A stretch of DNA of 64,000 nt. Source: a virus. Lineage: Duplodnaviria; Caudoviricetes. Positions 1-64,000 of the stretch are shown one piece after another. The DNA is taken from IMG/VR virus record IMGVR_UViG_3300031993_000033, positions 1-64,000 of that record; one strand, written 5' to 3'. The position numbers and the translations under genes were made by a program. The notes beneath the pieces are model-generated. The model ran no database searches. It saw nothing but the letters and a program-made list of their open reading frames with translations, and was not told the origin of the DNA. How positions within the stretch are numbered: the first letter of the stretch is position 1; each line of letters begins with the position of its first letter.

Positions 1-3000
1 TTTTTGATGGTGTAGTTATAAGCCTCCATTGCTGCATTATCACCTTCAATAGCAGTCTCCAAAGCCTCAATTTTTGCAATGAGTTCCCTATAATACTTTT
101 CGTCAGCAGCCGAGTTTATGCCGTTTGCCAACATGATATTATATTTTGCCTTTTCCAATTCAAGTTCTTTCTTTTGGAGTTCTATTCTGTTTCCCAAGAT
201 GTTAGCCTGAGTTTGCGCCGTAGCTACGCTTTGCTTACGTTCCTCAACTTCTTTTTGAATAATGCCATCTTTAAGATTAACAATTTCCTCCAAGCTAAGA
301 ATGTAATCGCCGTTTGCGTCAACTTGAATATTTGATAACAGCCCTTGATCGTCCATATTGATTATTTCCCATGCCGTCTTAGCATTAAGAGCTTCGCCAG
401 AAGCAATCTTTTGCATTGCGCTCACGATCTTATCAATATCACTTACAACACCTTTTTGAGCCTCGTCAAGTGACTTTAACCACGCCTCTTTCGCAGTTTC
501 AAAAGAGTTTGAAGCTTGCATGGAGGACAACCCTATTTGTGAAATTGCGCTTTCAATATTTGCTGAAACTTCTGGATATTTAAGACCAATCTCTCTAAGA
601 GACTTAACCGTTTCCTTTAATTGCAAAGATGCGCTAAACCTATCTGCAACTGTCGCTGCTTCATCATTGTATTTCGCGTTCAGCTCATTAAGTTGAATTA
701 TGAGTCTATTGTATTCATCAGCCGTTTTCACATCATCTTCAAAAGCCTTTAGACCAACAGATTGTTGTTTTATAGACTGTTCCTTGCTACGTATTTCATA
801 AAACTCAGAAAAGGCTTTGTTTTGATTGTTTATATCTTCCAATAAACCATCAAAGTCAAATGAAGTATATGTGTTATTTAGATTGTTCTGTAGAGACATC
901 CACGACTGATATGCTTCAGTCAAAGCGTTCATCGTCTTGGTTTGCTCTTCGGCGTTCAACCCCGTCTTAATGACGAAACTCCTTATCTTATCTTTGCCGC
1001 CAGCCCCAGCACTATCTTCCTCTACAAAATCAATATTCTGCAAAATGCTTTGATAATAAGTTTCAAGATACTGCTTTACCTTGCTATACGCAACAGAGGA
1101 TTCTGTCAAAGCCTTTTCATATCTATCATTCTCTTTTTGAGTAGCACCATATCTATCCCTAAGAACATCAAAAGACAAAGTGTAAGGAGATTGCTTTTTG
1201 TTTTGAGTAAAGAAATCATTGGCTCTTTTTATATCAGCCGAGTTTTCTCTAAGCCAAGTCTCATTCTCTTTTACTTTCTGCTGTGTCAACAGAGAGATGT
1301 TTTCCTCAAGACTCTTGTTTACAAGGTCTATACTATCTTTTTCCAGTTGATACTTGGAAACAATTTGGTCTTGCAGATTGACTAATTCCGTTTTAACGCT
1401 ATTTATGTCCTTGGTCGATGTAACCAACTTGACATACTCGTTTGTGAGAGAATTAAGCTCGTTAGCTTCTTCTTCGTAAGCCTTTATCTTTTCGAGGGTT
1501 TGCCGTCTGAGTTCTTCTTGTTCTTTTCTTTCTCTTTCGGCTTTTGCTCTGGCTGTCTTTTCTTTATTCCACCACTTAGTAAAAGCGTTAGTTAAAAGCG
1601 TTACCGAAGCTGTTATTGCAATTACCTCTAAATTAAGGTTTTTGAAAGCTGATGTAATCCTTCCAATTCCAGTTGCGCCTTCGGCTGCACCGCTACCAAA
1701 AATACCTCCGCCTTTTAAGCCTTTAATAAGGGCGATTGTGCTTATCAACGTCGGGAGTGTTCCAGCGAATTTGCTTATATTTCCAAAAGCTCTAATTATA
1801 TTTGTAATCAGCTTGGCAATTACGCCAAGTGTCTGTGTTACACTTGAGTCTGTTAAACTCTGAATTATTTCGTTGAGAGAGTCAAGTATTTTAACAGCAT
1901 TATCTGAATTAACAAACTCGTTGGTCATTTCAGCCCAACTGTTTTTGAGCTTGTTGATGCTACCAGACCAGTTGTTTGCGGACTTCTCCGCTTCACGCAT
2001 AGCCGAGCCAACTGCGTTATCTGAAGCAAACTCGGACATCATCTTTTCGTATGTTTCCCAGTTCTCAAGCAACGCAATCAGTTGATTGCCTCGGTATTTT
2101 CCACCAACACTGGATATGAGATTGGCGACTTTGATAGAGTCCTCAGACTCTTTCTTAACAGCGATAGACAACTCTTTAAGAACTTGCATGGGATCACGCA
2201 ATGCCCACACACCATTCTTAACTTCTTTAAGAGATACGCCCAGAGCTTTGGTAGCCGCTTCATATTTAGACAGAGACTCAGTTGTTATAGACTCGCCACC
2301 GTCGCCTATATCAGCCGCATCCGCCTTGACTTGGGCTATATTCATTAGTATGCCCTTGAAAGCTCTACCGGCAATCTCTCCGCCTTGCTGAGTAGTCGCT
2401 ATCATAGTTCCAACTGCGGATGTAAGCTCATTTATTTCAACACCAGAGGCGGCAGCTTGAGAAGCCGCTATTTTGGTAGCCTCTGCCAAACTCTCCATGT
2501 TTACCGCATTTCTATTGGTGATGTAGTTCTGGGAGTCCAAAACTGAATTAAGCTTTTGCTCGCTACCTCCCAAACTGTAAGCTGCGTTAGTAGCAATAAT
2601 GTACTGATTTGCCATTTCCGCCGTCATATCACCTGCGGCTTGTGCCTTTAGAGAAAGTTCAGATAGCGTTTCGGATTGCTTTTCACCAAAACCAGCTCGG
2701 CTCATTTCTTGCACGCCAAGTAAGTAGTCGCTGGCTGTTCTACCGTAACTACTTGCTACGTCAAATGAAGCTTTGCCGAGTGCTCGCAAACTCTCCTCAG
2801 TTCTATCCGAAGTTTTTGAAATTTCGGTCAGTATGTCGTCCATGCTCTGAAGCTCAGAAATAGCAGAACGAATTTGCCGAGTCACCATATTTATAATCTG
2901 ATTTGCCGATATATAAGTAGAAACCAACTTAAACGCATTGGCAAATTTTTCAAAAGCAGTTGCGCCGGCAAGTCCAGCGGCACTTGCCTCTTTTTTGAAT

Positions 3001-4622
3001 ACCGCCAAGTCGGTTGCAAGATTTTTAACCTCTCGGTCTGAAAGCTGTGCGCCTTTTGCCATTTGCGCCATTATATTAGACCATTGCTCCGCAAACGTCT
3101 TACCATCCGCCATTTTCTTAGTGGATTCTACGGCTCGCTTATTGGACTCGGCATATGCGTTTACATCGGCTGATAATTTACGAATACGATTACTAAGATT
3201 TGCTATCGCATTATTCTTGGTAGCCTCTGCATTGAACGCTTGTAATTTAGCTTTGGCAATGTCAAAATCATCAAGAAAAGCGTTCATAGCAGAAGTGTCC
3301 CCGCCTTCCGCCAGCTTTGCCTTTAAGTTGGATATTTCAGTTCCGAGAAGTGTGCTTGCCACACCAGCTTTTTCGGCTTTGCTTATAAACGCCTTTAGTT
3401 TCTCGGTCTGTTCTGCCCACTGAGTTGCAATATCATGACGGCGAAATGCCGTAGAGTTATCAGCCTCACGAATTGTCTTGCCGAGATAAACATAAGCGTC
3501 GCCTTGCTCATTAAGAGCATAAGTGAGAGTTTCAACGGATTTATCTCCCTTTTCAACTTGGACGTAGAAACGCTGTAATTCGCCAGTAGTGTCCTCAACA
3601 GCCCGCTTAATTCTATTAGCGTTGTCGGCGATGCCTTGTTCTCCGAAGAAAGCGTTTAAAGTTGATTTAGCTGTATCTAATTGCGCCGACTTGCTTGACT
3701 TGTCAGAACTAACAATTTTGGCAATGTCTGGGTAATAATCATTTACGGTAGATGACACAGCATCAGACTTCGCTTTGTTGATTGCGTCTATGTCAACCTT
3801 TATTTTCTTCAGTTCGTTATCAAGCTTGATAATTGTCTCTCTCTGTTTTTCAACAGGTTGAGTATTGTCAAACTCAGACATAATCCGCCGAATAGTTTCA
3901 AACTGAGATTGGAGTTCTTCTCTGTCTCCATACTTCTTGTGATATACGTCAGCCGTCCCCCGCGACTTCAAGAAGTCATTGTATGCAATTTGTGCTGCTT
4001 TTGCAGAGTCCTCTATTTTCTTGTTTTCTTGCTCTACCTTTGCTAAATTTTGAGTTATTGTATAAGTGGTTTTAGCGGTTTTACCTTCTATGTTGTCAAG
4101 TTGATCGACAATATTTATAATGCCACCAGTTTTTCTGTCTACACCAGATATTGATAACGAATCCAATATCTTTTCGCCACCAGAACCAGCAAGTTCCACA
4201 AATTTAGGTTTTATCTTTGTTATAGTAACATCAAGGTCTTGAAAGTATTTAGTTAATCTTTCAATATCCTTAGATCCCAAACCAAGATTTCTAAGAGAAT
4301 CACCGACATTCTCAATGGCATTTTCATCAATATCAACAGGTATTTTTATGCCAGTTTTAATATTAGATAAACTATTTTGTATAACACTGACCGCATTATC
4401 AATATTCTTATCAAAAGTAAACCCACCAATGTCAAGTTTGAGTTTTTTGCTGATATTTGCCAATTGTGATTGTATAGAAGAAATACCTTCAGTGTCTAAC
4501 TCGCACTTGATTTTTATTCCCTCAATTTTTTTCTGCAATTTAGGAATATCAACTTCGTTAATTTGCTTCGCACTATCATCTACATTTAACGAAGCAACTA
4601 ACTCTATCATATTATCTGCCAT
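1..4622 (-). CDS. Tail tape measure protein (3' end runs off window)
   Basis: ATG at 4622 after GAGGTGG RBS (MADNMIELVASLNVDDS...); long helical Ala/Lys/Glu-rich frame with a TP901-type TMP core (IRSAISELQSMDDILTEISKTS...DYLLGVQEMSRAGF) at about 1.9-2.9 kb. Confidence 0.9.
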   Translation of the reverse strand, partial: MADNMIELVASLNVDDSAKQINEVDIPKLQKKIEGIKIKCELDTEGISSIQSQLANISKKLKLDIGGFTFDKNIDNAVSVIQNSLSNIKTGIKIPVDIDENAIENVGDSLRNLGLGSKDIERLTKYFQDLDVTITKIKPKFVELAGSGGEKILDSLSISGVDRKTGGIINIVDQLDNIEGKTAKTTYTITQNLAKVEQENKKIEDSAKAAQIAYNDFLKSRGTADVYHKKYGDREELQSQFETIRRIMSEFDNTQPVEKQRETIIKLDNELKKIKVDIDAINKAKSDAVSSTVNDYYPDIAKIVSSDKSSKSAQLDTAKSTLNAFFGEQGIADNANRIKRAVEDTTGELQRFYVQVEKGDKSVETLTYALNEQGDAYVYLGKTIREADNSTAFRRHDIATQWAEQTEKLKAFISKAEKAGVASTLLGTEISNLKAKLAEGGDTSAMNAFLDDFDIAKAKLQAFNAEATKNNAIANLSNRIRKLSADVNAYAESNKRAVESTKKMADGKTFAEQWSNIMAQMAKGAQLSDREVKNLATDLAVFKKEASAAGLAGATAFEKFANAFKLVSTYISANQIINMVTRQIRSAISELQSMDDILTEISKTSDRTEESLRALGKASFDVASSYGRTASDYLLGVQEMSRAGFGEKQSETLSELSLKAQAAGDMTAEMANQYIIATNAAYSLGGSEQKLNSVLDSQNYITNRNAVNMESLAEATKIAASQAAASGVEINELTSAVGTMIATTQQGGEIAGRAFKGILMNIAQVKADAADIGDGGESITTESLSKYEAATKALGVSLKEVKNGVWALRDPMQVLKELSIAVKKESEDSIKVANLISSVGGKYRGNQLIALLENWETYEKMMSEFASDNAVGSAMREAEKSANNWSGSINKLKNSWAEMTNEFVNSDNAVKILDSLNEIIQSLTDSSVTQTLGVIAKLITNIIRAFGNISKFAGTLPTLISTIALIKGLKGGGIFGSGAAEGATGIGRITSAFKNLNLEVIAITASVTLLTNAFTKWWNKEKTARAKAERERKEQEELRRQTLEKIKAYEEEANELNSLTNEYVKLVTSTKDINSVKTELVNLQDQIVSKYQLEKDSIDLVNKSLEENISLLTQQKVKENETWLRENSADIKRANDFFTQNKKQSPYTLSFDVLRDRYGATQKENDRYEKALTESSVAYSKVKQYLETYYQSILQNIDFVEEDSAGAGGKDKIRSFVIKTGLNAEEQTKTMNALTEAYQSWMSLQNNLNNTYTSFDFDGLLEDINNQNKAFSEFYEIRSKEQSIKQQSVGLKAFEDDVKTADEYNRLIIQLNELNAKYNDEAATVADRFSASLQLKETVKSLREIGLKYPEVSANIESAISQIGLSSMQASNSFETAKEAWLKSLDEAQKGVVSDIDKIVSAMQKIASGEALNAKTAWEIINMDDQGLLSNIQVDANGDYILSLEEIVNLKDGIIQKEVEERKQSVATAQTQANILGNRIELQKKELELEKAKYNIMLANGINSAADEKYYRELIAKIEALETAIEGDNAAMEAYNYTIK

Positions 4623-4639
4623 CTAACCACCTCTTTTCG

Positions 4640-5188
4640 TCAATACGCTTTGCCGTTGAAGAAGTCATCGGCATCTATTTTTATACCTAATTTATTTGTT
4701 TTATTAAAATCTCTTATGCCCTTTTCTACGGCGTTAATTCCTGCAAAATAAGTCAAGCGCGGAACTTCTTGTCCTATCATATTTGCAAGGCGAGGGCTGT
4801 GCCATCCTCGCTCCATCATTAATGGAACAAACGTTTCATGTCTTTCTTTAATAGGAATCCAATATTCACCGCCAAAATCTTCTCGATATACTCCTGAAAG
4901 ATTTTGGTGCATTGCCAAGTCGTTTTGAAATCCCACGCCGATACGCAACGTGTTGCCAACAATTTTAATATCGGCTAATCCCTCTGCGTACAACGCATTT
5001 CTATATCCATTAGTACGCTCATATATTGTAGGATGGTAGCTATCATAATACCTGTCAATGTAATACTGAATGCAGTCATACAGCCTTCGCGCTTCGTGTA
5101 CCATTATTGTTGCAAGACTTTCGCCGTTAGGCATTTTAACTTTTTTTAATGCAATTTTACTTAGTTGCTCCTTCAAACTTTTCGCCAT
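4640..5188 (-). CDS. Hypothetical tail-region protein (possible tail completion)
   Basis: ORF track; ATG MAKSLKEQ; directly upstream of TMP. Confidence 0.6.
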   Translation of the reverse strand: MAKSLKEQLSKIALKKVKMPNGESLATIMVHEARRLYDCIQYYIDRYYDSYHPTIYERTNGYRNALYAEGLADIKIVGNTLRIGVGFQNDLAMHQNLSGVYREDFGGEYWIPIKERHETFVPLMMERGWHSPRLANMIGQEVPRLTYFAGINAVEKGIRDFNKTNKLGIKIDADDFFNGKAY

Positions 5189-5738
5189 TAGGCTCACCAC
5201 CTGTCTTTTCTATAACATCCTCGGTTATTGCCTTCACAAAATCCTTTTCGTTTACCTTACTCAGCCCGTCAAGCACTTCCTTTATATCGGCAAGATTCTG
5301 TGTGTTGTCTACCGCAATGTTTGCCGATATGTCAGAACACAGCTTGTCAAACGATGTCTTGTGTGTCAGGAACATAAAGTCAATTTGCTTATCAATAGCC
5401 GACTCTACCTCTGACCAAAGAGGAAGCCTTGTTACATCATTCTCAATCTGTGCAAACCAATTTCCTCCCTGCGTATACTTAAAAACTTCGCTGATTTCTT
5501 CCTCTTTTACCTCTATGTCGGTAAGATATTTCAGTATCGCAAAACGACGAGCAATTTCACGGTTCTCTGCATGGAACTCGCCATTCTGAAAACAGGTCTG
5601 CGCCACGGTCTGTACTATATTTGTTATTGTTTCTACGTCAAGGTAGCCCTTGATTTCTACCTTTGCGCCGTTAATATTCTTGGTTGTGTTTCTGAGAGCA
5701 AAGTTCTTGCCCATAACATCTAATATCTTTGTAGCCAT
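5157..5738 (-). CDS. Hypothetical tail-region protein
   Basis: 193 aa ORF with AAGGAG RBS. Confidence 0.65.
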   Translation of the reverse strand: MATKILDVMGKNFALRNTTKNINGAKVEIKGYLDVETITNIVQTVAQTCFQNGEFHAENREIARRFAILKYLTDIEVKEEEISEVFKYTQGGNWFAQIENDVTRLPLWSEVESAIDKQIDFMFLTHKTSFDKLCSDISANIAVDNTQNLADIKEVLDGLSKVNEKDFVKAITEDVIEKTGGEPNGEKFEGATK

Positions 5739-5808
5739 AATTTATTTCTCCTTTATAATTAGTATTTTAACTTTGGTACTTATTTCTGTATTGATATAAG
5801 CACATCAG

Positions 5809-6351
5809 TTAGATTTGTGTTTCGACTGCGTATCTCCCAATCGCTATGGCATCAGATACGTCATCTACCTTTATATCAAGATTGTAATAATCATTTACTT
5901 TCTGTCTTATATCTTCTTTTCTTTCTGGTCGCTTTACACCTCTACCATATTTGCCCCACGCCGTTATCCACTTTGATTCCTCTATAATGGTATACTTAAC
6001 ATTGTGTTTGTGGGCAATGTGTGCTATGAAGCCTTGCAGTCTTGCAAGCGACCTAAACCCTTTCGGATTTGCATTTTCAAATATTTCCTCAAACCATATC
6101 TCATCAGGCTTGAATTTCTCAATAAGCTTTTCAAGTTGGTCTGTTATTGCCGTTATACGGAGTAGGGTAGTACCGTAATCTGCTTCGGGCATAATAATAC
6201 TGATAAGGTGCGGTTCTTCTTCAACTCGCAACTCATCAGCTCGTTTACTCATTTTCGGTTTTATCAGGCAATAATCTTTTAGTTTGCCATTAACAAAAAA
6301 GCCTATGCCCGATGCGGACGTAGACTGATCCACGCTCATTATTCGTTTCAT
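5809..6351 (-). CDS. ruvC: RuvC-like Holliday junction resolvase
   Basis: IMSVDQSTSASG, FEE and DDVSDAIAIG RNase H-fold catalytic motifs. Confidence 0.85.
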   Translation of the reverse strand: MKRIMSVDQSTSASGIGFFVNGKLKDYCLIKPKMSKRADELRVEEEPHLISIIMPEADYGTTLLRITAITDQLEKLIEKFKPDEIWFEEIFENANPKGFRSLARLQGFIAHIAHKHNVKYTIIEESKWITAWGKYGRGVKRPERKEDIRQKVNDYYNLDIKVDDVSDAIAIGRYAVETQI

Positions 6352-6377
6352 ACTTCCTCCTATAAAAAGAAGTCGCA

Positions 6378-7835
6378 TTAAGCGACTTCAATAGAATTAT
6401 TATCTAAGTATGTCATTGGAGACACATATTTCCATTTATATCCTTTAATAATCTTCTTTTTGCCTTTGCAACATTGAGCAATTGGTGGCTGAGTACAGCC
6501 TATACTCTTTGCCGCAGATGTAGCCGTATCATAAATGTTTAATAATTCGTCATCTAAACTATATTGTCCGACGCACTTATAGTTTTTTATAGTACTCCAA
6601 AACATTTGAACTTTGTCATATAATGCCTGTGGTGTATAATCTCTTTTAAACATCCATAAACTATCAGCACAAACAAAACGTTTACTCTTACCATTACTAC
6701 ATGAAGCGTGAACATTTCGCTCACATACATTTAATGTTTTTGCTGCAATTTGATAGCTTGGGTATTCTGCTATAAATTTACCGAATTTATCGAATTGCAT
6801 TACGGTCTTATCCACAACATTGGGGAGTAAATAATTGTCTGGATTTGATTTATAATCGTTATAGTCTGCAAAATGATAACCTTTACAAGTAAAATTAAAG
6901 TTATTAACCGCACGATTAATCATATTAGCTTGACACTCAAAATCTTCTGATGCCTTAGTGGAATTATAATATACTTGTCCAGTTTCGAGACAAATTATTT
7001 CATGCTTAAATCTTTCAACATTTTTGCTTTCTCTCGTGTCATGTTTACCATTAACATAATCTTTATAGTAAACGAATTTATGCCCATGAACAGTAATCCA
7101 TTTATCAGAACATACTTGACTAATTTGACTTTGGGGTATATTCATAATACGAGATGCTTCATTAACACCCGCAAATATCTGCTGAGTCTCCAGACATATG
7201 ACTGCGTTGGGATAATAAGTAATTGTAAATTCATCCATCGTCATATCAAATTCATCGTTATACCAACAAAATCTATAATTGAAACCCTGAGAATCAATAA
7301 AATGAGTACGCTTATTCTTACTACACATATCCCTAATTCTTTGAGTTGGAACACCAGTTTGATTCGACGCATCAACCGCAGAATCATATATTTTATTTTC
7401 CGTTAGAGAAATAACCCTCCGAGTCCTCTCTATTCCCAAGCGTTTCATTCTTTCTGCGTTTTTAGCAGACCATTCTGCATAAACATCTGGAGACATTCTT
7501 TCTCGTATAGGACTGCCAACAACAAATCCATCCATTCCTTCCCCACCTAAAGTCCTATTATATCCATTACGAAATGAATCATATTTCTTTATTAGGGCAA
7601 TTTCCATTTTGCCAGCCTCATAACAAGTCAATCCAGTCGCCACCACATCATGAGAGAAACCATCGTCCCATCCAAAAAGCTTAATATCTTCCCAAAATGA
7701 CTTATTCTCACAATATCCAGAGCCACCTTTACGCCACCGTTCACATGGCTTTTTTCTTGTTATCCCTACATACTTCTTACCATTAGTTAGATTTGTATGC
7801 ACATAAACACTATATATGTTTTTATTTTCTTCCAT
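6378..7835 (-). CDS. GIY-YIG homing endonuclease with NUMOD1-like repeats
   Basis: YSVYVHTN..KKYVGIT..R..E..GYN module followed by repeated VICLET/YxSxxxAA DNA-binding units. Confidence 0.85.
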   Translation of the reverse strand: MEENKNIYSVYVHTNLTNGKKYVGITRKKPCERWRKGGSGYCENKSFWEDIKLFGWDDGFSHDVVATGLTCYEAGKMEIALIKKYDSFRNGYNRTLGGEGMDGFVVGSPIRERMSPDVYAEWSAKNAERMKRLGIERTRRVISLTENKIYDSAVDASNQTGVPTQRIRDMCSKNKRTHFIDSQGFNYRFCWYNDEFDMTMDEFTITYYPNAVICLETQQIFAGVNEASRIMNIPQSQISQVCSDKWITVHGHKFVYYKDYVNGKHDTRESKNVERFKHEIICLETGQVYYNSTKASEDFECQANMINRAVNNFNFTCKGYHFADYNDYKSNPDNYLLPNVVDKTVMQFDKFGKFIAEYPSYQIAAKTLNVCERNVHASCSNGKSKRFVCADSLWMFKRDYTPQALYDKVQMFWSTIKNYKCVGQYSLDDELLNIYDTATSAAKSIGCTQPPIAQCCKGKKKIIKGYKWKYVSPMTYLDNNSIEVA

Positions 7836-7900
7836 AAATACCCCTTTCTAATTTCTTGCCTTGCGAGAGCGTAAAAACACCCTTATTCTTCTCTAATTAT

Positions 7901-7929
7901 ATTATAGCATTAATTTTATGTTTTGTCAA
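7901..7929 (-). promoter_or_regulatory. Sigma-A promoter for the GIY-YIG gene
   Basis: TTGACA-17bp-TATAAT with extended TG on minus strand. Confidence 0.8.
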
Positions 7930-7938
7930 GGGGCTTAT

Positions 7939-7978
7939 AAAAATTAGGGGTAAGTTTTTTTATTTTAACTTACCCCTT
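7939..7978 (-). terminator. Putative intrinsic terminator
   Basis: AGGGGTAAG/CTTACCCCT hairpin followed by a T-rich run on minus strand. Confidence 0.5.
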
Positions 7979-7984
7979 TCTTTA

Positions 7985-8299
7985 TTAATACAGTTTATTT
8001 TTTCTTGTGGTCTTAGTGGTTCTTTCTCTTCCTTTTTCACCGATAATTTCACGTACACCTTTTTCTACATGAGGGAGCATCCAAGACAAATCATCGTCGA
8101 CATGGACTCCACACTTATCTGCGAATACTTCAATAGCCTGTTCCTTTGTAAGAACACCGCTTCTATATTCTTCGATAGTCATATGTATCTGGTAATGCTC
8201 AATTGTATCGGCTACATATCTCCAACCGTGGGTTTGACCACAAGTAGGGCAATAATCATGCTCCTTACCACAAACCCAACATTCAACCTTTTTGCCCAT
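7985..8299 (-). CDS. Hypothetical protein with CxxC-CxxC zinc ribbon
   Basis: CWVC...CPTC; 104 aa. Confidence 0.65.
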   Translation of the reverse strand: MGKKVECWVCGKEHDYCPTCGQTHGWRYVADTIEHYQIHMTIEEYRSGVLTKEQAIEVFADKCGVHVDDDLSWMLPHVEKGVREIIGEKGRERTTKTTRKNKLY

Positions 8300-8305
8300 A
8301 TTTAA

Positions 8306-9136
8306 TTACCAAGTAAAGTCCTCGTCAGCAACAGTAATTTCGTAGAATGATTTATCGGAGTCGCAGTAACTATAAGCGAGGTTTAAGGTCACACTTATTG
8401 TGTCTGAGAGATTGAAGCCGATTGTGTTGCCAGTCTGAGGTTTCGCATTCTTGGCAGTGATCCACAGTGCACGTGCTTTAGTCTGATCGCAAAGATCGAC
8501 TGCGAGTACGAGGAATCTAACCTTCGCAGCATCAGGGAACTTATCAGCAGCATTGACAACCTTAACACCAGCAGTTACAGAATACTCATAGATTATCTCA
8601 ATCTTACAACCAGCCTTGAAAATAGTTGCATCAGTAGGGAAGTACACTCTATGATTTGTTGAATCATAGTAGAACTTTGTGCTTGTAGCCGCAGAAGCAA
8701 CCTGTTCATAGTTGTCGTCGAGAGAGTTATCTGTGGTCAGAGTGTGGAACGAAATCTTGTAAGCACCACCAGTCTCAGCAACAGGTGTTTTTGTAAGAGT
8801 TACATAACCTGCGGTTACATCAGCAGCAGAAAGTGTAAATCTCTCGATATAAGGAACTCTTATCGGTGCATCATTTGTAGCATCAATTCTTTCAGTACCA
8901 TTGAGACTTGCAATGAGAGAAAGATCAAGTACAGAGGAATCGAAAGAAATAGTACAAGACTTATTTCTGTCAATAGAGAAAATGGTCGAACCGTTAGAGT
9001 CCAACTTTTCAGTTGTTTCCCCGTCCTGTGTGATTTGCAGATTTTCAACTTGGCTACACATCCACTGAACATCTTCTGCTGAGTCAAATGCCCAAGCACC
9101 GATAATCTGCTTAATAGCAATACTATTTATAGCCAT
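8306..9136 (-). CDS. Major tail (tube) protein, putative
   Basis: 276 aa beta-rich acidic protein; position in the morphogenesis operon. Confidence 0.65.
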   Translation of the reverse strand: MAINSIAIKQIIGAWAFDSAEDVQWMCSQVENLQITQDGETTEKLDSNGSTIFSIDRNKSCTISFDSSVLDLSLIASLNGTERIDATNDAPIRVPYIERFTLSAADVTAGYVTLTKTPVAETGGAYKISFHTLTTDNSLDDNYEQVASAATSTKFYYDSTNHRVYFPTDATIFKAGCKIEIIYEYSVTAGVKVVNAADKFPDAAKVRFLVLAVDLCDQTKARALWITAKNAKPQTGNTIGFNLSDTISVTLNLAYSYCDSDKSFYEITVADEDFTW

Positions 9137-9151
9137 AAACTACCACCTTTC

Positions 9152-9892
9152 TTATAAATTTTTGGTCTTGATTGGACGCATCCAATCTAAATCAGTTTTG
9201 TGAATATCCTTGAACGACACCGTACCTGCATAAAGTCCTCTGTAAAGATTGTTTGCATTTTGCCTATAACCCAAACGAATTATAGCATCAAAAAACTGTC
9301 CAATCCTCAATCCAAAAACCTTATCGTAATCGTGCCATTCACAAGCAAGAGAAGAAATAAGAGGAGCGTACTGAGAATTGTCTCCAAACAAGTCTTTTCT
9401 ACGTTGCGCCCTGTCTATATTTTTCTTCTGTTGCCTTATCATTAAATCGTGCGTAAATTTATTCTCACACGACGTTAAAATATTCTTTGGCAAACAGTGC
9501 ATACGTCGCACATTGTCTGCGATACGCTCACGCATAAGTGAGTCGATTATAACGCCATCACTATTAGCTAAGATTAATTCTCCGTCTTTTTCAATCGGTC
9601 TAAATTTAGAGAAGTCTAAATCGCCAAATAGCAATCTTGACGTTTCTTTGTCAATCCCCGATACTAAGATACAGAAAAGTTCAAAAGGTTTGATTTTTTC
9701 AAAGTCAATACCCATTTGATCTAAGTAGTATGGCATATCAAAAGGCTCAGATGTGAGTGCGCTAACAAGGCTTAAATATTCATTTTCACCAAATTTAGCA
9801 ATATCTCCTATAGTGGGTTGATATAGAGTTATACCAACTCCAATATCAAATGGCTCGCCTCTGAGTAAACGAATCTCATCAACTGCAAACAT
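9152..9892 (-). CDS. Virion morphogenesis hypothetical protein
   Basis: 246 aa ORF; synteny. Confidence 0.6.
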   Translation of the reverse strand: MFAVDEIRLLRGEPFDIGVGITLYQPTIGDIAKFGENEYLSLVSALTSEPFDMPYYLDQMGIDFEKIKPFELFCILVSGIDKETSRLLFGDLDFSKFRPIEKDGELILANSDGVIIDSLMRERIADNVRRMHCLPKNILTSCENKFTHDLMIRQQKKNIDRAQRRKDLFGDNSQYAPLISSLACEWHDYDKVFGLRIGQFFDAIIRLGYRQNANNLYRGLYAGTVSFKDIHKTDLDWMRPIKTKNL

Positions 9893-9896
9893 TCAA

Positions 9897-10388
9897 TCAC
9901 CCACAAACACCCACAACATCTACCGCCTCAAACACAAGCTGTCTAAACCTGTATGTCGTATTAACACTACCCGCTACGTCCGACTTCAACTTCAGCGTTC
10001 CCACGCCAAAATCCTGCCGCCCGTCATATTTGTCCTCAATCAGCTCTGCCAAATAGTCCATGCGAGTTCCACTTTCACCAACCAAATTCATGCGCATATC
10101 CTCTTGATGAGTGAGCACATAGAACACGATAGTCGGGTGAACCCAAATGTTGCTGTCACTACTGCCGTAACGTGTGCGCCTTTCGGGTATGTCTATCTCG
10201 ACGAGGATATAACTACGCACTTGCTCCTCAGTTTGTGGGACAAACATATGAGGGAATAGCCTAACCCACACCAAATCGTCTGGATCTTCATCTGGATTTA
10301 AGCCGAGAGCGTTTATGATTTCTTCATCTTGCGACAATTCAGAAACTATTTTGTTCTTCCATTCTCGGATTACTTTTGAACGAGCCAT
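9897..10388 (-). CDS. Putative tail terminator/neck protein
   Basis: 163 aa; RMDYLAELIED-type helix; synteny. Confidence 0.55.
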   Translation of the reverse strand: MARSKVIREWKNKIVSELSQDEEIINALGLNPDEDPDDLVWVRLFPHMFVPQTEEQVRSYILVEIDIPERRTRYGSSDSNIWVHPTIVFYVLTHQEDMRMNLVGESGTRMDYLAELIEDKYDGRQDFGVGTLKLKSDVAGSVNTTYRFRQLVFEAVDVVGVCG

Positions 10389-10402
10389 CTCTCAGCACCT
10401 CC

Positions 10403-11383
10403 TTAAACCGCCCCAATTACGTCAACAAGCAACTCGCTCCGTTGTCCACCACCTGCGACAACCACCTTGAAAGTTGCCCCAACCAAAGCCGAATCATTTG
10501 CACACTTAACAACGCATTTGTTGCCAGTCTGCTCCATTGTCAGCTTGCCGTCCAATAGCGCGGAATTAACGAGAGAGAACACAACTTCATTCTCTGTCTC
10601 CGCTGTAAAGGTCTTACGACCACCTATTCTGATAGATGGTGCGCCCGAATATGTTATGTTTATTGGACTTGGGTGTGGTATGTCGTTAGGATTAACGTAG
10701 TCGCAAAGCATTAAGTCAATTCTGTCAACATCGGGGTTAATCTCGGTTTCCGTGAGTACAAGCAGAATACAACCCTTGCCGTCATATCTCGGCTCGGCTG
10801 TTCCGTCATATCCCATAGTAACCGTATCGACACGAGTAATGTCGTAGCATTTTGGTAACTCCGTATTAAAGTCAACCATAAGACGCTTATCCGATCTCAG
10901 TTTCAAAGTTTCCTCATCAATCGGCAAATACACCATAAGCTGATTTGAGCCAACAACTATGACGTTATTATATTTTTCGCCGTTATTATACTTCGAGGCA
11001 CTGAGCACTACCGACCAACGCTCAATAATATCCGCTTCTGTATTCTGCCATTTGAGGACGTAGTTGCACTGTTGCATCTTGCCATATGTGTAAACTTCCT
11101 TATCCCAATCACAAGAAACAATAAGCCACATCGCGCCAGCCCATTCAACCAAATTACCCGCGTCAAAGTATTCATCAGGTAAACTTTTTACATCTTTGTA
11201 GTAGGGGAGAGTACCGTCATCAATTATGAGTTTCTGTGCCACACCATTAACAAGACAATCCTTGCAAGAAAGGGAATTAACAGCATTAAGCTTCAAATTG
11301 CGTTTCTCATAGTACAGGGTGCGATCTCTCTGCGTCGTGCCACGAAACTGCACTCTTGCCTTATACGCATTAAAGTCAGCCAT
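10403..11383 (-). CDS. Putative head-closure/neck protein with C-terminal Ig-like domain
   Basis: WLIVS..YTYGKMQQCNYVLKW motif; synteny. Confidence 0.55.
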   Translation of the reverse strand: MADFNAYKARVQFRGTTQRDRTLYYEKRNLKLNAVNSLSCKDCLVNGVAQKLIIDDGTLPYYKDVKSLPDEYFDAGNLVEWAGAMWLIVSCDWDKEVYTYGKMQQCNYVLKWQNTEADIIERWSVVLSASKYNNGEKYNNVIVVGSNQLMVYLPIDEETLKLRSDKRLMVDFNTELPKCYDITRVDTVTMGYDGTAEPRYDGKGCILLVLTETEINPDVDRIDLMLCDYVNPNDIPHPSPINITYSGAPSIRIGGRKTFTAETENEVVFSLVNSALLDGKLTMEQTGNKCVVKCANDSALVGATFKVVVAGGGQRSELLVDVIGAV

Positions 11384-11384
11384 A

Positions 11385-11717
11385 TTATCCCTCCTTTCCA
11401 AAATACTTCTTATTAATGTTCTCTATGCAACGTATTGCCTTAAATACTTCGCGCTTACATACTGCTGTGTCATAATCGTTGTCTATAAGATACTCCACGA
11501 TATTCAATGCACTCATAAACTGTGGTTCTTCAATAAGTTGACGATATAGCCCATAACTACCAATCATCTCAACCTTGAGACTTTCGAGGTAAGACGTAAG
11601 CGTTTTACAGCCTTCCTCTTTCATAGGTAATATTTTGTAAATCTTGCCAATCATGTACTGAAAGTAGTTCTGAAACGCTCTTTCGTCCAATTCGGCATAA
11701 TCTATCTTTACGCTCAT
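11385..11717 (-). CDS. Hypothetical protein
   Basis: 110 aa, translationally coupled. Confidence 0.65.
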   Translation of the reverse strand: MSVKIDYAELDERAFQNYFQYMIGKIYKILPMKEEGCKTLTSYLESLKVEMIGSYGLYRQLIEEPQFMSALNIVEYLIDNDYDTAVCKREVFKAIRCIENINKKYFGKEG

Positions 11718-12136
11718 ATCAAGTCACCTACATCGTTACGAATAAATGAATATTCTTTAATACGCGATAGGAAGTTGGCATGAGCCATAGTATAGGTAGC
11801 ATTGACCTTATCCAGAAGATTTGCAGGAGAAAAAGTCGTAAAATCCTTAGTGCTTAATGCGTTCCGCAGTAAATCAAGATTATTACGTATAGGCTTCAGC
11901 CATGCTTCAACCATTCCCTCGGTTAGTATATCTATCTCCATAAGGTCTAAATCCTCAGTAAAACCGCCTTCTTCGGTCTGAGTCAAGTCCTTTTTACAGG
12001 ACTCTAAAAATCTTACAACAGCCTGATTAAGCCAACCACGCATAGCGGTCTGTGCCATACTCTCGGTCATATCCGCCAAATCGTAGTCATTGACCTTATC
12101 CATAAAACTGCTATAAATTGTTGTGTAAGCGGTCAT
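11714..12136 (-). CDS. Putative head-tail adaptor
   Basis: 140 aa helical; KDFTTFSPANLL motif; downstream of capsid genes. Confidence 0.6.
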   Translation of the reverse strand: MTAYTTIYSSFMDKVNDYDLADMTESMAQTAMRGWLNQAVVRFLESCKKDLTQTEEGGFTEDLDLMEIDILTEGMVEAWLKPIRNNLDLLRNALSTKDFTTFSPANLLDKVNATYTMAHANFLSRIKEYSFIRNDVGDLI

Positions 12137-12669
12137 TAGCTCACCTCGTCCATATCAAAACTTACGCCAAGTGCCTTTTCAAGAGCCTTAACCTTTGCCT
12201 TTGAATCAAGTCGTTCATCTTCCTCTGCAAGCATTGTGTATGCCTTTGTAAGTATAGTTTCCCTTACGGGTTTTGAGAGAGTAGGCACTATTTCTTCAAT
12301 CTTCTTAGCTGAGAAGTTGAAAATGTCATCAATATCCTTATACAGTCCGTTTGATGTGTAATACTTGTCAACATTGAGAGCCTTATAAATCTCATCTGCG
12401 GTATAATCATCAGTGTCCTCAAAAACAATCCAGTTGTTAATAAAGAACTTCTTTTGAGAATTACGCATAGAAACAAGCTCGCCATATTCCATCTCAATCA
12501 CAACACCAGTATCGTCCCATATTTCTTCATAGCCAGTTTTCTTTGACTTGTAATACAGAACTCCGCCAATATTGCTCTTAACAGGGATAAGATAGTCAGA
12601 CTCAATTTTTATTCTTACAGGCTTTTCAGCACTTGCCTTTTCCGTATTTGCCTTTGTAGGTCTACCCAT
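12136..12669 (-). CDS. Hypothetical protein
   Basis: 177 aa with AAGGAG RBS. Confidence 0.65.
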   Translation of the reverse strand: MGRPTKANTEKASAEKPVRIKIESDYLIPVKSNIGGVLYYKSKKTGYEEIWDDTGVVIEMEYGELVSMRNSQKKFFINNWIVFEDTDDYTADEIYKALNVDKYYTSNGLYKDIDDIFNFSAKKIEEIVPTLSKPVRETILTKAYTMLAEEDERLDSKAKVKALEKALGVSFDMDEVS

Positions 12670-12696
12670 ATTTAATTCTCCTTTAACTCATAGTGA

Positions 12697-12718
12697 GGGC
12701 GGTATATTTCAACCGCCC
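12697..12718 (-). other. GC-rich stem-loop right after major capsid gene
   Basis: GGGCGGT/ACCGCCC inverted repeat; no U-tract. Confidence 0.5.
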
Positions 12719-12727
12719 ATAATTTGA

Positions 12728-13714
12728 TTAAGTAAAGTCGTAAACACCCATTGTGTCAGATACTACAACAGCAGTACCCTCACGACGGATTACTGTGTAC
12801 TCCTGTGTGAGATCAGCGTTGTCAGCAGCATCTCTTGCAATTACAATAGGCTCGCCCTCTATATAATGCTTGATGAACTTGTCATCGCCAGCGATTACAT
12901 AAACTCTTGTGTCAGAGAGAACGAAGTTGCCAGCAGCATCAAGATAGTTCTTGAGTCTAATGCAAGGTGTTCCGTTGAATCTCTGAGAGAATCCAACATC
13001 ATAATAATCGTCCTTTACAGTCTCTCCAATCTGAGACATAGGGAAGTTCCTGAGAGCTGTTCTTGTTCCAAGAACGTAAGCGGTCTTGCCTGTAGCAGCC
13101 TCTACCTTCTCAATAAGGTTGAGAAGTCCAGACTCAGTAGGTGAACCAGAAGCGGTTACGGTAAATCTTGCTGTTGAGAGGTTGTTGAGCTGTTTTGCAA
13201 CACTTGCATAGAACTCACGCTCAAAGCTCTTAGCTACACGATTTACAAACTCAACCCAGTCAATTCTGCCTGAGAGAATAAGAATAAGCTCCTCGTAAAT
13301 CTTTATAGCCTTATTTACGGGCGTGAGAGTAACCTTCTGACCGCCAATAAGTCTCTGACGACGGATGCCCTGTGTACCGTTAGCAACAACGTCAACTGTG
13401 AGGAGTGAGTTATCAGAAACGAGAAACTCAGGCTTGTCACCCCACTCACCGTTCTTTGTCTCAATCATATCAGCGAGAGGTGAGTTATCAAGAGCTGTAA
13501 CATCGAGAGCAACGTCAATAAGCTCCTCGATAACTGCAAAGAGTTCAGGACACTTGCCATCGCGGATTGCCTTATAATCTATAGTTGTAGAGCCGTTATT
13601 AGCCTCTTTAATCTTATTAACGATAACGTCTGTGGGGTTGCCCTCTGCAAATGCAGTAGGAACGCCACGATAAGCGTCAATACAAAGCTTTCTGAAATTT
13701 GCTTCCATAATCAA
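12728..13714 (-). CDS. Major capsid protein
   Basis: 328 aa; follows portal-protease-decoration; strongly biased codons. Confidence 0.8.
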   Translation of the reverse strand: MIMEANFRKLCIDAYRGVPTAFAEGNPTDVIVNKIKEANNGSTTIDYKAIRDGKCPELFAVIEELIDVALDVTALDNSPLADMIETKNGEWGDKPEFLVSDNSLLTVDVVANGTQGIRRQRLIGGQKVTLTPVNKAIKIYEELILILSGRIDWVEFVNRVAKSFEREFYASVAKQLNNLSTARFTVTASGSPTESGLLNLIEKVEAATGKTAYVLGTRTALRNFPMSQIGETVKDDYYDVGFSQRFNGTPCIRLKNYLDAAGNFVLSDTRVYVIAGDDKFIKHYIEGEPIVIARDAADNADLTQEYTVIRREGTAVVVSDTMGVYDFT

Positions 13715-13736
13715 ATACCTTCCTTTCTATATTAAA

Positions 13737-14219
13737 TTAAAGAACCTCGAATACGTACATTGTCTTGCCGCCAACTACCTCTGTGTTAAGGAGCTGTGCA
13801 AAAGCCTTTGTAGATGCTGAAGAAGCTGTCCACTTGCCATTACCTGCGGCAATGTACTTGTCTGTAGTTGAAGGTGTGCCAGAGCAAACCTCACCTGTAA
13901 TTGAGAAGATGTCGCACTTTACGAGCTTGCTGATTCTTGCAATATCACCAGAAGCATTGTAGAAGTTCTCAAGAGGCTTCATATCTGTTGTGTATGCGTG
14001 TTCAGGAGATGTAACTACCCAAACGTCAGCAGCGTTTGCGCCTGTAGCAGCAGAAGTTGTGAATACCTCTCTCTCTCCAGCAAAAGTGCCTGTTGTAGCA
14101 AGACCACCACAGAGGATAGGTGCGCCGTTATCTATATCGCCATAAGCCTGTGCTGTTCTAATAAGTGCGCCGTCATGTGTATAAGAACATGAGTCGCTTC
14201 TAAAAATTCCATGTGCCAT
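13737..14219 (-). CDS. Putative capsid decoration protein
   Basis: 160 aa Ala/Thr/Gly-rich, between scaffold and capsid. Confidence 0.6.
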   Translation of the reverse strand: MAHGIFRSDSCSYTHDGALIRTAQAYGDIDNGAPILCGGLATTGTFAGEREVFTTSAATGANAADVWVVTSPEHAYTTDMKPLENFYNASGDIARISKLVKCDIFSITGEVCSGTPSTTDKYIAAGNGKWTASSASTKAFAQLLNTEVVGGKTMYVFEVL

Positions 14220-14240
14220 AAACTTTAACCTTCCTTTCTA

Positions 14241-15452
14241 TTAATCGTTATTTCCATATCGCTCAAATATGTCACCATAAGGAGACACTTTGGCGGGGGT
14301 TGTTTCTACTGAAAACTTCATAGTTTCAGCTTTTGTTGTTTTAGACTCTTTGAAAGCAAATGTGCTCATTGCAAATTTGCCAACAAGCATAATACATTCC
14401 TTATCGAGCTGTTCAAGATCGTATTCATTAGACTTCTCTTTGAGAAGCTTGTATTCGGGCATCTCCCCAATACGTCCATCATACTTTGCAAAAATTTCAC
14501 TTTCAGCCTTTTCTCTCTCAGCCTTTTCAACTGCGAGCTTATAAGGAGTAAGAGTTGAAATCTGCTCGTTAAGTACAGTAATCTGAGCTTCAAAATCTGC
14601 GTTCTGTGCAGTAAGAGCATCAATCGTTACGAGTGCGTCATTGTAAAGAGCCTCGTAGTCTACGGGGATTACTTCGGGTTCTACAACAGGCTCAGTTTCA
14701 TTTGAAGAAGTCTCAGGTTCTACTACTTCGGGTTCTGTTTCTGCTGTAAATTCCTTATTCTCGTCCATGTTTTCACCTTCCTTATCTTCAAAAGCAAAGA
14801 CTTCGGACATAGCCTGTTTCATTTCATTCATCTTAATTGCAAAGTCATCTGCGCTGAAGTTAATAGGAGTTACATCTGCTGAAATAAAGCATGGTTCTAC
14901 ATTCTCCTCGCGATTATCAGACTTATAGAGGAGACAAAGAGCACTAAATTCAAAATCAAGAATTTCAACAAAATTACTATCTTCTTCTAATGGGCGATAC
15001 TGCTTTGCGTCAATTTCCATTGATTGATTAAACCAAACATCTTCAGAGTAGATAGTTTCCTTTAATTCTGGGTATCTACCAGTCCAAAGTATAGCTTCAC
15101 AAGTCAAATAATCAACGTCAGCACCATACTCATTAACAGTTTCCCACTCAAAGGTATCAGCCTTTACAACGCCAAAAGGAACGCAAAGAGACTTGATAGA
15201 CCAATCTTCCCAATCAATGTACATATCATGTCCGCCAATTTTATACTCTCCATTTTCGTCTTTGAAAAGGTGAGCAACAACAGGTGCATAATTAAGAGAG
15301 TTGAGATGTGCTTCTACAACGTCTTTGTCAAAATAAGACATATTGCGGTTCTTTCCAGCCGCCATAACCTTAATCTTTACAAGGGTAAACTCGCTATTTA
15401 GTTCTTCAAGTACGGTAAACTTTGTAGATGAATTAACACTAAACTTATCCAT
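14241..15452 (-). CDS. Prohead protease/scaffold
   Basis: GKNRNMS, GGH, QSMEI, FSALCLL, VEPCF motifs plus acidic coiled-coil C-terminus. Confidence 0.7.
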   Translation of the reverse strand: MDKFSVNSSTKFTVLEELNSEFTLVKIKVMAAGKNRNMSYFDKDVVEAHLNSLNYAPVVAHLFKDENGEYKIGGHDMYIDWEDWSIKSLCVPFGVVKADTFEWETVNEYGADVDYLTCEAILWTGRYPELKETIYSEDVWFNQSMEIDAKQYRPLEEDSNFVEILDFEFSALCLLYKSDNREENVEPCFISADVTPINFSADDFAIKMNEMKQAMSEVFAFEDKEGENMDENKEFTAETEPEVVEPETSSNETEPVVEPEVIPVDYEALYNDALVTIDALTAQNADFEAQITVLNEQISTLTPYKLAVEKAEREKAESEIFAKYDGRIGEMPEYKLLKEKSNEYDLEQLDKECIMLVGKFAMSTFAFKESKTTKAETMKFSVETTPAKVSPYGDIFERYGNND

Positions 15453-15495
15453 TGTTCTTACTTCTACCTCCTTTCTCAGTAGTTTCTCAGATTAC

Positions 15496-15705
15496 TCAGA
15501 AACACAAAAGGTTGCGTTGCATAAAATGCCATTCCTCGTCCGAATATTTTTCAGCCAAGTATTTCTGCAAACCTTCCGTATTGGCAAAAGCATAAACAGT
15601 CTTGCCGTTGAGCGTCGTCTTTGTATAAGTAAAGCCCATAGATGCAAGTTCTTCCTGCGTCTTGGGCTGTACTACGATAATAAATTTATCCATTTCACAC
15701 CTCAC
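15496..15705 (-). CDS. Small hypothetical protein
   Basis: ORF between portal and protease. Confidence 0.5.
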   Translation of the reverse strand: MRCEMDKFIIVVQPKTQEELASMGFTYTKTTLNGKTVYAFANTEGLQKYLAEKYSDEEWHFMQRNLLCF

Positions 15706-17216
15706 TTATATTCATTAGAAGTGTTCTCGTTATTCTCCGTGTTGTCTGTAGGGTTATCTGTCGTTGGTCTACCACTTTCACCTTCAATACCGCCATTACT
15801 CAGAGTGTTTGAACTAATAAGCGGACGATTAAAGATTTCATCGCAACACTTCAGAATCTCATTTTCAAGATAGCTCTGATTTATCACATCTATAGGTTCT
15901 AAGCCAAGTGAAGCCGCATAATACAGTTTACTACACATTCCATATTGAGCCGCCTTGAAATAATAATTTTGAACTGTGTCAACCGTATATATACTTTGCT
16001 CCAAGAAATAAATCTCAAATAAATTTTTAAGATCCATTTTCTGTATCTTGACATTATACAAATGTTGTATTTGACGAATACACTTCATCATCATAGCTTC
16101 AACAGGGCGTATCGCAAGTTCAAGAGCTTGTGATGTAACATTATCCATAATACCAAACAAAACTGGAGCGATACCAAAGTTATCAAATAAGTCTTTAGTT
16201 GCTTCTTTGGTATAATTCTTTGCGTCATTAGTATTATCCTTTAGGTTGATAGCATCAACACTAAACGGCGACATTACAAGTCCTATGCCATCAGGAACAA
16301 CACTTGAACTCATATTATAATACTTAGTCGCTTGCTCAAAGCTCAGTTTTGGTACACCATCCGTATCAGTCGGAATGCGATAATGAATAAGCTTGTAATT
16401 GTCAAGCATTGCGCCATCTTTTTTAATTTCTTCGTAAGTGTCAAGATCAATAATAGATTTAAAAATTCCCACAAACGGCGGTATTGTCCACGGCATTTCA
16501 GGATCAAACTTTATGCATATCTGCTTCTTAGGTTCAAACCAACGCTTAGTTTTATCTGGCTCAATAATCCATTTGCCCTCAAGGTCTTTTTTACCTCTAT
16601 ACGCCCAATACGCAGTTTCAAAATCCTTGCCATACTGTGGCAGATAAATGAGCGTTTTTTGCGTGAAATAGTCGAGGTCAAATGCAAATCTCCAAACACC
16701 ATTTTCTACACTACTGATAATGCAGTATTCGGGCATCACAGGCTTTATAAAGTAATTATCCGTGTCATCATATTCAATTCCAAAGAACACACCATCAAGT
16801 AAGCAAGTAGTTAATATCTTTGGGATTTCCGTCTTTAACTTATAATGGCTAACTGTGCGACATAACTTGCGATACTCTTTATTAAATGAGTTTGCACCTT
16901 TACCCCCAGTATCGCCAACAGGTCGCAAGACATAATTATTCAACATTACTGTTGCAAGCATCGTTATTGCTCTACGATAGTGAGGAGAGACAGCGTAAAA
17001 GAAGTGACTAATCTCACGAAGCATTTTCTCGGATGATGGTTTGTCTGGACAAAGTAACGCTTTCAATATCCTATCTCGTGGGTGTTTCTTGAGAAAGATG
17101 TTGCGTTGCTCTACACTACTTGACAAATCCGCCAAAACTTGCTTACGAAGCCGAGCAAATTGCAAGAAGTCATAATATTCATTAATTTCTTCACTATTTA
17201 TTTCTGCTTGATTCAC
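15702..17216 (-). CDS. Portal protein
   Basis: 504 aa directly after terL; C-terminal GRPT motif typical of these portals. Confidence 0.8.
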   Translation of the reverse strand: MNQAEINSEEINEYYDFLQFARLRKQVLADLSSSVEQRNIFLKKHPRDRILKALLCPDKPSSEKMLREISHFFYAVSPHYRRAITMLATVMLNNYVLRPVGDTGGKGANSFNKEYRKLCRTVSHYKLKTEIPKILTTCLLDGVFFGIEYDDTDNYFIKPVMPEYCIISSVENGVWRFAFDLDYFTQKTLIYLPQYGKDFETAYWAYRGKKDLEGKWIIEPDKTKRWFEPKKQICIKFDPEMPWTIPPFVGIFKSIIDLDTYEEIKKDGAMLDNYKLIHYRIPTDTDGVPKLSFEQATKYYNMSSSVVPDGIGLVMSPFSVDAINLKDNTNDAKNYTKEATKDLFDNFGIAPVLFGIMDNVTSQALELAIRPVEAMMMKCIRQIQHLYNVKIQKMDLKNLFEIYFLEQSIYTVDTVQNYYFKAAQYGMCSKLYYAASLGLEPIDVINQSYLENEILKCCDEIFNRPLISSNTLSNGGIEGESGRPTTDNPTDNTENNENTSNEYK

Positions 17217-17230
17217 TTAATCACTTCCTT

Positions 17231-19081
17231 TCAGTTATATCTTTTTGCGGGGCGAGCCATGAAGAAGTTTGCTTCTTCCTCAACTTTCGGTTTGTTTATT
17301 ACACTTCCTCTACGTAATTCGTATAATCTATGAGCAAGCATAATCAAAACGTAGAAGCGGTCATCGTGCATACGATTTTCTTTCTCTTTAGATAACGCAT
17401 AATTGACAGAAGTCCTTTCTGCATTTTCAGTCTTATGAATAGAAGTTACCTCATTTTTCATAAGGTCTATTTGAACTAATGCCATCTTCTCATCATCTGA
17501 AAGTTCATGATTTACCCATATCTCGTTACCTTCCGCGTCAACGCCATCAATAACTTTTATGAAGTCTTGCCCCGAATACTCATAAGGGAATTTAATAACA
17601 CCTAAATCCATAAGCTCTATCATTTCCTCAACCATTTGAGTACGATATTTTTTAGGACTAATAAGCCTTAATTTATCACAGGCATTTGGATAACGACTAA
17701 CATAAGTTTGATACAATTCATTCGTCTTATCAATAAATCCTCTATGAACCTTGCCGTATTTATCCGAATACTCATTCAAAAGTCCATCTCCGTAAGCACT
17801 GACACCACCACCGCCAGCACCCGCATCAATTTCGAGCAGATTCAGATACTCATAATCAGGATTTTGCCCATTATAAATATTAATTAACGACCTAAGTTCT
17901 TCCAATTGCCTATTAGAATCAAGTTTGTATTTTTTCTTAGTGGCGTTATCAATCATGTTTACACAATTTATAATGTCTCCACACCAACCCAATTCTTTGT
18001 CTTGGTAAACATTCATAACGCCTATAATGCTATTGTCTGCCGTTCTCGCAGGATCGAAGGCTATTACGATGTTACTATTTGGTTTCCAATGCAACGTAGG
18101 CAAATAAAAGTTCTCATTTCTACGAATAGTGTCCCATTTAACAATTTGACTACTTCCACCGTCCATTGTGGGCTGATTGAAATATTCTCTTAATGCCTTA
18201 TCTTTATTACTCTTGAGAGCTGCATCAACTTTGTCTCTTGTGAGTAGGGGAGTATATGGCTCACCATTCATATAGGTTTGAATTGCTACATCACAAATCA
18301 TGTCACAAACAAAATAATCTCTATCTCCTGCAATCATGCGCTTTGCAAAATTCTTATAGTGCTTATAGAATGTTTTATCCATTTGGTCTTGCGATGAAGC
18401 ATAAACCAACTGAGTAGGCACTTTCCTATGCTCCGCTTCAGGATTATAGTTTTCTTCCGTAGATGTACTGAAATCGCTATTTTGCGTTGCAAACGCTTCG
18501 CAGACAGCTATTAATTCATCAGAGCAAAATGCGCTCTCATCAAAAAATACAAGCGTAGCCCTTCGAGAACGAGCTGAATCTGGACGACTGTTCAACGTAT
18601 TAATTGAACTACCATTATAAAATTCTACTTCATATCCCGCTGGATTATGACTGAATCCAGTTTTGTTAGTTGCTGTCTTTTTCGTTTCTTTTTCGAGTAT
18701 ATCCTTTAAAGAACGAATAGAAGCCGCCGTCTTACCCATGCGAGTGATTATTTCTTCAAGCTTCGAGAATGTTTCCTTTGCCTGATCTCCGACGGATGAA
18801 ACTATATAAATAGCTTGATTTTCATAAAGTACCGCCTTCAAAATCATAAGAATTGCGCCCAAAAAAGATTTGCCAAAGTTTCGACTACAACACCAAACAC
18901 TATGTGATGCGTTCCATGTGCTTTGCAATATCCATTTTTGAGCATCAATTAATCTAATACCAAGCTAAAGTAGGTCTTCACACGCAATGCATGGATTCCT
19001 CCGATAATAAGCAATAGACTCGGCGTCTAATTCACATATTTTTTTCTTAATCGGAGTGAGAATAATTTTATTCCTTTTCAA
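17231..19081 (-). CDS. terL: Terminase large subunit, interrupted by in-frame TAG at 18965-18967 (predicted recoding)
   Basis: TTG 19081 after AAAGGAGGTGAT; Q-motif LIDAQ, Walker A SRNFGKS, Walker B LVFFDE, nuclease FDPA and HDDR; the 38-codon upstream segment is in frame with ORF 17231..18928. Confidence 0.9.
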
Positions 19082-19103
19082 GACCTACATCACCTCCTTT
19101 ATA

Positions 19104-20456
19104 TTATCCAGAATAATATTGCCATGACAATTTTTCACCAGTCTCAGGGTGTCTGCCAGCAGTTACTTGCCTTCCAGATAACGCTCCTTGTATATCTCCC
19201 TTTCCTATCCAACGTTTAGCATCATTAATTGAATCAAAAACCTGTCCTGTATTTATACAAATTATTGGACTGAAATTACCATTTTCAAATTTATATTCTG
19301 GGAGATTATCTTGTTTTTCTAAATATTCATCGTAATACATCCACCTTTTATATATTGATGGAGTATTCAATATTTTGTGGTATTTACAACTTTGAGTAAT
19401 TGAATATTCACTAACATTTGTTTGCCGTTTAGCCTCTATAATGCTATAATATTCTTGATTGGTGTCTAAGCATATTACCTTATTAGCTTGACATTCTAAT
19501 TGATTAATACGAGGATTGTATTCGCATAAACCAATTACATTTCCTTCAATCAAATAGTGTCTTAATCCACTTCGAGATGTTTTATATTTAGCCATAATAT
19601 TTCTGAAAGACATACCATTTTTATAATCAGTACATACTTTAACAATTAAAGAATCTATTGCAAATTCGTGGCACTGTTTTAAATCAATATGAGAAAAATC
19701 AAAAATTGTACTTAACTCACTATTAAGAATTTGACTGGTGATATAATCATATTCCGACTTTCTGCAATCAACGACTATATATTTATCAATATATTTTGAA
19801 GCTAATTGCCTTTTAAAATCATCGTTAAGTTTAACGTCCTCCAAACTATGCCCACCATTAGTAGAAAAACTTTTCTCGTAATGTTGAATACCATTGGTTT
19901 CGATAATTACTTTTATTCCATTATATTCAAAATAAAAATCGTATTTATATTTGCCACACCATTTTTGATTTACTTTTGTAAATTGATATTCGTATGGTAT
20001 ACCCGTTTGATTCAATAAGGCAATCATAAATTTTTCAGGATAAGAAATTGAATCTCTGCAACGAGAACAATATTTATTATACTGAACTGATACTGGTTTA
20101 GTATGTCTTATTCCACCACAAGAAGGACATTTAAAAGATATTTTTTTATTTGTTCCAAATACATATTTATACCCGTCATCTGGATTATCTAATAATTCAC
20201 AAATTTCAGGATTAGTAGTCCACATATCATTAAAACCAATCAAAACCTTTTTATTATGACAATATGGACACCCTTTGCCTTTTAATGTGTTATTGGGAGA
20301 TGCATAAAAATCACCATTGCAGACATTGCAATGATGTTTTAATGAATCTCTATATACAGTATAATCATCGACTAAGATAAGATTCGGAGACAATTCTTTT
20401 AAACGTTTAGAATATTTTTCGTTATCCCAAACCCTTTCACCCATTATCATCACCAT
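19104..20456 (-). CDS. Homing endonuclease-like protein (zinc ribbons, PD-(D/E)XK/Vsr-like core, NUMOD1-like tail)
   Basis: GCPYC, CPSC, SYPE, YDFY..IIETNGIQHY; AT-rich insert between terL and its upstream gene. Confidence 0.75.
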   Translation of the reverse strand: MVMIMGERVWDNEKYSKRLKELSPNLILVDDYTVYRDSLKHHCNVCNGDFYASPNNTLKGKGCPYCHNKKVLIGFNDMWTTNPEICELLDNPDDGYKYVFGTNKKISFKCPSCGGIRHTKPVSVQYNKYCSRCRDSISYPEKFMIALLNQTGIPYEYQFTKVNQKWCGKYKYDFYFEYNGIKVIIETNGIQHYEKSFSTNGGHSLEDVKLNDDFKRQLASKYIDKYIVVDCRKSEYDYITSQILNSELSTIFDFSHIDLKQCHEFAIDSLIVKVCTDYKNGMSFRNIMAKYKTSRSGLRHYLIEGNVIGLCEYNPRINQLECQANKVICLDTNQEYYSIIEAKRQTNVSEYSITQSCKYHKILNTPSIYKRWMYYDEYLEKQDNLPEYKFENGNFSPIICINTGQVFDSINDAKRWIGKGDIQGALSGRQVTAGRHPETGEKLSWQYYSG

Positions 20457-21561
20457 TCTTTAATCTTTGTATTTCTACAAGAAGCTGTCGCTTTTCTTCC
20501 ATTAAATCATCAACTTTTTCTTGAAGGTCAATGACCATCTGTCGTTTAATTCCGTCGATTTCGCGCATATCATTTTCGTCAAAGAAAGTATTTTTCTGTA
20601 TTGCGTTCATTGACACCTCTGCCGCCCACCGAGAACCCTCGGACTTGAGTTGGTCATAGTAGTCAGCTTCAGCTCTATCAAAATCTTTCTCTCTTAAATC
20701 TCTCATAAGATAAGTGAGAGTCGATTTACCTATATCTTTGTTTGACCTGTTCTTAACTGAAATTTCGTTTTCTTTTGCAATTTTATCATTTGATTGAACG
20801 AGCTTGCCTTTCATTTCATTTAAGACTTGAATATCCTTGCTGTCGGTCAAAGGCTTTAATTGAGCAATGAGTAAATCATACTGTCTTATTTGATTGTTGT
20901 TATTTACAATTTGAATAATCTGAGATAACTTGTAGTTATCATCGACAACTTCTTCATCGTCTAAGTATTTTACAAGCTCACCAAACAGATAACGCCTATC
21001 ACTGGATTGATAACCAGCAAACGGATCGTAGCCAATAACTTCTATTACAGTATCGACATTTTTCTTTTCTTCTGCCGTCCAGTTTTCTTCCATCATATCA
21101 TCAGCTTCTTGTTTTGAGCGTAAAAACTGCTCGCTATTAATACTTGACATAACATAATCCACAAATGTGAGATTTTTATTCTGTGATAGATTAAGTCTCT
21201 TGATATAGTCACCCAATCTAATATCGCCAGTATTTTTTTCTTTCATTTGCATATATGTCTTTTCGGAGAAAAACCATCCCATTTCTCCGCAAGTTACAAG
21301 AAGCGCAATTTTTTCGTCTTGGTACTTCTCTCTCATTCTGGCAAAGAAATCATCACAGCAATAAGTACATATATTACTAAATCCATCATTGCCGTTATAT
21401 AAAGAATTTTGTATGACCTTAAAGAACTTACCCTCTGGTTCTTGAACAATCTTGCCACAGCAAGAGCATTTATACAGAGGTGGCAAAGTAGTTGTATCTA
21501 TTTTGCGATACTTAGGCTTCGACTTCTTCTCTAAGGTCTGTTTTGAACCTCTCGCTGGCAT
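20437..21561 (-). CDS. Conserved protein upstream of terL, candidate terminase small subunit
   Basis: CxxC pairs, GYDPF motif, coiled coil; synteny only. Confidence 0.5.
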   Translation of the reverse strand: MPARGSKQTLEKKSKPKYRKIDTTTLPPLYKCSCCGKIVQEPEGKFFKVIQNSLYNGNDGFSNICTYCCDDFFARMREKYQDEKIALLVTCGEMGWFFSEKTYMQMKEKNTGDIRLGDYIKRLNLSQNKNLTFVDYVMSSINSEQFLRSKQEADDMMEENWTAEEKKNVDTVIEVIGYDPFAGYQSSDRRYLFGELVKYLDDEEVVDDNYKLSQIIQIVNNNNQIRQYDLLIAQLKPLTDSKDIQVLNEMKGKLVQSNDKIAKENEISVKNRSNKDIGKSTLTYLMRDLREKDFDRAEADYYDQLKSEGSRWAAEVSMNAIQKNTFFDENDMREIDGIKRQMVIDLQEKVDDLMEEKRQLLVEIQRLKNGDDNG

Positions 21562-21573
21562 ATTTTCACTCCT

Positions 21574-22536
21574 TTAACTCATAATTATTTTTGCAAACTG
21601 CGGAATACTTACGCTCGGAATCCGACTTGTGAACTCCACATTTTTAAGCACATTCATATTGCTTGTCGTCAGCAACTCGTCATCTAAAGCCTGTGGTACT
21701 TTACTCAGCGCATTTGCGTAATATTCCTTACATCTCTGCAAATACTTGTCCCCATAATCTGCGCTATAGGCATCAAGTATCTCATTGTAATACCGATAAG
21801 TAATCATTAAATCGTCTGCAATCATTTTTAACACTACTGGCTTATCGGTCATTTTACGCATACAAACTTCATCAATATATGCTTCTGCCGCCTTTATGTA
21901 ATCATACAATACCCAGAATCTATTGTCTGTTTTGTCGGAACGTGTTAGACTTCCATCAGTCCACAACCACGAATAACAAACCTTGTCAATTGTAATGGCA
22001 TTAGGTTCATACGACAAGAACAACTGATTGAAATAGCAATCCTCGTTTACACGCAAATTTTCTCTAAAACGGATGTTGTTCTTATAAAGAAACGCCCGTT
22101 TAAAAAGTTTGCCGTGTAGCCAAGTTGTGCTATGTTCACTTTCGCCAACTGCAAACTTGTTATCAGTGCGGAAGTCATTATCAAAAGCTCCGCATACCAT
22201 ATCAGCATTTTTGCTTTTGGCGTTATACCAAAGCAACTCACAGGCAAACGCCGAAGCCAAACAGTCATCACTGTCTGCAAAAATGATAAACTCGTTATCG
22301 CTATGATCTATGCCATACTGACGAGCAACACCCGCACCACCGTTTTGAGGAGTGACAAGATACTTTATATTCAATTTGTCCTTGAATAAGTTGTTACTGT
22401 AATCTACACCGTCTGCATCACTAACGATATAAACGCAAATATCGTCTTTGATAGTCTGCATATAAATGCTTGCCAACAAGCGATTGATTGTATTCTCAGC
22501 CTTATAAGCTGGCACGATTATATCTATCTTTGCCAT
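21574..22536 (-). CDS. Glycosyltransferase family 2
   Basis: IIVPAYK, NGGAGVARQYG, FADSDD (DxD), ED motifs. Confidence 0.9.
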   Translation of the reverse strand: MAKIDIIVPAYKAENTINRLLASIYMQTIKDDICVYIVSDADGVDYSNNLFKDKLNIKYLVTPQNGGAGVARQYGIDHSDNEFIIFADSDDCLASAFACELLWYNAKSKNADMVCGAFDNDFRTDNKFAVGESEHSTTWLHGKLFKRAFLYKNNIRFRENLRVNEDCYFNQLFLSYEPNAITIDKVCYSWLWTDGSLTRSDKTDNRFWVLYDYIKAAEAYIDEVCMRKMTDKPVVLKMIADDLMITYRYYNEILDAYSADYGDKYLQRCKEYYANALSKVPQALDDELLTTSNMNVLKNVEFTSRIPSVSIPQFAKIIMS

Positions 22537-22559
22537 AATATCATTCCTTTTATTCAAAT

Positions 22560-22596
22560 TGGTGCGCCGTCCAACATCATTGCAGTCGGACAACAC
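22560..22596 (-). ncRNA. tRNA minihelix-like hairpin ending in ACCA
   Basis: 12-bp stem GUGUUGUCCGAC/GUUGGACGGCGC with four G-U pairs, followed by A-CCA. Confidence 0.4.
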
Positions 22597-22617
22597 AAAA
22601 GCCCTCTCAAAGAGGGC
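22597..22617 (-). terminator. Intrinsic terminator after recombinase
   Basis: GCCCTCT-TTG-AGAGGGC then TTTT. Confidence 0.65.
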
Positions 22618-22662
22618 AAGGAGGAATATATGAATTTGAAGATTTCTAATAAAATGTGGGTT

Positions 22663-23691
22663 CTATTTTATATCAGCAATGCCTTTGTTTTCTTGCTGTA
22701 TAATGCCATCTGCACTAAAATACTTTCCAAAGCTGTCAACCGCCGACTTATCATTGTAGATTTGAATGAGCGAAACGTCAGCCCACCCAAAGTATTCTCT
22801 AATAACTTCTGCTGGTATATTCATGTCAACAAGCTCCGTACACAATGCGTGTCTAAGAGCATGATAGTAGAAAGGACAACCGAGTATCTGAGTAAACTCA
22901 TCTTTCCATCCTTCAATATCCGTTCTTTGTTCCCAAATGTCACCACGCTTAATAACAAGAACCCATTCACTGTCAATGCCTAATTCTTCACGCTTCTTGC
23001 GCCACAAATCCATATAGGCATCAACTTTATTCATTACATATTTGTTTATCTGTTTGCCTCTTGTTCCACGACCTTTAGCTCTTACCCTGTCTGTTTTATA
23101 AAGACAGCCAAATTCAAGATGGTCAGGAGTAAAGTATTCCATTTTCATTTGAAGCAGTTCTGCCTTACGCATACCAGAATAAGCAAGAATTGCAATACAA
23201 ACAGCTTTATCATATTCTTCTCTCTTTACAAGCTCATCAAGTAATCTCTGTACTTGTTTCGTAGAAAGAACAGTCTTTTCCCTAACAGCTTCATTAGCAG
23301 GAGACTCAATTTTTCTGATAATGCTACGATAATCTTCATATCCTTCTTCTTCGTCTAACATCGAAGTAATGTAATTAGACAATGATGATAATGTAGATTT
23401 AACTCGCCTTATTCTACGAGGACTCCATTTCCATACATTAAGGGCATGGTTTTGAAATCTTGCGAAGTCACGTTTGCTTATCTTGATAAATTCCTTATTA
23501 GCATTTTCCTCTAAATTCCAAACAAAGAATATCTCAAGGTCTGAGTTGTATGCTAAGATTGTTTGAGGACTTCTGTCAATTGAAGCAAGATAATCAAGGA
23601 AGTCTTTACTTAATTGAGTATTCTCAGGATTAATCTGCTTAATCTTTTCTTCGGTTGTAATCTTGTTATAAACCGTTGATCTGCCTTCCAT
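22663..23691 (-). CDS. Tyrosine recombinase (XerC/D-like)
   Basis: SGMRKAEL, KGRG, HALRH, GW..IY catalytic residues; ATG after AAGGAG. Confidence 0.9.
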   Translation of the reverse strand: MEGRSTVYNKITTEEKIKQINPENTQLSKDFLDYLASIDRSPQTILAYNSDLEIFFVWNLEENANKEFIKISKRDFARFQNHALNVWKWSPRRIRRVKSTLSSLSNYITSMLDEEEGYEDYRSIIRKIESPANEAVREKTVLSTKQVQRLLDELVKREEYDKAVCIAILAYSGMRKAELLQMKMEYFTPDHLEFGCLYKTDRVRAKGRGTRGKQINKYVMNKVDAYMDLWRKKREELGIDSEWVLVIKRGDIWEQRTDIEGWKDEFTQILGCPFYYHALRHALCTELVDMNIPAEVIREYFGWADVSLIQIYNDKSAVDSFGKYFSADGIIQQENKGIADIK

Positions 23692-23789
23692 GAACTCATC
23701 TCCTTTAATTCTAAGAGCACACAAGGGCGGCATCGCAATGTCACCCTTGCTCGGTAGTCCGATGGTACTTATAGCGTTGACGACACGCT

Positions 23790-23863
23790 TGGTTGCAGCT
23801 CTGAGACTCGAACTCAGGACGAGAGGATATGAGCCTCCCATGATACCACTTCACTAAGCTGCC
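23790..23863 (-). tRNA. tRNA-Met(CAT), possibly initiator-like
   Basis: Cloverleaf with CUCAUAU anticodon loop, GUUCGAGUC T-loop, encoded CCA; G1-A72 mismatch. Confidence 0.85.
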
Positions 23864-24281
23864 ATTTTCTCCACGAAATTGCTTTTAACACAATTAAGTG
23901 GAGATAATACGCATCATAGCAAATGCGTCCAAATGCCACAATACGCAAGTTTTGCATCACCAAAGACCTCGTAATGCAAGAGATTAAAAAACCGCACGTA
24001 GTCAGCTTGCGAGGTAACAGAGGCTTGTGCGGTACTATTCAAGAAACTATGACGCTGTACTATGCCGTCGCACTAACAGCGTCAATACAAAGAAACATAG
24101 CAAAATTCTTTTTCTATAAGTGTCGGTAAACGACTCTGTTTATATAATATGGGGTTCTATTACTTAGGGGACTCGATGCCTCTCACTCATAACATACTTC
24201 CCATATCTATTCTTTAATATGGGCGGTGTATTATAACTGACCACCGCCTTGTCAGTGTCGAACTCCTTCCGCAAGGAGGAG

Positions 24282-24355
24282 TGGTGAGCAATCTCGGATG
24301 TGCGCCGAGGACTTCCGCTTTTTATCACGTTGCTTTACTGCCAAGCTCATTGCCC
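24282..24355 (-). ncRNA. Degenerate tRNA-like RNA
   Basis: Acceptor GGGCAAU/AUUGCUC+ACCA, D-arm, T-stem CUCGG/CCGAG; non-canonical T-loop and weak anticodon arm. Confidence 0.55.
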
Positions 24356-24442
24356 AGCACCCCCTTCGGGGTGTACAGGTATATTTATCCTGCCCCTCGG
24401 TGGCAGCGTGTATTTCAACAGAGGCTTTTGCTTCTGTCTACA

Positions 24443-24865
24443 TCAGAATACGCCCTCAAAAATTTCCGACTCAATCTTAAACGGTATCATTTTTGAGTGT
24501 AAAGGCAGAGAAACCTCGTTTGCGCTGAACTCCACATAGTACACAACGTCATCCACATACGCCGTGTCATCGTCAAGCGCAGCTTCGCAAATCAGCTCTC
24601 CGCTATCAAAAAGTGTAATAAGCATATTGCCGTCGCAAGCCTGTTGCTTCTTAACATCCTCGTAAGCCTCATCCGCAAACTCGGACTTCATGGCAACGCT
24701 CACACCGTTAATGGTAAACGAGTTTAGGCACTGACAAACACCAAGAGCGTCCTGCCAGTTGACAATGAGAAATGCCGAGCCGTTTTCCATAGCGGACTTC
24801 ACAAACTCAGCCGAGAAATCCTCGTATTTGGCATAAGCCTTACACATAGATTCGGTGATTTTCAT
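24443..24865 (-). CDS. Hypothetical protein
   Basis: 140 aa; resembles the adjacent ORF. Confidence 0.65.
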   Translation of the reverse strand: MKITESMCKAYAKYEDFSAEFVKSAMENGSAFLIVNWQDALGVCQCLNSFTINGVSVAMKSEFADEAYEDVKKQQACDGNMLITLFDSGELICEAALDDDTAYVDDVVYYVEFSANEVSLPLHSKMIPFKIESEIFEGVF

Positions 24866-25228
24866 TTAATCACCACCTATCAGCTTGATTTTGCAATCCT
24901 CGCCGTCAAGTACAAATTCTTCCGGCAGATGTGCGCCAATCGCAAGCGTGTCTATGAGATATAAGCCACCACCGCGTACAGGCTCTCCATCTTCGGCAAT
25001 TGCCTTCTGACAGAATACGCTACCGTCATCATCAAGCGAAATCAGGTATGCGTCGGCATAGCCGTTCCAAACCTCGCCCGCAAGCTCTATGTTTTCAAGA
25101 AATGCTTCAGGCAACGTCAGAATGTATTTGAGCAAATTCTTTGCGTTCTCATAATCTGTAACAACCGACACAAGTCTGCCCTGTGCGTGAGCCTTTAATA
25201 TCTTAGAAAAGACCTTTGTGAGATTCAT
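24866..25228 (-). CDS. Hypothetical protein
   Basis: 120 aa with AAGGAG RBS. Confidence 0.65.
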   Translation of the reverse strand: MNLTKVFSKILKAHAQGRLVSVVTDYENAKNLLKYILTLPEAFLENIELAGEVWNGYADAYLISLDDDGSVFCQKAIAEDGEPVRGGGLYLIDTLAIGAHLPEEFVLDGEDCKIKLIGGD

Positions 25229-25240
25229 AACTTCACTCCT

Positions 25241-26209
25241 TTAATTCAGTGCGACCAGTTCTGTTTTCTCACGAATAGTCTTGCCGTTTATATCCTGACA
25301 CAGATATACAAAACCTTCTTTCTGAGAATTGTAGAGCTGCCCGTTGTTGTAGTTATTCTTAGATACGTCGCTAAACGCACCCTGTTCAATTATTCTTGTG
25401 TTGCCTATGTAATACTCGCCAACTCTATGAGTATGAGCCATTACAAGTTCCAAGAACTGATGTCCCTCGTTGCGGAAGAAATACATCGCTTTTTCCGCAG
25501 TCTTGAGAACTCCCGATGAAAATGCTGACGGATGAGCAAATATTGTGTCGCCAATCTGCACCCACCAATCATCGGTATAGTCAACTTCAATGTTTGGGAA
25601 TAATTCTTTTATGGGCGTATACCACGACTTTGTACCCTCACGCTTGTCGTAGTGATAGAAGCCGTCTACAAATATAAGCTCAAGACTTGTTCTCGGCATA
25701 AGCTCCACCATTTCATTATCAAGGTTCTTGGCTATATAGTTCTGAAAGCGCAGATCGTGGTTGCCGTATGTAACGACTACTTTCTTAGGCTGTAAGTATT
25801 CAATCATGTCAATCACATACTTGCGAGCCTTAATGATTTCTTCCATAGGGGACACGCGATAAACCTTGTTGAACTTTGAAATAGCCTGACAATCGCAAAT
25901 GTCGCCGTTAAGCTGAAGTATATCCACTCTGCCCTTATAGGCTGATAATGTCTCTATCGGCAACTCAAAAGGTACATGAGTGTCCGATATGCTGAGTATA
26001 CGAGTTACAACCGCAGTATCGCCCTTTGCTTTAAGGGCATTATTCATAAGGGTATAATACTGGTAACACTTACGGTATGCGCTGGAACTAACATCAGCAC
26101 CAAACTCGGAATTGAGCTGTGCTGCCACATCGTCCCAAGTCTTATCTTTGGGCTTACTATTACAAATTTCAAAGATACGACAGTATTGCTCAGTCGTAAA
26201 TTTCTTCAA
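25241..26209 (-). CDS. Calcineurin-like metallophosphoesterase with N-terminal helical domain
   Basis: SDTH, NGD, GNHD, H, AHTH motifs. Confidence 0.85.
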   Translation of the reverse strand: MKKFTTEQYCRIFEICNSKPKDKTWDDVAAQLNSEFGADVSSSAYRKCYQYYTLMNNALKAKGDTAVVTRILSISDTHVPFELPIETLSAYKGRVDILQLNGDICDCQAISKFNKVYRVSPMEEIIKARKYVIDMIEYLQPKKVVVTYGNHDLRFQNYIAKNLDNEMVELMPRTSLELIFVDGFYHYDKREGTKSWYTPIKELFPNIEVDYTDDWWVQIGDTIFAHPSAFSSGVLKTAEKAMYFFRNEGHQFLELVMAHTHRVGEYYIGNTRIIEQGAFSDVSKNNYNNGQLYNSQKEGFVYLCQDINGKTIREKTELVALN

Positions 26210-26264
26210 CTGAAATTCCTCCTTAAATTCAAATTGTGATTTACTGAATCACGATTCAGTAAAT

Positions 26265-26453
26265 TTATGCGATGTCAATTGACTCGCCAACTGAGATCGA
26301 AACTTCCGAGCCATTGAAATCATCAAGCAGACTTGCAAGCTCTAAAGCCTCGCCGTCCTCAATTTCTATGACAACACTATTGCTGTCTTTATCTACATTT
26401 AGAACACCCTTGATGCCAAGAGAGTTCTTGCGTATTACATTCGCTTTCGCCAT
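26265..26453 (-). CDS. YonK-like small protein
   Basis: 62 aa; KGVL...LLDDFNGSEVSISV pattern and SPbeta-like synteny. Confidence 0.55.
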   Translation of the reverse strand: MAKANVIRKNSLGIKGVLNVDKDSNSVVIEIEDGEALELASLLDDFNGSEVSISVGESIDIA

Positions 26454-26488
26454 TTTTAATCTCCTTGTTTTCCACGAAATCGCAATTT

Positions 26489-27914
26489 TTAAAAACTTAT
26501 TTTATCACCCATTACTGGTGTATGAACCTTCGCACTTCTGTCTGCCTTGCTCAAACTATCACGGAGCATTTTTGCAAATTCCTGTTTGCCGTTGCTCTCA
26601 GAATGAACAAGGTAAATTTTGTTATACTGTGCATCGGTATATCTCTGCAATAATTCGCTTCTGCAAGCGTGACTTGAAAATGATGTAAGCTGCATTACAT
26701 TAGCTCTACTTCTCACACGTTCACCATCTATTGTCACCCATTTCTTACTATGCTGAATTTGATAAGCGACACTATCTTCGTCGCCCGCATATCCACAAAG
26801 ACATACCCTCGCATTCTCATTTGGCAAAATAGATTTGAGCCATGAAACTACACGCCCGTTCTTGAGGAAGTTGCTTGTTGAGATAACCACCTGTGAAGTC
26901 TGCAACTTCTGCCATTGCTGAGATTCCTCATAGGTATTAACCCACACGATGTTCTTCCACGTTGACACTTTCTTCCACAAGTCATAGTCTTTCTCTATGA
27001 GCTTATCCCATAATGCAGATATCTTCATACCAAGTGGTGCGTCAATTATAATCGGTGTTGCAAATGTTTCATCATCACCGTATATCTTATAGAGAGTTGT
27101 GAGAATATCCTGTAATCTATTGAGTGAGAACGAGCCAAATAAAACCTTTTGAGTGTCGTGCTGACAACACTGGTCAATAACACACTTTATCTTTTCAATA
27201 TCTTTATCTCTATCTTTCTGTTTATGAGTTTTATGACTACCACCATAAGTACATTCAGCCAAAACAATATCGGAGTAGGGAAGTGGTTCATATGGTAAGA
27301 TATAATCCTTTTCTATATCCGAGCCTATATCACCTGTAAAACCTAATCTCTTAATTGTCTCACCTAATTTGAAGGTCATATGAACTTGTGCCGCATTTAC
27401 TATATGGCTTGCATGATAATAATGCATTGTAAGGTCATCGAATAAAACTATATCCTCACCAAATGGCAATTCAACCAAATGCTCAAGGGCAATCTCAATA
27501 TCTTCCTGAGTATACAAAGGCGTTGCGTTCATATTGTAACGCTTTTCAAGTTTTACACAGTCACTCTCAAATATTTTGAGACTATCTTCCCACATAATGC
27601 GAGATATAGCCTTATTGCCTTTAGGAATATAAACATTACCTCTATATCCACGAGCAAATAAATAGGGGATATTAAAGTAATGGTCGCCGATGACAATGGC
27701 TGACTATAACAGCATCAAGCTCCGAAAATGGAACTCGGTAATTGCGATGATTAACTTTGTATTGCTTTAAAATATCATCGCCACTTGTTTGATACAGCCC
27801 AGCTTCAAGAAGAATTTGCTTGTCATTATAGGTGATATAGTACATTGAGCCAGTAACACCATCACCAGATTTGCCAACAAATTCTATTTTTACTTTTTCT
27901 TTACTTTTTGCCAT
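26489..27914 (-). CDS. MBL-fold/beta-CASP nuclease, split by +1 frameshift at 27689
   Basis: VTGS, HCH/GDH, SH, FTGD, ECTYG, FSSHA, LVH motifs spread over ORFs 27672..27914 and 26489..27595; skipping one base joins them into about 474 aa. Confidence 0.85.
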
Positions 27915-27930
27915 AAAGGTGAACCACCTT

Positions 27931-28560
27931 TTAAATTATTTCGTCCAGATTAGTAATAATCTTAGTCGCTATGCCAAGTTGAATACACTCATCTGCTGTA
28001 ATATACCAATCTTTCTTAGCGTTCTTAGTATAGAGTTTTGAATCTATATTTGTGCGCTCAATAATATACTCCTTCATAATTGCCACAAGCTTCTTGTAGT
28101 TTTCCATACTTGACTCAGCCTGTTCAAATGTGCCACCGACACTTCCAGAGCCACTATGTAAGAGAACTGTACCAAACTTGTGTGTGTATCTTTCTGTTCC
28201 CGCAAGGAATATAAGCGCACCTGCCGACATTGCGTTTCCAAGATTAACCGTCACAACAGGGGTTTGGCTACACATAATCGTGTTAATAAGCGAGTAGGCT
28301 GCTGTGAGATCGCCTCCGTAGGAATATATATAAACATATATCTTCTTGCGTTTCTCAACGGGGATATCATTATCTCTATCTTCTTTGTTGTAAATCATAA
28401 TCTGACGTACAACATCAAATAGAGATTCATCAATGTCGCAAGTAATATAAATCTTGCGGTCATTAAAATCGTTATAATATGCTACAAGCTCAGGTGATGG
28501 CAGTTTCATATTCTCCATCTCTTTTGCGATTTCTAACATTACAGGCATATTTTCTTCCAT
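27931..28560 (-). CDS. clpP: ClpP-like protease
   Basis: YIYSYGG, AMSAG (Ser), LLH (His), DWYITADE..LG motifs. Confidence 0.85.
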   Translation of the reverse strand: MEENMPVMLEIAKEMENMKLPSPELVAYYNDFNDRKIYITCDIDESLFDVVRQIMIYNKEDRDNDIPVEKRKKIYVYIYSYGGDLTAAYSLINTIMCSQTPVVTVNLGNAMSAGALIFLAGTERYTHKFGTVLLHSGSGSVGGTFEQAESSMENYKKLVAIMKEYIIERTNIDSKLYTKNAKKDWYITADECIQLGIATKIITNLDEII

Positions 28561-28609
28561 GATATTTTCCTCACTTTATTTTGAATTACAGTATTATACT
28601 GCCATTTAG

Positions 28610-29356
28610 TTAATCCAAAGGATTTTGTTTTAGAAATTCTCGATAAGCTTTTTGAGAATTATTATACGACCATTCTCCAAAATACTCATCTTCGGCTTTT
28701 ATGCGAGCATCTATTGCGTCATTCATGTTTTCAAATGAACCAAGATTAATTCTTTTTCCATTCACTTCGATACGAGCAACCCATTTATTGGATGCTTTGT
28801 GAAAGTTAACTCCGGTTACACCAGACGTATTATTGGAGTAGGGCTTTTGATTCATATTATTTTGTGCTTTTGTTGCGATTCTTAAATTCCCCTTACGACA
28901 ATCGCTTCTACTCTCTACGCCACCAATATGATCTACCAACATTCCAATTGGATTTCCCATTATTAGACAATGCAACTGAATACCATGAGAAGAAACAATA
29001 TATCCTTTAGAATTTTTACTCCAACAAATATCAGCTACTTTATCATAATCATCAATATCAACGTAAAATGATTGATTTTTCTCTGTGAAAATCTCGATAT
29101 ACGTATCATGTTTTTTGCATCGATTTCTTTTCTTATTTGCCAAACCGACGTTCTTTATTGATTCAATATAAATACATCCACAAGAACGGGTATTTCCAGA
29201 GTTTAATCTTGAAGTGTTAACTACCACGTCTTTGTTGCTTCCACAATCACAAGTACAATGCCAAAACACTCCTTTTTTGTTAGGATATGCTCGTCCTACA
29301 ACTGTTAACTTCCCATATTTCTTTCCTGTTAAATCAACAAATTTTCCCATTTTCAT
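28610..29356 (-). CDS. HNH-AP2 homing endonuclease
   Basis: DLTGKKYGKL, CxCDCG, SCGC, VDH..NLR..N, NTSGVTGV..W.A.I AP2 domain. Confidence 0.85.
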   Translation of the reverse strand: MKMGKFVDLTGKKYGKLTVVGRAYPNKKGVFWHCTCDCGSNKDVVVNTSRLNSGNTRSCGCIYIESIKNVGLANKKRNRCKKHDTYIEIFTEKNQSFYVDIDDYDKVADICWSKNSKGYIVSSHGIQLHCLIMGNPIGMLVDHIGGVESRSDCRKGNLRIATKAQNNMNQKPYSNNTSGVTGVNFHKASNKWVARIEVNGKRINLGSFENMNDAIDARIKAEDEYFGEWSYNNSQKAYREFLKQNPLD

Positions 29357-29375
29357 GTCCTTTCTTTTGCTCTCT

Positions 29376-29543
29376 TTAGTGCTTAGAAGCCGTTTCAAAA
29401 TCCTTCTTGAATTTTTCAGTCACTTCAAACACAAATATTGTTTTTGACCTATCTTCTTTACAAGGTTTAATATCAAGGATTGGATTACCCATTCTTAACA
29501 ATCTCCTTGCAACATATGGTGTAAATACAGATTTCGTTTCCAT
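29376..29543 (-). CDS. Small conserved phage protein (DUF5659-like), 55 aa, not in ORF track
   Basis: METKSVFTPYVARRLLRMGNPILDIKP...TIFVFE; GGAG RBS. Confidence 0.6.
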   Translation of the reverse strand: METKSVFTPYVARRLLRMGNPILDIKPCKEDRSKTIFVFEVTEKFKKDFETASKH

Positions 29544-29545
29544 AG

Positions 29546-29734
29546 TTATACATCTCCATATGTCATAACAACACTAAGAGAGTTACGATAATTGTTAAGT
29601 AGTTCAACAAGATATTTATCCTCACATAAATAGTAATGTTTAATTTTACTATTCTGCTTGACGGTTCTTGTTAATCCTTCTTTCACACCGTGTTCTCTCA
29701 GATATTTTGCTTCTTCCTTGTTAATTTCAATCAT
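29546..29734 (-). CDS. Small hypothetical protein
   Basis: MIEINKEEAKYLR; first gene after RNAP. Confidence 0.6.
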   Translation of the reverse strand: MIEINKEEAKYLREHGVKEGLTRTVKQNSKIKHYYLCEDKYLVELLNNYRNSLSVVMTYGDV

Positions 29735-29931
29735 GTTTTCACATCTTTCGTGTTTTTATTTATGAACACTTGAACAAGTATTCATATATGCAAAAAAGAG
29801 AGATAAGACAAAAAAAAGAGAAAACCCCACGATGAGGTGGGGTATAAAGAGATCGTTCTCTTTGTCTATCTTTCTCATAAGGGGAAGTAATTCAAAGTGT
29901 CAATTCCTAATATAGCCCGATATATCGTTAT

Positions 29932-32679
29932 TTACGCTACATCAAAGGTGTTAACATTTTTATTTCTCGATTTCTTCATACAATTTTTAGCCGCAATTTT
30001 CCTATATTCAGCCTGACACTTCTTGCATCTACATTGCATACTGGTAGCTTTCTTAAATGGTTCACCGCAATCAATACAACGTCCATCTCTTATCCTTTCG
30101 ATAGTGTCCATATTGTTACGAATATTCTCGTAGACAATATCCCCAAAAAGCTCCCAAAACATTTTCTTTTTAGATGTATAATCAGGGCTTTTTCTATCAA
30201 AGATGCTCTTAATAATCATATCCACAATTTCAGATTTGGTGCAGTCGGCAGAGTCGAATATCTTTTTGCGACAATCAGCAATTACCAACTCATAATTAAT
30301 TACATGACCTTCTTCACTCTTTTTGAACTTCATGCTTCTGACTTGCCTGTATGCTGTAATAACTTCATCTAATATCTTAATATTTTTATCACACATCAAC
30401 ATCTCGTAGTTATACATCTTCTTACTATCATAGATGCAATAATTCATTTTTAATCTTGGATATACCTTACGAATAAGATTTACAGGTGAATTGTTTATAG
30501 GTTCTACTTGATGCAACTCCTTGCCTTTAGCAAACTCGAAAAATCGTGGCACTTTTGACTTAGTAAACTTAGGAATGATATTTGCTGGTGTATCACCATA
30601 TGTTGTATCGGTCGCCCCTTGTCTATCAATCATAAACAAAGTTTTGGCGGCGTCGATGCTGAAATTTGATTCACAGCACAACCAACGCACCGCAGCCATA
30701 GCTTCAGGAGATAGTTCCCAATTGCCATTTTCAATAGGAGTGTTCCATATTTTTGTAATGGCATTGCTGTAAATTCCTATCTTGCCGTAACTAAAAGCAG
30801 CTCTCATTCCTTGATATAAACTATCTGGCGTAATAAGCGAAGCGTCGCCTTTCTTCATCTCATAATACATGGGCTTTATATCCTTACAGGCTTCTATTGA
30901 TGCTTTTACCAAAATATCATCATCGGTAACAAATACATGATCTCCATCCCAGTCCTCGGCTCTTATGCGTTGATTAAAGTCATTAAGACTGACATAACAA
31001 GCATTAGTCGTAAACCATTCAGACTGAATGTTGTTTGTGCATATACAATGTTCTCTGTATAAATGAGGACTTCTTAGCACATCTAATTTCTTACCATCAT
31101 CAAATAAATCGCAGCTTACTTCATTAGCCTTTAATAAGCCATCAGGATTCTCTATGCCTAAAAGCCACTTTTGACAAAAGGCATATAAATCAGGAACGGT
31201 AAAAGTGTATTGAGAGTGAAGTTTGAATTTTGCAGACCACAAATCTTTCTCAAGACTATTCTTCAAATCTGAAATCTGTGTTCTTGTATATGAATCTTCT
31301 AACATCTCAGGATAAAGATAGAGACATTTCTGATACCATGAACGACATCTATCAACATCGTTTGCTCCTAAGATTTTTAAGAGTTTTTCTTTATCGGCAT
31401 AATGAGTAACGCTATCATCTTTGCTTCTTCCAAGAGAAAGTATTTCTTCATGATTAACCTTGCCGAGTTCTCTGATATCATCTTCAGTAAGATTTCTCAA
31501 TGTCTGTATCATTTGGTACGATGTAGTTGCCGAGTATTCAGCTTCTTCATCATCTACATTACCAATGCCAGCAACACAGTTATATTTCTTGAAGCGAGTC
31601 TTATAATCGTCCCAACTATCATATATCTTCCACATCTTGAACTGAGATTTGGTAAAAACTATATTTATATTATCTTTTATCAAATCCCATTTCTTGCCAT
31701 ATATATCAGTGACGATAGAAGAACAATCATGTTCCTCTATAAATTTCAAGTAATCAAACGGACAACAAAGCCCTTTAAAAAACGGCATACGAATTACAAA
31801 GTTTTCGGAACTTACCGATGGCAACACCATGCCACAACCATCATTCATTTCAAGAGCAAACGAGTTAGTCTTTCTCGTTATTTGATAAGTTTGATAGTCT
31901 ATATAGTCCGCCTCTCCAACAACATCTTTTTGTAAATCGTCAACAACGATAGCTCTGTCTATGTCAAAATCTGTAAAGGGCGTTGTTCCAGAATTGCAAA
32001 GTGACATATAACTGAGCACCTTGTTAATGTTGAAACCACCCTTGCGATTTATCTCGTCAAAAGACAGCCCCGCCATTAAAGTATTCCATCTATCTTCAGT
32101 CAAAGCATCTTCTCTTACGCAAACAATCTTATGCTGCCGTATCTGCCCCGCCGAAGCCGTAAAGAATTTGTACTTATAACCTTGATACATAAAACCGTTC
32201 TTTATCAATGAATACATGATGTCATAATAGCAAATGGTCACAATGCAAACCTCCGGATTAAACTGATCTACGCCAGCTTTTAAACCCAATGTTCTTGCTA
32301 AATTCCCATCTGGTACAGTAACTCGTTTAGTTAATCCAACCTCTCCATACTTATTGAGAACAGAATCTTCTCGCAAAGAACGTATTATGTCTTTGTTACT
32401 TTCAATCTCAACTCGTAGGTTATCTTTTAGCCCTTTAATTTTTTCTCTATAAGCTTTCTTAATCTCTACATTTTCTTCGTCCCATAAAGATATGTCCGCA
32501 GAATTTAACAGAGTAATTATTCCACTTTCATCTTCTTGATATTTAGGAGTCGGTCTATTTTTTAAGAACTTACTAAGCTGCTCCTCTGTTTCGCGAATAG
32601 AATCATTAATTTCTTTTTCTTTATCGGTATAGAAAGATTCTGTTCCTACGCCAAATACATAGAACAATCTGTTTTTCAA
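29932..32679 (-). CDS. yonO: Single-subunit two-barrel RNA polymerase, YonO family
   Basis: FTASAGQIR, NDGCG, RMPFFKG, RSPH, catalytic DWDGD, IDAAKT; C-terminal zinc ribbon. Confidence 0.85.
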   Translation of the reverse strand: MKNRLFYVFGVGTESFYTDKEKEINDSIRETEEQLSKFLKNRPTPKYQEDESGIITLLNSADISLWDEENVEIKKAYREKIKGLKDNLRVEIESNKDIIRSLREDSVLNKYGEVGLTKRVTVPDGNLARTLGLKAGVDQFNPEVCIVTICYYDIMYSLIKNGFMYQGYKYKFFTASAGQIRQHKIVCVREDALTEDRWNTLMAGLSFDEINRKGGFNINKVLSYMSLCNSGTTPFTDFDIDRAIVVDDLQKDVVGEADYIDYQTYQITRKTNSFALEMNDGCGMVLPSVSSENFVIRMPFFKGLCCPFDYLKFIEEHDCSSIVTDIYGKKWDLIKDNINIVFTKSQFKMWKIYDSWDDYKTRFKKYNCVAGIGNVDDEEAEYSATTSYQMIQTLRNLTEDDIRELGKVNHEEILSLGRSKDDSVTHYADKEKLLKILGANDVDRCRSWYQKCLYLYPEMLEDSYTRTQISDLKNSLEKDLWSAKFKLHSQYTFTVPDLYAFCQKWLLGIENPDGLLKANEVSCDLFDDGKKLDVLRSPHLYREHCICTNNIQSEWFTTNACYVSLNDFNQRIRAEDWDGDHVFVTDDDILVKASIEACKDIKPMYYEMKKGDASLITPDSLYQGMRAAFSYGKIGIYSNAITKIWNTPIENGNWELSPEAMAAVRWLCCESNFSIDAAKTLFMIDRQGATDTTYGDTPANIIPKFTKSKVPRFFEFAKGKELHQVEPINNSPVNLIRKVYPRLKMNYCIYDSKKMYNYEMLMCDKNIKILDEVITAYRQVRSMKFKKSEEGHVINYELVIADCRKKIFDSADCTKSEIVDMIIKSIFDRKSPDYTSKKKMFWELFGDIVYENIRNNMDTIERIRDGRCIDCGEPFKKATSMQCRCKKCQAEYRKIAAKNCMKKSRNKNVNTFDVA

Positions 32680-33641
32680 ACCATTTCCTCCTCACTTGAT
32701 AATTCACGCGATTTATTATAAGACCATTCGCCAAAATATTTTTCTTCACCCGCCTTACGAGCTGCAATGGCATCTTCTATATTTTCATAAGAGCCAAGAT
32801 AATAACATTTCTTTTTCCCGTTCTTAGCATTAATCCCACAAGCAATTTGTGCCACCCACAATTGTCTCGACTTATTCCAATACACGCCTTTATATCCAGA
32901 TGTATTAGTAATAGGTTTCTGTGTGTTTCTCATATTTTCTGCTTTAGTGGCTATTCTAAGGTTACTACGTCGATTATCAAATTTAGTAGAGCTACCATGT
33001 TTATGATCTACGTCCATATCATCAGGACAATCCATAATATAACGATGAAGCATAACTATTCTATTATCCCCAGCATTGCCTGTTAAATACCCTGCACCAT
33101 TTTTGCTCCAACAAATATTTTTGACTTTTCCAAAATCCTCAATATCAACAAGAAAAGGTTCATTCTTTGTGGTGTACATGATTACATATTTGTCATTAAT
33201 CACATAATCATTATATTTTTTGTGAGCGTCACCCATTTTCTTTAAAAATTCCTCAGATTTCTTATAACAACCACAACTGGTAGATTCACCGATAATTAAA
33301 GAATAGTTGTCCACTTCTTTTTCTTTACCGCATTTACATCTACACCTACAAACATTATCGGAATAAGAGTCATCAATTACCGTCCAGTAATTAAATGTTG
33401 CTCCAACATAAATTTTATCTCTATTAGGATATTTACATCTAAAACAATAGCATCTTTTCTCATTATGACCAATAAGATTTGTCGCCCTTGTAGTATGTTT
33501 AGTCTCTCCATGTTTGCATTTATAAATGAAATCAATATCATATAAAGAACCTCGATACTCACTAACAATCTCAATACTATCTCCGTATTTTTCATTAATT
33601 CGACGCATAAATTCATCATGACTCATTGCTTTGCCAGCCAC
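32676..33641 (-). CDS. HNH-AP2 homing endonuclease
   Basis: CxCKCG, SCGC, LHRYI..VDH..DNRRSNLR..N, NTSGYKGV AP2. Confidence 0.85.
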   Translation of the reverse strand: MAGKAMSHDEFMRRINEKYGDSIEIVSEYRGSLYDIDFIYKCKHGETKHTTRATNLIGHNEKRCYCFRCKYPNRDKIYVGATFNYWTVIDDSYSDNVCRCRCKCGKEKEVDNYSLIIGESTSCGCYKKSEEFLKKMGDAHKKYNDYVINDKYVIMYTTKNEPFLVDIEDFGKVKNICWSKNGAGYLTGNAGDNRIVMLHRYIMDCPDDMDVDHKHGSSTKFDNRRSNLRIATKAENMRNTQKPITNTSGYKGVYWNKSRQLWVAQIACGINAKNGKKKCYYLGSYENIEDAIAARKAGEEKYFGEWSYNKSRELSSEEEMV

Positions 33642-33701
33642 GCTCTCATCACTCCCTTATCGTTAATTTGTTGCTTTGCTTGCACAAAATAATAGCGAGT
33701 C

Positions 33702-33998
33702 TTAGTACCCCTTGCACATTTCCCGAAGATTTTTCTCCACCCGTTCCAATTCCCCAATATAATCCCTGATAGTCTGTATCTGCCCGTCAGCGATTTTCTC
33801 TCTTATCAGTATCTCCGCCAGTCTCCGCAGCATCGCCGTTACTGTTTTGAAGTAGCCAACTTCCTCTCTCTTCTCAACCACTTCACCAGTAGGCTTGCGA
33901 GTCTTGAAATCTTGCTTCTCGCGCATATATGTATGCACAAGAATGTACTGATTTTCGTCAGCCGTAAACGACCAACCGTCCATAATTATTACGTCCAT
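33702..33998 (-). CDS. Hypothetical protein
   Basis: ATG after AAGGAGG. Confidence 0.65.
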   Translation of the reverse strand: MDVIIMDGWSFTADENQYILVHTYMREKQDFKTRKPTGEVVEKREEVGYFKTVTAMLRRLAEILIREKIADGQIQTIRDYIGELERVEKNLREMCKGY

Positions 33999-34098
33999 CT
34001 TATCCTCCTTTGATTTCAACGGCAAATTAATGCAAATTTGCCACGCTAATTTTTATAGTATAATTTGACCTTGAAATAATTAGAACGCAAAATACACG

Positions 34099-34272
34099 TT
34101 AGTTTATCGTTATTTCTCCGTTCTTTAGCTTCTCCAAAAATGTCAACGCCTGTTCCTCACTGATTTTCATAAGACAATCCTTATGGTAATAGTCCATAAG
34201 TGCTAATAGAGCGTTTGTTTTCTCCCTGTCGGTACTATAATTCTTAATCTCATTTGTTGTATAACTTGTCAT
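34099..34272 (-). CDS. Hypothetical protein, 57 aa, not in ORF track
   Basis: MTSYTTNEIKNY...; overlaps upstream stop. Confidence 0.5.
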   Translation of the reverse strand: MTSYTTNEIKNYSTDREKTNALLALMDYYHKDCLMKISEEQALTFLEKLKNGEITIN

Positions 34273-34553
34273 CGCTTATCATCCTTTCCGTAAAAGTCGC
34301 ATTTGTTTCTATCTCCCTTACAAGAACAAGGTTCTTTTTCTTTCGTTCCTGTGCAGGTGTCGTATGTTTCTAAAAACCAATGTCCCTTTTGCCAACACTT
34401 GCATTTTTGCCGACTTAGCCATTTTGTCGCCATCTCGTCATCTATATGAGACAAATCATTGTCCTCGATGCCGTAATATGCCAGTATGTCCTTGAATGCA
34501 GATCCGTGTTTATCGCCACAGTCCATAACTTTCATCAACATCTCAAACTTCAT
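34269..34553 (-). CDS. Hypothetical protein, Cys-rich C-terminus
   Basis: ORF track. Confidence 0.55.
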   Translation of the reverse strand: MKFEMLMKVMDCGDKHGSAFKDILAYYGIEDNDLSHIDDEMATKWLSRQKCKCWQKGHWFLETYDTCTGTKEKEPCSCKGDRNKCDFYGKDDKR

Positions 34554-34848
34554 ACCAATCACCTTCGCAAATATTGACGTGAGGTCTGCCAATTAGTTCT
34601 TCCAAGCGCAGATGAGCGGGGAAGGCAAGAGGAACATTGCACTCTCCAATTTTACCAAGCCAGAGAATTAATTCTTTCTTATAGGCATCACGTTGCCTCT
34701 CCAAATCCGACATCTCTTTTGCTGTTTCCTGTGCCATTGTGTCAACGCCTTTCAAATAACCCTCTCGGAATGCTTCTTCTTTTGCCTGTTTTATGAACGC
34801 CACTATTTCAGGCTCGGTCATAAATTTTCCATCAATCCACATTAACAC
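34543..34848 (-). CDS. Hypothetical protein
   Basis: ORF track, coupled. Confidence 0.55.
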   Translation of the reverse strand: MLMWIDGKFMTEPEIVAFIKQAKEEAFREGYLKGVDTMAQETAKEMSDLERQRDAYKKELILWLGKIGECNVPLAFPAHLRLEELIGRPHVNICEGDWYEV

Positions 34849-35072
34849 TCACCTCCGGTCTGCGAATTGTACTCCGAAGCCAAGTGTTGCTCTCTGACAA
34901 CAATATAAACGCCATCTCGTAAAACTGCAAAAGCAACAGAACTTCTATTATCGTGATTTATTGCAACTATCATATCGTCCTCTGTCTTGATTTCGTCTAT
35001 CCCATAGCTTTTACACAATCCAGCTAAATCAGATAGAAAGCCTCTGTGCGCTTCTCTCAAAGTTTCTTTCAT
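34842..35072 (-). CDS. Hypothetical protein
   Basis: ORF track. Confidence 0.55.
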   Translation of the reverse strand: MKETLREAHRGFLSDLAGLCKSYGIDEIKTEDDMIVAINHDNRSSVAFAVLRDGVYIVVREQHLASEYNSQTGGEC

Positions 35073-35076
35073 ATTA

Positions 35077-35256
35077 TCACCTACTTAAAAAACTTTCTAT
35101 ATTAGCACCACCTAAGAACATCATCAAAGAACCCCAAATAATCCAAAACGTTATTTGTGATTTGTCATTTTTATTGGTAGCATCAAATCTGCTCCATAAT
35201 ATATTTACAGATAAACCTGAAATAACTTGAATAATACCAAGTATCATACATCTCAT
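35077..35256 (-). CDS. Small membrane protein, 59 aa, not in ORF track
   Basis: AAGGAGG RBS; two hydrophobic segments. Confidence 0.5.
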   Translation of the reverse strand: MRCMILGIIQVISGLSVNILWSRFDATNKNDKSQITFWIIWGSLMMFLGGANIESFLSR

Positions 35257-35271
35257 TATTATTATTCCTCC

Positions 35272-35745
35272 TTAATCAAATAATATCTCATACATCACGC
35301 TGTCGTGATACTTGCCACCGAAATAATTACAGTCGTGCATATACCCTACAATTCCGCCACCGTAACGTTTTATCAGTCTCTCGTATATTTTATTTGCATG
35401 ATCGTTGTCTGCCACAGCCCACCACTCAGCTCTATGCAGTCCTTCGGAAATGAGCTTGTCAATGTGGCGTATGCAGTCCACCATGAGTGCTCCGCCTTTG
35501 CCAGTAAATGATATGAGTCCAAACTGACTAAGAGACCTTGCAACCTCGTTATAATGATACGAGAAATAACCATCCACTTCTCCATTTTTATCCAGATGAA
35601 CGAAGTCTCTGCGCCAATCGGTGTTGTCTGGCACTGTAAACTCCCGATAATCGCCGAGAAAATAGTAATCATATTCTGGCTTATACCAACAACCGATCAG
35701 CTTGCGTTTTAGTTCCTCTTTATATAACTGCGCTGGGTAAAGCAT
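35272..35745 (-). CDS. GNAT-fold-like protein
   Basis: N..A.KIYERL..YGG..VG..H..GKYHD..MYEI pattern of RimJ/RimL-like GNATs. Confidence 0.55.
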   Translation of the reverse strand: MLYPAQLYKEELKRKLIGCWYKPEYDYYFLGDYREFTVPDNTDWRRDFVHLDKNGEVDGYFSYHYNEVARSLSQFGLISFTGKGGALMVDCIRHIDKLISEGLHRAEWWAVADNDHANKIYERLIKRYGGGIVGYMHDCNYFGGKYHDSVMYEILFD

Positions 35746-35963
35746 TTAGTTCCACTCCTTCTGATATTCGTACCACGACTGACAACCCTGATAGGTGTCG
35801 TAAGCATCGTAGTCGCTCTGTATGTTATCCGTGTACACATCGGTACACGGCTCTGTTAGAGTCTGTCTGTAAGCCATATAATCATCCACTGTTTTCACCA
35901 CCTTATTTATAATTTGTTGCTTTGCGAGGGGACAGAAAAAGATTATCCCCTCTTTTCAATTAC

Positions 35964-35992
35964 ATTATAACATTAATTATTTACTTTGTCAA
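35964..35992 (-). promoter_or_regulatory. Sigma-A promoter
   Basis: TTGACA-17bp-TATAAT, TG extension. Confidence 0.8.
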
Positions 35993-37830
35993 GAGTTTTT
36001 TGAAATTTTTTCTACAGTATCTCCCATAACCTCTAAAAAGGGGCTTTCCTCACTGCGTCCATCTTGAACAAAGAATAGATTGTCTTTGGCTCTGGTAGCA
36101 GCCACATACAGAATATGAATTTCTTCATAAATGTTGTCATTGCGCTTATGCGGGAACAAGCCGTCATTAAATCCTGCAACAACCACAGTTTTCCATTCTA
36201 ATCCTTTGGCTTTGTGGACGGTACTCAATGCAACACCACCTTCATCGGTAGCATTGATGAAGTCAATATAATTTTTGGCAAATTCACGTATATCATTATA
36301 CTCCCTTGCTTCTTCTACCATAGACTCTATGTTGTCCATAGCATCTAAGTATGCGTCCTCATTACCTTTGTTTTGATCTTTAACGGCTTTCGCTATATTC
36401 ATCTTCTTAATAAGGCTTCTCAAAGCAGTTGCAGCATTTTTATATTTATAATCTCGTATATGTTCTACACCCTCCACAAAATCAATTATATTGCCATAGC
36501 ACCTATCTTTTGGATATACTGCATACATCGCCGCATCAAAGAGTGAAAGCTTGCGCCTTCTTGCTTTTTCTTCAATCTTATTGAGAGTTGCCTTGCCGAT
36601 ATAGCGTAAGGGAGTGTTAATTACCTTTAAGAAAGCCTTATCATCGTTGGTATCAACAACCAACTTTAAATATTCGCACATGAGCTTGATTTCTCTGGGG
36701 ATTCCGTCTTTACCATTAAAATAACATGGTATCTTGTGTTTATAAAGGCTACTCTTTAAACTTAACAAAACGGAGTTGGTACGAGCTAAGACAGCGATTT
36801 CACTCCAATCGCCAACTACATCTTTCTGCTCCATAAGAATTTTGGGGACGTACTTATATCCATTCATTATTACAGGCTTAACCCCACCCTTGCGGGCTGC
36901 AATAGCATCCATATAATTTTCATCCTCTGCTTCTTCGGTTATGCTTGCAATTCTGTTTGACGTTTCCACAATAGCTTCGGAGCAACGATAGTTTATAGGT
37001 AAGTGAATTACATTCAAATTGTCAAAATCTTTATGCGACCTTAAAAGGTATCTTGAATCTCCGCCTTTAAAACTATAAATGTTCTGTAAACCATCACCCA
37101 CCATAAAAATGTTGCACTTAGCTGCCATGAGTTTAACAAACTCATACTGATCTCCCGACAAATCTTGACACTCGTCGATAAAGATATAATCATACTTATT
37201 CTGTACGTAATCTTTCAAATCTTCGTTTGTCTTTAGGAGGTTAGTGGCTTTCCAACACATCATATCATAACTAATAAAATTGTGAGATTCCATGTAGTTG
37301 AGATAGTCTCTATATATCTTATCGAGGTATTTATCCTCAAAATAATCCTCAAAACCCTTGATATGCTTTGAGTTTTTACAGAGCCTTAAACCAACATATC
37401 TTAGCATTGCTTCTGGGAAGTCGTCATTATGGCTATTTGACTCCATGTCATATTTATGAACAATGGGCGTCATTATATCAATCAGCCCGTACTTTTCGGT
37501 TTTGCCTGTATGATAATCTACCTTGCTATATTTTTCAGTAATGACAGTGGGGGACAACCCCGAATGAGTTACGCAACCTAACGCCGCAGAATGAATAGTG
37601 CTCACCACAACTGATTTGAGAGAAATATCCTTATCTACCAATCTCGACTTCATATTGTCTACCGCTGGCTTACTAAAGGCAATGCATAATATTCTATTAG
37701 GCGGAACAACTTTTGAGAGCCTATAAACCCTATCTACCAAAACAGTGGTTTTACCTGAACCTGCCGTAGCAATGCAAGCGGCACTGCTATCACAGTTAAT
37801 TGCATCTAATTGATACTGATTAAACTCCAT
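35989..37830 (-). CDS. UvrD/PcrA-family SF1 helicase
   Basis: AGSGKT, IDECQD, VGDGLQNIYSF, NYR, ARTN, STVHKAKGLEW, YVAATRA. Confidence 0.92.
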   Translation of the reverse strand: MEFNQYQLDAINCDSSAACIATAGSGKTTVLVDRVYRLSKVVPPNRILCIAFSKPAVDNMKSRLVDKDISLKSVVVSTIHSAALGCVTHSGLSPTVITEKYSKVDYHTGKTEKYGLIDIMTPIVHKYDMESNSHNDDFPEAMLRYVGLRLCKNSKHIKGFEDYFEDKYLDKIYRDYLNYMESHNFISYDMMCWKATNLLKTNEDLKDYVQNKYDYIFIDECQDLSGDQYEFVKLMAAKCNIFMVGDGLQNIYSFKGGDSRYLLRSHKDFDNLNVIHLPINYRCSEAIVETSNRIASITEEAEDENYMDAIAARKGGVKPVIMNGYKYVPKILMEQKDVVGDWSEIAVLARTNSVLLSLKSSLYKHKIPCYFNGKDGIPREIKLMCEYLKLVVDTNDDKAFLKVINTPLRYIGKATLNKIEEKARRRKLSLFDAAMYAVYPKDRCYGNIIDFVEGVEHIRDYKYKNAATALRSLIKKMNIAKAVKDQNKGNEDAYLDAMDNIESMVEEAREYNDIREFAKNYIDFINATDEGGVALSTVHKAKGLEWKTVVVAGFNDGLFPHKRNDNIYEEIHILYVAATRAKDNLFFVQDGRSEESPFLEVMGDTVEKISKNS

Positions 37831-38878
37831 GATTTTTTTCCTCCACTTCTATAAGTTTATATTTACCGTCTTTGTTTAGTTCTTCTATCTCATCCATCTT
37901 GGCTAACAGCCTCTTGCCAATACTAAAATTGCCAATGCAGATTTTTGAAAGAAACTCATAAGCCATTAAATAATCAGCTTCTTCAAAATTCATGTTTGGA
38001 TTCTCAATTCTCTTAACGGCATTATCATACACACTTTCCCGCAGTTCCTTGCCAAGCCCCATTACTAATCTATCATAGCTCATAAACTCATTTCTGTAAA
38101 GACGACACTGCTTTTCATTAACAATATAAATCTCATAAATGGGAAACACATTCATCACATTACAAGAGCCAAGCTTTTCATGATAGTATCTATCCCACTC
38201 TCCTGACTTACTACTAAACCGTCTATCCCTGTCTGTCTTAACACCAGTCATTTCATCTGCATACTTTAATGCTTCTGTGTAGATTTTCATATCTTCATCG
38301 GTGGCAATTGTGGTTTTGCCCGATACATTAAATCCCTCCCCGTTAGGAGTTGCCTTGCACCAATAGAATACATAGTTTTTCTTATATACCACCAGATTCA
38401 TCTTAGTCAAGTAGTCTAACGTCTGTCGTATATAGTAATTAATCTTGCCTGTAACATGGTCAAAGTAATCATAGAGTAAACTTATTTGTAACTCCAACAC
38501 ATCAGAAGTTGTGTGCAGATCTTTATTCATTATCGAATAATAACGATTTACCATATCAATGCTATGAGCCAAAGACATCATGCCGAGAATAATCTTACCG
38601 TCCTTTGACTTATCTAAAATATGTTGCATCACCAAAGGACACGTATATTTATACAGCCCCTTTGTAGTCTTGATATAATCTGGTGTCAGTGGAACTTTTT
38701 TAAAATTCGTCAACTTATACTCGCCACCACCCACAGGAACAACCGTACAATACTGCGACGCTCTTTCCATCACTCGCTTCTTATTGTAACCAGATAGTTT
38801 ACCATCGGTTTCAAACTTCTTAATTTGAGCTTCAGTCCCATATCTTTGAACTAACTCTAATTCTGAAATTTTTTCCAT
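37820..38878 (-). CDS. Hypothetical protein
   Basis: About 352 aa from ATG after GAGGG. Confidence 0.65.
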   Translation of the reverse strand: MEKISELELVQRYGTEAQIKKFETDGKLSGYNKKRVMERASQYCTVVPVGGGEYKLTNFKKVPLTPDYIKTTKGLYKYTCPLVMQHILDKSKDGKIILGMMSLAHSIDMVNRYYSIMNKDLHTTSDVLELQISLLYDYFDHVTGKINYYIRQTLDYLTKMNLVVYKKNYVFYWCKATPNGEGFNVSGKTTIATDEDMKIYTEALKYADEMTGVKTDRDRRFSSKSGEWDRYYHEKLGSCNVMNVFPIYEIYIVNEKQCRLYRNEFMSYDRLVMGLGKELRESVYDNAVKRIENPNMNFEEADYLMAYEFLSKICIGNFSIGKRLLAKMDEIEELNKDGKYKLIEVEEKNHGV

Positions 38879-39154
38879 TAAATCCCTCACTTTTCTGTTA
38901 AACTTTAAAATTTTTGAGCATTTTTTAATTGACATTTTTACCGATATATCGTCATTTGCAAACATTATCGTAGCACCAAACACCACAGTTATTTAGTTTA
39001 CATATACTGAGGTACTTTGTGCTACACACATTTCTCATGAACGCCTATAATTAGCCAAAACACCACCTCATTTTTTATTTGTTTTTTTAGAAGTTATTTC
39101 TAATTTCTTTCTCTGCCAGTGCAGAACTATCCCCACTCTTTTCTTCCCAATCCC

Positions 39155-39183
39155 ATTATAACACTAATTTCTTACTTTGTCAA
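39155..39183 (-). promoter_or_regulatory. Sigma-A promoter for leftward operon
   Basis: TTGACA-17bp-TATAAT, TG extension. Confidence 0.8.
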
Positions 39184-39712
39184 GCCCCTAAAAGAAAAAA
39201 GTTGTCCCTACTGTAATAGTAGCCATGACTTCTTCGGTAGCCCATAATAAAAAAAATAATTCTTTTTCTCCTAAAGGTCGCCCCAACTCGTTCTGTAACG
39301 GCAAGAATCAGAGTTGCCACCACCAAAGAAAAAGTCCGCAAAACTCCCCATTCGTCCCAAAGCCCCATATTTCGCAGAGAAGTGGGGATTTTGGTTGGTT
39401 TTGGTCTAAAAATGCTGGGATTCGCATTATCTCTAAAAGGCTATTTACGGGGTTTTGTCCGAAATTGGTGACGATGAAAAGTGACAGTTTTTGTCGGAGG
39501 GTATGAAAATATTCATATGACTGTGATTGAACACCTTATCCCTATCGCTGCGCTGAATCCGGTATCCTAAATGTAAAATATCCCCACGGATTATACATCC
39601 AGTAAACGGCTATAAACAGCTAAAAAATCAAACAATTGAATTGTCCAAATGCAATTGTTTAAAATCTTATTTTATTAATATCTCTTTAATGGTTACAAGC
39701 TCCTAAAAAAAA

Positions 39713-39752
39713 TGAGAATCATTCTCATATTTGAATTTGAGAATCGTTCTCA
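39713..39752. promoter_or_regulatory. Two tandem Fur-family-like boxes
   Basis: TGAGAAT-C-ATTCTCA and TGAGAAT-C-GTTCTCA, 7-1-7 palindromes similar to TGATAATnATTATCA. Confidence 0.5.
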
Positions 39753-40347
39753 TTTTGTTCGCTATATGCACAAAAGTATACAAAGGTGAATTTTTGTATA
39801 CTATGTATTATAATTTTTAATAGTATTAACTATCATAGTCAATCCATTTTACACTAAACGCCAAAAAATATACTATTGTGCAATATGCACAACTTTCCAC
39901 AACTAAAGCGCGACTTTCAACAGCCTTGAAACGTCGATATATAGCCACAAAACAGTAAAATGCGCTGTAATGCCGTTTGTAACATATGGGTAATATAATA
40001 TCATTGCTTTTTGAAGAACGTCAAAAAAGAGTATTTTGGAGCGTCTGGGAGTGTGCGAGATCAGCGTATTTGATTAACGATTTTTACTTAGAGGCGGAGG
40101 ATGCAATTTGTAGTAAATAAGTTAATAATTAAAAATGATATGATATTATGAAAATAAATTTAACAAAATATCCGTACTGGCTGCGATAAAAAGTAAAATA
40201 TATAACAAACTGTTGGCTCCGATCTGGATGTATGTTAGAATTAACTAACAAATTGCTTCTGTATATATAATGTATTATAAAGGCAGCATATAATTAACAA
40301 ATAATATTTATTCACAAAACAAATACAAAACATTCATAAAATATTCA

Positions 40348-40376
40348 TTGACATTATTCTAATTATGTGGTATTAT
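40348..40376 (+). promoter_or_regulatory. Sigma-A early promoter
   Basis: TTGACA-17bp-TATTAT, TG extension. Confidence 0.75.
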
Positions 40377-40471
40377 ATAATCACAGAAACGAAAACAACA
40401 CAAAAAGCTAAACGATGAAGGTTTAGCAAATATCACAAAAAACTGAATATAAAGTTTGTACAAAATGACTA

Positions 40472-40500
40472 TTGACAAACATTCAGATATGTGATATACT
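40472..40500 (+). promoter_or_regulatory. Sigma-A early promoter
   Basis: TTGACA-17bp-TATACT, TG extension. Confidence 0.75.
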
Positions 40501-40553
40501 AAAGATACAGTAAAACAAAGTCAATCAAACAATAATTTTAAGGAGGCTTTTAT

Positions 40554-40730
40554 ATGAATAATACAAAGGTTTATTTCGATGGTCAGTTAGAGTGCGGAGC
40601 GTTTATAAAATCCGCATCCGTAACACTTCCAAACGATTATACAATGAATCAGCTTGTACAGGCAATAAAAAGCCGCGGATTCATTAATTTTAAGACTGAA
40701 TCAATGAAAATATTAGTTGATATCCGCTAA
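40554..40730 (+). CDS. Early hypothetical protein, 58 aa, not in ORF track
   Basis: AAGGAGG RBS, MNNTKVYFDG. Confidence 0.65.
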   Translation: MNNTKVYFDGQLECGAFIKSASVTLPNDYTMNQLVQAIKSRGFINFKTESMKILVDIR

Positions 40731-40824
40731 AAGATAACGGTTTTCTAAAGGGTTTTCCGCAAAAAAGCCCTATTCCACATAGGCAAAAAAACAAATCAAA
40801 TTAATATTTTAAGGAGGCATTATT

Positions 40825-41499
40825 ATGATGTACACTAATATTTTAAAGTCTTTACAGGCTGAAAACACAAACCGCATAAACAACGCTATAAAGGCTATAA
40901 ATGATAATAATATAGCTTTACAGCGTTACGCAACACAGGCAAGATGGAGCGCATACTTCAATCAGAATTTAAGCCGTGAAAAGTGTGTGGAATACACCAC
41001 AAACCGCATAAAAAAGGAAGCTGAAAAGAGCTTAAAAGCTGATATAGCAAGCCTTGAAAAGTACGAAAACGCACCTACAATTGAAGCTATTCAGATTAAT
41101 ATTGATTGGAAGCGTTCAAGTGTATGGGGATATAATCCACACGTTACACTCCGCATATGGTATGAAGGTATATTTGACATTGAAGAATATACAGCAAAAG
41201 CAAGCGGCTGTAATTACGACAAAAGATCACACGCTGTAGCAAGCGCACTGAATCAGTGTGCAGCTATAAAGGCTTTACTTTGTAACATGAAGGAAAAAGA
41301 AATTGAAAACGGCACGGAAATAAAAAAGACTGTAAGCGGGCTTGACATAAATCCGCATTCTTCAGGCTATGGAGCTATACCCTTTGTTGATGGTTGCGGA
41401 ATGTCAGCAATTGAAAATTTACTGGACAAATGCGGCTTTAAACTTACAAAAGAGCACGGCACAAAAACGACTGATTATTATTGGTTTGACCGCAAATAA
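40825..41499 (+). CDS. Early hypothetical protein
   Basis: AAGGAGG RBS, 224 aa. Confidence 0.7.
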   Translation: MMYTNILKSLQAENTNRINNAIKAINDNNIALQRYATQARWSAYFNQNLSREKCVEYTTNRIKKEAEKSLKADIASLEKYENAPTIEAIQINIDWKRSSVWGYNPHVTLRIWYEGIFDIEEYTAKASGCNYDKRSHAVASALNQCAAIKALLCNMKEKEIENGTEIKKTVSGLDINPHSSGYGAIPFVDGCGMSAIENLLDKCGFKLTKEHGTKTTDYYWFDRK

Positions 41500-41507
41500 A
41501 ATTCAAA

Positions 41508-41577
41508 TTTCAATGCAGAGTGACGCGGGATTTTTCCCGCGGTAATGCAGCCGGAGGCGGTCACAAGCCCGCTGAAT
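41508..41577 (+). ncRNA. Twister self-cleaving ribozyme, P5-type permutation
   Basis: UGCAGAGUGA, P1 hairpin CGCGGGA/UCCCGCG, UAAUGCAGCC, P4 GCGG-UCACAAGC-CCGC, T1 UCAC/GUGA, P5 UUCA/UGAA; predicted cut U41543/A41544. Confidence 0.85.
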
Positions 41578-41606
41578 CTGTAAATATATCTTTTGGAGGT
41601 CATACT

Positions 41607-42005
41607 ATGAAAAAGTGTAAAATCAGATTGACGGACAACAGCAAAAAGTTAATTTCTATGCTGGAAATTGATGATGTAAAAGCTATGATTCAGGAATTGC
41701 AGAATCAGGAGCTTGAAACAGATATTTTCAATCTCATTCCCGTTGCTATGGGATGTATTAAAAATTCAACATGGAGCTATTATGACGTAACAATGGAAAT
41801 ATGTAGAAATGCAAGAGTACCATATAATTACTACACGGAAAATAGTGCATACTATGATGTATGGGTAAATTTCAAGGCATTCAATGATTTTGACGGTTTT
41901 TATGTTGTTGGTATTTGCTTATCGGATATTTACAGCATATCAGAGGACAACAAACAGGAAATAAGACAGCATATGTATGTAAGAGAATACACGGAAAATA
42001 AATGA
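41607..42005 (+). CDS. Early hypothetical protein
   Basis: ATG after GGAGG; the longer ORF-track start overlaps the ribozyme. Confidence 0.7.
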   Translation: MKKCKIRLTDNSKKLISMLEIDDVKAMIQELQNQELETDIFNLIPVAMGCIKNSTWSYYDVTMEICRNARVPYNYYTENSAYYDVWVNFKAFNDFDGFYVVGICLSDIYSISEDNKQEIRQHMYVREYTENK

Positions 42006-42022
42006 AATGGAGGTTTAAAGCT

Positions 42023-42265
42023 ATGGCAAGACAGAAAATTACTATGGAAAAGCAAGTGAGAAATACGGTTATATATAACGATATTCTCAAGGCTATAGGT
42101 GGAAAAGCTAATGATACAATATCCATATACATTGACAGGAAATTTTACGCACATTATTCACGCTATTTAGGGAATGATGTATTTGACGATATTGCAGCAC
42201 ATAGCAACAAATCAGTTGATTTGATTGACGATCAGACAGGGGAAATTTTACGGCATAAAGCATAA
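42023..42265 (+). CDS. Early hypothetical protein
   Basis: GGAGG RBS. Confidence 0.65.
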   Translation: MARQKITMEKQVRNTVIYNDILKAIGGKANDTISIYIDRKFYAHYSRYLGNDVFDDIAAHSNKSVDLIDDQTGEILRHKA

Positions 42266-42373
42266 TAAAATCAAAGTTTTAACATTTAGGCGGCTATTTG
42301 AATACGGAAATTTGAATAGCTGTCTATGTGCTAAAACACATAAATCTATTGGAAATTTAAAGGAGGCTATACT

Positions 42374-42718
42374 ATGAAATATCATAAGATACCAAAAATT
42401 GAAAAGTCGGTATGTACCGCGGAGCAGAAAATTGCATATAACTATGCATCCACATATGCGGATAGATACCGCGATACATGGAAAAAGACAGCGGATCAGT
42501 ATTGTGAATTTCAGAAGTCAGAATTTATACATGAAGCTGTTGAATGGTGTATGAAGCTGATGCGGAATAATGCGGAAATTCAGCGGAAATATGACATTGA
42601 CGCTATATTTTGCGCGCTTAATGCTGGAATGCGGAATTACTTTGAAGCTAAATATAGTATACTGTCAAGCTATGAAGAAATAGGAAAAATGTTTCCTGCT
42701 AACTATTTAAATGTATAA
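42374..42718 (+). CDS. Early hypothetical protein
   Basis: AAGGAGG RBS. Confidence 0.7.
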   Translation: MKYHKIPKIEKSVCTAEQKIAYNYASTYADRYRDTWKKTADQYCEFQKSEFIHEAVEWCMKLMRNNAEIQRKYDIDAIFCALNAGMRNYFEAKYSILSSYEEIGKMFPANYLNV

Positions 42719-42731
42719 AGGAGGTTTAATT

Positions 42732-43019
42732 ATGAATAGACGTGAAATGTTAAACTGGATTAAATCAGAAATTTGTCCTAAACTTGACTTGAGTCAAGAG
42801 CTTGACATAAAATGTATACTTGACGTTGTGGGAAAATTCCGCATAAATCAGCACTACAAAACAGATACACCAATGACCGCAGCCGTTAATGAATATGGTC
42901 ATTTGTTTATCAATGGTATTCACGCCGGACAGATCACAAATAAAATACCTTTTGGAAATTTTGACGAGGAAGGTTATTTCTACGAAGGAAAAATATTAGC
43001 AAGATCAGAAGTCGAATAA
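42732..43019 (+). CDS. Early hypothetical protein
   Basis: AAGGAGG RBS. Confidence 0.65.
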   Translation: MNRREMLNWIKSEICPKLDLSQELDIKCILDVVGKFRINQHYKTDTPMTAAVNEYGHLFINGIHAGQITNKIPFGNFDEEGYFYEGKILARSEVE

Positions 43020-43109
43020 ACCTATATACTATGGGCTTGACGGAAATTCAAGCCTATAAATATAAGCTTATTTACCACATAAAACACATATTCTAAAGGA
43101 GGAAAAATT

Positions 43110-43562
43110 ATGAAAACAATGTCAATCTTTTTGGCAATAGCTTTAACGTCAAGTCCTATGCCAGCGGAAAATTATTATTCCTCTACTTCTCCTGAAGTAG
43201 CAACTGAGATTATAGAGCTTGTTATTAATGGAGAATATAGGGAATATTTAGACTTTAATGGTGACGGAAATTTAAACATTGCCGACGTTGTAGGCGTAAG
43301 CAAGCGTTATTCTGATAACTGTAAATACGGCAATGAGATAACATTAACAAGTGATACAGTGTACGATATTGCAACGGAAAATTATAGCGATGAGCTTATT
43401 TACTGGGAGATTGACCGCGTAAACGGAAATTTAACAAGACAGTACGAGCTTGTAGCAAGTGAGATTATGACAGCGGAAATTTACATGGAATTTGAAAACT
43501 ATTCAGAATGTATTACTGTTGAAGTCAATCCCTTTACGGAGACAATAACAGTAATTGATTAA
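43110..43562 (+). CDS. Putative exported protein with dockerin-like Ca-binding repeat
   Basis: Signal-like N-terminus; DFNGDGNLNIADVV motif. Confidence 0.55.
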   Translation: MKTMSIFLAIALTSSPMPAENYYSSTSPEVATEIIELVINGEYREYLDFNGDGNLNIADVVGVSKRYSDNCKYGNEITLTSDTVYDIATENYSDELIYWEIDRVNGNLTRQYELVASEIMTAEIYMEFENYSECITVEVNPFTETITVID

Positions 43563-43574
43563 GGAGGCGTGATT

Positions 43575-43715
43575 ATGTATTGCACATTTAATGGAAAAAT
43601 CTGCTTAATGATGTGGGATATACAAGCGGAAAAATACGTTTATATTCCTGAGTCAGTGTGGTATAGCTTTACAGAAAAAGCAAGATCACGCTATACAGAA
43701 GAACGCACAAATTAA
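43575..43715 (+). CDS. Early hypothetical protein, 46 aa, not in ORF track
   Basis: AAGGAGG RBS. Confidence 0.55.
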   Translation: MYCTFNGKICLMMWDIQAEKYVYIPESVWYSFTEKARSRYTEERTN

Positions 43716-43740
43716 ATGATTATAATATATCGGAAAGTTG

Positions 43741-43769
43741 TTGACAAAGTAACAAATGTGTGGTATACT
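43741..43769 (+). promoter_or_regulatory. Sigma-A promoter
   Basis: TTGACA-17bp-TATACT, TG extension. Confidence 0.75.
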
Positions 43770-43851
43770 ATAATCACAGGGAAAATCCCTGAATAGTTAT
43801 ACCCTAACAAGTAAACAAATGAAAAGTGTATTTTAACAGGAGGTCACGATT

Positions 43852-44337
43852 ATGAAAAGAACGTTTAATTTTGGAAAAATAGCCGCTTATGGTACAAGAA
43901 AAATCAATGCTGTTGATATTACCATTGAATTAACGGAAAAAGATGGTAAAAAGGTATTTTCAGCAAGCGGAAATGTATGGAATGCAAGGCATACAGATAT
44001 TATTAGAGGCGGTCAGTGTTTAGATTATATAGCAACAACAGCAAAAGGGCATAATCCTACATTTAAAAAAATATATAGACTTTGGAAAAATTACCACTTA
44101 AATGATATGCACGCAGGTACAAGAGAACAGGAAAATGCACTTAATGAGGCTGTAAAAGCTGGAAAAATTCAGAGCCGATCAGCAAATAACTATACCGAGT
44201 GTTGTGAATATCTAAAATCAATTGGATTATATGAAGTTGAGTTTAACGGAAAAATGTATAAATATGGTCATGGTTGGCTGTATTGGGAAATTCCTACAGA
44301 GGATATAGCAGCCATTGAAGCGTTAATAAAAGAGTGA
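43852..44337 (+). CDS. Early hypothetical protein
   Basis: AGGAGG RBS; W..YHLNDM.AGT..Q and YKYGHGW motifs. Confidence 0.7.
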   Translation: MKRTFNFGKIAAYGTRKINAVDITIELTEKDGKKVFSASGNVWNARHTDIIRGGQCLDYIATTAKGHNPTFKKIYRLWKNYHLNDMHAGTREQENALNEAVKAGKIQSRSANNYTECCEYLKSIGLYEVEFNGKMYKYGHGWLYWEIPTEDIAAIEALIKE

Positions 44338-44433
44338 TTCTATCATACGGAAAAAGCTTGACGGGTAGCTTACAATACCCGTCACCATAGACAATAAACC
44401 ATAAACCAACGGAAAATTAAGGAGGTCAAAACT

Positions 44434-44721
44434 ATGAATGAACAGGCTATTATTGACAAGGTAAACAAGATCGTTTCGGAAATTCGCAAAGAATATACCG
44501 AGTACAAAGGACAGTATTATTTACTTACTCATGTTATCAATCTTGAATTTCTTATGGGCAAATACTTTGCACTCATGGAAATTTTACTGAATAACATCGG
44601 AGAAAATCCGCTGAATCCTTTTGACAATGCGTATTGCACAGAGTACGAAAAGAATAAGGCTTTTATTGAAGCCGTTACAACACATATTGACGGTATGTAT
44701 AAGAAGCTGAAGGAGGTTTAA
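44434..44721 (+). CDS. Early hypothetical protein
   Basis: AAGGAGG RBS. Confidence 0.65.
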   Translation: MNEQAIIDKVNKIVSEIRKEYTEYKGQYYLLTHVINLEFLMGKYFALMEILLNNIGENPLNPFDNAYCTEYEKNKAFIEAVTTHIDGMYKKLKEV

Positions 44722-44723
44722 TT

Positions 44724-45044
44724 ATGGCAAATCAGATATTTGCAACACTTGACAAGTCGGAAAAATGGCTGGATAAACAGCGTGAAATTGACGGATATTC
44801 AGTTGACGGATTTACAGTTATTCCTTGCTTTAGAGGAAAATCAGTTGAGATCACATTCTTTAGGTTTGTAAAGCCTTTAGGATATGAGAACAAATGCAGC
44901 TATGAGATACCGACGGAAATTCGATCACAGTGCTATATGAAAATCATTAGCAAGTTAAAGAGATGCAGTTTTGTTGACGGAAAAGTTATCATATCAATAA
45001 GCGGTCAGAAATACTGCATAGGAACGTACACAACGGAAATTTAA
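44724..45044 (+). CDS. Early hypothetical protein
   Basis: AAGGAGG RBS. Confidence 0.65.
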   Translation: MANQIFATLDKSEKWLDKQREIDGYSVDGFTVIPCFRGKSVEITFFRFVKPLGYENKCSYEIPTEIRSQCYMKIISKLKRCSFVDGKVIISISGQKYCIGTYTTEI

Positions 45045-45057
45045 GGAGGAAGGAAAA

Positions 45058-45312
45058 ATGAAATACTATGAAATTGAATTTGCTCATAGAGCAGAAATTG
45101 AGGATGAGAGCTTTATCGGTACACCCGATAGATATAGTATCTGTATCTTAGCGGAAAGAGAGCCTTCATATGAAGAAGCGGAAATTTTCTGCAAAGAGGA
45201 TATGAACAATTTAGGTTATGACATGGTAAGTGATGTGTTGGAAATTAGCAAGGAAGAAGCCTACAATTTCTTTGATATGGAAAATGCAGACAACTTTCCG
45301 ATATTCAAGTAA
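45058..45312 (+). CDS. Early acidic hypothetical protein
   Basis: AAGGAGG RBS; strongly Asp/Glu-rich. Confidence 0.65.
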   Translation: MKYYEIEFAHRAEIEDESFIGTPDRYSICILAEREPSYEEAEIFCKEDMNNLGYDMVSDVLEISKEEAYNFFDMENADNFPIFK

Positions 45313-45413
45313 ATAAAATGACTGTTTAAACGTGAGCCGAAGCGGTCAGAAATGACCGTTTCCACATACGCTTAAACGGAAAATCAAAACAGCCGAAAGG
45401 CAAGGAGGTCAAT

Positions 45414-45758
45414 ATGTTAGTATTCAATTTCAATCATACGGAAAAGCAGCTTGAATTAGCTTGCAATGAGTTTTCGGAAATTCAGCTTGTAGCGGACAAT
45501 GAAGTATGCAAGGGCTGGGATATGCGACTCGGACACAGTGAGTTGAATATCACAAAGTATGGAGACTTCTACCGTGTAGGTGACTGCTACAATGGAAAAA
45601 TCCTGAGATCATTCAAGTGTAGTTTTGACGGAAATATGATAACAATTTATTCCGCTAATGACAACGGCAGAGAGCTTAAAGCGGAAAAATATTTAAAGAA
45701 ATATGCACAGTGTGCAATGAGAGTATTTGCTCTTGTACAGTGTGGAAAAATTAATTGA
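45414..45758 (+). CDS. Early hypothetical protein
   Basis: AAGGAGG RBS. Confidence 0.65.
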   Translation: MLVFNFNHTEKQLELACNEFSEIQLVADNEVCKGWDMRLGHSELNITKYGDFYRVGDCYNGKILRSFKCSFDGNMITIYSANDNGRELKAEKYLKKYAQCAMRVFALVQCGKIN

Positions 45759-45770
45759 GGAGGTTTAATC

Positions 45771-45983
45771 ATGTACGAATGCAATATCACTATAAAGCAG
45801 CCAACAGGGAAAGTCTCACAGAATAGAATAATGTCAAGGTTTGAGACAACACCTGAAATGATAGCGAGATCGGAAATGTGCTGGTATAGCACAGGAACAA
45901 TAATTGAAGTCAATGGAAAAGCCTTTAGGAAAATTCATGTTGATGATGCCGTTAAAGGCTATGCAGAGTTAGAGGAGGTTTAA
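45771..45983 (+). CDS. Early hypothetical protein
   Basis: AGGAGG RBS. Confidence 0.65.
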   Translation: MYECNITIKQPTGKVSQNRIMSRFETTPEMIARSEMCWYSTGTIIEVNGKAFRKIHVDDAVKGYAELEEV

Positions 45984-45985
45984 TT

Positions 45986-46360
45986 ATGGGATATGAGAGC
46001 AGAATAATTGTAGCAAAAAGGACTGTGTGGGAAGGATCAGGTCTTGTATGGTTTGAGAAGCTATCGGAAATGTGGTTAAGCAAAGTCGGTTATAACTTCC
46101 CTGAAATCTTCACTACGGAAATTGAATCCAATATCTATGGTGACGGTTTCAAGGAAAATTCAGAAGAAGAATATGAGCTGACCGAGGACAGATACGGAGA
46201 CATCTGCAAGTACACAGACATACAGACGGTCATTGACTGGCTGGAAAATGCAGAAGCAAAAAAGCATTACAGAAGGTTTACTCCTGCTATTGCAATGCTA
46301 AAGGCATATGCAGCGGAGAAATGGGAAGGCGATATAGTGGTGATCCACTATGGATATTAA
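45986..46360 (+). CDS. Early hypothetical protein
   Basis: AGGAGG RBS; MGYES...HYGY. Confidence 0.65.
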   Translation: MGYESRIIVAKRTVWEGSGLVWFEKLSEMWLSKVGYNFPEIFTTEIESNIYGDGFKENSEEEYELTEDRYGDICKYTDIQTVIDWLENAEAKKHYRRFTPAIAMLKAYAAEKWEGDIVVIHYGY

Positions 46361-46366
46361 GGAGGT

Positions 46367-46558
46367 TTGATTATGAACTTAGACGAAGCTATCAAATTAG
46401 TATTAAAAGGTAAAGCTATTAGAGCTAAAGAATGGGAAGAAGGTATGTACTTTAAGATTCGATGGCGTATGTTTGAGACTGAGGGCAGCGTAAGAAGTAA
46501 ACTTTGGAAATGGAAGGATTCAGAGTTTGAAGAAGTGCTGTTTGATTATACCGAATAA
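46367..46558 (+). CDS. DUF2829/Tad2-like small protein
   Basis: MNLDEAIKLVLKGKAIRAKEW resembles the DUF2829 N-terminus. Confidence 0.4.
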   Translation: MIMNLDEAIKLVLKGKAIRAKEWEEGMYFKIRWRMFETEGSVRSKLWKWKDSEFEEVLFDYTE

Positions 46559-46593
46559 AATAACACTTTCATTTAGCAGAGAGGAGTTTTAAT

Positions 46594-46908
46594 ATGCCTT
46601 ACAAATCGGAAAAACAAAAGCTTCCGCCTGAATTAGATCGCAGACGTAAGTTGAATGATGCACAGAAAGACGAGATAAAACATAAATACAGCACTGGACT
46701 TTACAGTCTTAACAGACTTGCTAAAGAGTATAATGTAAGTAAGAAAACAGTATTGCTTATTGTCAATCCTGAAAGCAAACGGAAAAATGATGAACGTATT
46801 AAAGAACATTGGCGTGATTATGTGCCTACAAAAGAAGAACATAATGCCATTATGAGAGAACACAGGGCATACAAACATAGAGTTTTAAAGGAGAAAAATT
46901 ATGTATAA
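46594..46908 (+). CDS. HTH DNA-binding protein
   Basis: KLNDAQKDEI...SLNRLAKEYNVSKKTV helix-turn-helix. Confidence 0.7.
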   Translation: MPYKSEKQKLPPELDRRRKLNDAQKDEIKHKYSTGLYSLNRLAKEYNVSKKTVLLIVNPESKRKNDERIKEHWRDYVPTKEEHNAIMREHRAYKHRVLKEKNYV

Positions 46909-47056
46909 AGCAACAATAACTTATATGACAGGCAGAATGAGAGGTATGACGGTATATCGTCTAACTTCTGATAAATTTGAACGTGGAATGATGTATAACG
47001 ATTCGCTTACAAACAATCGGTTTTATGTTGATTACGTTACAAAGATAGGAGAATGA
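46901..47056 (+). CDS. Hypothetical protein, 51 aa, not in ORF track
   Basis: AAGGAG RBS; fills the gap, coupled at both ends. Confidence 0.55.
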   Translation: MYKATITYMTGRMRGMTVYRLTSDKFERGMMYNDSLTNNRFYVDYVTKIGE

Positions 47057-47838
47057 TTATTATGACAAAGGAAAAATATCTTACACTTATAAACAAGGCT
47101 ATTGAAAATCTGAAAGATAATGATGACAACTACGGACAGACACCGATAGACTTCATGAGGAAAAACGGAGTTAAGTCTACAGATAATATGACAATATTCC
47201 TTGACAGTGTAGGAGCTTACCTTGAGGAAATCAGGTGCGGACTTCTCGCAGACATGGAAGCAGAAGAAGCAAAGAAGAACGGAAAATCAAGCGTGTTATC
47301 TACTATCAAGAAGTTATGCAACGACAATTACAAGACACAACAAAGTGTAAGACCACAACTTGCATATGCGAATTATGACGAAGCGGAAAAGAAGTATATT
47401 ACGGTTAGCGGTTATTGGCTCATTATGTCGGAAAATCCTGCTGGTATGGTGGAGATGCCTGAGAACGTCAAGAAGGATATAAAAGAACCTTTAAAGTATA
47501 GACAGTGGATTCCTAACAAGTATGAGATGCACAAAGTTGAACTGCCGACACGGGCAAAGATCAGCACTTACTTGAAGGCTCGTAAAGCCACAAGGAATAA
47601 GCACGACAAAACATGGGACAGGCTTGTATTTGAGGACTTTGCCGTTAAGGGAGAATGGCTCGAAGCAGCTATGAAGATAACAGGCTCATCGGAAATTTAT
47701 GTCAAGGACAGTATTCACGCTCTGCTTATGGAAGGCAATGGCTACACTATGGTGCTTATGCCCATAAAGAATAAAGAGACAGACAAGAATACTGGCGAGG
47801 AAAAGCATATGCCGATTACAAATTTTGAGGTGGTATAA
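47053..47838 (+). CDS. Hypothetical protein with sliding-clamp-like C-terminal region
   Basis: TVSGYWL...EWLEAAM...VLMPIK resembles beta-clamp domain motifs. Confidence 0.45.
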   Translation: MIIMTKEKYLTLINKAIENLKDNDDNYGQTPIDFMRKNGVKSTDNMTIFLDSVGAYLEEIRCGLLADMEAEEAKKNGKSSVLSTIKKLCNDNYKTQQSVRPQLAYANYDEAEKKYITVSGYWLIMSENPAGMVEMPENVKKDIKEPLKYRQWIPNKYEMHKVELPTRAKISTYLKARKATRNKHDKTWDRLVFEDFAVKGEWLEAAMKITGSSEIYVKDSIHALLMEGNGYTMVLMPIKNKETDKNTGEEKHMPITNFEVV

Positions 47839-47839
47839 T

Positions 47840-48121
47840 ATGAACACTCTTACACTTGCAATTGCACTATCGGAAAAATTATACAAGTCACATATTAAAG
47901 TGCTTAAATACTTTTTGGAAAATCCAATCTTTGAAGGCTCGTACAGAGAGCTTTCAAGTATGCTATACGGCAAACCTAATCTGCAAAGCAACGCTCGGAA
48001 ATTCGTCAATGAGCTTGCGGATATGGGAGTGCTTATGGTGGAAATTAATAATGACTGCCCATCAAGAGATCAGAACAGGACGTATATACAGTTAAATCCG
48101 AATTGGTTACAGGCTTTATGA
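47840..48121 (+). CDS. Winged-helix DNA-binding protein, putative
   Basis: SYRELSSML..SNARKFVNELADMGVL plus wing. Confidence 0.6.
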   Translation: MNTLTLAIALSEKLYKSHIKVLKYFLENPIFEGSYRELSSMLYGKPNLQSNARKFVNELADMGVLMVEINNDCPSRDQNRTYIQLNPNWLQAL

Positions 48122-48127
48122 GGAGGG

Positions 48128-48349
48128 ATGATTATGTCTACACCGGAAACTATAGAAGAAATGAGGCGACGCAGAGAGTATGCTGAAAAAGCAAATGAAA
48201 ATCTGCGCAGGTGTAAGTGTTGTAATGTTTGTCGCAATGCAGAAACTGGCTTTAGTGACGAGGCAATTCCATATTATCAGGTGATATGCAAGATTACAGG
48301 GGAAAATCGCAAGGGACGTTCAGGATTTATGTGTCCGCATTGGAAGTGA
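48128..48349 (+). CDS. Cys-rich hypothetical protein
   Basis: AGGAGG RBS. Confidence 0.6.
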   Translation: MIMSTPETIEEMRRRREYAEKANENLRRCKCCNVCRNAETGFSDEAIPYYQVICKITGENRKGRSGFMCPHWK

Positions 48350-48359
48350 GGAGAAGAAA

Positions 48360-48542
48360 ATGAGAGTTATTATTGATGGAAAAACATATCGCTTAAAAGA
48401 TGGCGTTAAGATACGCTTACAGGGTATTGCATTACTGACACTTGGTATGTTATGCCATAAAGTAAATGCAGACGGAGCAGCGGTATTTATGTGGCTTTTA
48501 GGTGTGACAATGCTGTTTGGAAAAATTGATAGTAAACGCTAA
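48360..48542 (+). CDS. Small membrane protein
   Basis: Two hydrophobic segments, GAGGAG RBS. Confidence 0.55.
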   Translation: MRVIIDGKTYRLKDGVKIRLQGIALLTLGMLCHKVNADGAAVFMWLLGVTMLFGKIDSKR

Positions 48543-48552
48543 CAATTTATTC

Positions 48553-48581
48553 TTGACAATTGGAAATTTGCGTGACATAAT
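48553..48581 (+). promoter_or_regulatory. Sigma-A promoter for recombinase-ParB pair
   Basis: TTGACA-17bp-CATAAT, TG extension. Confidence 0.65.
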
Positions 48582-48596
48582 ATTAGCATAAGGAGG

Positions 48597-49601
48597 TTGA
48601 TGACCATGTTGGGAAATTTAAAAGAAACTTGTAGAGTAATTGACATCTCACAGAGACAACAGTCGGAAAATTCTTTTGACTTTGATTTTGACAGCCTTAT
48701 TCCAGACGTAGAACAACTCACTCCCGAAGAAGAACAGGCGATAGCCGAAGCCGAGTCAAAACTCAAAGAACGTCAGGGCTTTGACTGTATGCCGATTGGA
48801 ATATTGAATGAGCTTCTGAGATATTTTCTTGACAGGCGTGACTTTCGATCTGTATTCTGGATTGTCTTACAGGCAAATACTGGACTGAGATATTCCGATG
48901 TTATCAAATATCGGCGCATTGATTTGTTGAATGAGCATAATAAATTCAGAGAGTCCATTCTTGAACAAGAACGGAAAACTGGTAAGCAGAGAGTCAACTT
49001 TATAAATGATGCTATCAAAATAGCTACACTAATGCTCATATGGGAAAATCCCAGTATAAAGCCTTTAGACTTGATGATTAGCTCTGAATACAATGATAAG
49101 GCTCACAACAAAGGCTATGAAAAAGAAACTTATATCAACGCCAATGGCGAAGAACGTTGTTTGAGAGTGAACGGAAAATACGTTTATAAGCTCGATGAAA
49201 ACGGAAACAAAATTCCGAAGGCTCTTGGTCGCAGTCGCAGTTGTACTATAATGCGCGATGCTATGGTAGAAGGACTTGGTATATGCCTTAAAAATGATGG
49301 TCGCACTAAGAACAATGACGGAGCTTATTTGAAGCTGGCAAGTCATTCCATTAGAAAAGCATACTCCGCTGGTGTTGTAGAGCAGTTTGAAAAGATGTTT
49401 GACAGCAATGAGGCTTACGCACACGCAGCGGCAATGGAACAGTTGCAGTACGATCTTAACCATTCAAGCAGATCTATGACTTATCATTATATAGGCGATT
49501 ATGCCGAGACAAAACGCAAAACAAACATGAATATGAATCTTGGTTTGGAAATTTTGAAGCCATATTTTGAGGCGGAACGAAAAAGATATTTAGAGAGGTG
49601 A
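48597..49601 (+). CDS. Tyrosine recombinase (catalytic-domain type)
   Basis: NTGLRYSD, ERKTGK, SHSIRK, LNHSS..MTYHY. Confidence 0.88.
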   Translation: MMTMLGNLKETCRVIDISQRQQSENSFDFDFDSLIPDVEQLTPEEEQAIAEAESKLKERQGFDCMPIGILNELLRYFLDRRDFRSVFWIVLQANTGLRYSDVIKYRRIDLLNEHNKFRESILEQERKTGKQRVNFINDAIKIATLMLIWENPSIKPLDLMISSEYNDKAHNKGYEKETYINANGEERCLRVNGKYVYKLDENGNKIPKALGRSRSCTIMRDAMVEGLGICLKNDGRTKNNDGAYLKLASHSIRKAYSAGVVEQFEKMFDSNEAYAHAAAMEQLQYDLNHSSRSMTYHYIGDYAETKRKTNMNMNLGLEILKPYFEAERKRYLER

Positions 49602-49605
49602 GAAT

Positions 49606-50115
49606 ATGGGAACTACATCATATAAAAAGGCTCATATGAGCGAAGCGATAACAATTCCGGTATCGGAAATTCAGCTTACAGAAGCGGTGCATATTGCCGG
49701 AAATCCACACTACACCTGTGTTGGAAAATCCAGCGAGGACTGTTGCGTGATTGTACGCAGAAAGCGCGGCGGCTATGCGCTTGTGAGTGGCTGGGCTGAC
49801 TATCGGGAGTGTATTATGCAAGGCTATGGTGCTGTAAAGGCTATCGTGATGAATACGAAACGTGGAAATTTCATGAGGCAGTATGGCGACACATATCTGC
49901 CCCTATCGGAAATTTATGTGCCGGAGCATTTTGCGAAGTCTACTCCTCGTGATTGGAAAATCCAAAGAGTAAAACACAGACTCGGAGATAAGAAGAAACT
50001 GGATAAGCCGATAACTATTAATCAGGAACGCTATATCGTAGACGGTTACACACGGTATCTTGTTGCAAGGGAAATCGGTATGCGGTATGTGCCTGTAAGG
50101 CGGATAAATGATTAA
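49606..50115 (+). CDS. ParB/Srx-like domain protein
   Basis: KPITI..YIVDGYTRYLVA..G...VPV; degenerate second copy YALVSGWADY N-terminally. Confidence 0.7.
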   Translation: MGTTSYKKAHMSEAITIPVSEIQLTEAVHIAGNPHYTCVGKSSEDCCVIVRRKRGGYALVSGWADYRECIMQGYGAVKAIVMNTKRGNFMRQYGDTYLPLSEIYVPEHFAKSTPRDWKIQRVKHRLGDKKKLDKPITINQERYIVDGYTRYLVAREIGMRYVPVRRIND

Positions 50116-50140
50116 AAGATAAAAATATATCGGAAAAGTA

Positions 50141-50169
50141 TTGACAATTGCAATAGGAAGCAGTATAAT
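50141..50169 (+). promoter_or_regulatory. Sigma-A promoter for tRNA cluster
   Basis: TTGACA-17bp-TATAAT. Confidence 0.8.
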
Positions 50170-50211
50170 AGATAACAGAGGGGAACGGAAAATTCCCTCT
50201 GGAAGAAATAT

Positions 50212-50286
50212 TGGGGATTCGCCAAGTGGTGAAGGCACAGGACTTTGACTCCTGCATCGTGGTTTCGAGTACCACATCCCCAACCA
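50212..50286 (+). tRNA. tRNA-Gln(TTG)
   Basis: Cloverleaf, CAGGA-CUUUGAC-UCCUG anticodon arm, encoded CCA. Confidence 0.9.
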
Positions 50287-50351
50287 ACGGTTTCATTTCA
50301 TTTGTATGTCCTTTCAAGCCCTGTGGCGAGGCTCTAAACCGCCACAAATAT

Positions 50352-50451
50352 GGGAGCAAACCCGATTGATAAGCAGGCGCAATGCTGCTTTTGTTCCACA
50401 CTTCGCTTTTAATCATCGTAAGGGTGGTAGCCAGTCCACCCTCTCCCACCA
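50352..50451 (+). ncRNA. tRNA-like RNA with atypical interior
   Basis: GGGAG/CUCCC+ACCA, T-like arm GGGUGG/CCACCC, internal hairpin AAGCAG/CUGCUU. Confidence 0.4.
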
Positions 50452-50514
50452 AAATCTACGCTATACCTTGTGTATAGTTGACCTCCTAACGCCCGTCATC
50501 GTGGCGGGCAATAT

Positions 50515-50600
50515 GGACTTGTGGCGAAATTGGTAAACGCACTTGGTTCAAACCCAAGCGGTCTTAGACCTTGCAGATTCGAGTTCTGTCAAGTCCACCA
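50515..50600 (+). tRNA. tRNA-Leu(CAA)
   Basis: Cloverleaf with long variable arm, CUUGG-UUCAAAC-CCAAG, encoded CCA. Confidence 0.9.
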
Positions 50601-50602
50601 TA

Positions 50603-50688
50603 GGCAAGGGAGATAAAGTAGGTAAGTATCTATGGGTTTAAGCGTAGCACCTATGGAGATCGGTTCAAATCCGGTATCAACCTTGCCG
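50603..50688 (+). ncRNA. Aberrant tRNA-like RNA
   Basis: Acceptor GGCAAGG/CCUUGCC, D-arm, canonical GGUUCAAAUCC T-arm, 11-nt anticodon loop, 5-nt insert before 3' acceptor strand. Confidence 0.55.
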
Positions 50689-50695
50689 TTATAAT

Positions 50696-50788
50696 CAAGA
50701 TATTGTGTTTTAAAGGCTAAAAATGCGGATAAAGCACAATATCTTGTGTTTTACGGTCTGAAAATGTGTGTAAGATACAAGATATTGT
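50696..50788. repeat. Three copies of CAAGATATTGT (two direct, one inverted)
   Basis: 50696, 50736 (reverse), 50778. Confidence 0.7.
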
Positions 50789-50820
50789 ACGATAGAACTA
50801 ATATTCTATGAGGTGATGAT

Positions 50821-51201
50821 ATGGACGTAAAGATTACTGAACGTGGCTGGGCTGGGCATTTTTGTTGTAGTAAGTCTTGCTTGTTTAGACGTAATACATT
50901 GTTGGAGTATGGCGATAAAAAGTGGATTGTGTCTACTGTTGGCAATATGATTGACACACTTACTGGTAAATTAACAACCGTAGGATATGAAAGATGGTAC
51001 GAAACTATGGCGTTTGAAGCAACAGAAAGTGATGGATATATCGAAGCCGATGTTAGTAAGGATATATACTTTAATTCCGAGTGCGGACTATATGCTAAAA
51101 CAGCAAGAGAACTGCATGAAAAATATCCTTGTGTAGATAACGTTGCTAATGATATGCACGAGGCTGTTGTGTCTGAGTTAGCTGAAAAAATTAAGGAGTG
51201 A
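50821..51201 (+). CDS. Hypothetical phage protein
   Basis: TERGWAGHF..C.FRRNTL, YETMAF motifs. Confidence 0.7.
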   Translation: MDVKITERGWAGHFCCSKSCLFRRNTLLEYGDKKWIVSTVGNMIDTLTGKLTTVGYERWYETMAFEATESDGYIEADVSKDIYFNSECGLYAKTARELHEKYPCVDNVANDMHEAVVSELAEKIKE

Positions 51202-51635
51202 TAACAATGCGCTTGTGGAGTTACCAACTTTTGCCTTATCTGCCTCGACAGCAATTATTGTCTCAATGGAGAGAGTGCTGTTGCATAGCAAAGAGCATAG
51301 CAGAAAAGGGTACGCCTAATCACATACTGGTAAATAAGATTATGGATTATTCGATAGATCACTTTGTAGAGTATTGTTACAACGTCTGCATAGAGATGGA
51401 ATATAGAGGCTACAGATGTGACTTCTCACGGCTTGACCGATACCTTGAGACAATGAACAGTGTACCACTGAGAAATGGAGAACAGATATTCCCTGATTGG
51501 CATAATGACATTTATCTCAGAGAGTGTTTGTATAATTTGGAAGAAAAATTTAGAGCTAATGGTATTCCTGCTGACGAATGGCAGAGGATATACGATAGGT
51601 TTAAGGACTTTACACCGCTATGGGAGGGTAAATAA
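51198..51635 (+). CDS. Pyrimidine-dimer DNA glycosylase/endonuclease V-like protein
   Basis: MRLW..L.PYLPRQQLLSQWRE...EM..RGY...H...YL.EC..NL.EK. Confidence 0.75.
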   Translation: MITMRLWSYQLLPYLPRQQLLSQWRECCCIAKSIAEKGTPNHILVNKIMDYSIDHFVEYCYNVCIEMEYRGYRCDFSRLDRYLETMNSVPLRNGEQIFPDWHNDIYLRECLYNLEEKFRANGIPADEWQRIYDRFKDFTPLWEGK

Positions 51636-51904
51636 TGTATCAGCAAGTCAAGGAACTCCGAGCCTGTATAGATAAAATGTACGATGCTGCTATGAGGCAG
51701 GACGATGAGCGTAGAAAAGAGATTGAAACGCTCAAAGCCTATCTTAGTTTTGCGTTGAGTGCATTTGAAAGCATTAGGAGTTGTAAGTATGCTCCATGTG
51801 GATTTTGCAAGCATCGCAACGAAGATGACACTCCGTTTTGTGGTGAAGGTCATAAATGGGAATGGGAATACGCAGAAGAAGTCAAGAAGTTATTGGCTGA
51901 ATAA
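51635..51904 (+). CDS. Hypothetical protein
   Basis: Coupled ORF, GGAGG RBS. Confidence 0.6.
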   Translation: MYQQVKELRACIDKMYDAAMRQDDERRKEIETLKAYLSFALSAFESIRSCKYAPCGFCKHRNEDDTPFCGEGHKWEWEYAEEVKKLLAE

Positions 51905-51917
51905 AAGGAGTGATAAT

Positions 51918-52139
51918 ATGATTGACGGATTTACGATGTATTATAACAGTGGTGAACGGTGTGAAAACAGCAAGACGAAGTACGAAGAACTATGTGAGCA
52001 AATGAGAATTTTACAAAATAACTTAGATTCCGAAGATGCACATGGCAAAGCAGATGATATTCTGTGTGAAGCTCTTAAAATGTTTGGCTGTAATGAACTT
52101 GTTGAGCTTTATGAACAAATTGAAAAATGGTATTCATGA
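51918..52139 (+). CDS. Hypothetical protein
   Basis: AAGGAG RBS; D.E.AH..ADD.LC...KWYS. Confidence 0.6.
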   Translation: MIDGFTMYYNSGERCENSKTKYEELCEQMRILQNNLDSEDAHGKADDILCEALKMFGCNELVELYEQIEKWYS

Positions 52140-52156
52140 TAAAAGGAGGATTTAAA

Positions 52157-52342
52157 ATGGGTTATGAGCATGAAGAAAAATATATCGAAAAAGTAAAAGA
52201 AATACAGAGTATGCAAGATGCTGAAAAGTATAGATTATATATGCAATGGTGTAATGAATGTCCGAAAGCTCATGACTTTACCTGTTCAGGAGCAGATGCT
52301 AAAAAATGTGAACAAGAAAAGCAAAAGTTACTGGCTAAATGA
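52157..52342 (+). CDS. Hypothetical protein
   Basis: AAGGAGG RBS. Confidence 0.6.
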   Translation: MGYEHEEKYIEKVKEIQSMQDAEKYRLYMQWCNECPKAHDFTCSGADAKKCEQEKQKLLAK

Positions 52343-52357
52343 AAGGGGAGTTTTATT

Positions 52358-52738
52358 ATGAGTGACTACTGCCACAAAAAAGTCATAAGAATGAAAATAT
52401 CAGAAGAAGAAGCCTGTGAGATATTTGGTGTTGATGACGGTTGGGGTATATCAGACTTGCTTGAGAAAACAGAGTTTGAAATCGCTCCTACATCCGATTT
52501 CTTTATTGACTATGTTCTATTTTCCAGAAATGATGCTGAAGGTGATTGGGGCAGAACAAGACGGTTAGGCAATGCTGAGTATTTAAAGTATGGTAGCAAG
52601 TTTAGAAAACTTCTTAAACGCAGAATCGTTATGCCTAATGAACTAAGACTTGTCGAATACTGTTGGTATGATTGCAGCGAAGCCCCAGATTATTTTGACG
52701 AGCCGACTGATCACGATGACTTTTACGATGAGGTGTAA
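52358..52738 (+). CDS. Hypothetical protein
   Basis: GGGGAG RBS. Confidence 0.65.
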   Translation: MSDYCHKKVIRMKISEEEACEIFGVDDGWGISDLLEKTEFEIAPTSDFFIDYVLFSRNDAEGDWGRTRRLGNAEYLKYGSKFRKLLKRRIVMPNELRLVEYCWYDCSEAPDYFDEPTDHDDFYDEV

Positions 52739-52741
52739 ACT

Positions 52742-53029
52742 ATGAAACGAGTTTGTCCTTATGATGAGATCACGCCTATGAGTCTTACGGGTTGTCACCA
52801 GTGTGGTTTTAGACTGATTTGCTCGGAATACGAAAAGGCTCTTAGATATATGTACAGTTATATTCGTATGGGCAACTCAGCAAGGATATGTGGTAAACGG
52901 ATAATGGCAGAAGATTTGAGAGACATTTATAGAAATAAGTTAGAAATGATTAGTAATAGCTTTTGGCGATGGACTTCTAATGAAGAATTGCTGAAAGATA
53001 TTGCCGTACATGAGGTGAGATATTTATGA
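52742..53029 (+). CDS. Hypothetical protein
   Basis: GAGGTG RBS. Confidence 0.55.
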   Translation: MKRVCPYDEITPMSLTGCHQCGFRLICSEYEKALRYMYSYIRMGNSARICGKRIMAEDLRDIYRNKLEMISNSFWRWTSNEELLKDIAVHEVRYL

Positions 53030-53460
53030 GAGTAAATGTTAAAAACTATATGTATAGATGGTTTGATGATATGTTGATTTTGCAGACCGAGGATGACAAC
53101 GTTCTCTATATTTATTGCCCAAGTGAGTGCATATATAATGATGGGATTTCACGTTATTATTGTTACAAAGAAAATCTTCAAGCAAGAGAGTTGTTGGAAA
53201 TTGATTATGTAGATTATCATACGGAATCAGACTCAGATATTTCTTGTGACGGAATTGCTCACTTTATTCAGTATAGGAATAATAAGAAAATCATTATGCG
53301 TGGATATAGATGTTGTAAACATAGAAAACTTCCAGATGATATTCTTAATAAAGCTGGTGGATATTGGTATCACCGAAATGATAATGAAACAGTTGAAAAT
53401 GATAAAAAGAAGCGTCAGTGGTCAGATTTTATATCTGTTATAAGTGATGCAATAAAATGA
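53026..53460 (+). CDS. Hypothetical protein
   Basis: ATGA overlap. Confidence 0.6.
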   Translation: MRVNVKNYMYRWFDDMLILQTEDDNVLYIYCPSECIYNDGISRYYCYKENLQARELLEIDYVDYHTESDSDISCDGIAHFIQYRNNKKIIMRGYRCCKHRKLPDDILNKAGGYWYHRNDNETVENDKKKRQWSDFISVISDAIK

Positions 53461-53488
53461 AAGTCTTGTTTTATTAAGGAGGTTTATT

Positions 53489-54091
53489 GTGGATTACGAC
53501 ACGATTTACAATGGCACAACAATAGATGGTGTTAAAGCCATTACAGATGCTTTAGAACTATCAGCATATGAACATAAAAAATTAGAAAGGCATCAGAAAC
53601 TAAGTCAGCTTGCAGATGAAGATGTAGCTTATACAATCAGAAAGAACGTCAATTATTTATGGGTTGATTATTACTTTGATGATGCAAAAGAATGGCTTGA
53701 TATAAGAACTCAAAAATACGATAAGCGTAAAAAGTATAAGGAAAAAGATGCGTATGAATACCTTGTAAATGAAATCAAAGAAATTTTTCAAGTTGATACT
53801 TGCGAGATAATTAGAATGTGCTATGAAGGATATGAACAGTATTCCAGATGGATAGAATTTACAACCGATAGTGATTATATATTTCATATGACTATCCCAG
53901 TTGTGAAAAGAATCACGCCTAAACTTATGTCTTATGTTTATTATGGCAAGGTTACAATTGGATATTATGTAGGCGAAAATTATAGAAGAATATGTGGGGC
54001 TTCTTATAATACAACAGAATTAAAACCAATTATGGATGAAATTCTAACATCTGAAGAATACAAAAAGCATTTGTCAAAGATGAAAGAATAA
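53489..54091 (+). CDS. Hypothetical protein
   Basis: AAGGAGG RBS, GTG start. Confidence 0.65.
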   Translation: MDYDTIYNGTTIDGVKAITDALELSAYEHKKLERHQKLSQLADEDVAYTIRKNVNYLWVDYYFDDAKEWLDIRTQKYDKRKKYKEKDAYEYLVNEIKEIFQVDTCEIIRMCYEGYEQYSRWIEFTTDSDYIFHMTIPVVKRITPKLMSYVYYGKVTIGYYVGENYRRICGASYNTTELKPIMDEILTSEEYKKHLSKMKE

Positions 54092-54170
54092 TTTTATCGG
54101 TAAAATAACGACGTAGAATAGCCAAAAAGTGGCTCTAAAAATTACATGAAATTTCACTTTTATGAGGAGG

Positions 54171-54578
54171 ATGAAGATGAGTGAACTCACATTGGACGAA
54201 GCCATAAAGCATTGCCTTGAAGTGGCGGAGCAGAATGAAATAGATTCAATAACGTACAAGAACTGCAAAGAAATCAAGACCAATATGTATGAAAAGCTAC
54301 TCGCAGAAAAAGTGGAGAATGACTGCTTAGAGTGTGCCGCAGACCATAGACAGCTTGCAGAGTGGCTTAATGAGCTTAAAGAAGCAAGAAAGCTATTGAC
54401 CGCCACAAAGTACAGGGTGAAGCATGAAGAATGGGATATGCACGGAGAGCATTACATAGGCGATTATGCGTTATGTCCTAACTGCAATAAATGTTTTACA
54501 AATATCTATAACGGCAAAGCAGCTCCAGTTGTTACATTCTGCCCTGACTGCGGTCAGAAGATAGACTGGAATGAATAA
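54171..54578 (+). CDS. Hypothetical protein with C-terminal zinc ribbon
   Basis: TLDEAIKHC..HRQLAEWL; CPNC..FCPDCG. Confidence 0.65.
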   Translation: MKMSELTLDEAIKHCLEVAEQNEIDSITYKNCKEIKTNMYEKLLAEKVENDCLECAADHRQLAEWLNELKEARKLLTATKYRVKHEEWDMHGEHYIGDYALCPNCNKCFTNIYNGKAAPVVTFCPDCGQKIDWNE

Positions 54579-54621
54579 AACGTGTCTTAGACGGCAAAGA
54601 CGAATTTGAAACAAAGGAGAA

Positions 54622-54888
54622 ATGAAAATGGCTGAAAGTTGGAATGATATATTTGGTGGACAATTTGCCAAACCAGATGTTAAACATGATAAACTAATTG
54701 CAAAAGCAGTTGAGTGTTACACCGAAAAGCTTGAAGAAGAAAATAAGGTGTTGAAAGATATTATAAGGCAGATAGATGATGCTTTTATGTCCTTTAACGG
54801 TAAGAGCAAGTCTACTGATGATATAATTAATGAGATTATTGATATTCTGAAAGTTTATAGAGATGCGTTTAGGGAGGAAGCACCATGA
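54622..54888 (+). CDS. Hypothetical protein
   Basis: AAGGAG RBS. Confidence 0.6.
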   Translation: MKMAESWNDIFGGQFAKPDVKHDKLIAKAVECYTEKLEEENKVLKDIIRQIDDAFMSFNGKSKSTDDIINEIIDILKVYRDAFREEAP

Positions 54889-55259
54889 AAGAGTACTTAG
54901 AGCTTGAAAGGGTGCTTGATGATAGTCATATCATCACAGTACAAACAAGGGACTATGGCAGTTTAGAGGTTGTGCCTGTTGAATACCTTGCAAATTTACC
55001 AACCGTAGAACTACAAACCATAAAAGATGTAGTTGTACCAAAACTTGAAAAACATAACATAAAACGTGGTTATCCTGATATGACCGAGGGAGAAGTAGCT
55101 GCTTATATATTAGGATTCAACGAGCATGAGAAGCTTAATATGGGGCATTGCTATATTGATAATGAGGGGTACGAAAGATGTTCTGTATGTAATGAGCATG
55201 AAACAGGTATGAGATATGCCTCATTCTGCCCGAGATGCGGCGTCAAGCTGAAACACTGA
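54885..55259 (+). CDS. Hypothetical protein with zinc ribbon
   Basis: CSVC..FCPRCG. Confidence 0.6.
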   Translation: MKEYLELERVLDDSHIITVQTRDYGSLEVVPVEYLANLPTVELQTIKDVVVPKLEKHNIKRGYPDMTEGEVAAYILGFNEHEKLNMGHCYIDNEGYERCSVCNEHETGMRYASFCPRCGVKLKH

Positions 55260-55276
55260 AACAAGGAGAACTAACA

Positions 55277-55597
55277 ATGACGCTTGAACAAACTATAAAC
55301 GATTGTGAAAGACTTGCAGATCAGCAAGAAGCAATAATTAAAAATATTAAAAATAATTTGGCGGGTACTCCAATTAAAGAGTATATAGATGAGTGTTCTG
55401 AGTGTTCTGCTTATTCTAGGCAGATTGCAGAATGGCTTACGGAACTTAAAGAGTGGAAGGCAAATCCGTTTAGCCTGATTAAAACAGAGTGCAAAAATAA
55501 TTACTACTGTAATAAGTGTGCTTTTCTCGACCATTGTCCATTTTCAAACGGGAACAGAGTTGCGGCAGAACACCCGATGGACTGGGTTGTATATTAA
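55277..55597 (+). CDS. Hypothetical protein (paralog of 54171 N-terminus)
   Basis: TLEQTINDC..RQIAEWLTELKE. Confidence 0.6.
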   Translation: MTLEQTINDCERLADQQEAIIKNIKNNLAGTPIKEYIDECSECSAYSRQIAEWLTELKEWKANPFSLIKTECKNNYYCNKCAFLDHCPFSNGNRVAAEHPMDWVVY

Positions 55598-55626
55598 AGT
55601 TGCATTTTATTGGAGGTGAACAATGA

Positions 55627-55860
55627 ATGACCAATGATAAACTTGATAAGGCTATTGCTACAAGAAAGAAAATGTCAGAGTACGATGATATAATTAAAAT
55701 GCTCAATGACAATCAGTACGACCATTTTAACATACATGGAGTGTGTAGCGATGGTGTGAGCGACTACATAGACCTTTTGCCTGATGATTGTTTAAAGGCT
55801 GTAAAACAATGGTATATAGACGAGTGGATAAAGTTAAAGGAAGAATTTGAAAAGATATGA
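55627..55860 (+). CDS. Hypothetical protein
   Basis: GGAGGTGA RBS. Confidence 0.6.
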   Translation: MTNDKLDKAIATRKKMSEYDDIIKMLNDNQYDHFNIHGVCSDGVSDYIDLLPDDCLKAVKQWYIDEWIKLKEEFEKI

Positions 55861-55886
55861 AAGCTACATTTTATCGGAGGTGAACC

Positions 55887-56084
55887 ATGAGAGACATAAA
55901 CAGACTTGATAAGTTCTACGACGAGCTTAAAGAGATACATAAGAAGAACTTTCCTGATTGGCGTTTCGGTCAGATGATAGTCAATGTGTTGGCTGATTGG
56001 CAAGCTAAGACCAAGAGAGATATTTTCTTTCCCGAAGAAGATGAGATGATACAGATATTCAGGGATTATGTAAACAAAACTTGA
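55887..56084 (+). CDS. Hypothetical phage protein
   Basis: MRDINR...PDWRFGQ..D.FF.E.D. Confidence 0.65.
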   Translation: MRDINRLDKFYDELKEIHKKNFPDWRFGQMIVNVLADWQAKTKRDIFFPEEDEMIQIFRDYVNKT

Positions 56085-56111
56085 AACCTACGTTTTATTG
56101 GAGGTGAACAC

Positions 56112-56312
56112 ATGAGTAATCTTGAACATCTAATTGAGAATACGCTGGTAGCTATGGAAGATAATACGTTGTGCTACGAAGATATTTGTAAGCGCATTAA
56201 GAACGATGTTAACTTTCCCTACACTTCATTGTCAGCAGATGATGTGTTAGAGATATGCACATATTTTCTGTATACATGGTGTGGAACTTGCGAAAAGTGC
56301 AATAGGAGATGA
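56112..56312 (+). CDS. Hypothetical protein
   Basis: GGAGGTGA RBS. Confidence 0.6.
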   Translation: MSNLEHLIENTLVAMEDNTLCYEDICKRIKNDVNFPYTSLSADDVLEICTYFLYTWCGTCEKCNRR

Positions 56313-56318
56313 TAAGAG

Positions 56319-56633
56319 ATGACAATTAATATTCAAGAACTGCTTGACAAAGGCTATAAAGAGTTCCCACCAACAAGGTTTGATACTGCGGATAAATGCT
56401 TTCAGAAGCGGTTTACGACAGAGAATGGTGATACGCTGTATTTTATCAACGTTAATATGTATTACTCTTGGGGTTCAGTTCCAGAGAATTTTGAAGTTGA
56501 AACGCAGCTCTATCAGAAAGGAACGCATGAGCCTGTAAATCTGAAGTTCTTCTGTGATTGGACTTTGGCAGATGTCGAGGATTATGTGCAACGAATTTAC
56601 GAAGTGGGGTTTGAGCCGTATGAAGAATCGTGA
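56319..56633 (+). CDS. Hypothetical protein
   Basis: ORF track. Confidence 0.6.
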   Translation: MTINIQELLDKGYKEFPPTRFDTADKCFQKRFTTENGDTLYFINVNMYYSWGSVPENFEVETQLYQKGTHEPVNLKFFCDWTLADVEDYVQRIYEVGFEPYEES

Positions 56634-56808
56634 TTGGTTAAACAATATGGCACTTATTGATATGCTAAATATAATTAACGAGCGATTTGATGGATGTTTT
56701 GTTTATAGAATGGAAGAACAAGATTTTAATTCCATAGACGGGCGTTGTGAGAAATATAATTGGGACTGTTACAAATGCATCGCAGCGTGGTTAAACGAGG
56801 AGAATTAA
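56620..56808 (+). CDS. Hypothetical protein
   Basis: MKNRDWL..C..CIAAWLNEE. Confidence 0.55.
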   Translation: MKNRDWLNNMALIDMLNIINERFDGCFVYRMEEQDFNSIDGRCEKYNWDCYKCIAAWLNEEN

Positions 56809-56809
56809 T

Positions 56810-57139
56810 ATGACCACATATGAATTATTCAGAACACAAGACAGAGGATTTTTTGAGCCTGTAAATATGATTGATGTCAAGGAAGTCATTGCCAACAATC
56901 CTAACGGAATGTGCCTGTGGGTTCAAACGCCCGATTACTATATGGAAGTTGACTGCCCTGATAGGTATAACATGAACGCAAGGTTTGATGTTGAGGGCAA
57001 GATGTTGGTCAACAAGCTGTTTCCTTATAGCTTTACAGGCTTCATGGACGCTTGCAATTGGTTTGATGAGCAAAGAGCTACTTACCGCTTCGCTGAACTT
57101 ATAGGGAGGAAGAAACCGTGGACATCAGACAGCAGATAG
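56810..57139 (+). CDS. Hypothetical protein
   Basis: GAGGAG RBS. Confidence 0.6.
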   Translation: MTTYELFRTQDRGFFEPVNMIDVKEVIANNPNGMCLWVQTPDYYMEVDCPDRYNMNARFDVEGKMLVNKLFPYSFTGFMDACNWFDEQRATYRFAELIGRKKPWTSDSR

Positions 57140-57360
57140 TCGAGCTTTGCAAGGAGCGCATAGCCGCCGCTAAAGACAAAAAGGAACTGCGGTTGTACCT
57201 ATATGATATAATCGCGGCTCTTAATGGCGGCGAGAGAAATCCGCTGAAGATAACCAATAAGGCAGTCGCAGAGAATATCCTGTACACTATCCGGCAGTAT
57301 GGGACTGAGGAACAGGCGAGGAAAGCGACTGAGATAAACAATGTTTGGCAAAATCTGTGA
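57118..57360 (+). CDS. Hypothetical protein
   Basis: GGAGG RBS, GTG start. Confidence 0.55.
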   Translation: MDIRQQIVELCKERIAAAKDKKELRLYLYDIIAALNGGERNPLKITNKAVAENILYTIRQYGTEEQARKATEINNVWQNL

Positions 57361-57397
57361 AAACAGTTTGCATATACTATTAGAAAGGAAGTAAACT

Positions 57398-58120
57398 ATG
57401 TCAGAAACAAAGAAGAAGTCGGTGTTTGAAACGCTGGCGAGCATCGACACAACAAATGATGTGGTGTCTAAGGGCGACGGTAAGTATTCTGTTACTTATG
57501 TTCCGTGGGCGCGTTCAATCGAAAAACTGCGTATGTATTATCCTGATGCCATTATTGAGGAGTGTACTTTTAAGACTCAGAAGTTAGTCTCGGTGCTTGC
57601 CTCTAAAACAGCAGAAGGGGAGACATACCATAGTGAGCTTGTCGAGGTTGAACTTCCCTACGGCACAGACGGTAATACCTGTTGGGTTAAGACCTGCGTT
57701 AAGATACCGTCACAGGGCATTGAGGAATACTGCACCCTGCCTATAATGGACAACCGCAATCAGGCTGTTCCTGCGGCAAACGTAAAGAGCACAGACGTAA
57801 ACAAGGCTCTCAGGCGTTGCGTGGCAAAGAATATAGCGTACCTCGGATATGGCTTATCATCATGGTTAAAGGATGACTACACTGATCTTGCAAAGGATAA
57901 GAAGGTGTTGGACGGACTTGACAGACAGGACGCTATTGGCAAGTTTAAGGCTAAGATTAAGGACGGCTATGACCGCGATAAGCTGGCTGCTTGGTTACAG
58001 GCAAACTTTGGCGGTTGCAAGAACCCGATGAATCTGAGCGATGAGCTTCTTGAAAGGCTTAACGAGGAGCTTGACAAACTGGACATTAAGGACTTTCAGT
58101 CCGAGAAGAAATCTAAGTAA
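57398..58120 (+). CDS. Sak-like (DUF1071/Rad52-like) single-strand annealing protein
   Basis: YVPWA, LPIMDNRN, DVNKALRRCVAK..A..GYGL; adjacent to ssb. Confidence 0.8.
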   Translation: MSETKKKSVFETLASIDTTNDVVSKGDGKYSVTYVPWARSIEKLRMYYPDAIIEECTFKTQKLVSVLASKTAEGETYHSELVEVELPYGTDGNTCWVKTCVKIPSQGIEEYCTLPIMDNRNQAVPAANVKSTDVNKALRRCVAKNIAYLGYGLSSWLKDDYTDLAKDKKVLDGLDRQDAIGKFKAKIKDGYDRDKLAAWLQANFGGCKNPMNLSDELLERLNEELDKLDIKDFQSEKKSK

Positions 58121-58137
58121 TGGAGGTTATTTAAGTA

Positions 58138-58542
58138 ATGAATAAGGTAATTCTTATAGGCAGAATCTCAAGCGATATTGACGTAAGACAGACTCAGGGT
58201 GGCACTTCCACGGCTACATTTAACATTGCTGTGGATAGAAATATAGGGGCTGGCAAGGATAAGGCAACCGACTTTATCCGTTGCGTAGCTTGGGGCAAGA
58301 CAAGCGAATTTCTGGCTAAATATTTCAGCAAGGGCAAGCAGATAGCTCTTGAGGGCAATATCAAAACCGGCTCTTACGAGAAGGACGGCACTAAGCATTT
58401 CACAACTGATGTGTGGGTAGACAAGGTGGAGTTTGTCGGCTCTAAGGGCGACGGTGGTGCTAAGACTGAGACACAGGCAGCTCCGGCAAAGGCTGAGACA
58501 CCTGCCGAAACAGAGACAGCTTCAGAAGATATTCCTTTCTAA
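58138..58542 (+). CDS. ssb: Single-stranded DNA-binding protein
   Basis: MNKVILIGR, OB-fold motifs, acidic DIPF tail. Confidence 0.95.
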   Translation: MNKVILIGRISSDIDVRQTQGGTSTATFNIAVDRNIGAGKDKATDFIRCVAWGKTSEFLAKYFSKGKQIALEGNIKTGSYEKDGTKHFTTDVWVDKVEFVGSKGDGGAKTETQAAPAKAETPAETETASEDIPF

Positions 58543-58549
58543 TGGTAAA

Positions 58550-58567
58550 GCCGCCCTTCGGGGCGGC
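58550..58567 (+). other. UUCG-capped GC hairpin after ssb
   Basis: GCCGCCC-TTCG-GGGCGGC; no U-tract. Confidence 0.55.
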
Positions 58568-58595
58568 AAGCCTATAATATAAAAGGAGTGGTAAG

Positions 58596-59333
58596 GTGGA
58601 CTTAACTAAAAAAGAGTGGTCGTATAGCTCTCTCAAACTCTACGAGACTTGTCCGTGGGCGTTCTATCTGAAATATGTTGAGGATATAACTGAGGGCGAT
58701 AATGCCTTTGCACAACACGGTTCACTGGCTCACAGCATTTTAGAACGCTGGGCGAAGGGTGAGCTTTACGAGTTTGAGCTTGCGGACACATTTGAACAAG
58801 AATATGATATGTGGGTGACTGAGAAGTTCCCATATTTTAATATGTATAAGGCTTTCTACGACAAGACTCTTGCATACTTCCAGAATTTTGACGGCATTGC
58901 CGGTGAGATAATCGGGGTAGAGCAAGAGCTGAAAGCTGTGATAGGTGGGCATAAGTTTATCGGATTTGCGGACTTAATAGTGCGTGACGAGAACGGAATT
59001 GTGCTCATAGATTACAAGTCGCACGGTGCTTGGAAGTCCAAGAAGGAACGTGCCGACTATATGCGCCAGCTTTATCTGTACGCTTACCGCATAAAGGAAA
59101 TGTACGGCGAGTTTCCGTATAAGTTAGTATTCAATAAGTTCCGGTGCGATGAGCCGTGGGACGAGGAGCTGTTCAAAGAGGGCGACTACACGGCGGCGAT
59201 AGACTGGTTCAAGGTTGGCGTTGATACAATACTGGCTACGACTGACTGGGAGTGCAAGGTTGATAAGTTTTACTGTGAGAGCCTTTGCAGACTGAATTGC
59301 GTTTATAGTGGGGTGGATGAAGATGATAGATAA
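58596..59333 (+). CDS. PD-(D/E)XK exonuclease (RecB/Cas4-like)
   Basis: SYSSL..Y..CP, G...H, E, G.AD, IDYKS, QL..Y, C-terminal Cys cluster. Confidence 0.85.
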   Translation: MDLTKKEWSYSSLKLYETCPWAFYLKYVEDITEGDNAFAQHGSLAHSILERWAKGELYEFELADTFEQEYDMWVTEKFPYFNMYKAFYDKTLAYFQNFDGIAGEIIGVEQELKAVIGGHKFIGFADLIVRDENGIVLIDYKSHGAWKSKKERADYMRQLYLYAYRIKEMYGEFPYKLVFNKFRCDEPWDEELFKEGDYTAAIDWFKVGVDTILATTDWECKVDKFYCESLCRLNCVYSGVDEDDR

Positions 59334-61203
59334 GGAACTTATAGCGGAGGCAAAAGAGAAAATAGGCATAAATGCCGCCGATATAATGGCTGATGTTCTT
59401 TCTCTTGAGCAGTATGACAGCAAGAATAAAAAAGCATTGTGCTGTTGGCACAGCGAGAAAACTCCGAGTCTGATTTTTGACCAAAAGAGACTGAGGTTTC
59501 ATTGTTTTTCTTGCGGCAAGAGCGTTGATCTCCTCGATTCCTATATACAAGGCAAAGGAATGACGTTCAACGAAGCTGCTACAAAGGTCTTTGAGCTTGC
59601 CGGTATGGATATACCAATGCCGGAGGTCGGCGTAAAAAAGGATAAGACTTATCGCTATCCTACCCTTACTCACGCTGATATGACACCCGCTTACGAATAT
59701 CTGGCAAAGCGTGGCATCAGCAAGGCTGTTGTTGACTATGCCGGACTTTCATGTGACGGTAACGGCAATATTGAGTTTCCATTCATTGACAGCAATGACG
59801 TTCTCAAGACGGTCAAGCTCCGTCCTGCCCATAAAGTAGAAAAGGGCAAAGGTGCAAAATGTTGGGTTCAAAAAGATACTGACCACGAAAGCGTTCTGTT
59901 TTTACAGCATCTTGCCAATCCGTCAGAGCCTTTATTGATAACAGAGGGGGCTATTGACTGTCTCGCTGCTATTGAGTCTGGCTACAAGAACTCAGTCAGC
60001 ATTCCTTTTGGGTGTGCCGATATGTCTTGGATAGACGCTCAGTGGGACTTCCTTGAACAGTTTGACACCATAGTAGTGGCTGGCGATAACGATGCCGCAG
60101 GTCGCAAATTCAATAAGGCTGTTGTGGCGAGATTGGGACAATGGCGATGCCGCGCGGTTCAATACCCAACTTCATTCAAGAAGCCTGATGGCACAGAGAT
60201 TAAAGTCTCAGACACCAACGAAGTTATGTATTGGTACGGCAAAGAAAAGGTGCTGGAATGTGTTTTAGAGGCAATAAATGCGCCTATCCCTACCGTCGTA
60301 GACTTCTCCAACGTCAGAGATTATAACCTCGACGAAGTGGACGGTGTTACCTTTGGACTGAAAGAGCTGGATAAAGTCTTAATGCGTAATTTTTCCGGCT
60401 CTCTAACAACCGTATTTTCTAAAGCAGCGTCAGGTAAAACATCGCTCATGGGACAATTGACTGCGGAAACACTAAATGACGGCAAGTCGTTATTTATGTA
60501 CTCGCAGGAACTCTCAAATCAGCTCCAAGCCAACTGGATTATGTACAGCATAGCAGGTCGTCGCAATATCAATTCTTTTATCAGCAAGGAGGGAACTCCG
60601 TATTATCGTGTTACCCCTGCTGCCCGTAAAGAGATATTGGACTTCTACAAAGGACAGCTTTATCTCTACAAAGACGGAGAAAGCATTGACATAGACGACA
60701 TTCTCAAGACTGCCGAGATATGTGTGCGCCGCTACGGTTGCTCCCTTGTGATACTTGATAACTTGACTTGCATATCCTGTAAAGGCTGTGACTCTGACCT
60801 TATGCGCCAGACAGAGATCGTCCGCAAGTGCGTAAGATTTGCCTTGACGTACAACGTGGCAGTATTCCTCGTGGCACACTCAAGAAAGACCAATGAAAGT
60901 CTCGGTATGGACGATGCCTCCGGCTCAATGAATATCGCTAATCTCTCTTGCCGTATGCTTGGTATGGAGCGCAACGCACAGGGCGGTGCTACCGTTAAGA
61001 TAATTAAGGACAGATACCTCGGCAAAAATGGAGTATCGGTTAATCTGAATTTTGACTATCCAAGCCGCAGATTTTTCACTGACGAGGACGAGTTAAATCG
61101 CGTGTATTCTTGGGATAAGGGCAACTGCTTGGCTGAGAACCCACCTGAATGCGTGGTAATGGAGCAAATAAAAGAAACGGAACAAGAAGTGTTTGGAGCG
61201 TGA
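59317..61203 (+). CDS. Primase-helicase (CHC2 zinc finger, TOPRIM, SF4 helicase)
   Basis: CCWHSEKTPS..CFSC, ITEGAID, DND.AG, ASGKT, ILDNL, VAHSRK. Confidence 0.9.
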   Translation: MKMIDKELIAEAKEKIGINAADIMADVLSLEQYDSKNKKALCCWHSEKTPSLIFDQKRLRFHCFSCGKSVDLLDSYIQGKGMTFNEAATKVFELAGMDIPMPEVGVKKDKTYRYPTLTHADMTPAYEYLAKRGISKAVVDYAGLSCDGNGNIEFPFIDSNDVLKTVKLRPAHKVEKGKGAKCWVQKDTDHESVLFLQHLANPSEPLLITEGAIDCLAAIESGYKNSVSIPFGCADMSWIDAQWDFLEQFDTIVVAGDNDAAGRKFNKAVVARLGQWRCRAVQYPTSFKKPDGTEIKVSDTNEVMYWYGKEKVLECVLEAINAPIPTVVDFSNVRDYNLDEVDGVTFGLKELDKVLMRNFSGSLTTVFSKAASGKTSLMGQLTAETLNDGKSLFMYSQELSNQLQANWIMYSIAGRRNINSFISKEGTPYYRVTPAARKEILDFYKGQLYLYKDGESIDIDDILKTAEICVRRYGCSLVILDNLTCISCKGCDSDLMRQTEIVRKCVRFALTYNVAVFLVAHSRKTNESLGMDDASGSMNIANLSCRMLGMERNAQGGATVKIIKDRYLGKNGVSVNLNFDYPSRRFFTDEDELNRVYSWDKGNCLAENPPECVVMEQIKETEQEVFGA

Positions 61204-61208
61204 TTAAT

Positions 61209-61793
61209 ATGCAGAGAAATGATGTAATTTACGGCAAGAAAACAGATGATTTACAGAAATGCTCATACGTTGAGGTCTGGCTGCGTGACGGTGATAATGG
61301 ATTTGGTGTCTGTTATCACCACGCCGGTCACGGCTGTATTTGGCATTACTTGCTCAAAAATGTTGACAAGTACGATGAGGTCGTTAATACAATACTTGAG
61401 CTTATTTGTGGTGCTGATAGTTTCACAGAGGTCTACGACATACTTGTTGACTATTTCTCGTCGGACGATATATACGAATACTTGGACGATGAGCCGGAGT
61501 ATGAAGAACCGCCTATGAGGTCGGAAGAAGAAATCCGCGAATATGAGTCAGAAGCGTTTGATCGCGTGTGGCTTGTGAGAAAGCAAAATATGTTTGTCAA
61601 TATGCTTGAGGGTACTGAGAGTGTGCAGGTTGACATTCTCGACGGTTGCATAAAGGCTATTGATAAGGTGTGCGAGAAGTATGGGATAGACTTCAAAGAG
61701 CCTGTAAGCGATTGGGACTACGGTTATTGGAGTGGTATACTGGCTGCGCTGAGATGGGTTATGGGTGACGAAAAGGATTTCTTAGATACATAA
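61209..61793 (+). CDS. Hypothetical protein
   Basis: ORF track; G.LAALRWVMGDE..FLDT. Confidence 0.6.
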   Translation: MQRNDVIYGKKTDDLQKCSYVEVWLRDGDNGFGVCYHHAGHGCIWHYLLKNVDKYDEVVNTILELICGADSFTEVYDILVDYFSSDDIYEYLDDEPEYEEPPMRSEEEIREYESEAFDRVWLVRKQNMFVNMLEGTESVQVDILDGCIKAIDKVCEKYGIDFKEPVSDWDYGYWSGILAALRWVMGDEKDFLDT

Positions 61794-61804
61794 GGATGAT
61801 GATT

Positions 61805-64000
61805 ATGCGAAAGTATGTTAATTACCACAAACACGATCATATTTCCTCTTTTCTCACCCCCGACACTCATATAAAGGCAGAAGAATATGTTAAACGTGCA
61901 GTAGAGTTGGGCGATACAATGTATTTCACAACTAATCACGGCACAGGCGGTGATATATTTGAGGCAAAAACCTTGTGCGATAAGTATGGTCTGCGCTGTA
62001 TGTTTGGCATTGAGGGCTATATAGTCGCCAATCCTTTAGAAAAGGACAAATCTAATTACCACATTATCATCATACCGCGCACCGATGTGGCTCGTAAGAA
62101 AGTCAATTATGTTAGCTCTCATGCTCATATTGACGGTTATTATTACAAGCCCCGTATCTTCATTGATGATTTACTGGCATTGGATAAGGACGACATATAT
62201 CTGTCTACAGCCTGTGTCGCCGGTCTTTTAAAGACTGATGATGCTATTGAGAACATATTTCAGCCGTTAGTACGGCACTTTGGTGAGAATATGTTTGTTG
62301 AAGTACAGGCTCATAATGTAGAAGTGCAGAAACAGCATAATATCAAATGTCTTGAAATAGCACAGCAGTACGGGTTAAAACTTATCGCCGCCACAGATAG
62401 CCACTATATTTATCCAGAGCAAGCGATTGAACGTAAGGCTTACTTAGAGGGCAAAGGGCTTAATTATGGCGACGAAGATGAGTTCTTGCTTGACTATCCT
62501 GACGGCAACACTCTCTATCAAAGATTTATAGATCAAGGTGTTTTGTCACCACGACAGATAGACGAAGCTATGAACAGCACTTTTGTCTTTGAGAGTTGTG
62601 AGGATATTCAGCTTGACAAAGAGATTAAAATGCCTACGATATATTCAAATCTTACACCACAAGAGCGAGTTGATGAACTGCGCAAACACGTTTACAAAGC
62701 GTGTGAAAAGACTTGCATAGAAGAAAATATATCCGAAGCCGATAAGCCAAAATATATTGCCGAGATAGAGGATGAGTTAAAAACTGTTGCTGATACAATC
62801 TCTATCAACACGGCAGACTACTTCTTATTTAATGAGAAGAATACAGACCTTGCGGTTAATAAGTACGGTGGTATTCTTACAAGAACAGGCAGAGGCTCAT
62901 GTGGAGCTTATTATTTAAACAAGCTTTTAGGTATGACACAGATTGATATGCTCAAATCACCTGTTAAATTGTACGCGAGCCGCTTCATGTCAACTGCGAG
63001 GCTGTTGGAGAACAGAGCACTCCCAGACATAGATTTTAACGTAGTATCGCAAGAACCGTTTCAGAAAGCCTCTAAAGAGCTACTTGGCGAACACGGTTGT
63101 TATCCTATGATAGCTTACGGCACAATGCAAGAGGGTGAAGCCTTTAGAAATGTTTGCCGATCCCACGGTTTGGCTTTTGATGAGTTCAATGATGTTGCTA
63201 AAAATATTGAGAAGTATGCCGATAACAATAAGTGGAAACCGATAATCGAGGAAAGTAAGCGATATGTAGGTGCGATAGTATCTGCTTCGGTTCACCCTTG
63301 CGCTCATATTCTCGATAACAAAGACTTGCGTTATGAGTATGGTGTCGTAAGAGTAGGTGACAATTTATGTGTTATGATAACATCGTCCGAAGCAGACGAA
63401 TACAAAATTTTGAAAAATGACTACTTGATTGTTTCTGTTTGGAAGTTAATCTCTGAAACCTTTGAGATGATAGGTATGCCTATTATGAGCATACAGCAGC
63501 TCAATGAAGCTCTTGACGATAAGACATTTGAGCTTTTTAAAAAAGGACTGACCGCTACACTTAATCAAGTCGATGGAGATTGGGCAACTTCACTAATGAA
63601 ACAATATCAAGCAACTAACGTGAGAGAGTGTGCAATGTTCACAGCGGCTCTTAGACCGTCATTTGAATCGTGGCGTGATATGTTCATATCAAGAACCAAG
63701 TATGACACGGGCTGTCCACAGTTTGATGAAGTCTTAAAAGAGACTGGCTCGTTCATACTTTTCCAAGAAAACCTTATGCAATACTTTGAATGGCTCGGTG
63801 TATCACCTGCCGAATCAATAGGGCTTATAAAGAAAATCAGCAAGAAGAAAATAAAGCCCGAAGATTTTAGCAAGTTGGAGGATAGGTTGCACGAGAATTG
63901 GATTAAACAGGTCGGCAATGATGATAAGTTCCAAGATATATGGAATCTCGTACAAAGCTGTATGTCATACGGATTTGCCGCGCCTCATGCGGTAGCCACA
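61805..64000 (+). CDS. dnaE: DNA polymerase III alpha subunit (partial, runs off window)
   Basis: PHP motifs NYHKH, TNHG, ATDSHY; GRGS; PDID; YGF. Confidence 0.92.
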   Translation, partial: MRKYVNYHKHDHISSFLTPDTHIKAEEYVKRAVELGDTMYFTTNHGTGGDIFEAKTLCDKYGLRCMFGIEGYIVANPLEKDKSNYHIIIIPRTDVARKKVNYVSSHAHIDGYYYKPRIFIDDLLALDKDDIYLSTACVAGLLKTDDAIENIFQPLVRHFGENMFVEVQAHNVEVQKQHNIKCLEIAQQYGLKLIAATDSHYIYPEQAIERKAYLEGKGLNYGDEDEFLLDYPDGNTLYQRFIDQGVLSPRQIDEAMNSTFVFESCEDIQLDKEIKMPTIYSNLTPQERVDELRKHVYKACEKTCIEENISEADKPKYIAEIEDELKTVADTISINTADYFLFNEKNTDLAVNKYGGILTRTGRGSCGAYYLNKLLGMTQIDMLKSPVKLYASRFMSTARLLENRALPDIDFNVVSQEPFQKASKELLGEHGCYPMIAYGTMQEGEAFRNVCRSHGLAFDEFNDVAKNIEKYADNNKWKPIIEESKRYVGAIVSASVHPCAHILDNKDLRYEYGVVRVGDNLCVMITSSEADEYKILKNDYLIVSVWKLISETFEMIGMPIMSIQQLNEALDDKTFELFKKGLTATLNQVDGDWATSLMKQYQATNVRECAMFTAALRPSFESWRDMFISRTKYDTGCPQFDEVLKETGSFILFQENLMQYFEWLGVSPAESIGLIKKISKKKIKPEDFSKLEDRLHENWIKQVGNDDKFQDIWNLVQSCMSYGFAAPHAVAT

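Follow-up and report, generated by a model that had tools for sequence, protein, structure and literature searches.

Programmed +1 frameshifting in prfB (RF2) takes place at a 'shifty stop', CUU-UGA, and synthetic stop-hops, which use the sequence CUU-UAG-CUA, are inefficient (~1%). The translational bypass in bacteriophage T4 gene 60 has for many years been viewed as a one-off oddity that relies on elaborate signals. According to the account of Manning & Atkins (bioRxiv 10.1101/2022.08.31.505936), the 50-nt bypass of gene 60 is carried by the MobA element (Huang 1988; Bonocora 2011), the insert blocks self-cleavage by MobA and persists after decay of the endonuclease, and some metagenomic gene 60 cassettes are paired with VSR endonucleases. 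Synthetic matched-codon stop-hops exist (Weiss 1987, cited in PMC5009743), and the same recoding review describes in-frame stop-hopping as shown only in synthetic constructs, with no natural case known. Another candidate for bypass is the terminase of phage Hau3, in which the blocks are led by UUA and shift the frame, a regulatory role has been proposed, and no endonuclease is reported (PMC10732093).

Here, we describe a gene for a terminase large subunit (terL), located in a 64,000-nt stretch of rumen phage DNA (hereafter the window), that is interrupted by six nucleotides in the arrangement CUU-UAG-CUU. Like the T4 gene 60 insert, these nucleotides interrupt an essential gene where it is highly conserved and are missing from relatives, and UAG directly follows the putative take-off codon. 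In addition, the insert is linked to, and appears to move with, a free-standing homing endonuclease and is kept after the endonuclease has decayed; as in some gene 60 cassettes, this endonuclease is of the VSR type. Unlike in gene 60, the gap in terL is in frame and 6 nt long rather than 50 nt, the insert has entered terL and not a topoisomerase gene (Topo2L), the endonuclease gene precedes all of terL and does not divide it, and no take-off stem-loop, internal Shine-Dalgarno (SD) sequence or nascent-peptide signal was found at terL. The two cassettes also lack sequence homology, and the bypass at terL is putative. The terL cassette thus shares the logic of gene 60 rather than family membership, as size, signals, sequence and target all differ.

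The arrangement in terL is the same as that of the synthetic stop-hop CUU-UAG-CUA, whereas the terL case is natural, conserved and situated in an essential gene, and one of its natural variants would land on an unmatched codon (GUC). As in the Hau3 terminase, a short non-coding block lies within a phage terminase gene, its flanks agree with relatives that have no interruption, and the block opens on its 5' side with a codon that is decoded slowly in the A site. However, the terL gap is in frame, led by a stop codon and linked to an endonuclease, whereas the Hau3 blocks start with a rare sense codon. As in prfB, a peptidyl-tRNA-Leu on CUU would unpair with a stop codon occupying the A site, but the terL site has no SD sequence 3 nt upstream. 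A prfB-like +1 shift at CUU-UAG was considered and rejected as unproductive, because the +1 frame meets TAA after six codons. No description of a terL stop-gap combined with an endonuclease was found in the literature.

The interrupted terminase gene

The gene lies on the minus strand and reads GAC CTA CTT TAG CTT GGT ATT, preceded by TGT GAA, which corresponds to CEDLL*LGI. CTT-TAG-CTT occupies 18970..18962 and TAG itself 18967..18965. The first segment (18968..19081, minus strand) comprises 38 codons, from a TTG start (19081..19079) to the putative take-off Leu codon CTT (18970..18968), and its product, LKRNKIILTPIKKKICELDAESIAYYRRNPCIACEDLL (LKRNK...NPCIACEDLL), aligns with the N-termini of every full-length homologue. 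It is followed by the 6-nt coding gap, TAG plus CTT (18962..18967, minus strand), which is missing from every insert-less homologue; the putative landing codon is CTT at 18964..18962, and the gap may alternatively be written as CTT plus TAG (18965..18970). The second segment (17231..18961, minus strand), recognized by Pfam and PHROG, comprises 576 codons and a stop, begins with GGT ATT (GI...) and holds the Q motif (DAQKW), Walker A (SRNFGKS) and the nuclease domain. The gene matches Pfam Terminase_6N (23 bits, above the cut-off) and PHROG 2 and others annotated 'terminase large subunit', its profile matches T4 gp17, and the gene immediately downstream encodes the portal protein (PHROG 2739). 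The interrupted gene is the terminase large subunit, with an ATPase domain carrying Walker A and Q motifs and an adjacent portal gene.

Translation signals are found only ahead of the first segment. An SD sequence, AGGAGG (19093..19098, minus strand), which derives from the cassette described below, stands 11 nt 5' of the TTG, with an ATG-TAG mini-ORF between the two, and the element AAAGGnGGTGAT...TTGAAA is kept in all cassette copies. Past the TAG, the next in-frame ATG, GTG or TTG is the TTG at 18928, with an ATG 27 codons after it; both lack an SD sequence and lie beyond the conserved Q motif. The preliminary description of this DNA had reported CTT-TAG-CTT within terL, a TTG 38 codons upstream with a strong ribosome binding site, and no such site after the stop, and all of these features are present exactly as described.

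Distribution and authenticity of the insert

Among the 120 best matches in a search of 5.8 billion proteins, all 118 full-length TerL homologues (~607-626 aa) read ..DLLG[IV].. in the EDLLGI region without an added residue. The other two, P0029 and P0049 (538 aa), begin at the internal ATG that also starts the shortened ORF of the window, and their sequences probably stem from further interrupted genes. The insert is likewise missing from 77 of 78 further loci from viral contigs, and the insert-less loci, ~86 in all, read EDLLGI with nothing added. Since homologues invariably lack an added residue, the window carries exactly six extra bases. The expectation of the preliminary description that homologues would read EDLLGI is thus borne out at both the protein and the locus level.

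The same insert was recovered in independent assemblies, namely L001, L014 and L024 (98% amino-acid identity), L023, and L026, and a distant clade (L011, L016, L019 and L022; 63% identity) bears an insert at the same codon, so that a TAG-containing hexanucleotide occurs at one and the same codon in five sequence lineages. Contigs from two other bovine-gut studies (runs X2 and X3) cover the insert site without gaps, the phage genome is found in runs of many studies, and a goat run (X8) holds an insert-less relative. The 6-nt insert is real DNA, because it recurs in identical or near-identical form in independent assemblies. Unbiased 6-nt and 1-30-nt scans of viral contigs and QKW-motif alleles returned only 6-nt inserts at the terL site and none of other length. 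A protein-database search with the N-terminal region of terL returned only contig-end fragments and frameshifted pieces, and no relatives of this terL were found among GenBank phages at the DNA or protein level. The source record is a complete 104.7-kb rumen phage genome with terminal repeats (DTR), in which no second terL was found, and the interrupted gene is the sole copy.

Sequence conservation is similar on the two sides of the stop. Across the 37 sense codons before it, dS between cassette lineages is 1.25-1.65 and dN 0.02-0.08, and values after the stop are similar; dN/dS is ~0.02-0.05 both upstream and downstream of TAG, with dS >1. In addition, all ten internal differences within the GTC-type lineage are synonymous. 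Purifying selection on both flanks indicates that both parts of terL are translated and needed, and the insert-bearing gene appears, on this pattern, to be functional and neither an error nor a dead gene.

A homing-endonuclease cassette upstream of terL

Directly upstream of the interrupted gene, a homing-endonuclease-like gene of 450 aa (19104..20456, minus strand) was identified from Pfam, PHROG, AF2 and structural matches. The predicted protein has N-terminal treble-clef Zn fingers, a Vsr-like PD-(D/E)xK core (residues ~134-253) and C-terminal HTH/NUMOD-like modules. It matches Pfam DUF4379 and, weakly, DUF559, as well as PHROGs 4538, 559 and 9084, with annotations of homing or HNH endonuclease (PHROG 9084 being 'homing endonuclease'). 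In its AF2 model (pLDDT 88.9), the core superposes with moderate Z values on Vsr (1cw0_A, Z 8.9; 1vsr, Z 8.0) and on the catalytic domain of I-Bth0305I (3r3p_A, Z 7.9), and the C-terminal modules resemble, at a similarly moderate Z of 6.0, the DNA-binding domain of I-HmuI (1u3e_M). D173, E186, H192, D212 and K215 are invariant across 35 homologues. The protein thus resembles I-Bth0305I and other Vsr-like (EDxHD / PD-(D/E)xK) homing endonucleases in its superposed nuclease core (moderate Z, 7.9-8.9), whereas I-Bth0305I is intron-encoded and the terL-linked gene is free-standing and encodes a predicted nuclease with N-terminal DUF4379 zinc fingers. As modelled, the 450-aa product combines the fold, the acidic and His residues and the DNA-binding modules of a Vsr-like / PD-(D/E)xK homing endonuclease.

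Gene order points to the manner of insertion. In the window, the endonuclease start is overlapped by the 3' end of a 374-aa gene (20437..21561, minus strand) of unassigned family, which has no Pfam or PHROG match. In insert-less relatives, the 3' end of the corresponding upstream gene (374-380 aa) overlaps the terL ATG directly, while all insert-bearing loci have a ~450-aa gene or its remnant between the 374-aa-type gene and terL. The first five codons of the endonuclease, ATGGTGATGATAATG (20456..20442), correspond to a captured native terL start, ATGGTGATGAyrATG. This comparison shows that the free-standing endonuclease gene inserted just after the first terL codons and took over their translation start. 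The cassette brought a new SD sequence and TTG for terL and converted the first ~210 nt of the gene, including the 6-nt insert.

The endonuclease or a remnant of it is present upstream of terL in all five insert lineages and, by tblastn, in none of the ~86 insert-less loci. The window, L023 (81% identity) and L016, L019 and L022 (41% identity) have the whole gene, and decay has left residues 58-105 in L014 and L024 and a 62-aa fusion in L026; the insert is kept after loss of the endonuclease. The two types of cassette encode homologous endonucleases (41% identity). Further homologues (P0152-P0166) share 41-95% identity, and among GenBank phages only distant ones were found, in Staphylococcus, Clostridium and Yersinia phages. 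A crude heuristic detected no in-frame stops beside distant endonuclease homologues (L030-L055).

In a tree of the terL body, the insert-bearers are polyphyletic, with at least four places or changes among insert-less alleles, and forcing them into one clade costs 873 log-likelihood units (p-AU 2.5e-44); for the short 5' tract of terL, a single origin is not rejected. Compared with the insert-less locus L003, the window shows differences up to +98 and then 100% identity from +99 to +493 (395 nt; beyond ~18871), so that sequence comparison delimits a cassette-derived right arm of the co-conversion tract within terL at 18872..18961 (minus strand). A second pair behaves alike: L023 and the insert-less L004 show many differences from -114 to +114 around the insert and none for the following ~200 nt, with 96-99% identity from ~+115 through the rest of the gene and only 69% upstream of the insert. 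This places the tract boundary at +86 to +114 nt, matching that of the window.

Mosaic terL bodies with sharp breakpoints argue for homing with co-conversion, and the 5' region of terL is best described as a homing co-conversion tract with the six nucleotides in its middle. The insert and the endonuclease accordingly form one mobile cassette, its mobility being deduced from the mosaic pattern. The six nucleotides, which lie in EDLL|GI, the best conserved of the N-terminal motifs, are mobile DNA that probably disrupts the target site. The purpose suggested in the preliminary description, throttling of TerL, found no support; what the data favour is a homing-endonuclease cassette.

Decoding across the stop codon

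By analogy with T4 mobA and gene 60, the insert would block the endonuclease target in its own genome while leaving the TerL protein unchanged. In the proposed mechanism, the ribosome would stall at UAG in its A site while peptidyl-tRNA-Leu is paired with CUU; the tRNA-Leu would then unpair and re-pair with the CUU located 6 nt downstream, and decoding would restart at GGU. The product of such a hop would be wild-type TerL of 614 aa (...EDLLGI...), with the junction ...NPCIACEDLLGIR. A +6 stop-hop over CUU-UAG-CUU has about an even chance of being the way in which TerL is made.

Several features of the cassettes bear on this mechanism. The Leu codon before the stop is CTT in all five insert lineages and in 7 of 77 insert-less alleles, and the take-off codon and stop, CUU-UAG, are present in all five. 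The putative landing codon gives CUU/CUU in four lineages and CUU/GUC in the distant cassette type (L011, L016, L019 and L022; CTT-TAG-GTC), where it would pair at two of three positions. CTT-TAG-CTT is invariant in the four diverged cassettes, in a tract of which ~74% of the codons have a variable site. The 14-nt invariant run CTA-CTT-TAG-CTT-GG in these cassettes merely ties for the longest in the tract and is thus not significant by itself. CTT is also the commonest Leu codon of the phage (30%), so that identical codons flanking the stop are not improbable on their own. Two valid fold inputs revealed no conserved RNA structure near the stop (window z = 0.73, no shared hairpin). Of the co-varying X-stop-X pattern anticipated in the preliminary description, the four lineages with CTT-TAG-CTT retain the match, but the distant cassette does not. 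The companion argument that a plain nonsense substitution is inadequate is supported, in that selection on both flanks and the sole terL copy exclude a nonsense mutation or pseudogene.

The gap is a multiple of three, hence the frame would be kept whether ribosomes hop over the stop or read through it. In the latter case, UAG would be decoded by a near-cognate or host suppressor tRNA, giving a still functional TerL with two additional residues (EDLL-X-L/V-GI), within the same cassette context. The gap keeps the frame in either cassette type, and its extra codon specifies Leu or Val depending on the type, which is the sort of conservative replacement expected if it were translated. The phage encodes a tRNA-Gln(UUG) that is a first-position near-cognate of UAG, Gln incorporation at UAG occurs in E. 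coli, and TAG is a rare terminator in this phage (~2-5 of 140 ORFs). The AF2 model of TerL places the insert at a helix end or loop, which would suit added residues, but the model is of low quality (pLDDT 65) and says little on the tolerance of two extra residues. In a profile alignment, T4 gp17 has three extra residues at the EDLLGI loop, whose length thus varies among distant TerLs; within the family, by contrast, the invariant EDLLG[IV] spacing is restored only by removing the six nucleotides, and none of the 118 proteins or ~86 loci has an added residue. Moreover, TAG has been kept across dS >1 and between endonucleases with just 41% identity, even though it takes no more than one substitution to obtain a sense codon and full expression, which argues, from sequence comparison, that selection does not favour the protein with two more residues. 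A tRNA with a CUA anticodon is absent from the genome, and the conserved CUU before the stop would have no role under readthrough. Readthrough is accordingly judged unlikely, though it retains an appreciable share of the probability.

Alternatively, the gene may be split into a 38-aa N-terminal peptide and a 576-aa body that are made by termination and reinitiation and assemble afterwards, similar to the MobA/MobE genes-in-pieces. Purifying selection on both parts would be expected in this case, and the account of Manning & Atkins describes essential genes that homing endonucleases have split and that stay functional, such as gene 39/60 and Aeh1 nrdA (bioRxiv 10.1101/2022.08.31.505936). However, window-type cassettes have no ATG, GTG or TTG and no SD sequence between the stop and the Q motif, which makes a split gene improbable; Ile after Gly is encoded by ATT or ATA, which leaves no conserved start even of a weak kind, and the endonuclease lies upstream of both pieces rather than between them. 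A parasitic cassette could also have inactivated terL, the crippled gene persisting by complementation from co-infecting insert-less relatives or in recent dead ends. Such relatives share the habitat (goat run X8) and the endonuclease decays in some lineages, but purifying selection acts on both sides of TAG at dS >1, the ten differences in the GTC lineage are without exception synonymous, the genome is complete and occurs in the runs of many studies, and the insert outlasts loss of the endonuclease; inactivation is therefore decidedly improbable. The least probable reading, with only a very remote chance, is that TAG is a sense codon throughout the phage or its host, or that the six nucleotides are an assembly error. 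TAG-recoded phages exist, and the rarity of TAG stops noted above would suit recoding. Yet table 11 gives dense and complete gene packing, TAG=Q sensibly lengthens no other real gene, the three tRNAs of the genome (Met, Gln(UUG) and Leu(CAA)) include no suppressor, and the sole in-frame TAG found lies inside an insert that homologues lack. Global recoding was ruled out on the basis of the ORF maps, the tRNA set and the lack of other in-frame TAGs in conserved genes, while recurrence of the insert in independent assemblies with synonymous differences around it speaks against an assembly error. Explanations other than a hop, readthrough, a split gene or a crippled gene together account for a small share of the probability.

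The stop-hop can be set within a wider proposal, in which a homing cassette shields its own target by means of a selected, natural, stop-led gap of 6 nt that ribosomes hop, CUU-UAG-(C/G)U(U/C), without elaborate signals. This fuller picture is plausible but tentative, at somewhat less than an even chance.

Implications

Collectively, phylogenetic and comparative analyses point to a natural stop-led micro-gap tied to a homing endonuclease, for which a hop is the most likely reading and which would be a natural miniature of the T4 gene 60 bypass. In practical terms, gene callers shorten such terL genes to 538-565 aa or call them pseudogenes. For stop-hopping, the locus offers a test case that is natural, very small and maintained in evolution, with built-in natural variants in the form of CUU/CUU and CUU/GUC codon pairs and of intact or decayed endonucleases. 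It also documents an active homing element that appears to shuffle terL 5' ends among rumen phages, and it links the gap to a clear, probable selective reason, namely self-immunity to the endonuclease with an invariant protein motif left unchanged. If the stop-hop is true, some phage genes annotated as 'broken' or 'readthrough' would actually be hopped, and minimal bypass sites may be a general trick of selfish nucleases.

In the complete 104.7-kb phage genome, TAG is a rare terminator, ending about 5 of 140 crude ORFs, with the others closed by TAA (86) or TGA (49). Only about two of the TAG-ended ORFs look like real genes, one at 22663-23841 on the minus strand and one at 56810-57139 on the plus strand. 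The former encodes 392 aa, and its TAG at 22663 is the sole stop separating it from a 340-aa glycosyltransferase-like gene that follows in the same frame (both within 21574-23841, minus strand), such that readthrough would yield a 755-aa fusion. The counterparts of these two genes in the relative L002 do not lie in one frame, and the shared frame in the window is therefore probably due to chance. A very long ORF (>1540 aa; 3-4622, minus strand) runs off the window start.

The whole genome carries three tRNA genes only, Met(CAU), Gln(UUG) and Leu(CAA), at 23790-23863 (minus strand), 50212-50286 and 50515-50600 (both plus strand). UAG is near-cognate to tRNA Gln(UUG) at the first codon position, and this tRNA could be relevant should readthrough be the mechanism by which the terL TAG is decoded. 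Upstream of this stop, within the motif C(E/Q)DLL*, Gln replaces the almost universal Glu at position -4 (window 18979-18981, minus strand) in two of the five insert lineages, represented by L026 and the GTC-type L016, and in none of the 118 insert-less homologues; this substitution could reflect a nascent-peptide effect or chance. Between the terL copies of L016 and L019, also GTC-type, 6 of 10 synonymous differences fall inside 25 nt (terL nt 272-296), a clustering that suggests a small gene-conversion patch.

The cassette, comprising the Vsr-like homing-endonuclease gene, the new TTG start and the TAG insert, appears in an altered state in the 98%-identical relative L014/L024, in which most of the endonuclease has given way to a pair of short, unrelated ORFs of 69 and 81 aa (L014 1559-1902; L024 3065-3408). 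Residues 58-105 of the endonuclease survive there, as do the TTG start and the TAG insert. Here, then, is a case in which the cassette has decayed but its gap persists. In the insert-less relative L012, an additional 329-aa ORF (882-1868) separates the glycosyltransferase-like gene from the gene upstream of terL, and may represent a further mobile element inserted into this region. The cassette-borne terL leader (window 19082-19098, minus strand; GGAGGTGATGTAGGTCTTG) contains a minimal ATG-TAG start-stop ORF with the SD on one side and the TTG start on the other, the SD-to-TTG distance being 11 nt, whereas terL of insert-less relatives starts at an ATG overlapping the upstream gene. Given these features, terL initiation may be weaker in cassette carriers than with the insert-less ATG start.

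Follow-up and report, generated by a model that had tools for sequence, protein, structure and literature searches.

The gene junctions of the accessory early arm of a rumen phage carry a recurrent 16-bp imperfect palindrome, whose arms are constant and whose centre differs from copy to copy, and this arrangement raises the question of what the element is for. The analyzed window (64,000 nucleotides) is part of a 104.7-kb phage genome, which is classed as SPbeta-like because it carries a YonO-type RNA polymerase. A preliminary description had listed 19 copies on the right arm and two on the left arm, all of which were recovered at their listed positions, and had read them as sites of an integron-like recombination system or, alternatively, as operators of a phage regulator. 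Our literature search found no paper describing this junction palindrome.

The window contains 31 matches to the pattern TNRAA-N6-TTYNA, compared with 16.88 ± 4.52 expected from 100 dinucleotide shuffles (shuffle maximum, 28), and the stricter TRAAA-N6-TTTTA has 12 matches, compared with 1.8 ± 1.9. For spacers from N2 to N11, the TNRAA/TTYNA counts are 11, 12, 11, 13, 31, 15, 12, 8, 12, and 18 in the window, and 4, 2, 1, 3, 23, 10, 4, 4, 2, and 6 between 40 and 57 kb. Neither N5 nor N7 (15 versus 17.5 ± 4.4) is enriched in the window, and the comparison of spacings suggested in the preliminary description does not refute its reading; most N7 matches in the 40–57 kb region are shadows of N6 sites directly followed by an A. 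The 23 matches in this region comprise 19 junction sites and four intragenic chance matches (43853, 43947, 49387, and 53775). A further plus-strand copy at 54576–54591, located at the stop codon of 54177–54578, is degenerate, as had been noted, with TTAGA as its right arm, and lies outside the search pattern. Taken as a whole, the left arm is not enriched (8 matches in 40 kb).

The palindrome is also enriched in the relatives G002, G004, and G006 and in Bacillus phage SPbeta, and the 6-bp spacing is strict across the five genomes. SPbeta contains 34 perfect copies versus 0–3 at other spacings, and G006 contains 22 versus 0–1. When all 5-mer inverted repeats with spacings of 2–12 were scanned without bias, TAAAA/N6 was the sole enriched family in G004 and G006; SPbeta had four such families, with TAAAA/N6 the strongest, and the window's genome had two, of which it is one. 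The genomes G001, G007, and G008 are motif-free. The dyad of SPbeta reaches positions −5 and +22, resulting in an 11-6-11 architecture, and the conserved arms in the rumen lineage span only 5–6 bp. Such arms are short for a tyrosine recombinase, which counts against reading the palindromes as recombination sites.

The sites occupy defined positions relative to the genes. Among the 19 junctions whose gap measures 15–45 nt, 14 have the motif; of the 42 compact junctions (gap ≤13 nt), none does. In agreement with the preliminary description, bases 1–3 of the site supply the stop codon of the upstream gene in seven cases: TAA at 41497–41512 (gene 40825–41499, with a GC hairpin after the site) and 46556–46571 (46373–46558), and TGA at 42003–42018, 52340–52355 (52157–52342), 53458–53473 (53026–53460), 55858–55873 (55627–55860), and 56082–56097 (55887–56084). 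At 55594–55609, the stop codon comprises bases 2–4. The sites at 42266–42281 and 45314–45329 lie directly past the stop codons of 42023–42265 and 45058–45312, while those at 44327–44342 and 54081–54096 overlap the 3′ ends of 43852–44337 and 53489–54091. The ribosome-binding site (RBS) follows 0–3 nt after the site or resides within its spacer, where the Shine–Dalgarno (SD) sequence is found at three sites (42003, 52140–52155, and 52340). The site at 40796–40811 is immediately 5′ of the SD sequence of 40825–41499, and those at 43080–43095 and 54147–54162, the latter 66 nt past the 54081 site, precede the SD sequences of 43110–43562 and 54177–54578. The site at 50793–50808 is located between a tRNA cluster and 50821–51201. 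The site at 40525–40540 lies in a 5′ untranslated region, 18 nt past a strong sigma-A-type promoter (40472–40500) and 0 nt before the SD sequence, and that at 43820–43835 lies about 50 nt past the promoter at 43741–43769. All these sites are given on the plus strand; they lie in transcribed regions that follow strong sigma-A-type promoters, adjoin RBSs, and have no fixed position relative to the promoters.

This closeness to stop codons and RBSs could reflect a role in expression, which would argue against recombination sites. One such role, a small AU hairpin in the mRNA that lies beside or around the RBS and serves as a binding site for a translational regulator or a cleavage site for a nuclease, appears improbable. 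The SD sequences located in the loop at 42003, 52140, and 52340 and a G excess at position 2 in the window's genome (17 versus 4), with the potential for a G–U pair, are in its favor, but the predicted hairpins are marginal (0 to −2.2 kcal/mol) and the G asymmetry is not seen in G002 and G006. Furthermore, the distance to the next start is about 100 nt at 41497, 42266, 44327, and 45314, the loops are conserved at each site yet differ among sites, and the G006 sites are present on both coding arms, as a palindrome.

Comparison with the relatives revealed that each centre is specific to its site. Exact-spacer partners in the window's genome were found for 17 of 21 G002 sites and 23 of 33 G004 sites, in collinear order, and the G002 and G004 sites lacking a partner are mostly intragenic chance matches; megablast aligns only about 12 kb of these 105-kb genomes. 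Among 53 orthologous pairs, which were selected by their spacer, yet with nearly all junction sites gaining a partner, the 60 mismatches are all at positions 2, 3, 14, and 15, with none in the spacer (Fisher p = 2e-13). The rank-matched pair of 75402 and G004 489 was excluded from this set and differs by one base in the centre, indicating that rank-matched centres are nearly, not strictly, invariant. The 24-nt flanks are unrelated on both sides in 35 pairs, on one side in 17, and on neither side in 1, and at the edges of the sites the alignments switch from identity to randomness. Where the adjacent flank is homologous, the arm is identical in 16 of 19 cases, versus 42 of 87 where it is not (p = 0.005, pooled; p = 0.053 and 0.13 for each side alone, neither significant, and the pairs are not independent). 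The arm variants thus tend to follow the adjacent flank, which places the exchange within the site. Each site retains its own spacer and a fixed rank in the array while the genes on one or both sides change, and SPbeta is among the relatives in which the centres and their order are kept beside replaced genes. In these alignments, each copy resembles a stationary crossover point for swapping genes, with a label of its own.

The centre CAATAA of the 40525 site recurs in G002 (9317) and G004 (reverse complement, 70024) next to unrelated left flanks, and the 40796 site (TTAATA) is the same 16-mer in G002 and G004, where the downstream genes are unrelated. The 41497 site shares 92 nt of its right flank with G004, with unrelated left flanks, and the right flank of the 42266 site is common to G002 only. 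At 45314, the left flank and the site are identical to G004 through the spacer, and divergence begins within the right arm. At 46556, the left flanks are unrelated in all three genomes, and the right flank is common to G002 and G004, not the window. Both flanks of the 55594 site are unrelated in G002 and G004. The 50793 site has the variant arms TAGAA/TTCTA, a symmetric double change relative to TAAAA/TTTTA in G002. Whole slots also differ. The G002 orthologs of the 44327 and 45314 sites are only 18 nt apart, so the three genes in 44434–45312 fill a slot that is empty there, and the slot after the 53458 site in G002 holds a TnpB gene in place of 53489–54091. Since the G002 site at the rank of 54147 has the address of 55594, the segment 54147–55593 is absent in G002. 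In G004, the address AGTGTA of the 43820 site occurs twice in direct order, 1.4 kb apart, enclosing a four-gene insert.

These comparisons bear on the integron-like system first proposed, in which each single-gene cassette would carry a site of its own, be excised as a circular molecule, and integrate at a primary site. Like integrons, the phage arm is a one-orientation array of small, mostly promoterless genes with palindromic sites between them and a suspected tyrosine recombinase; recombinase genes lie close by, and the G004 insert is bounded by the same address twice. However, attC sites are long (57–141 nt), recombine in folded single-stranded form, and travel with their cassettes, whereas the phage sites are 16 bp long, stationary, and outlast the neighboring genes. 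The site rank stays constant while both neighbors change, both sites are retained at empty slots, and the exchanged units often contain several genes. Neither an attI-like primary site nor an integron-type integrase was seen. We therefore abandon the cassette model, which we regard as the least probable of the explanations considered.

The sites are preferred boundaries of the mosaic. Across nine SPbeta-group phages, 21% of 513 block ends fall within −3 to +18 of a site, compared with 1.4% at random, and junctions with a site hold 2.3 breakpoints each, compared with 0.58 for site-less junctions (0.82 for those with gaps of at least 15 nt). The corresponding values for the window's genome are 0.97 and 0.25 (p = 0.0017). 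Overall, breakpoints are 3–4 times commoner at site junctions than at site-less ones; the breakpoints between relatives do coincide with the sites, as the preliminary description had anticipated. Rumen contigs also omit or replace whole genes, with two joints ending at 40527, two at 42265, one running from 43836 to 44325 beside the 43820 site, others at 52337 and 52356 at the 52340 site, three ending at 53457, and one starting at 56098; another joint starts at 43093, in the 43080 site. One contig retains the 52340 address but connects to 54111. What is shown, then, is that the sites exist throughout the family, with conserved centres in collinear order, and that mosaic boundaries fall preferentially on them.

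Breakpoints also fall outside the sites, which counts against recombination sites and against the earlier single-gene cassettes: 36% of the site-less junctions in the SPbeta group also hold one, and many contig joints are found at RBSs of compact junctions, e.g., 44427 to 44719. Selection for intact genes alone would also shift observed breakpoints to gene edges, a further point on the same side. The exchanges may involve no dedicated enzyme, with the 16–28 bp islands, kept for some other reason, serving as short homology for phage single-strand annealing or general recombination. We consider this doubtful. Efficient homologous exchange usually requires more than 16 bp, and neither the strict 5-6-5 palindrome at all sites, the retention of the centres, nor the primary function of the sites would be accounted for. 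In its favor, the joints at repeated RBS words of compact junctions suggest active short-homology exchange in this arm, and the SPbeta annotation includes a Sak4-like annealing protein. In addition, laboratory phi3Ts × SPbeta hybrids arose mainly via homologous recombination, with 15 of 16 joints in homologous regions and no palindrome noted (bioRxiv 10.1101/2020.05.06.055103), which also counts against recombination sites.

To the reading that the palindromes are core-type recombination sites, whose centres serve as addresses that keep exchange between related phages in register, we assign a probability of about 0.5. The palindromes would act at the DNA level. Each consists of a 6-bp centre between inverted arms of 5 bp (11 bp in SPbeta), and in the accessory early arm many junctions between genes or operons have one site each. 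A simple tyrosine recombinase dimer would bind the arms and exchange strands across the centre; cutting at the sites by a recombinase, like the choice of enzyme, is something we only infer. If productive exchange requires identical centres, the partner would be limited to the site with the same six bases, and hence of matching rank, in a relative that is co-infecting or already resident. Since only sites with the same centre would recombine, the centres would function as addresses. Crossovers would then occur in register at gene boundaries, even between flanking genes without homology, and the genes between two addresses would be exchanged through repeated crossovers.

Known systems offer partial parallels to such sites. 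The pdif sites bordering the dif modules of Acinetobacter plasmids are acted on by host XerC/XerD, have 11-bp arms matching chromosomal dif, and alternate in orientation around the modules, without individual addresses. Like them, the phage sites have short inverted arms and a 6-bp centre, border accessory modules that vary between related replicons, and presumably involve a simple tyrosine recombinase without accessory arm sites. In contrast, they conserve only 5–6 bp of arm (11 in SPbeta), differ in sequence, and number dozens per genome, each with its own centre and in an order fixed across relatives. Heterospecific lox/FRT sites likewise combine identical arms with differing spacers; recombination is confined to sites sharing a spacer, so that a segment lying between two different sites can be swapped in register. 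Those are engineered for cassette exchange, with a known enzyme acting on two or three site variants, whereas the phage arrangement is natural, with 30–45 variants per genome and candidate enzymes only. The PeSLs (promoter-early stem-loops) of T4-type phages and the lambdoid boundary/linker sequences, proposed as modular shuffling elements, are also short conserved elements bordering variable genes. They are promoters or terminators, or 20–100 bp homologies for general recombination, and unlike the phage palindrome they have no common palindromic core or per-site address.

The main rival to recombination sites is that the palindrome is a repeated target of a dimeric DNA-binding protein, encoded by phage or host, which would influence expression as a roadblock, an insulator, or punctuation between transcription or translation units; we regard this as possible, albeit clearly less probable. 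The symmetric dyad, whose half-site centres lie about 11 bp apart, suits helix-turn-helix (HTH) dimers, and the location in transcribed DNA past strong promoters and beside RBSs, the overlap with stop codons, and the confinement to gaps of at least 15 nt all agree with it. Conserved bound sites could persist as islands during the replacement of their neighbors, and stalled polymerases or forks could make them prone to recombination. However, a protein reading only the arms leaves unexplained why the six-base centres are invariant while positions 2, 3, 14, and 15 vary, and the position relative to promoters is not fixed. A small HTH protein (46594–46908) is 88% conserved in G002 and G004, but equally so in the motif-free G007 and G008. 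A comparable case is that of the stoperators of cluster A mycobacteriophages (L5 gp71), in which 20–35 short sites are dispersed over transcribed DNA in short intergenic gaps, often on stop codons; these share a single asymmetric 13-bp sequence, depend on orientation, and bind a monomeric repressor (PMC9283540, PMC6550527), whereas the phage sites are palindromes whose centre is free in sequence but specific to each site. In the same phage family, SPBRE is likewise a dispersed repeat, and the SPbeta repressor that uses it as operator, MrpR (YopR), has a tyrosine-recombinase fold (PMC10516654). SPBRE differs from the junction palindrome in sequence and spacing (read as ATACA-N7-TGTAT in a 15–22 bp box) and in having about 10 copies, in promoter regions. 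Since the 10 MrpR ChAP-seq peaks in SPbeta are all at SPBRE-containing promoter regions (PMC10516654), the operator proposed in the preliminary description is unlikely to be that of the master repressor, and that proposal survives only for another DNA-binding protein.

Returning to core-type recombination sites, two tyrosine-recombinase-type genes with intact catalytic residues encode candidate enzymes. The minus-strand gene 22663–23841 encodes a protein of Xer-like build (SAM-like N-domain and catalytic domain), homologous to SPbeta YomM, in which R, K, HxLRH, W, and Y are all present. The plus-strand gene 48597–49601, within the motif-rich arm, is tyrosine-recombinase-like and may encode the enzyme or a regulator; R, K, HxxR, H, and Y are invariant in five homologs, and its product has no Pfam or PDB sequence match. 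YomM-like genes occur in the window's genome, G004, and SPbeta, with no clear one in the motif-rich G006, and the motif-free G001 has a homolog of the second gene (42–44% identical), so neither recombinase is tied to the sites, which counts against this reading. Of the earlier interpretation, the 5-6-5 shape of a tyrosine-recombinase core and the gene-content differences at the sites are supported, not a link to a particular enzyme. The left-arm copy at 22650–22665 (minus strand) supplies, with its first TAG, the stop codon of the Xer-like recombinase gene, as previously described, and is identical in the close relative G003, whose overall similarity is too high to be informative. The other left-arm match, at 26489–26504 (strand unassigned), is of uncertain status; the gene whose 3′ end lies there encodes a beta-CASP nuclease, not a recombinase.

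All the 16-bp palindromes TNRAA-N6-TTYNA (consensus TAAAA-N6-TTTTA; each site is named here by its first base) listed in the preliminary description were found in place. The window holds 31 matches against 16.9 ± 4.5 in shuffled sequences, and 23 of these lie within 40–57 kb, where other spacings give 1–4 matches and N7 gives 10. The proposed strictness of the 6-bp spacer is upheld, as N7 shows no overall enrichment (15 versus 17.5) and the N7 matches in 40–57 kb are mostly N6 sites with an A following the right arm. Across the whole genome, 59 N6 matches were counted versus 16–32 at other spacings, and the series runs on past the window through 65–78 kb. When every 5-mer inverted repeat was scanned at spacings of 2–12, TAAAA at N6 stood out. 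The placement described for the sites was likewise borne out: 19 of the 23 matches in 40–57 kb lie at gene junctions, bases 1–3 form the stop codon of the upstream gene in seven junction sites, and a ribosome-binding site is located inside the spacer or 0–3 nt after the site. Among junctions with a gap of 15–45 nt, 14 of 19 bear a site, compared with none of the 42 compact junctions; the intergenic spacer is, in effect, the site. In a single case, the window site at 50793–50808 reads TAGAA...TTCTA where the counterpart at 21184 in the motif-bearing relative G002 reads TAAAA...TTTTA, a symmetric double change that keeps the dyad. The element is real and DNA-level. No prior description of it was found in the literature searched.

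The window opens a 104,704-bp virus record that has a terminal repeat of 127 bp. Its DNA is best represented in bovine gut (rumen) metagenomes, and the public runs listed with it include no RNA run. A 915-aa ORF at 29932–32679 (−) shares 36% identity with SPbeta YonO over the whole length (97–99%); YonO is a single-chain RNA polymerase of the Bacillus phage SPbeta (PMC5467207). The minus-strand arm encodes this polymerase, a helicase, HNH endonucleases and a tyrosine recombinase, as in SPbeta, and the divergent plus-strand arm from ~40 kb carries many small genes in a layout that also agrees with SPbeta. From the YonO-type polymerase and the matching layout, the phage is SPbeta-like; its host is low-GC and Shine-Dalgarno-using. 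The 40–57 kb region has no megablast match in the phage collection. YonO homologs are also present in Enterocloster, Thomasclavelia and Clostridium botulinum phage records. HNH or homing-endonuclease genes occupy 19104–20456 (−) and 32676–33641 (−), one of them directly abutting the RNA polymerase gene, and in several relatives of SPbeta, yonO itself is interrupted by an inserted gene.

The palindrome recurs in this lineage. SPbeta contains 34 perfect TAAAA-N6-TTTTA copies versus 0–3 at other spacings, nearly all intergenic or starting on a stop codon (for example at yoqG, yoqS, yoqY, yorT, mtbP, yorZ, yosC, yosF and yosR), and the 126-kb relative G006 contains 22 versus 0–1. The motif is also enriched in G002 and G004. 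It is not enriched in the relatives G001 (which has YonO and many genes in common with the window phage), G007 and G008, and these motif-free genomes show no other palindrome family in its place; in G001 and G008, the search was for a family possibly co-evolved with the recombinases there. The motif is a family trait of SPbeta-like phages and ancient in their lineage. The six-base centre of each site, termed here its address, is not shared between this genome and G006 or SPbeta apart from one match explicable by chance; the addresses are therefore lineage-specific.

Within the lineage, the addresses are retained while the surrounding sequence is replaced. Only ~12 kb of G004 (106 kb) aligns to this genome by megablast, and most proteins of this arm in G002 (26 kb) have no BLASTP match in this genome. 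Nevertheless, 17 of the 21 sites in G002 and 23 of the 33 in G004 can be paired with a site here by an identical six-base spacer, in strictly collinear order, where fewer than one match is expected by our own arithmetic for ~40 × 33 site pairs and 4096 possible spacers. The unmatched sites are mostly intragenic chance matches. In 53 orthologous pairs, mismatches fall only at positions 2, 3, 14 and 15 (22, 10, 8 and 20, respectively), and the spacer and the six fixed arm positions are free of them; this count is biased because the pairs were found via their spacers, yet almost every junction site had a partner. Just one rank-matched pair, 75402 and G004 489, shows a single spacer change. Both 24-nt flanks are unrelated in 35 pairs, a single flank in 17 and no flank in 1, and the alignments break down from identity into noise at a site edge or within an arm. 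The arm was identical in 16 of 19 cases with a homologous adjacent flank versus 42 of 87 without (p = 0.005 pooled; p = 0.053 for the left side and 0.13 for the right). This tendency of arm variants to track the adjacent flank suggests that exchange occurs inside the site.

The centre looks variable, yet within each copy nothing is better conserved, and this feature discriminates best between the readings. Judged from these sequence comparisons, the palindromes may be addressed crossover sites, a reading to which we assign a probability of about one half. The partners would need identical centres for strand exchange within the central region. A regulatory binding site is the main rival and less probable: a regulator that reads the arms would not demand conserved centres, and partner matching in strand exchange is therefore favored over it. 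If the element were regulatory after all, it would represent a new kind of dispersed punctuation element.

Several more specific readings were rejected. The site is not a promoter; near-consensus sigma-A-type promoters at 40348, 40472, 43741, 48553 and 50141 lie upstream of sites, which are located in the transcribed leader, and transcription starting 6–7 nt past the right arm would begin within the ribosome-binding site. A CGGAAA word stands 4–5 nt upstream of the −35 hexamer of strong early promoters (40330–40350, 43730–43745, 44345–44362 and 50128–50145) and occurs in other intergenic gaps; it could serve as an UP-like or activator element. A stable RNA hairpin is contradicted by a predicted stability of just 0 to −2.2 kcal/mol, and an excess of G at position 2, with possible G-U pairing, is confined to this genome. 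The operator of the SPbeta master repressor MrpR, termed SPBRE, was read as a box with ATACA-N7-TGTAT and flanks upstream of yonT, yonX, aimR, yopM, yopV, yorE and yonP. This 15-bp box differs in sequence from TAAAA-N6-TTTTA, and SPbeta has both. MrpR ChAP-seq in SPbeta gave 10 peaks, all at SPBRE (PMC10516654); operators of the master repressor are an unlikely reading of the palindromes. Nine copies of a unit containing ATTAC-N7-GTAAT, mostly 45 bp apart at 67927–68303 of the genome, beyond the window, were considered as an SPBRE analog and dismissed; they form a 45-bp coding tandem repeat (67.9–68.3 kb) that specifies a 15-residue repeat inside a 378-aa gene (67554–68690). The L5-type stoperators of mycobacteriophages, at which the bound immunity repressor blocks elongation, are asymmetric, of a single sequence and in one orientation to transcription, in contrast to the perfectly palindromic consensus of the sites.

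The stretches between neighboring sites behave as slots. The G002 orthologs of sites 44327 and 45314 are only 18 nt apart; hence, the slot that is occupied by three genes in the window can also stand empty, with both flanking sites kept. G002 also lacks 54147–55593 and carries a TnpB gene in the slot after site 53458, while TnpB in this genome lies at 76.6 kb. This TnpB (OrfB_IS605 plus a Cas12f-like TNB domain; genome 76635–77840, beyond the window, and G002 23581–24783) is 82% identical between the two phages and sits in different slots of the junction array. In G004, the address of site 43820 is present twice, 1.4 kb apart in direct order with four genes between, as insertion or unequal exchange there would leave. 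The integron-like cassettes first proposed are not supported, as each address stays at its rank, with both flanks replaced in 35 of 53 pairs, and an empty slot retains both sites. An integron attC spans 57–141 nt with R''-L''/L'-R' boxes and belongs to and travels with its cassette, whereas the sites here are 16 bp and stay put. Integrons also have an IntI-type integrase with attI and a Pc promoter, whereas neither recombinase here adjoins a primary site heading the array.

The sites often coincide with mosaic boundaries. In nine SPbeta-group phages (SPbeta 82.7–100.3 kb and its counterparts), ten addresses follow one another in the same order at inter-address distances that differ several-fold. 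The GATGCA-to-GTAAAA slot measures 278, 812, 2254 or 3613 bp, and all four combinations of neighboring slot types occur. Of 513 homology-block ends in this group, 21% fall within −3 to +18 of a site versus 1.4% for random positions. They concentrate just beyond both site edges, as expected if the two blocks have the site in common. On average, a junction with a site carries 2.3 breakpoints (94% with at least one) versus 0.58 at site-less junctions (36%) and 0.82 at site-less junctions of similar length. In this genome, the corresponding values are 0.97 per site junction versus 0.25 (p = 0.0017), or versus 0.28 for long site-less gaps (p = 0.048). Selection for intact genes inflates any such link to gene borders. 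Rumen contigs from four runs show whole-gene skips or replacements with joints at 40527 (twice), 42265 (twice), 43836 to 44325, 52337, 52356, 53457 (three times), 43093 and 56098. Other joints in the same contigs, for example 44427 to 44719, lie at compact junctions, on ribosome-binding words that recur there. The anticipated coincidence of breakpoints with sites thus holds insofar as the sites are preferred boundaries; they are not exclusive ones, given these words and the 36% of site-less junctions. Short-homology exchange at islands retained for some other reason is an improbable account, less favored than a regulatory site. In the phi3Ts-SPbeta laboratory hybrids, the one non-homologous joint ("after yosA") was sought and not located, and in one of them, Hyb2, the SPbeta block came in via homologous flanks. 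In the yorZ–yosK block, SPbeta has four addresses in common with phi3T or a Goe phage, one of them with a one-base difference, and most genes lying between these addresses are unrelated. An element that reads ACGTAGAATAG(C/G), with a short GC hairpin and then an A-run behind it, recurs in this form or as the reverse complement at 54111–54140 of the window, at ~66.4, 70.8 and 74.4 kb of the genome and at G002 and G004 junctions. It adjoins several palindromes in the three phages, and two contig joints lie at 54111.

In its two inverted arms and short centre, the element resembles an Xer/dif-like core, 5-6-5 in all genomes with strict 6-bp spacing. Tyrosine-recombinase core sites have two inverted arms of about 9–13 bp around a 6–8 bp central region. 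In SPbeta, the dyad reaches outward to 11-6-11, with T at −5 in 73% of copies and A at +22 in 94%; these outer positions carry no information in this genome or G006. In pdif modules, the arms match the chromosomal dif site of the host; here, as a lead only, the B. subtilis dif sequence matches the SPbeta consensus at ~6 of 11 positions of one arm. The candidate tyrosine recombinase at 22663–23841 (−) has the simple Xer-type build of a SAM-like N-terminal and a catalytic domain, retains R, K, HxLRH, W and Y, and is homologous to SPbeta YomM, of unknown function (E = 1e-25). A second-lineage recombinase-type candidate at 48597–49601, in the motif-rich arm, has the invariant R, K, HxxR, H and Y; it gave no Pfam match and, in a search for likeness to MrpR, no sequence match to PDB chains. 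Neither candidate tracks the motif in its presence or absence across the genomes, and PF00589 recombinases are present in every genome compared. A host Xer-type enzyme is equally possible as the acting recombinase. The gene at 26489–27595 (−), previously taken for a recombinase, encodes a beta-CASP/RMMBL metallo-nuclease that is 83% identical in the motif-free G001. Two candidate binders were discarded. The small HTH protein at 46594–46908 is equally conserved in motif-free genomes, and the sole protein found by phylogenetic profiling in all motif-bearing and no motif-free genomes is a C5 DNA methyltransferase fragment. At 70884–73981 of the genome, beyond the window, lie several relatives of SPbeta mtbP, either C5 DNA methyltransferase genes or fragments of them; a 134-aa ORF there (73577–73981) looks like a detached C-terminal part.

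More tentatively than for the crossover sites themselves, SPbeta-like phages of Bacillus, Clostridia and relatives might possess a natural counterpart of recombinase-mediated cassette exchange, with 30–45 heterospecific sites per genome whose centres act as shared coordinates and a phage or host tyrosine recombinase that crosses related genomes in register at the borders of genes. Reassortment of accessory genes, including anti-defence genes, could then proceed without flanking homology. How phage genomes come to be mosaic exactly at gene borders has long been asked; the conserved linker sequences put forward decades ago have rarely been found. Addressed crossover points would account for the fast turnover that accessory and counter-defence genes show in SPbeta-like phages and would provide a ready-made set of orthogonal recombination sites. 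The presence of the same element in uncultured rumen phages and in a model phage tractable in Bacillus subtilis makes the proposal directly testable.

The plus-strand arm holds further features. A pyrimidine-dimer DNA glycosylase gene (Pyr_excise) lies at 51207–51635 (+) amid small early genes. tRNA-Gln (ttg) at 50212–50286 (+) and tRNA-Leu (caa) at 50515–50600 (+) follow a consensus promoter at 50141–50169, and 50.2–50.79 kb may contain further structured RNA.

Follow-up and report, generated by a model that had tools for sequence, protein, structure and literature searches.

Phage genomes are normally read as genes together with a few compact sites (pac or cos, ori and promoters). The described elements closest to the one reported here are Chi (RecBCD/AddAB) and KOPS/SRS (FtsK/SpoIIIE), in which a short word on one strand, in one orientation, is read by a machine that moves along DNA; the orientation is informative, and the wrong orientation is counter-selected. 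These words span whole replichores and are over-represented in the host. Lambda cosQ is a short polar site near the end of the genome unit that terminase reads while translocating, but lambda is a cos phage and has only one such site, of 7 bp, next to cosN. The first-step-transfer region of T5, with its repeat arrays, and the terminal-repeat takeover module of SPO1 are first-entering early modules. In T4 the targets of RegB (GGAG, in early messages) are located mainly in ribosome-binding sites and act in RNA, and in T7 all of the EcoP15I (Type III restriction) sites have one orientation genome-wide, as a means of escape. In the SPBRE/MrpR operator system of SPbeta, a few early promoters carry a 15-bp element.

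Here the word GGAAA is repeated on one strand through the early module of a 105-kb temperate, SPbeta-like phage (YonO RNA polymerase) of the bovine gut (rumen). The field resembles Chi and KOPS/SRS in the properties given above, but it occupies 9–20 kb of phage DNA only, the word is excluded from the same strand elsewhere, and it is ordinary in the candidate host. Like cosQ, it may be read near a genome-unit end; unlike cosQ it consists of ~100 dispersed intragenic copies in a phage that is probably packaged by the headful. It shares with the T5 and SPO1 modules the many small early genes, a span of ~8–16% of the genome, a presumed position by the chromosome end and repeated words, but theirs lie in compact non-coding arrays within long terminal repeats, whereas here the word is overlaid on coding DNA. 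As in the RegB targets, a short purine word belongs to one temporal gene class, but the strand rule of the field reaches the non-message strand. As with EcoP15I sites in T7, a non-palindromic word keeps a single orientation over long stretches, but both orientations are frequent genome-wide (129 versus 118), and in a linear chromosome the field and the late blocks would face head to head, a cuttable arrangement, unlike T7. An operator of the SPBRE/MrpR type is not supported; the field word has 9 nt and ~100 copies, mostly inside genes.

The window analysed is a stretch of 64,000 nucleotides of the 104,704-bp genome, and its relevant features are as follows.

17231–18928, − strand: large terminase, 84% identical to that of the relative C34
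29932–32679, − strand: YonO-type single-chain RNA polymerase, 36% identical to SPbeta YonO over 97% of its length
39100–40330, no strand: divergent non-coding gap, separating the leftward and rightward blocks
40348–40500, + strand: two strong sigma-A-like promoters (TTGACA-17-TATTAT and TTGACA-17-TATACT, both with TG)
41292–50191, + strand: the field, 104 GGAAA copies over ~22 small early ORFs and their spacers
41514–41572, + strand: Twister-P5 self-cleaving ribozyme (Rfam RF02684, 64.1 bits versus a gathering score of 37.6)
43110–43562: dockerin-like gene, a field gene
43711–43793, + strand: internal promoter (11/12 matches) with the shared upstream box ATATATCGGAAA..TTGACA
48597–49601, + strand: tyrosine-recombinase-fold protein (YopR/MrpR-like), syntenic in position with SPbeta YopP/YopR
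50111–50200, + strand: perfect TTGACA-17-TATAAT promoter, with the same upstream box as at 43711–43793
50212–50597, + strand: two tRNA genes, directly 3′ of the field

The phage is placed among the SPbeta-like phages by its YonO-type polymerase. Starting at the divergent gap, the DNA carries a perfect leftward promoter (39183–39155) and the paired palindromes TGAGAATCATTCTCA (39706–39759). This non-coding DNA is conserved in otherwise dissimilar relatives, segment 39870–40005 being 81% identical to G001 and G041 and segment 39207–39707 being 77% identical to L277. By synteny with SPbeta the gap is a candidate pac, ori or operator region. The rightward early unit then begins at the two promoters at 40348–40500, and GGAAA is absent from the ~0.9 kb behind them. 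The left edge of the field is marked by the twister ribozyme, which follows the second early gene and precedes the first gene of the field; its segment has 80–90% identical counterparts in C34 and C74. Within the field the internal promoter is followed by a short 5′ hairpin bearing GGAAA (repeat families D6 and D7). At the right edge the perfect promoter is followed by a hairpin with the loop CGGAAAA, and the last copy (50187) is located inside this hairpin, just before the tRNA genes; the drop after 50.2 kb described in the initial annotation is genuine.

There are 129 copies of GGAAA on the + strand of the genome, of which 103 fall within 41,314–50,192 and 26 in the remaining 96 kb, while its reverse complement TTTCC occurs four times in the field; as had been proposed, the word has a polarity and is restricted to the early block. 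The initial annotation had counted 52 CGGAAA by hand and about one TTTCCG, against a chance expectation of about three. The computed numbers are 52 (with four elsewhere, 56 in total), 1 and 3.2, respectively. The other forms on the + strand of the field are TGGAAA (28), AGGAAA (14) and GGGAAA (9), and the core word is GGAAA rather than CGGAAA. The expectation for GGAAA from base composition is 21.6 copies. Nine other words of the same composition occur 8–27 times each in the purine-rich field, so that GGAAA is 4–13 fold above them. The full unit reads YGGAAAWWY: the base before the core is a pyrimidine (C in 50%, T in 27%), the next two after it are W and the third is Y; the information is confined to these 9 nt, and the copies are mostly intragenic. 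The mean gap between copies is 87 bp, and copies avoid each other below ~30 bp. A search for periodicity of the copies in the field, helical periodicity included, found none. The density is ~5–12 per kb, peaking at 42–46 kb.

The word is read in all three frames (52 copies as xxG-GAA-Axx, 27 as GGA-AAx and 12 as xGG-AAA), and 13 copies are intergenic. Shuffling of synonymous codons gives an expectation of 41.9 ± 4.7 for GGAAA (91 observed) and of 9.8 ± 2.7 for CGGAAA (44 observed), while shuffling of codon order gives 28.9 ± 4.8 and 4.2 ± 2.0, respectively. Taken over the synonymous-codon shuffles, 89–91 GGAAA are observed against ~41 expected (z ~11–12), and GGAAA is the most enriched of the 1024 5-mers in the field genes (z = 11). 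The earlier proposal that the nucleic acid, not the protein, is under selection is borne out by these shuffles, by the three frames and the intergenic copies, and by relatives in which the genes are unrelated.

An equivalent field, with the same word in the same place, is found in at least 11 related contigs, whose early ORFs are mostly unrelated. SPbeta itself has no GGAAA field. In this phage (G000), C34, C74, G001 and L277 the field sets in 1.3–6 kb away from the divergent gap and becomes sparser farther out. Only two field genes are common to G000, C34, C74 and G001 (42–47% identity), namely the dockerin-like gene and the YopR/MrpR-like gene. Between the near-identical G001 and G041, 58 of 62 copies are kept, compared with 82% for all 5-mers. 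Copy density persists through gene turnover.

Outside the field the word is excluded from the same strand. On the + strand of G000, GGAAA occurs 5, 103 and 20 times in the late, field and middle regions, respectively, where the nine words of the same composition occur 19–61, 8–27 and 56–117 times; the − strand is ordinary (85, 4 and 24). In the middle genes, which are co-oriented with the field, there are 17 GGAAA versus 63.3 in shuffled sequences (z = −7.6), and it is the most depleted of the 1024 5-mers; the same word therefore ranks first among 5-mers for enrichment in one part of the genome and first for depletion in another. The late genes face the opposite way, and there it is coding TTTCC that is depleted (4 versus 22.6 shuffled, z ~−5), which leads the depleted words once parts of palindromes are set aside; coding GGAAA in the same genes is 68 versus 90.6. 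Three genomes were tested in full for the exclusion, and two of them, G000 and C34, show it clearly. The middle genes of C34 have 24 GGAAA versus 73.8 (depletion rank 1 of 1024), and its late genes have 8 TTTCC versus 23.5 and 89 GGAAA versus 89.4. C34 shows this exclusion with a YonO only 37% identical to that of G000. In G001 the ordering is the same but weaker; its field is weak and its exclusion is not clear. The leftward block at 29.9–39.15 kb, which has a consensus sigma-A-like promoter, keeps 16 GGAAA in its sense strand (other words 15–36) and has only 2 on the + strand. These counts are small; going by them, the rule seems tied to the DNA strand and not to the way in which the genes are transcribed. 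Such exclusion speaks for a DNA signal that is read one way along the molecule, and together with the field it points to a signal of a kind not described for phages.

The GGAAA bias is not a habit of the candidate host, the assignment of which rests on binning of an incomplete metagenome-assembled genome (MAG). In 400 kb of its contigs GGAAA occurs 681 and 682 times on the two strands, with 416–798 for words of the same composition. In the MAG CGGAAAWT occurs 202 and 240 times versus 215 and 212 for the control, and in host genes GGAAA is 345 versus 293 and TTTCC 117 versus 125. The ratio between the G-rich (leading) and C-rich (lagging) strands is 2.08, lying within the 1.57–3.30 of the control words. 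The Chi- or KOPS-like signal raised in the initial annotation, with its suggested check of host skew, therefore finds no backing in these host contigs. Chi is not supported, as the candidate host shows neither over-representation nor co-orientation beyond other words. KOPS/SRS is not supported either, since the word lies on one side only and the − strand carries no mirror-image field beyond 50.2 kb.

We tentatively regard the field as a directional cis-acting DNA signal for which the packaging motor (terminase) would be the best-fitting reader. Both the reader and the effect of a copy we infer. With the word barred from the same strand outside the field, a reader would travel along the whole chromosome one way only and respond to single copies. 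YGGAAAWWY is concentrated on one physical strand of the early module, beside the divergent gap, and that strand is under selection to lack it over the remaining genome, where stray copies would risk premature events. The module would then act as a distributed slow-down or cut zone marking the end of a genome unit. Packaging or entry machinery is the best guess because SPbeta relatives begin packaging in the adjoining divergent gap. In SPbeta-like phages packaging starts in this gap, and is headful, from concatemers; the opening point of SPbeta lies between yonP and yonR. Here we infer pac and the packaging polarity by synteny with SPbeta, and the field adjoins a pac region placed only in this way. 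On the same synteny the early block would be packaged after all other DNA and injected before it, so that reverse passage into the next host (entry) would be a close alternative. Lambda cosQ is the precedent for terminase reading a short polar site while translocating. The field-bearing contig and the adjacent contig both have a depth of 14.3 in the probable source run (per-contig means, bulk metagenome), and contig depths of this kind carry no sign of a duplicated 9-kb terminal repeat.

Possible too, if a little more doubtful, is a phage guide word, a one-strand 9-nt word read by terminase or the entry apparatus and forbidden outside the early module. Dense pac-proximal copies would set the end of the genome unit or the mode of entry of the first DNA, as a sequence-programmed control layered on packaging that is probably headful. 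A reader in the packaging or entry machinery would make this a sequence-guided variant of headful packaging or DNA entry, processes that are otherwise sequence independent, and would allow chromosome ends and polarity to be predicted from sequence in uncultured phages. In either event a second layer of information runs through ~22 unrelated genes, is policed on one strand across the 105-kb chromosome, and constrains synonymous recoding of these early genes.

Several observations sit less well with packaging. The position of pac relies on synteny with distant Bacillus phages that themselves have no field, and the SPbeta-like direction, from gap to late genes, would put a headful cut beyond the field. 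An effect on the motor gives no obvious reason for the 30-bp minimum spacing. In favour of the motor, G000 and C34, with strong exclusion, share an 84% identical terminase, while that of G001 is different, with no match to it. However, phages with terminases 67–77% identical lack a field, so the terminase family alone does not predict one. G000 and C34 also share primase-helicase (67% identical), exonuclease and annealing-protein (Sak) genes that G001 lacks, so the gene correlation does not single out terminase. Moreover, the field edges coincide with the ribozyme, promoters, hairpin and tRNAs, where reading at the level of RNA would be simpler.

That alternative, in which GGAAA marks early transcripts for an RNA-binding protein of host or phage, an endoribonuclease (as GGAG does for T4 RegB) or an antitermination factor, and middle genes avoid the word to escape the same fate, would give a new temporal-class tag; we consider it unlikely. 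Besides the field edges, it fits the co-orientation with transcription, the two promoter-proximal hairpins that bear GGAAA, the 30-nt minimum spacing (as an RNA footprint) and the strong depletion in the co-transcribed middle genes. The mRNA tag entertained by the initial annotation is nevertheless disfavoured, because the word is purged from the late + strand, which is template and not message, while the sense strand keeps it; late and leftward-block messages have ordinary GGAAA levels. No copy is present in the first ~0.9 kb of the early transcript, and the predicted RNA accessibility is 0.62 for both the word and control words. No cognate nuclease or RNA-binding family was found in the proteins scanned (~10 of the 22 field genes, and flanking genes), most of which gave no match at all.

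It is decidedly unlikely that the word is a replication or recombination signal on single-stranded DNA, read during rolling-circle replication by a one-way fork or helicase. The signal might serve for priming by the phage primase-helicase (template 5′-TTTCC-R, primer GGAAA), or else halt, as Chi does, a helicase-nuclease that enters at an exposed end. Such enzymes read short one-strand words and respond to single copies, the complement, pyrimidine rich with a purine after it, is similar to known primase sites (T7, T4 and DnaG primases), and the primase-helicase, exonuclease and Sak genes shared by G000 and C34 are in keeping with it. However, a priming or Chi site should do no harm elsewhere, leaving the exclusion unexplained, and the field is densest on the side away from the palindromic region at 50.7 kb. 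The candidate host has no over-representation or exceptional leading/lagging ratio, and under SPbeta-like polarity AddAB entering the first-injected end would read the other strand.

Still less probable is that a phage protein binds an array on duplex DNA and so covers or silences the early module; the YopR/MrpR-like repressor and an injected protector would be candidates. Among the regulator-like field genes, only that of the YopR type is conserved in all four phages compared, and it is always near the far end of the field; the minimum spacing fits a footprint, and at two promoters the word lies just upstream of the −35 box. A duplex binder would accept either orientation, however, and only one is enriched or purged; no helical periodicity was found, and SPbeta MrpR binds its 15-bp element at about ten promoters. 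The DNA-binding genes earlier named as possible readers fare poorly, the HTH (46594) being shared with C74 only, and the wHTH (47840) and ParB-like (49606) genes having no match in C34, C74 or G001.

We consider very improbable a type III-A CRISPR decoy mimicking the guide-RNA 5′ handle ACGGAAAC. ACGGAAA does occur 25 times in the field, but only 2 of 104 copies have C after GGAAA (the consensus is W), so that the full handle is avoided, and half of the copies lack C before GG. The MAG (incomplete, and only doubtfully that of the host) shows neither Cas10/Csm1 nor an array that ends in GGAAAC, and the strand rule outside the field is left unexplained.

That the field is a by-product of composition, of codon or amino-acid use or of paralogous genes is barely credible and was rejected on testing: it is purine rich and 52 of its 91 genic copies are in the G-GAA-A frame, but the excess withstands both shuffles, exceeds the control words, extends to three frames and intergenic DNA and recurs in non-homologous genes of relatives. 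An amino-acid-driven excess of GCTGG in another phage clade has none of these properties.

The GGAAA field occupies 8.9 kb (41,314–50,192) in the early-gene block of the complete 104,704-bp phage genome G000, an IMG/VR virus record whose first 64 kb form the window. Its + strand carries 103 copies of GGAAA and 52 of CGGAAA by direct count, where base composition predicts 21.6 and 3.2, and just 4 and 1 of the respective reverse complements. The field holds 103 of the 129 + strand copies of GGAAA in the whole genome, and 52 of the 56 of CGGAAA. The copies are distributed over all three reading frames (52, 27 and 12), and 13 are intergenic. The initial annotation had described about 52 co-oriented CGGAAA words, far above composition, in every frame and between genes, and nearly vanishing after about 50.2 kb; each of these points is upheld by the counts. 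The word array is therefore real, but its core is GGAAA rather than CGGAAA.

The enrichment also survives both a synonymous-codon shuffle and a codon-order shuffle. On shuffling synonymous codons within the field genes, 41.9 ± 4.7 GGAAA and 9.8 ± 2.7 CGGAAA are expected, compared with 91 and 44 observed; permutation of codon order gives expectations of 28.9 and 4.2. GGAAA is the most enriched of all 1024 5-mers in the field, where the other nine words made of two G and three A have just 8–27 copies each, and its one-letter neighbours (e.g. AGAAA, GAAAG and CGAAA) are depleted. The informative unit comprises nine bases, Y-GGAAA-W-W-Y, and is identical in three phages. The mean gap between copies is 87 bp, with only three gaps shorter than 20 bp (20.3 ± 3.6 for random placement). 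No periodicity or helical phasing of the copies was found within the field.

The gene layout of G000 agrees with that of Bacillus phage SPbeta, and a 915-residue protein encoded at 29,932–32,679 (−) is a YonO-type single-chain RNA polymerase with 36% identity to SPbeta YonO. The main elements are as follows.

Features of G000 in and around the field
88.8 kb, through the start of the record, to 39 kb (−): leftward block of late genes, with terminase, portal and structural genes
39.1–40.3 kb: divergent non-coding gap
Rightward block: small ORFan genes (the field) first, then Sak annealing protein, PD-(D/E)XK exonuclease, primase-helicase, DNA polymerase and anaerobic ribonucleotide reductase
40,348 and 40,472 (+): two strong sigma-A-like promoters at the start of the rightward unit
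41,514–41,572 (+): twister-P5 self-cleaving ribozyme (64 bits) marking the left edge of the field; it separates the second early gene from the first field gene
43,741 and 50,141 (+): internal promoters with a common upstream box ending in CGGAAA right before the −35 hexamer

GGAAA is absent from the first two early genes, up to 41,292. The ribozyme at the left edge is genuine and is conserved in two related phages (contigs C34 and C74); cleavage of the long early transcript at this point is therefore probable and would leave the field RNA with a 5′-OH. A short GGAAA-bearing hairpin lies downstream of each internal promoter. The second of these hairpins is the right end of the field, and two tRNA genes come next. 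Right past the tRNA genes are two 41-bp direct repeats with inverted repeats of 19–27 nt (50,686–50,790) that look like an operator or origin. Within the divergent gap two non-coding stretches (39,207–39,707 and 39,870–40,005) have 77–81% identity in relatives where the flanking DNA is otherwise dissimilar, and paired palindromes (TGAGAATCATTCTCA) are located at 39,706–39,759; these are candidate pac, ori or operator sites.

For most of the 21 proteins scanned in and around the field (ten of them from field genes), the library or libraries searched gave no match. The matches comprise an HTH, a ParB-like domain and a tyrosine-recombinase-fold protein (48,597–49,601). The gene at 43,110–43,562 (+), one of just two field genes common to all four phages compared, encodes a secreted early protein that is conserved and carries a dockerin-like calcium-binding repeat (LDFNGDGxLxIAD), suggesting a cellulosome-bearing host.

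The same field lies directly past the divergent gap, on the early block's coding strand, in the related phages G001, G041, C34, C74 and G045, and in six metagenome contigs (L274–L279) at 6–17 copies per kb. This syntenic region carries the same word despite mostly unrelated genes. Just three field proteins are recognisably common to G000 and G001, while G000 and C34 have two in common, plus one just past the field end at 51,198; the word thus persists although the genes that carry it are unrelated. The 95% identical pair G001 and G041 retain 58 of 62 aligned copies, compared with 82% for general 5-mers. At 75–88% identity 61% of GGAAA sites are kept against 45% for all 5-mers, within the range for other purine-rich words (30–78%). 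Turnover is thus about equal to that of such words, and selection seems to act on the density of the word and not on fixed positions. In every case compared, density peaks near the divergent gap and falls with distance. SPbeta, Bacillus proviruses and the other YonO phages examined are without a field, and megablast of the field against GenBank phages gave no match. GCTGG, which is over-represented in the early region of YonO phages from a clade with 45% G+C, was rejected as an analogous field with another word; its excess largely reflects amino-acid use, much of it contributed by a membrane protein rich in Ala, Gly and Leu, and the word is not excluded from other regions, so the two are not comparable.

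Sequencing runs containing G000 sequence carry the labels bovine gut or gut metagenome; no RNA dataset is among those listed for the stretch, and one run labelled metatranscriptomic is probably DNA. A metagenome-assembled genome labelled Eubacteriales SGB_5139 holds a 97% identical YonO contig together with C34 and C74, and is a candidate host, with the caution due to an assignment by binning. At least three different phages of the group, all with a GGAAA field, are present in this rumen bin (G043; contigs C34, C74, C33 and C10 and the contig of locus L024), which fits a shared host and a host- or clade-linked reader.

Outside the field, GGAAA is excluded from one physical strand. In the middle genes of G000 (the rightward block past the field) there are 17 copies on the coding strand where codon shuffling predicts 63.3 (z = −7.6), making it the most depleted of the 1024 words. 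In the late genes, for which the + strand is the template, it is the coding-strand TTTCC that is depleted (4 versus 22.6; z about −5), exceeded only by parts of palindromic restriction-type sites, and sense-strand GGAAA occurs 68 times against 90.6 expected. Taking late, field and middle DNA in turn, the + strand has 5, 103 and 20 copies of GGAAA versus 19–61, 8–27 and 56–117 for same-composition words, and the − strand has an ordinary 85, 4 and 24. C34, with a YonO only 37% identical to that of G000, has 24 copies in the middle genes against 73.8 expected (rank 1 of 1024), and in the late genes 8 coding TTTCC against 23.5 and 89 sense GGAAA against 89.4. The ordering in G001 is the same as in G000, and weak. 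Genes of the candidate host are depleted neither in GGAAA nor in TTTCC. Downstream of a consensus sigma-A-like promoter at 39,183, the leftward block retains sense GGAAA and has almost none on the + strand, in small counts. From the late, middle and leftward blocks, the rule appears to be tied to the DNA strand, whichever way transcription runs, and a cost seems to attach even to single stray + strand copies.

A duplex-binding protein would be blind to orientation, and an RNA reader would be blind to the late template strand, which argues for a reader that tracks the chromosome one way. This role could fall to the packaging motor, to DNA entry into the cell (the passage in reverse), or to a replisome or helicase of rolling-circle replication. 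In SPbeta-like phages the packaging start has been located in the yonP–yonR gap, and headful packaging from concatemers runs towards the late genes. By synteny, the field would be the last part of the genome unit packaged and would lie within the first 10–20 kb entering the next cell. A translocating terminase would recognise the polar word near the end of the unit, as happens at lambda cosQ, a short polar site near the unit end. This would account for the field beside the gap, the density rising towards the gap and the selection against stray copies. Only packaging would make the field the end of a journey, and packaging or entry polarity is therefore ranked first, as a tentative reading. Against it, SPbeta itself has no field, a headful cut with SPbeta polarity would fall past the field, and replication genes too are common to G000 and C34. 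Relatives with 67–77% identical terminase also lack a field and one at 91% has it, so that terminase as a predictor is uninformative rather than contrary. The field contig and the adjacent contig, looked at for a long terminal repeat, have equal depth (per-contig values from assembled contigs).

An RNA tag, also raised in the initial annotation, is unlikely. It is in keeping with the transcription-linked field edges, with the ribozyme and with the scarcity of the word in middle genes, but an RNA reader leaves the late-region strand rule unexplained. The word is paired in predicted RNA structure neither more nor less than control words, and is equally accessible. A replication or recombination signal is quite unlikely; TTTCC-R, the complement of the word, looks like a primase site, but a priming or Chi site should do no harm elsewhere. 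The Chi/KOPS-like signal suggested earlier is rejected, as nothing sets the word apart in the candidate host, where it shows no over-representation or unusual skew. A duplex-binding array for the YopR-like protein is very unlikely, being at odds with the orientation rule; in SPbeta, the homologous protein recognises a 15-bp element present at about ten promoters. We regard a type III-A CRISPR handle decoy as highly improbable, because C, the base completing the handle, follows the word in just 2 of 104 copies and neither Cas10 nor a matching array was found in the candidate-host bin. Lastly, a by-product of composition is excluded to near certainty by the shuffles and the same-composition words.

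The HTH, wHTH and ParB-like field genes that had been put forward as readers fare badly among C34, C74 and G001; the HTH gene is shared with C74 alone, and the other two have no match in any of the three. A UvrD-like helicase and its partner (36–39 kb) likewise match nothing in these three phages. Escape from type III restriction was rejected, since copies in the two orientations are both frequent and would be opposed head to head.

A literature search found no published description of a dense strand-polar word over phage early genes with same-strand exclusion elsewhere. The nearest concepts (Chi/KOPS, cosQ, the first-entering modules of T5 and SPO1, RegB targets and the EcoP15I strand bias of T7) each have one property in common with the field and differ in the rest. 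New here are the strand-specific exclusion, replicated in C34, the putative link of the field to a pac-bearing gap, with pac placed by synteny, and the negative tests for CRISPR-handle mimicry and for Chi.

Several other elements were observed. A tyrosine integrase gene (22,663–23,863, −) overlaps or abuts a tRNA gene (23,793–23,863), and this may be where a temperate phage has its attachment site. The genome has three paralogues of an HNH-AP2 homing-endonuclease-like gene (28,610–29,398, 32,676–33,641 and 80,349–81,383), two of them flanking yonO. GATC, GGCC, CTAG, TTCGAA, CATG and GGATG are strongly avoided in the tested gene sets of G000, C34 and G001, a pattern suggestive of selection by several restriction systems of the host. 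Beyond the window, eleven co-oriented poly-G tracts (G6–G9) occur at 69,616–75,978 (loci L009/L010), nine of them within 72.8–74.4 kb, a stretch without a long ORF. In L009, about 32 copies of a 15-bp tandem repeat (AACAGCGGTRAYYRC; 67,874–68,345) encode a pentapeptide repeat in a 378-residue ORF, and a PAPS-reductase/DndC-like gene (66,493–67,485; 64% identity in G001) may be part of a DNA-modification module.
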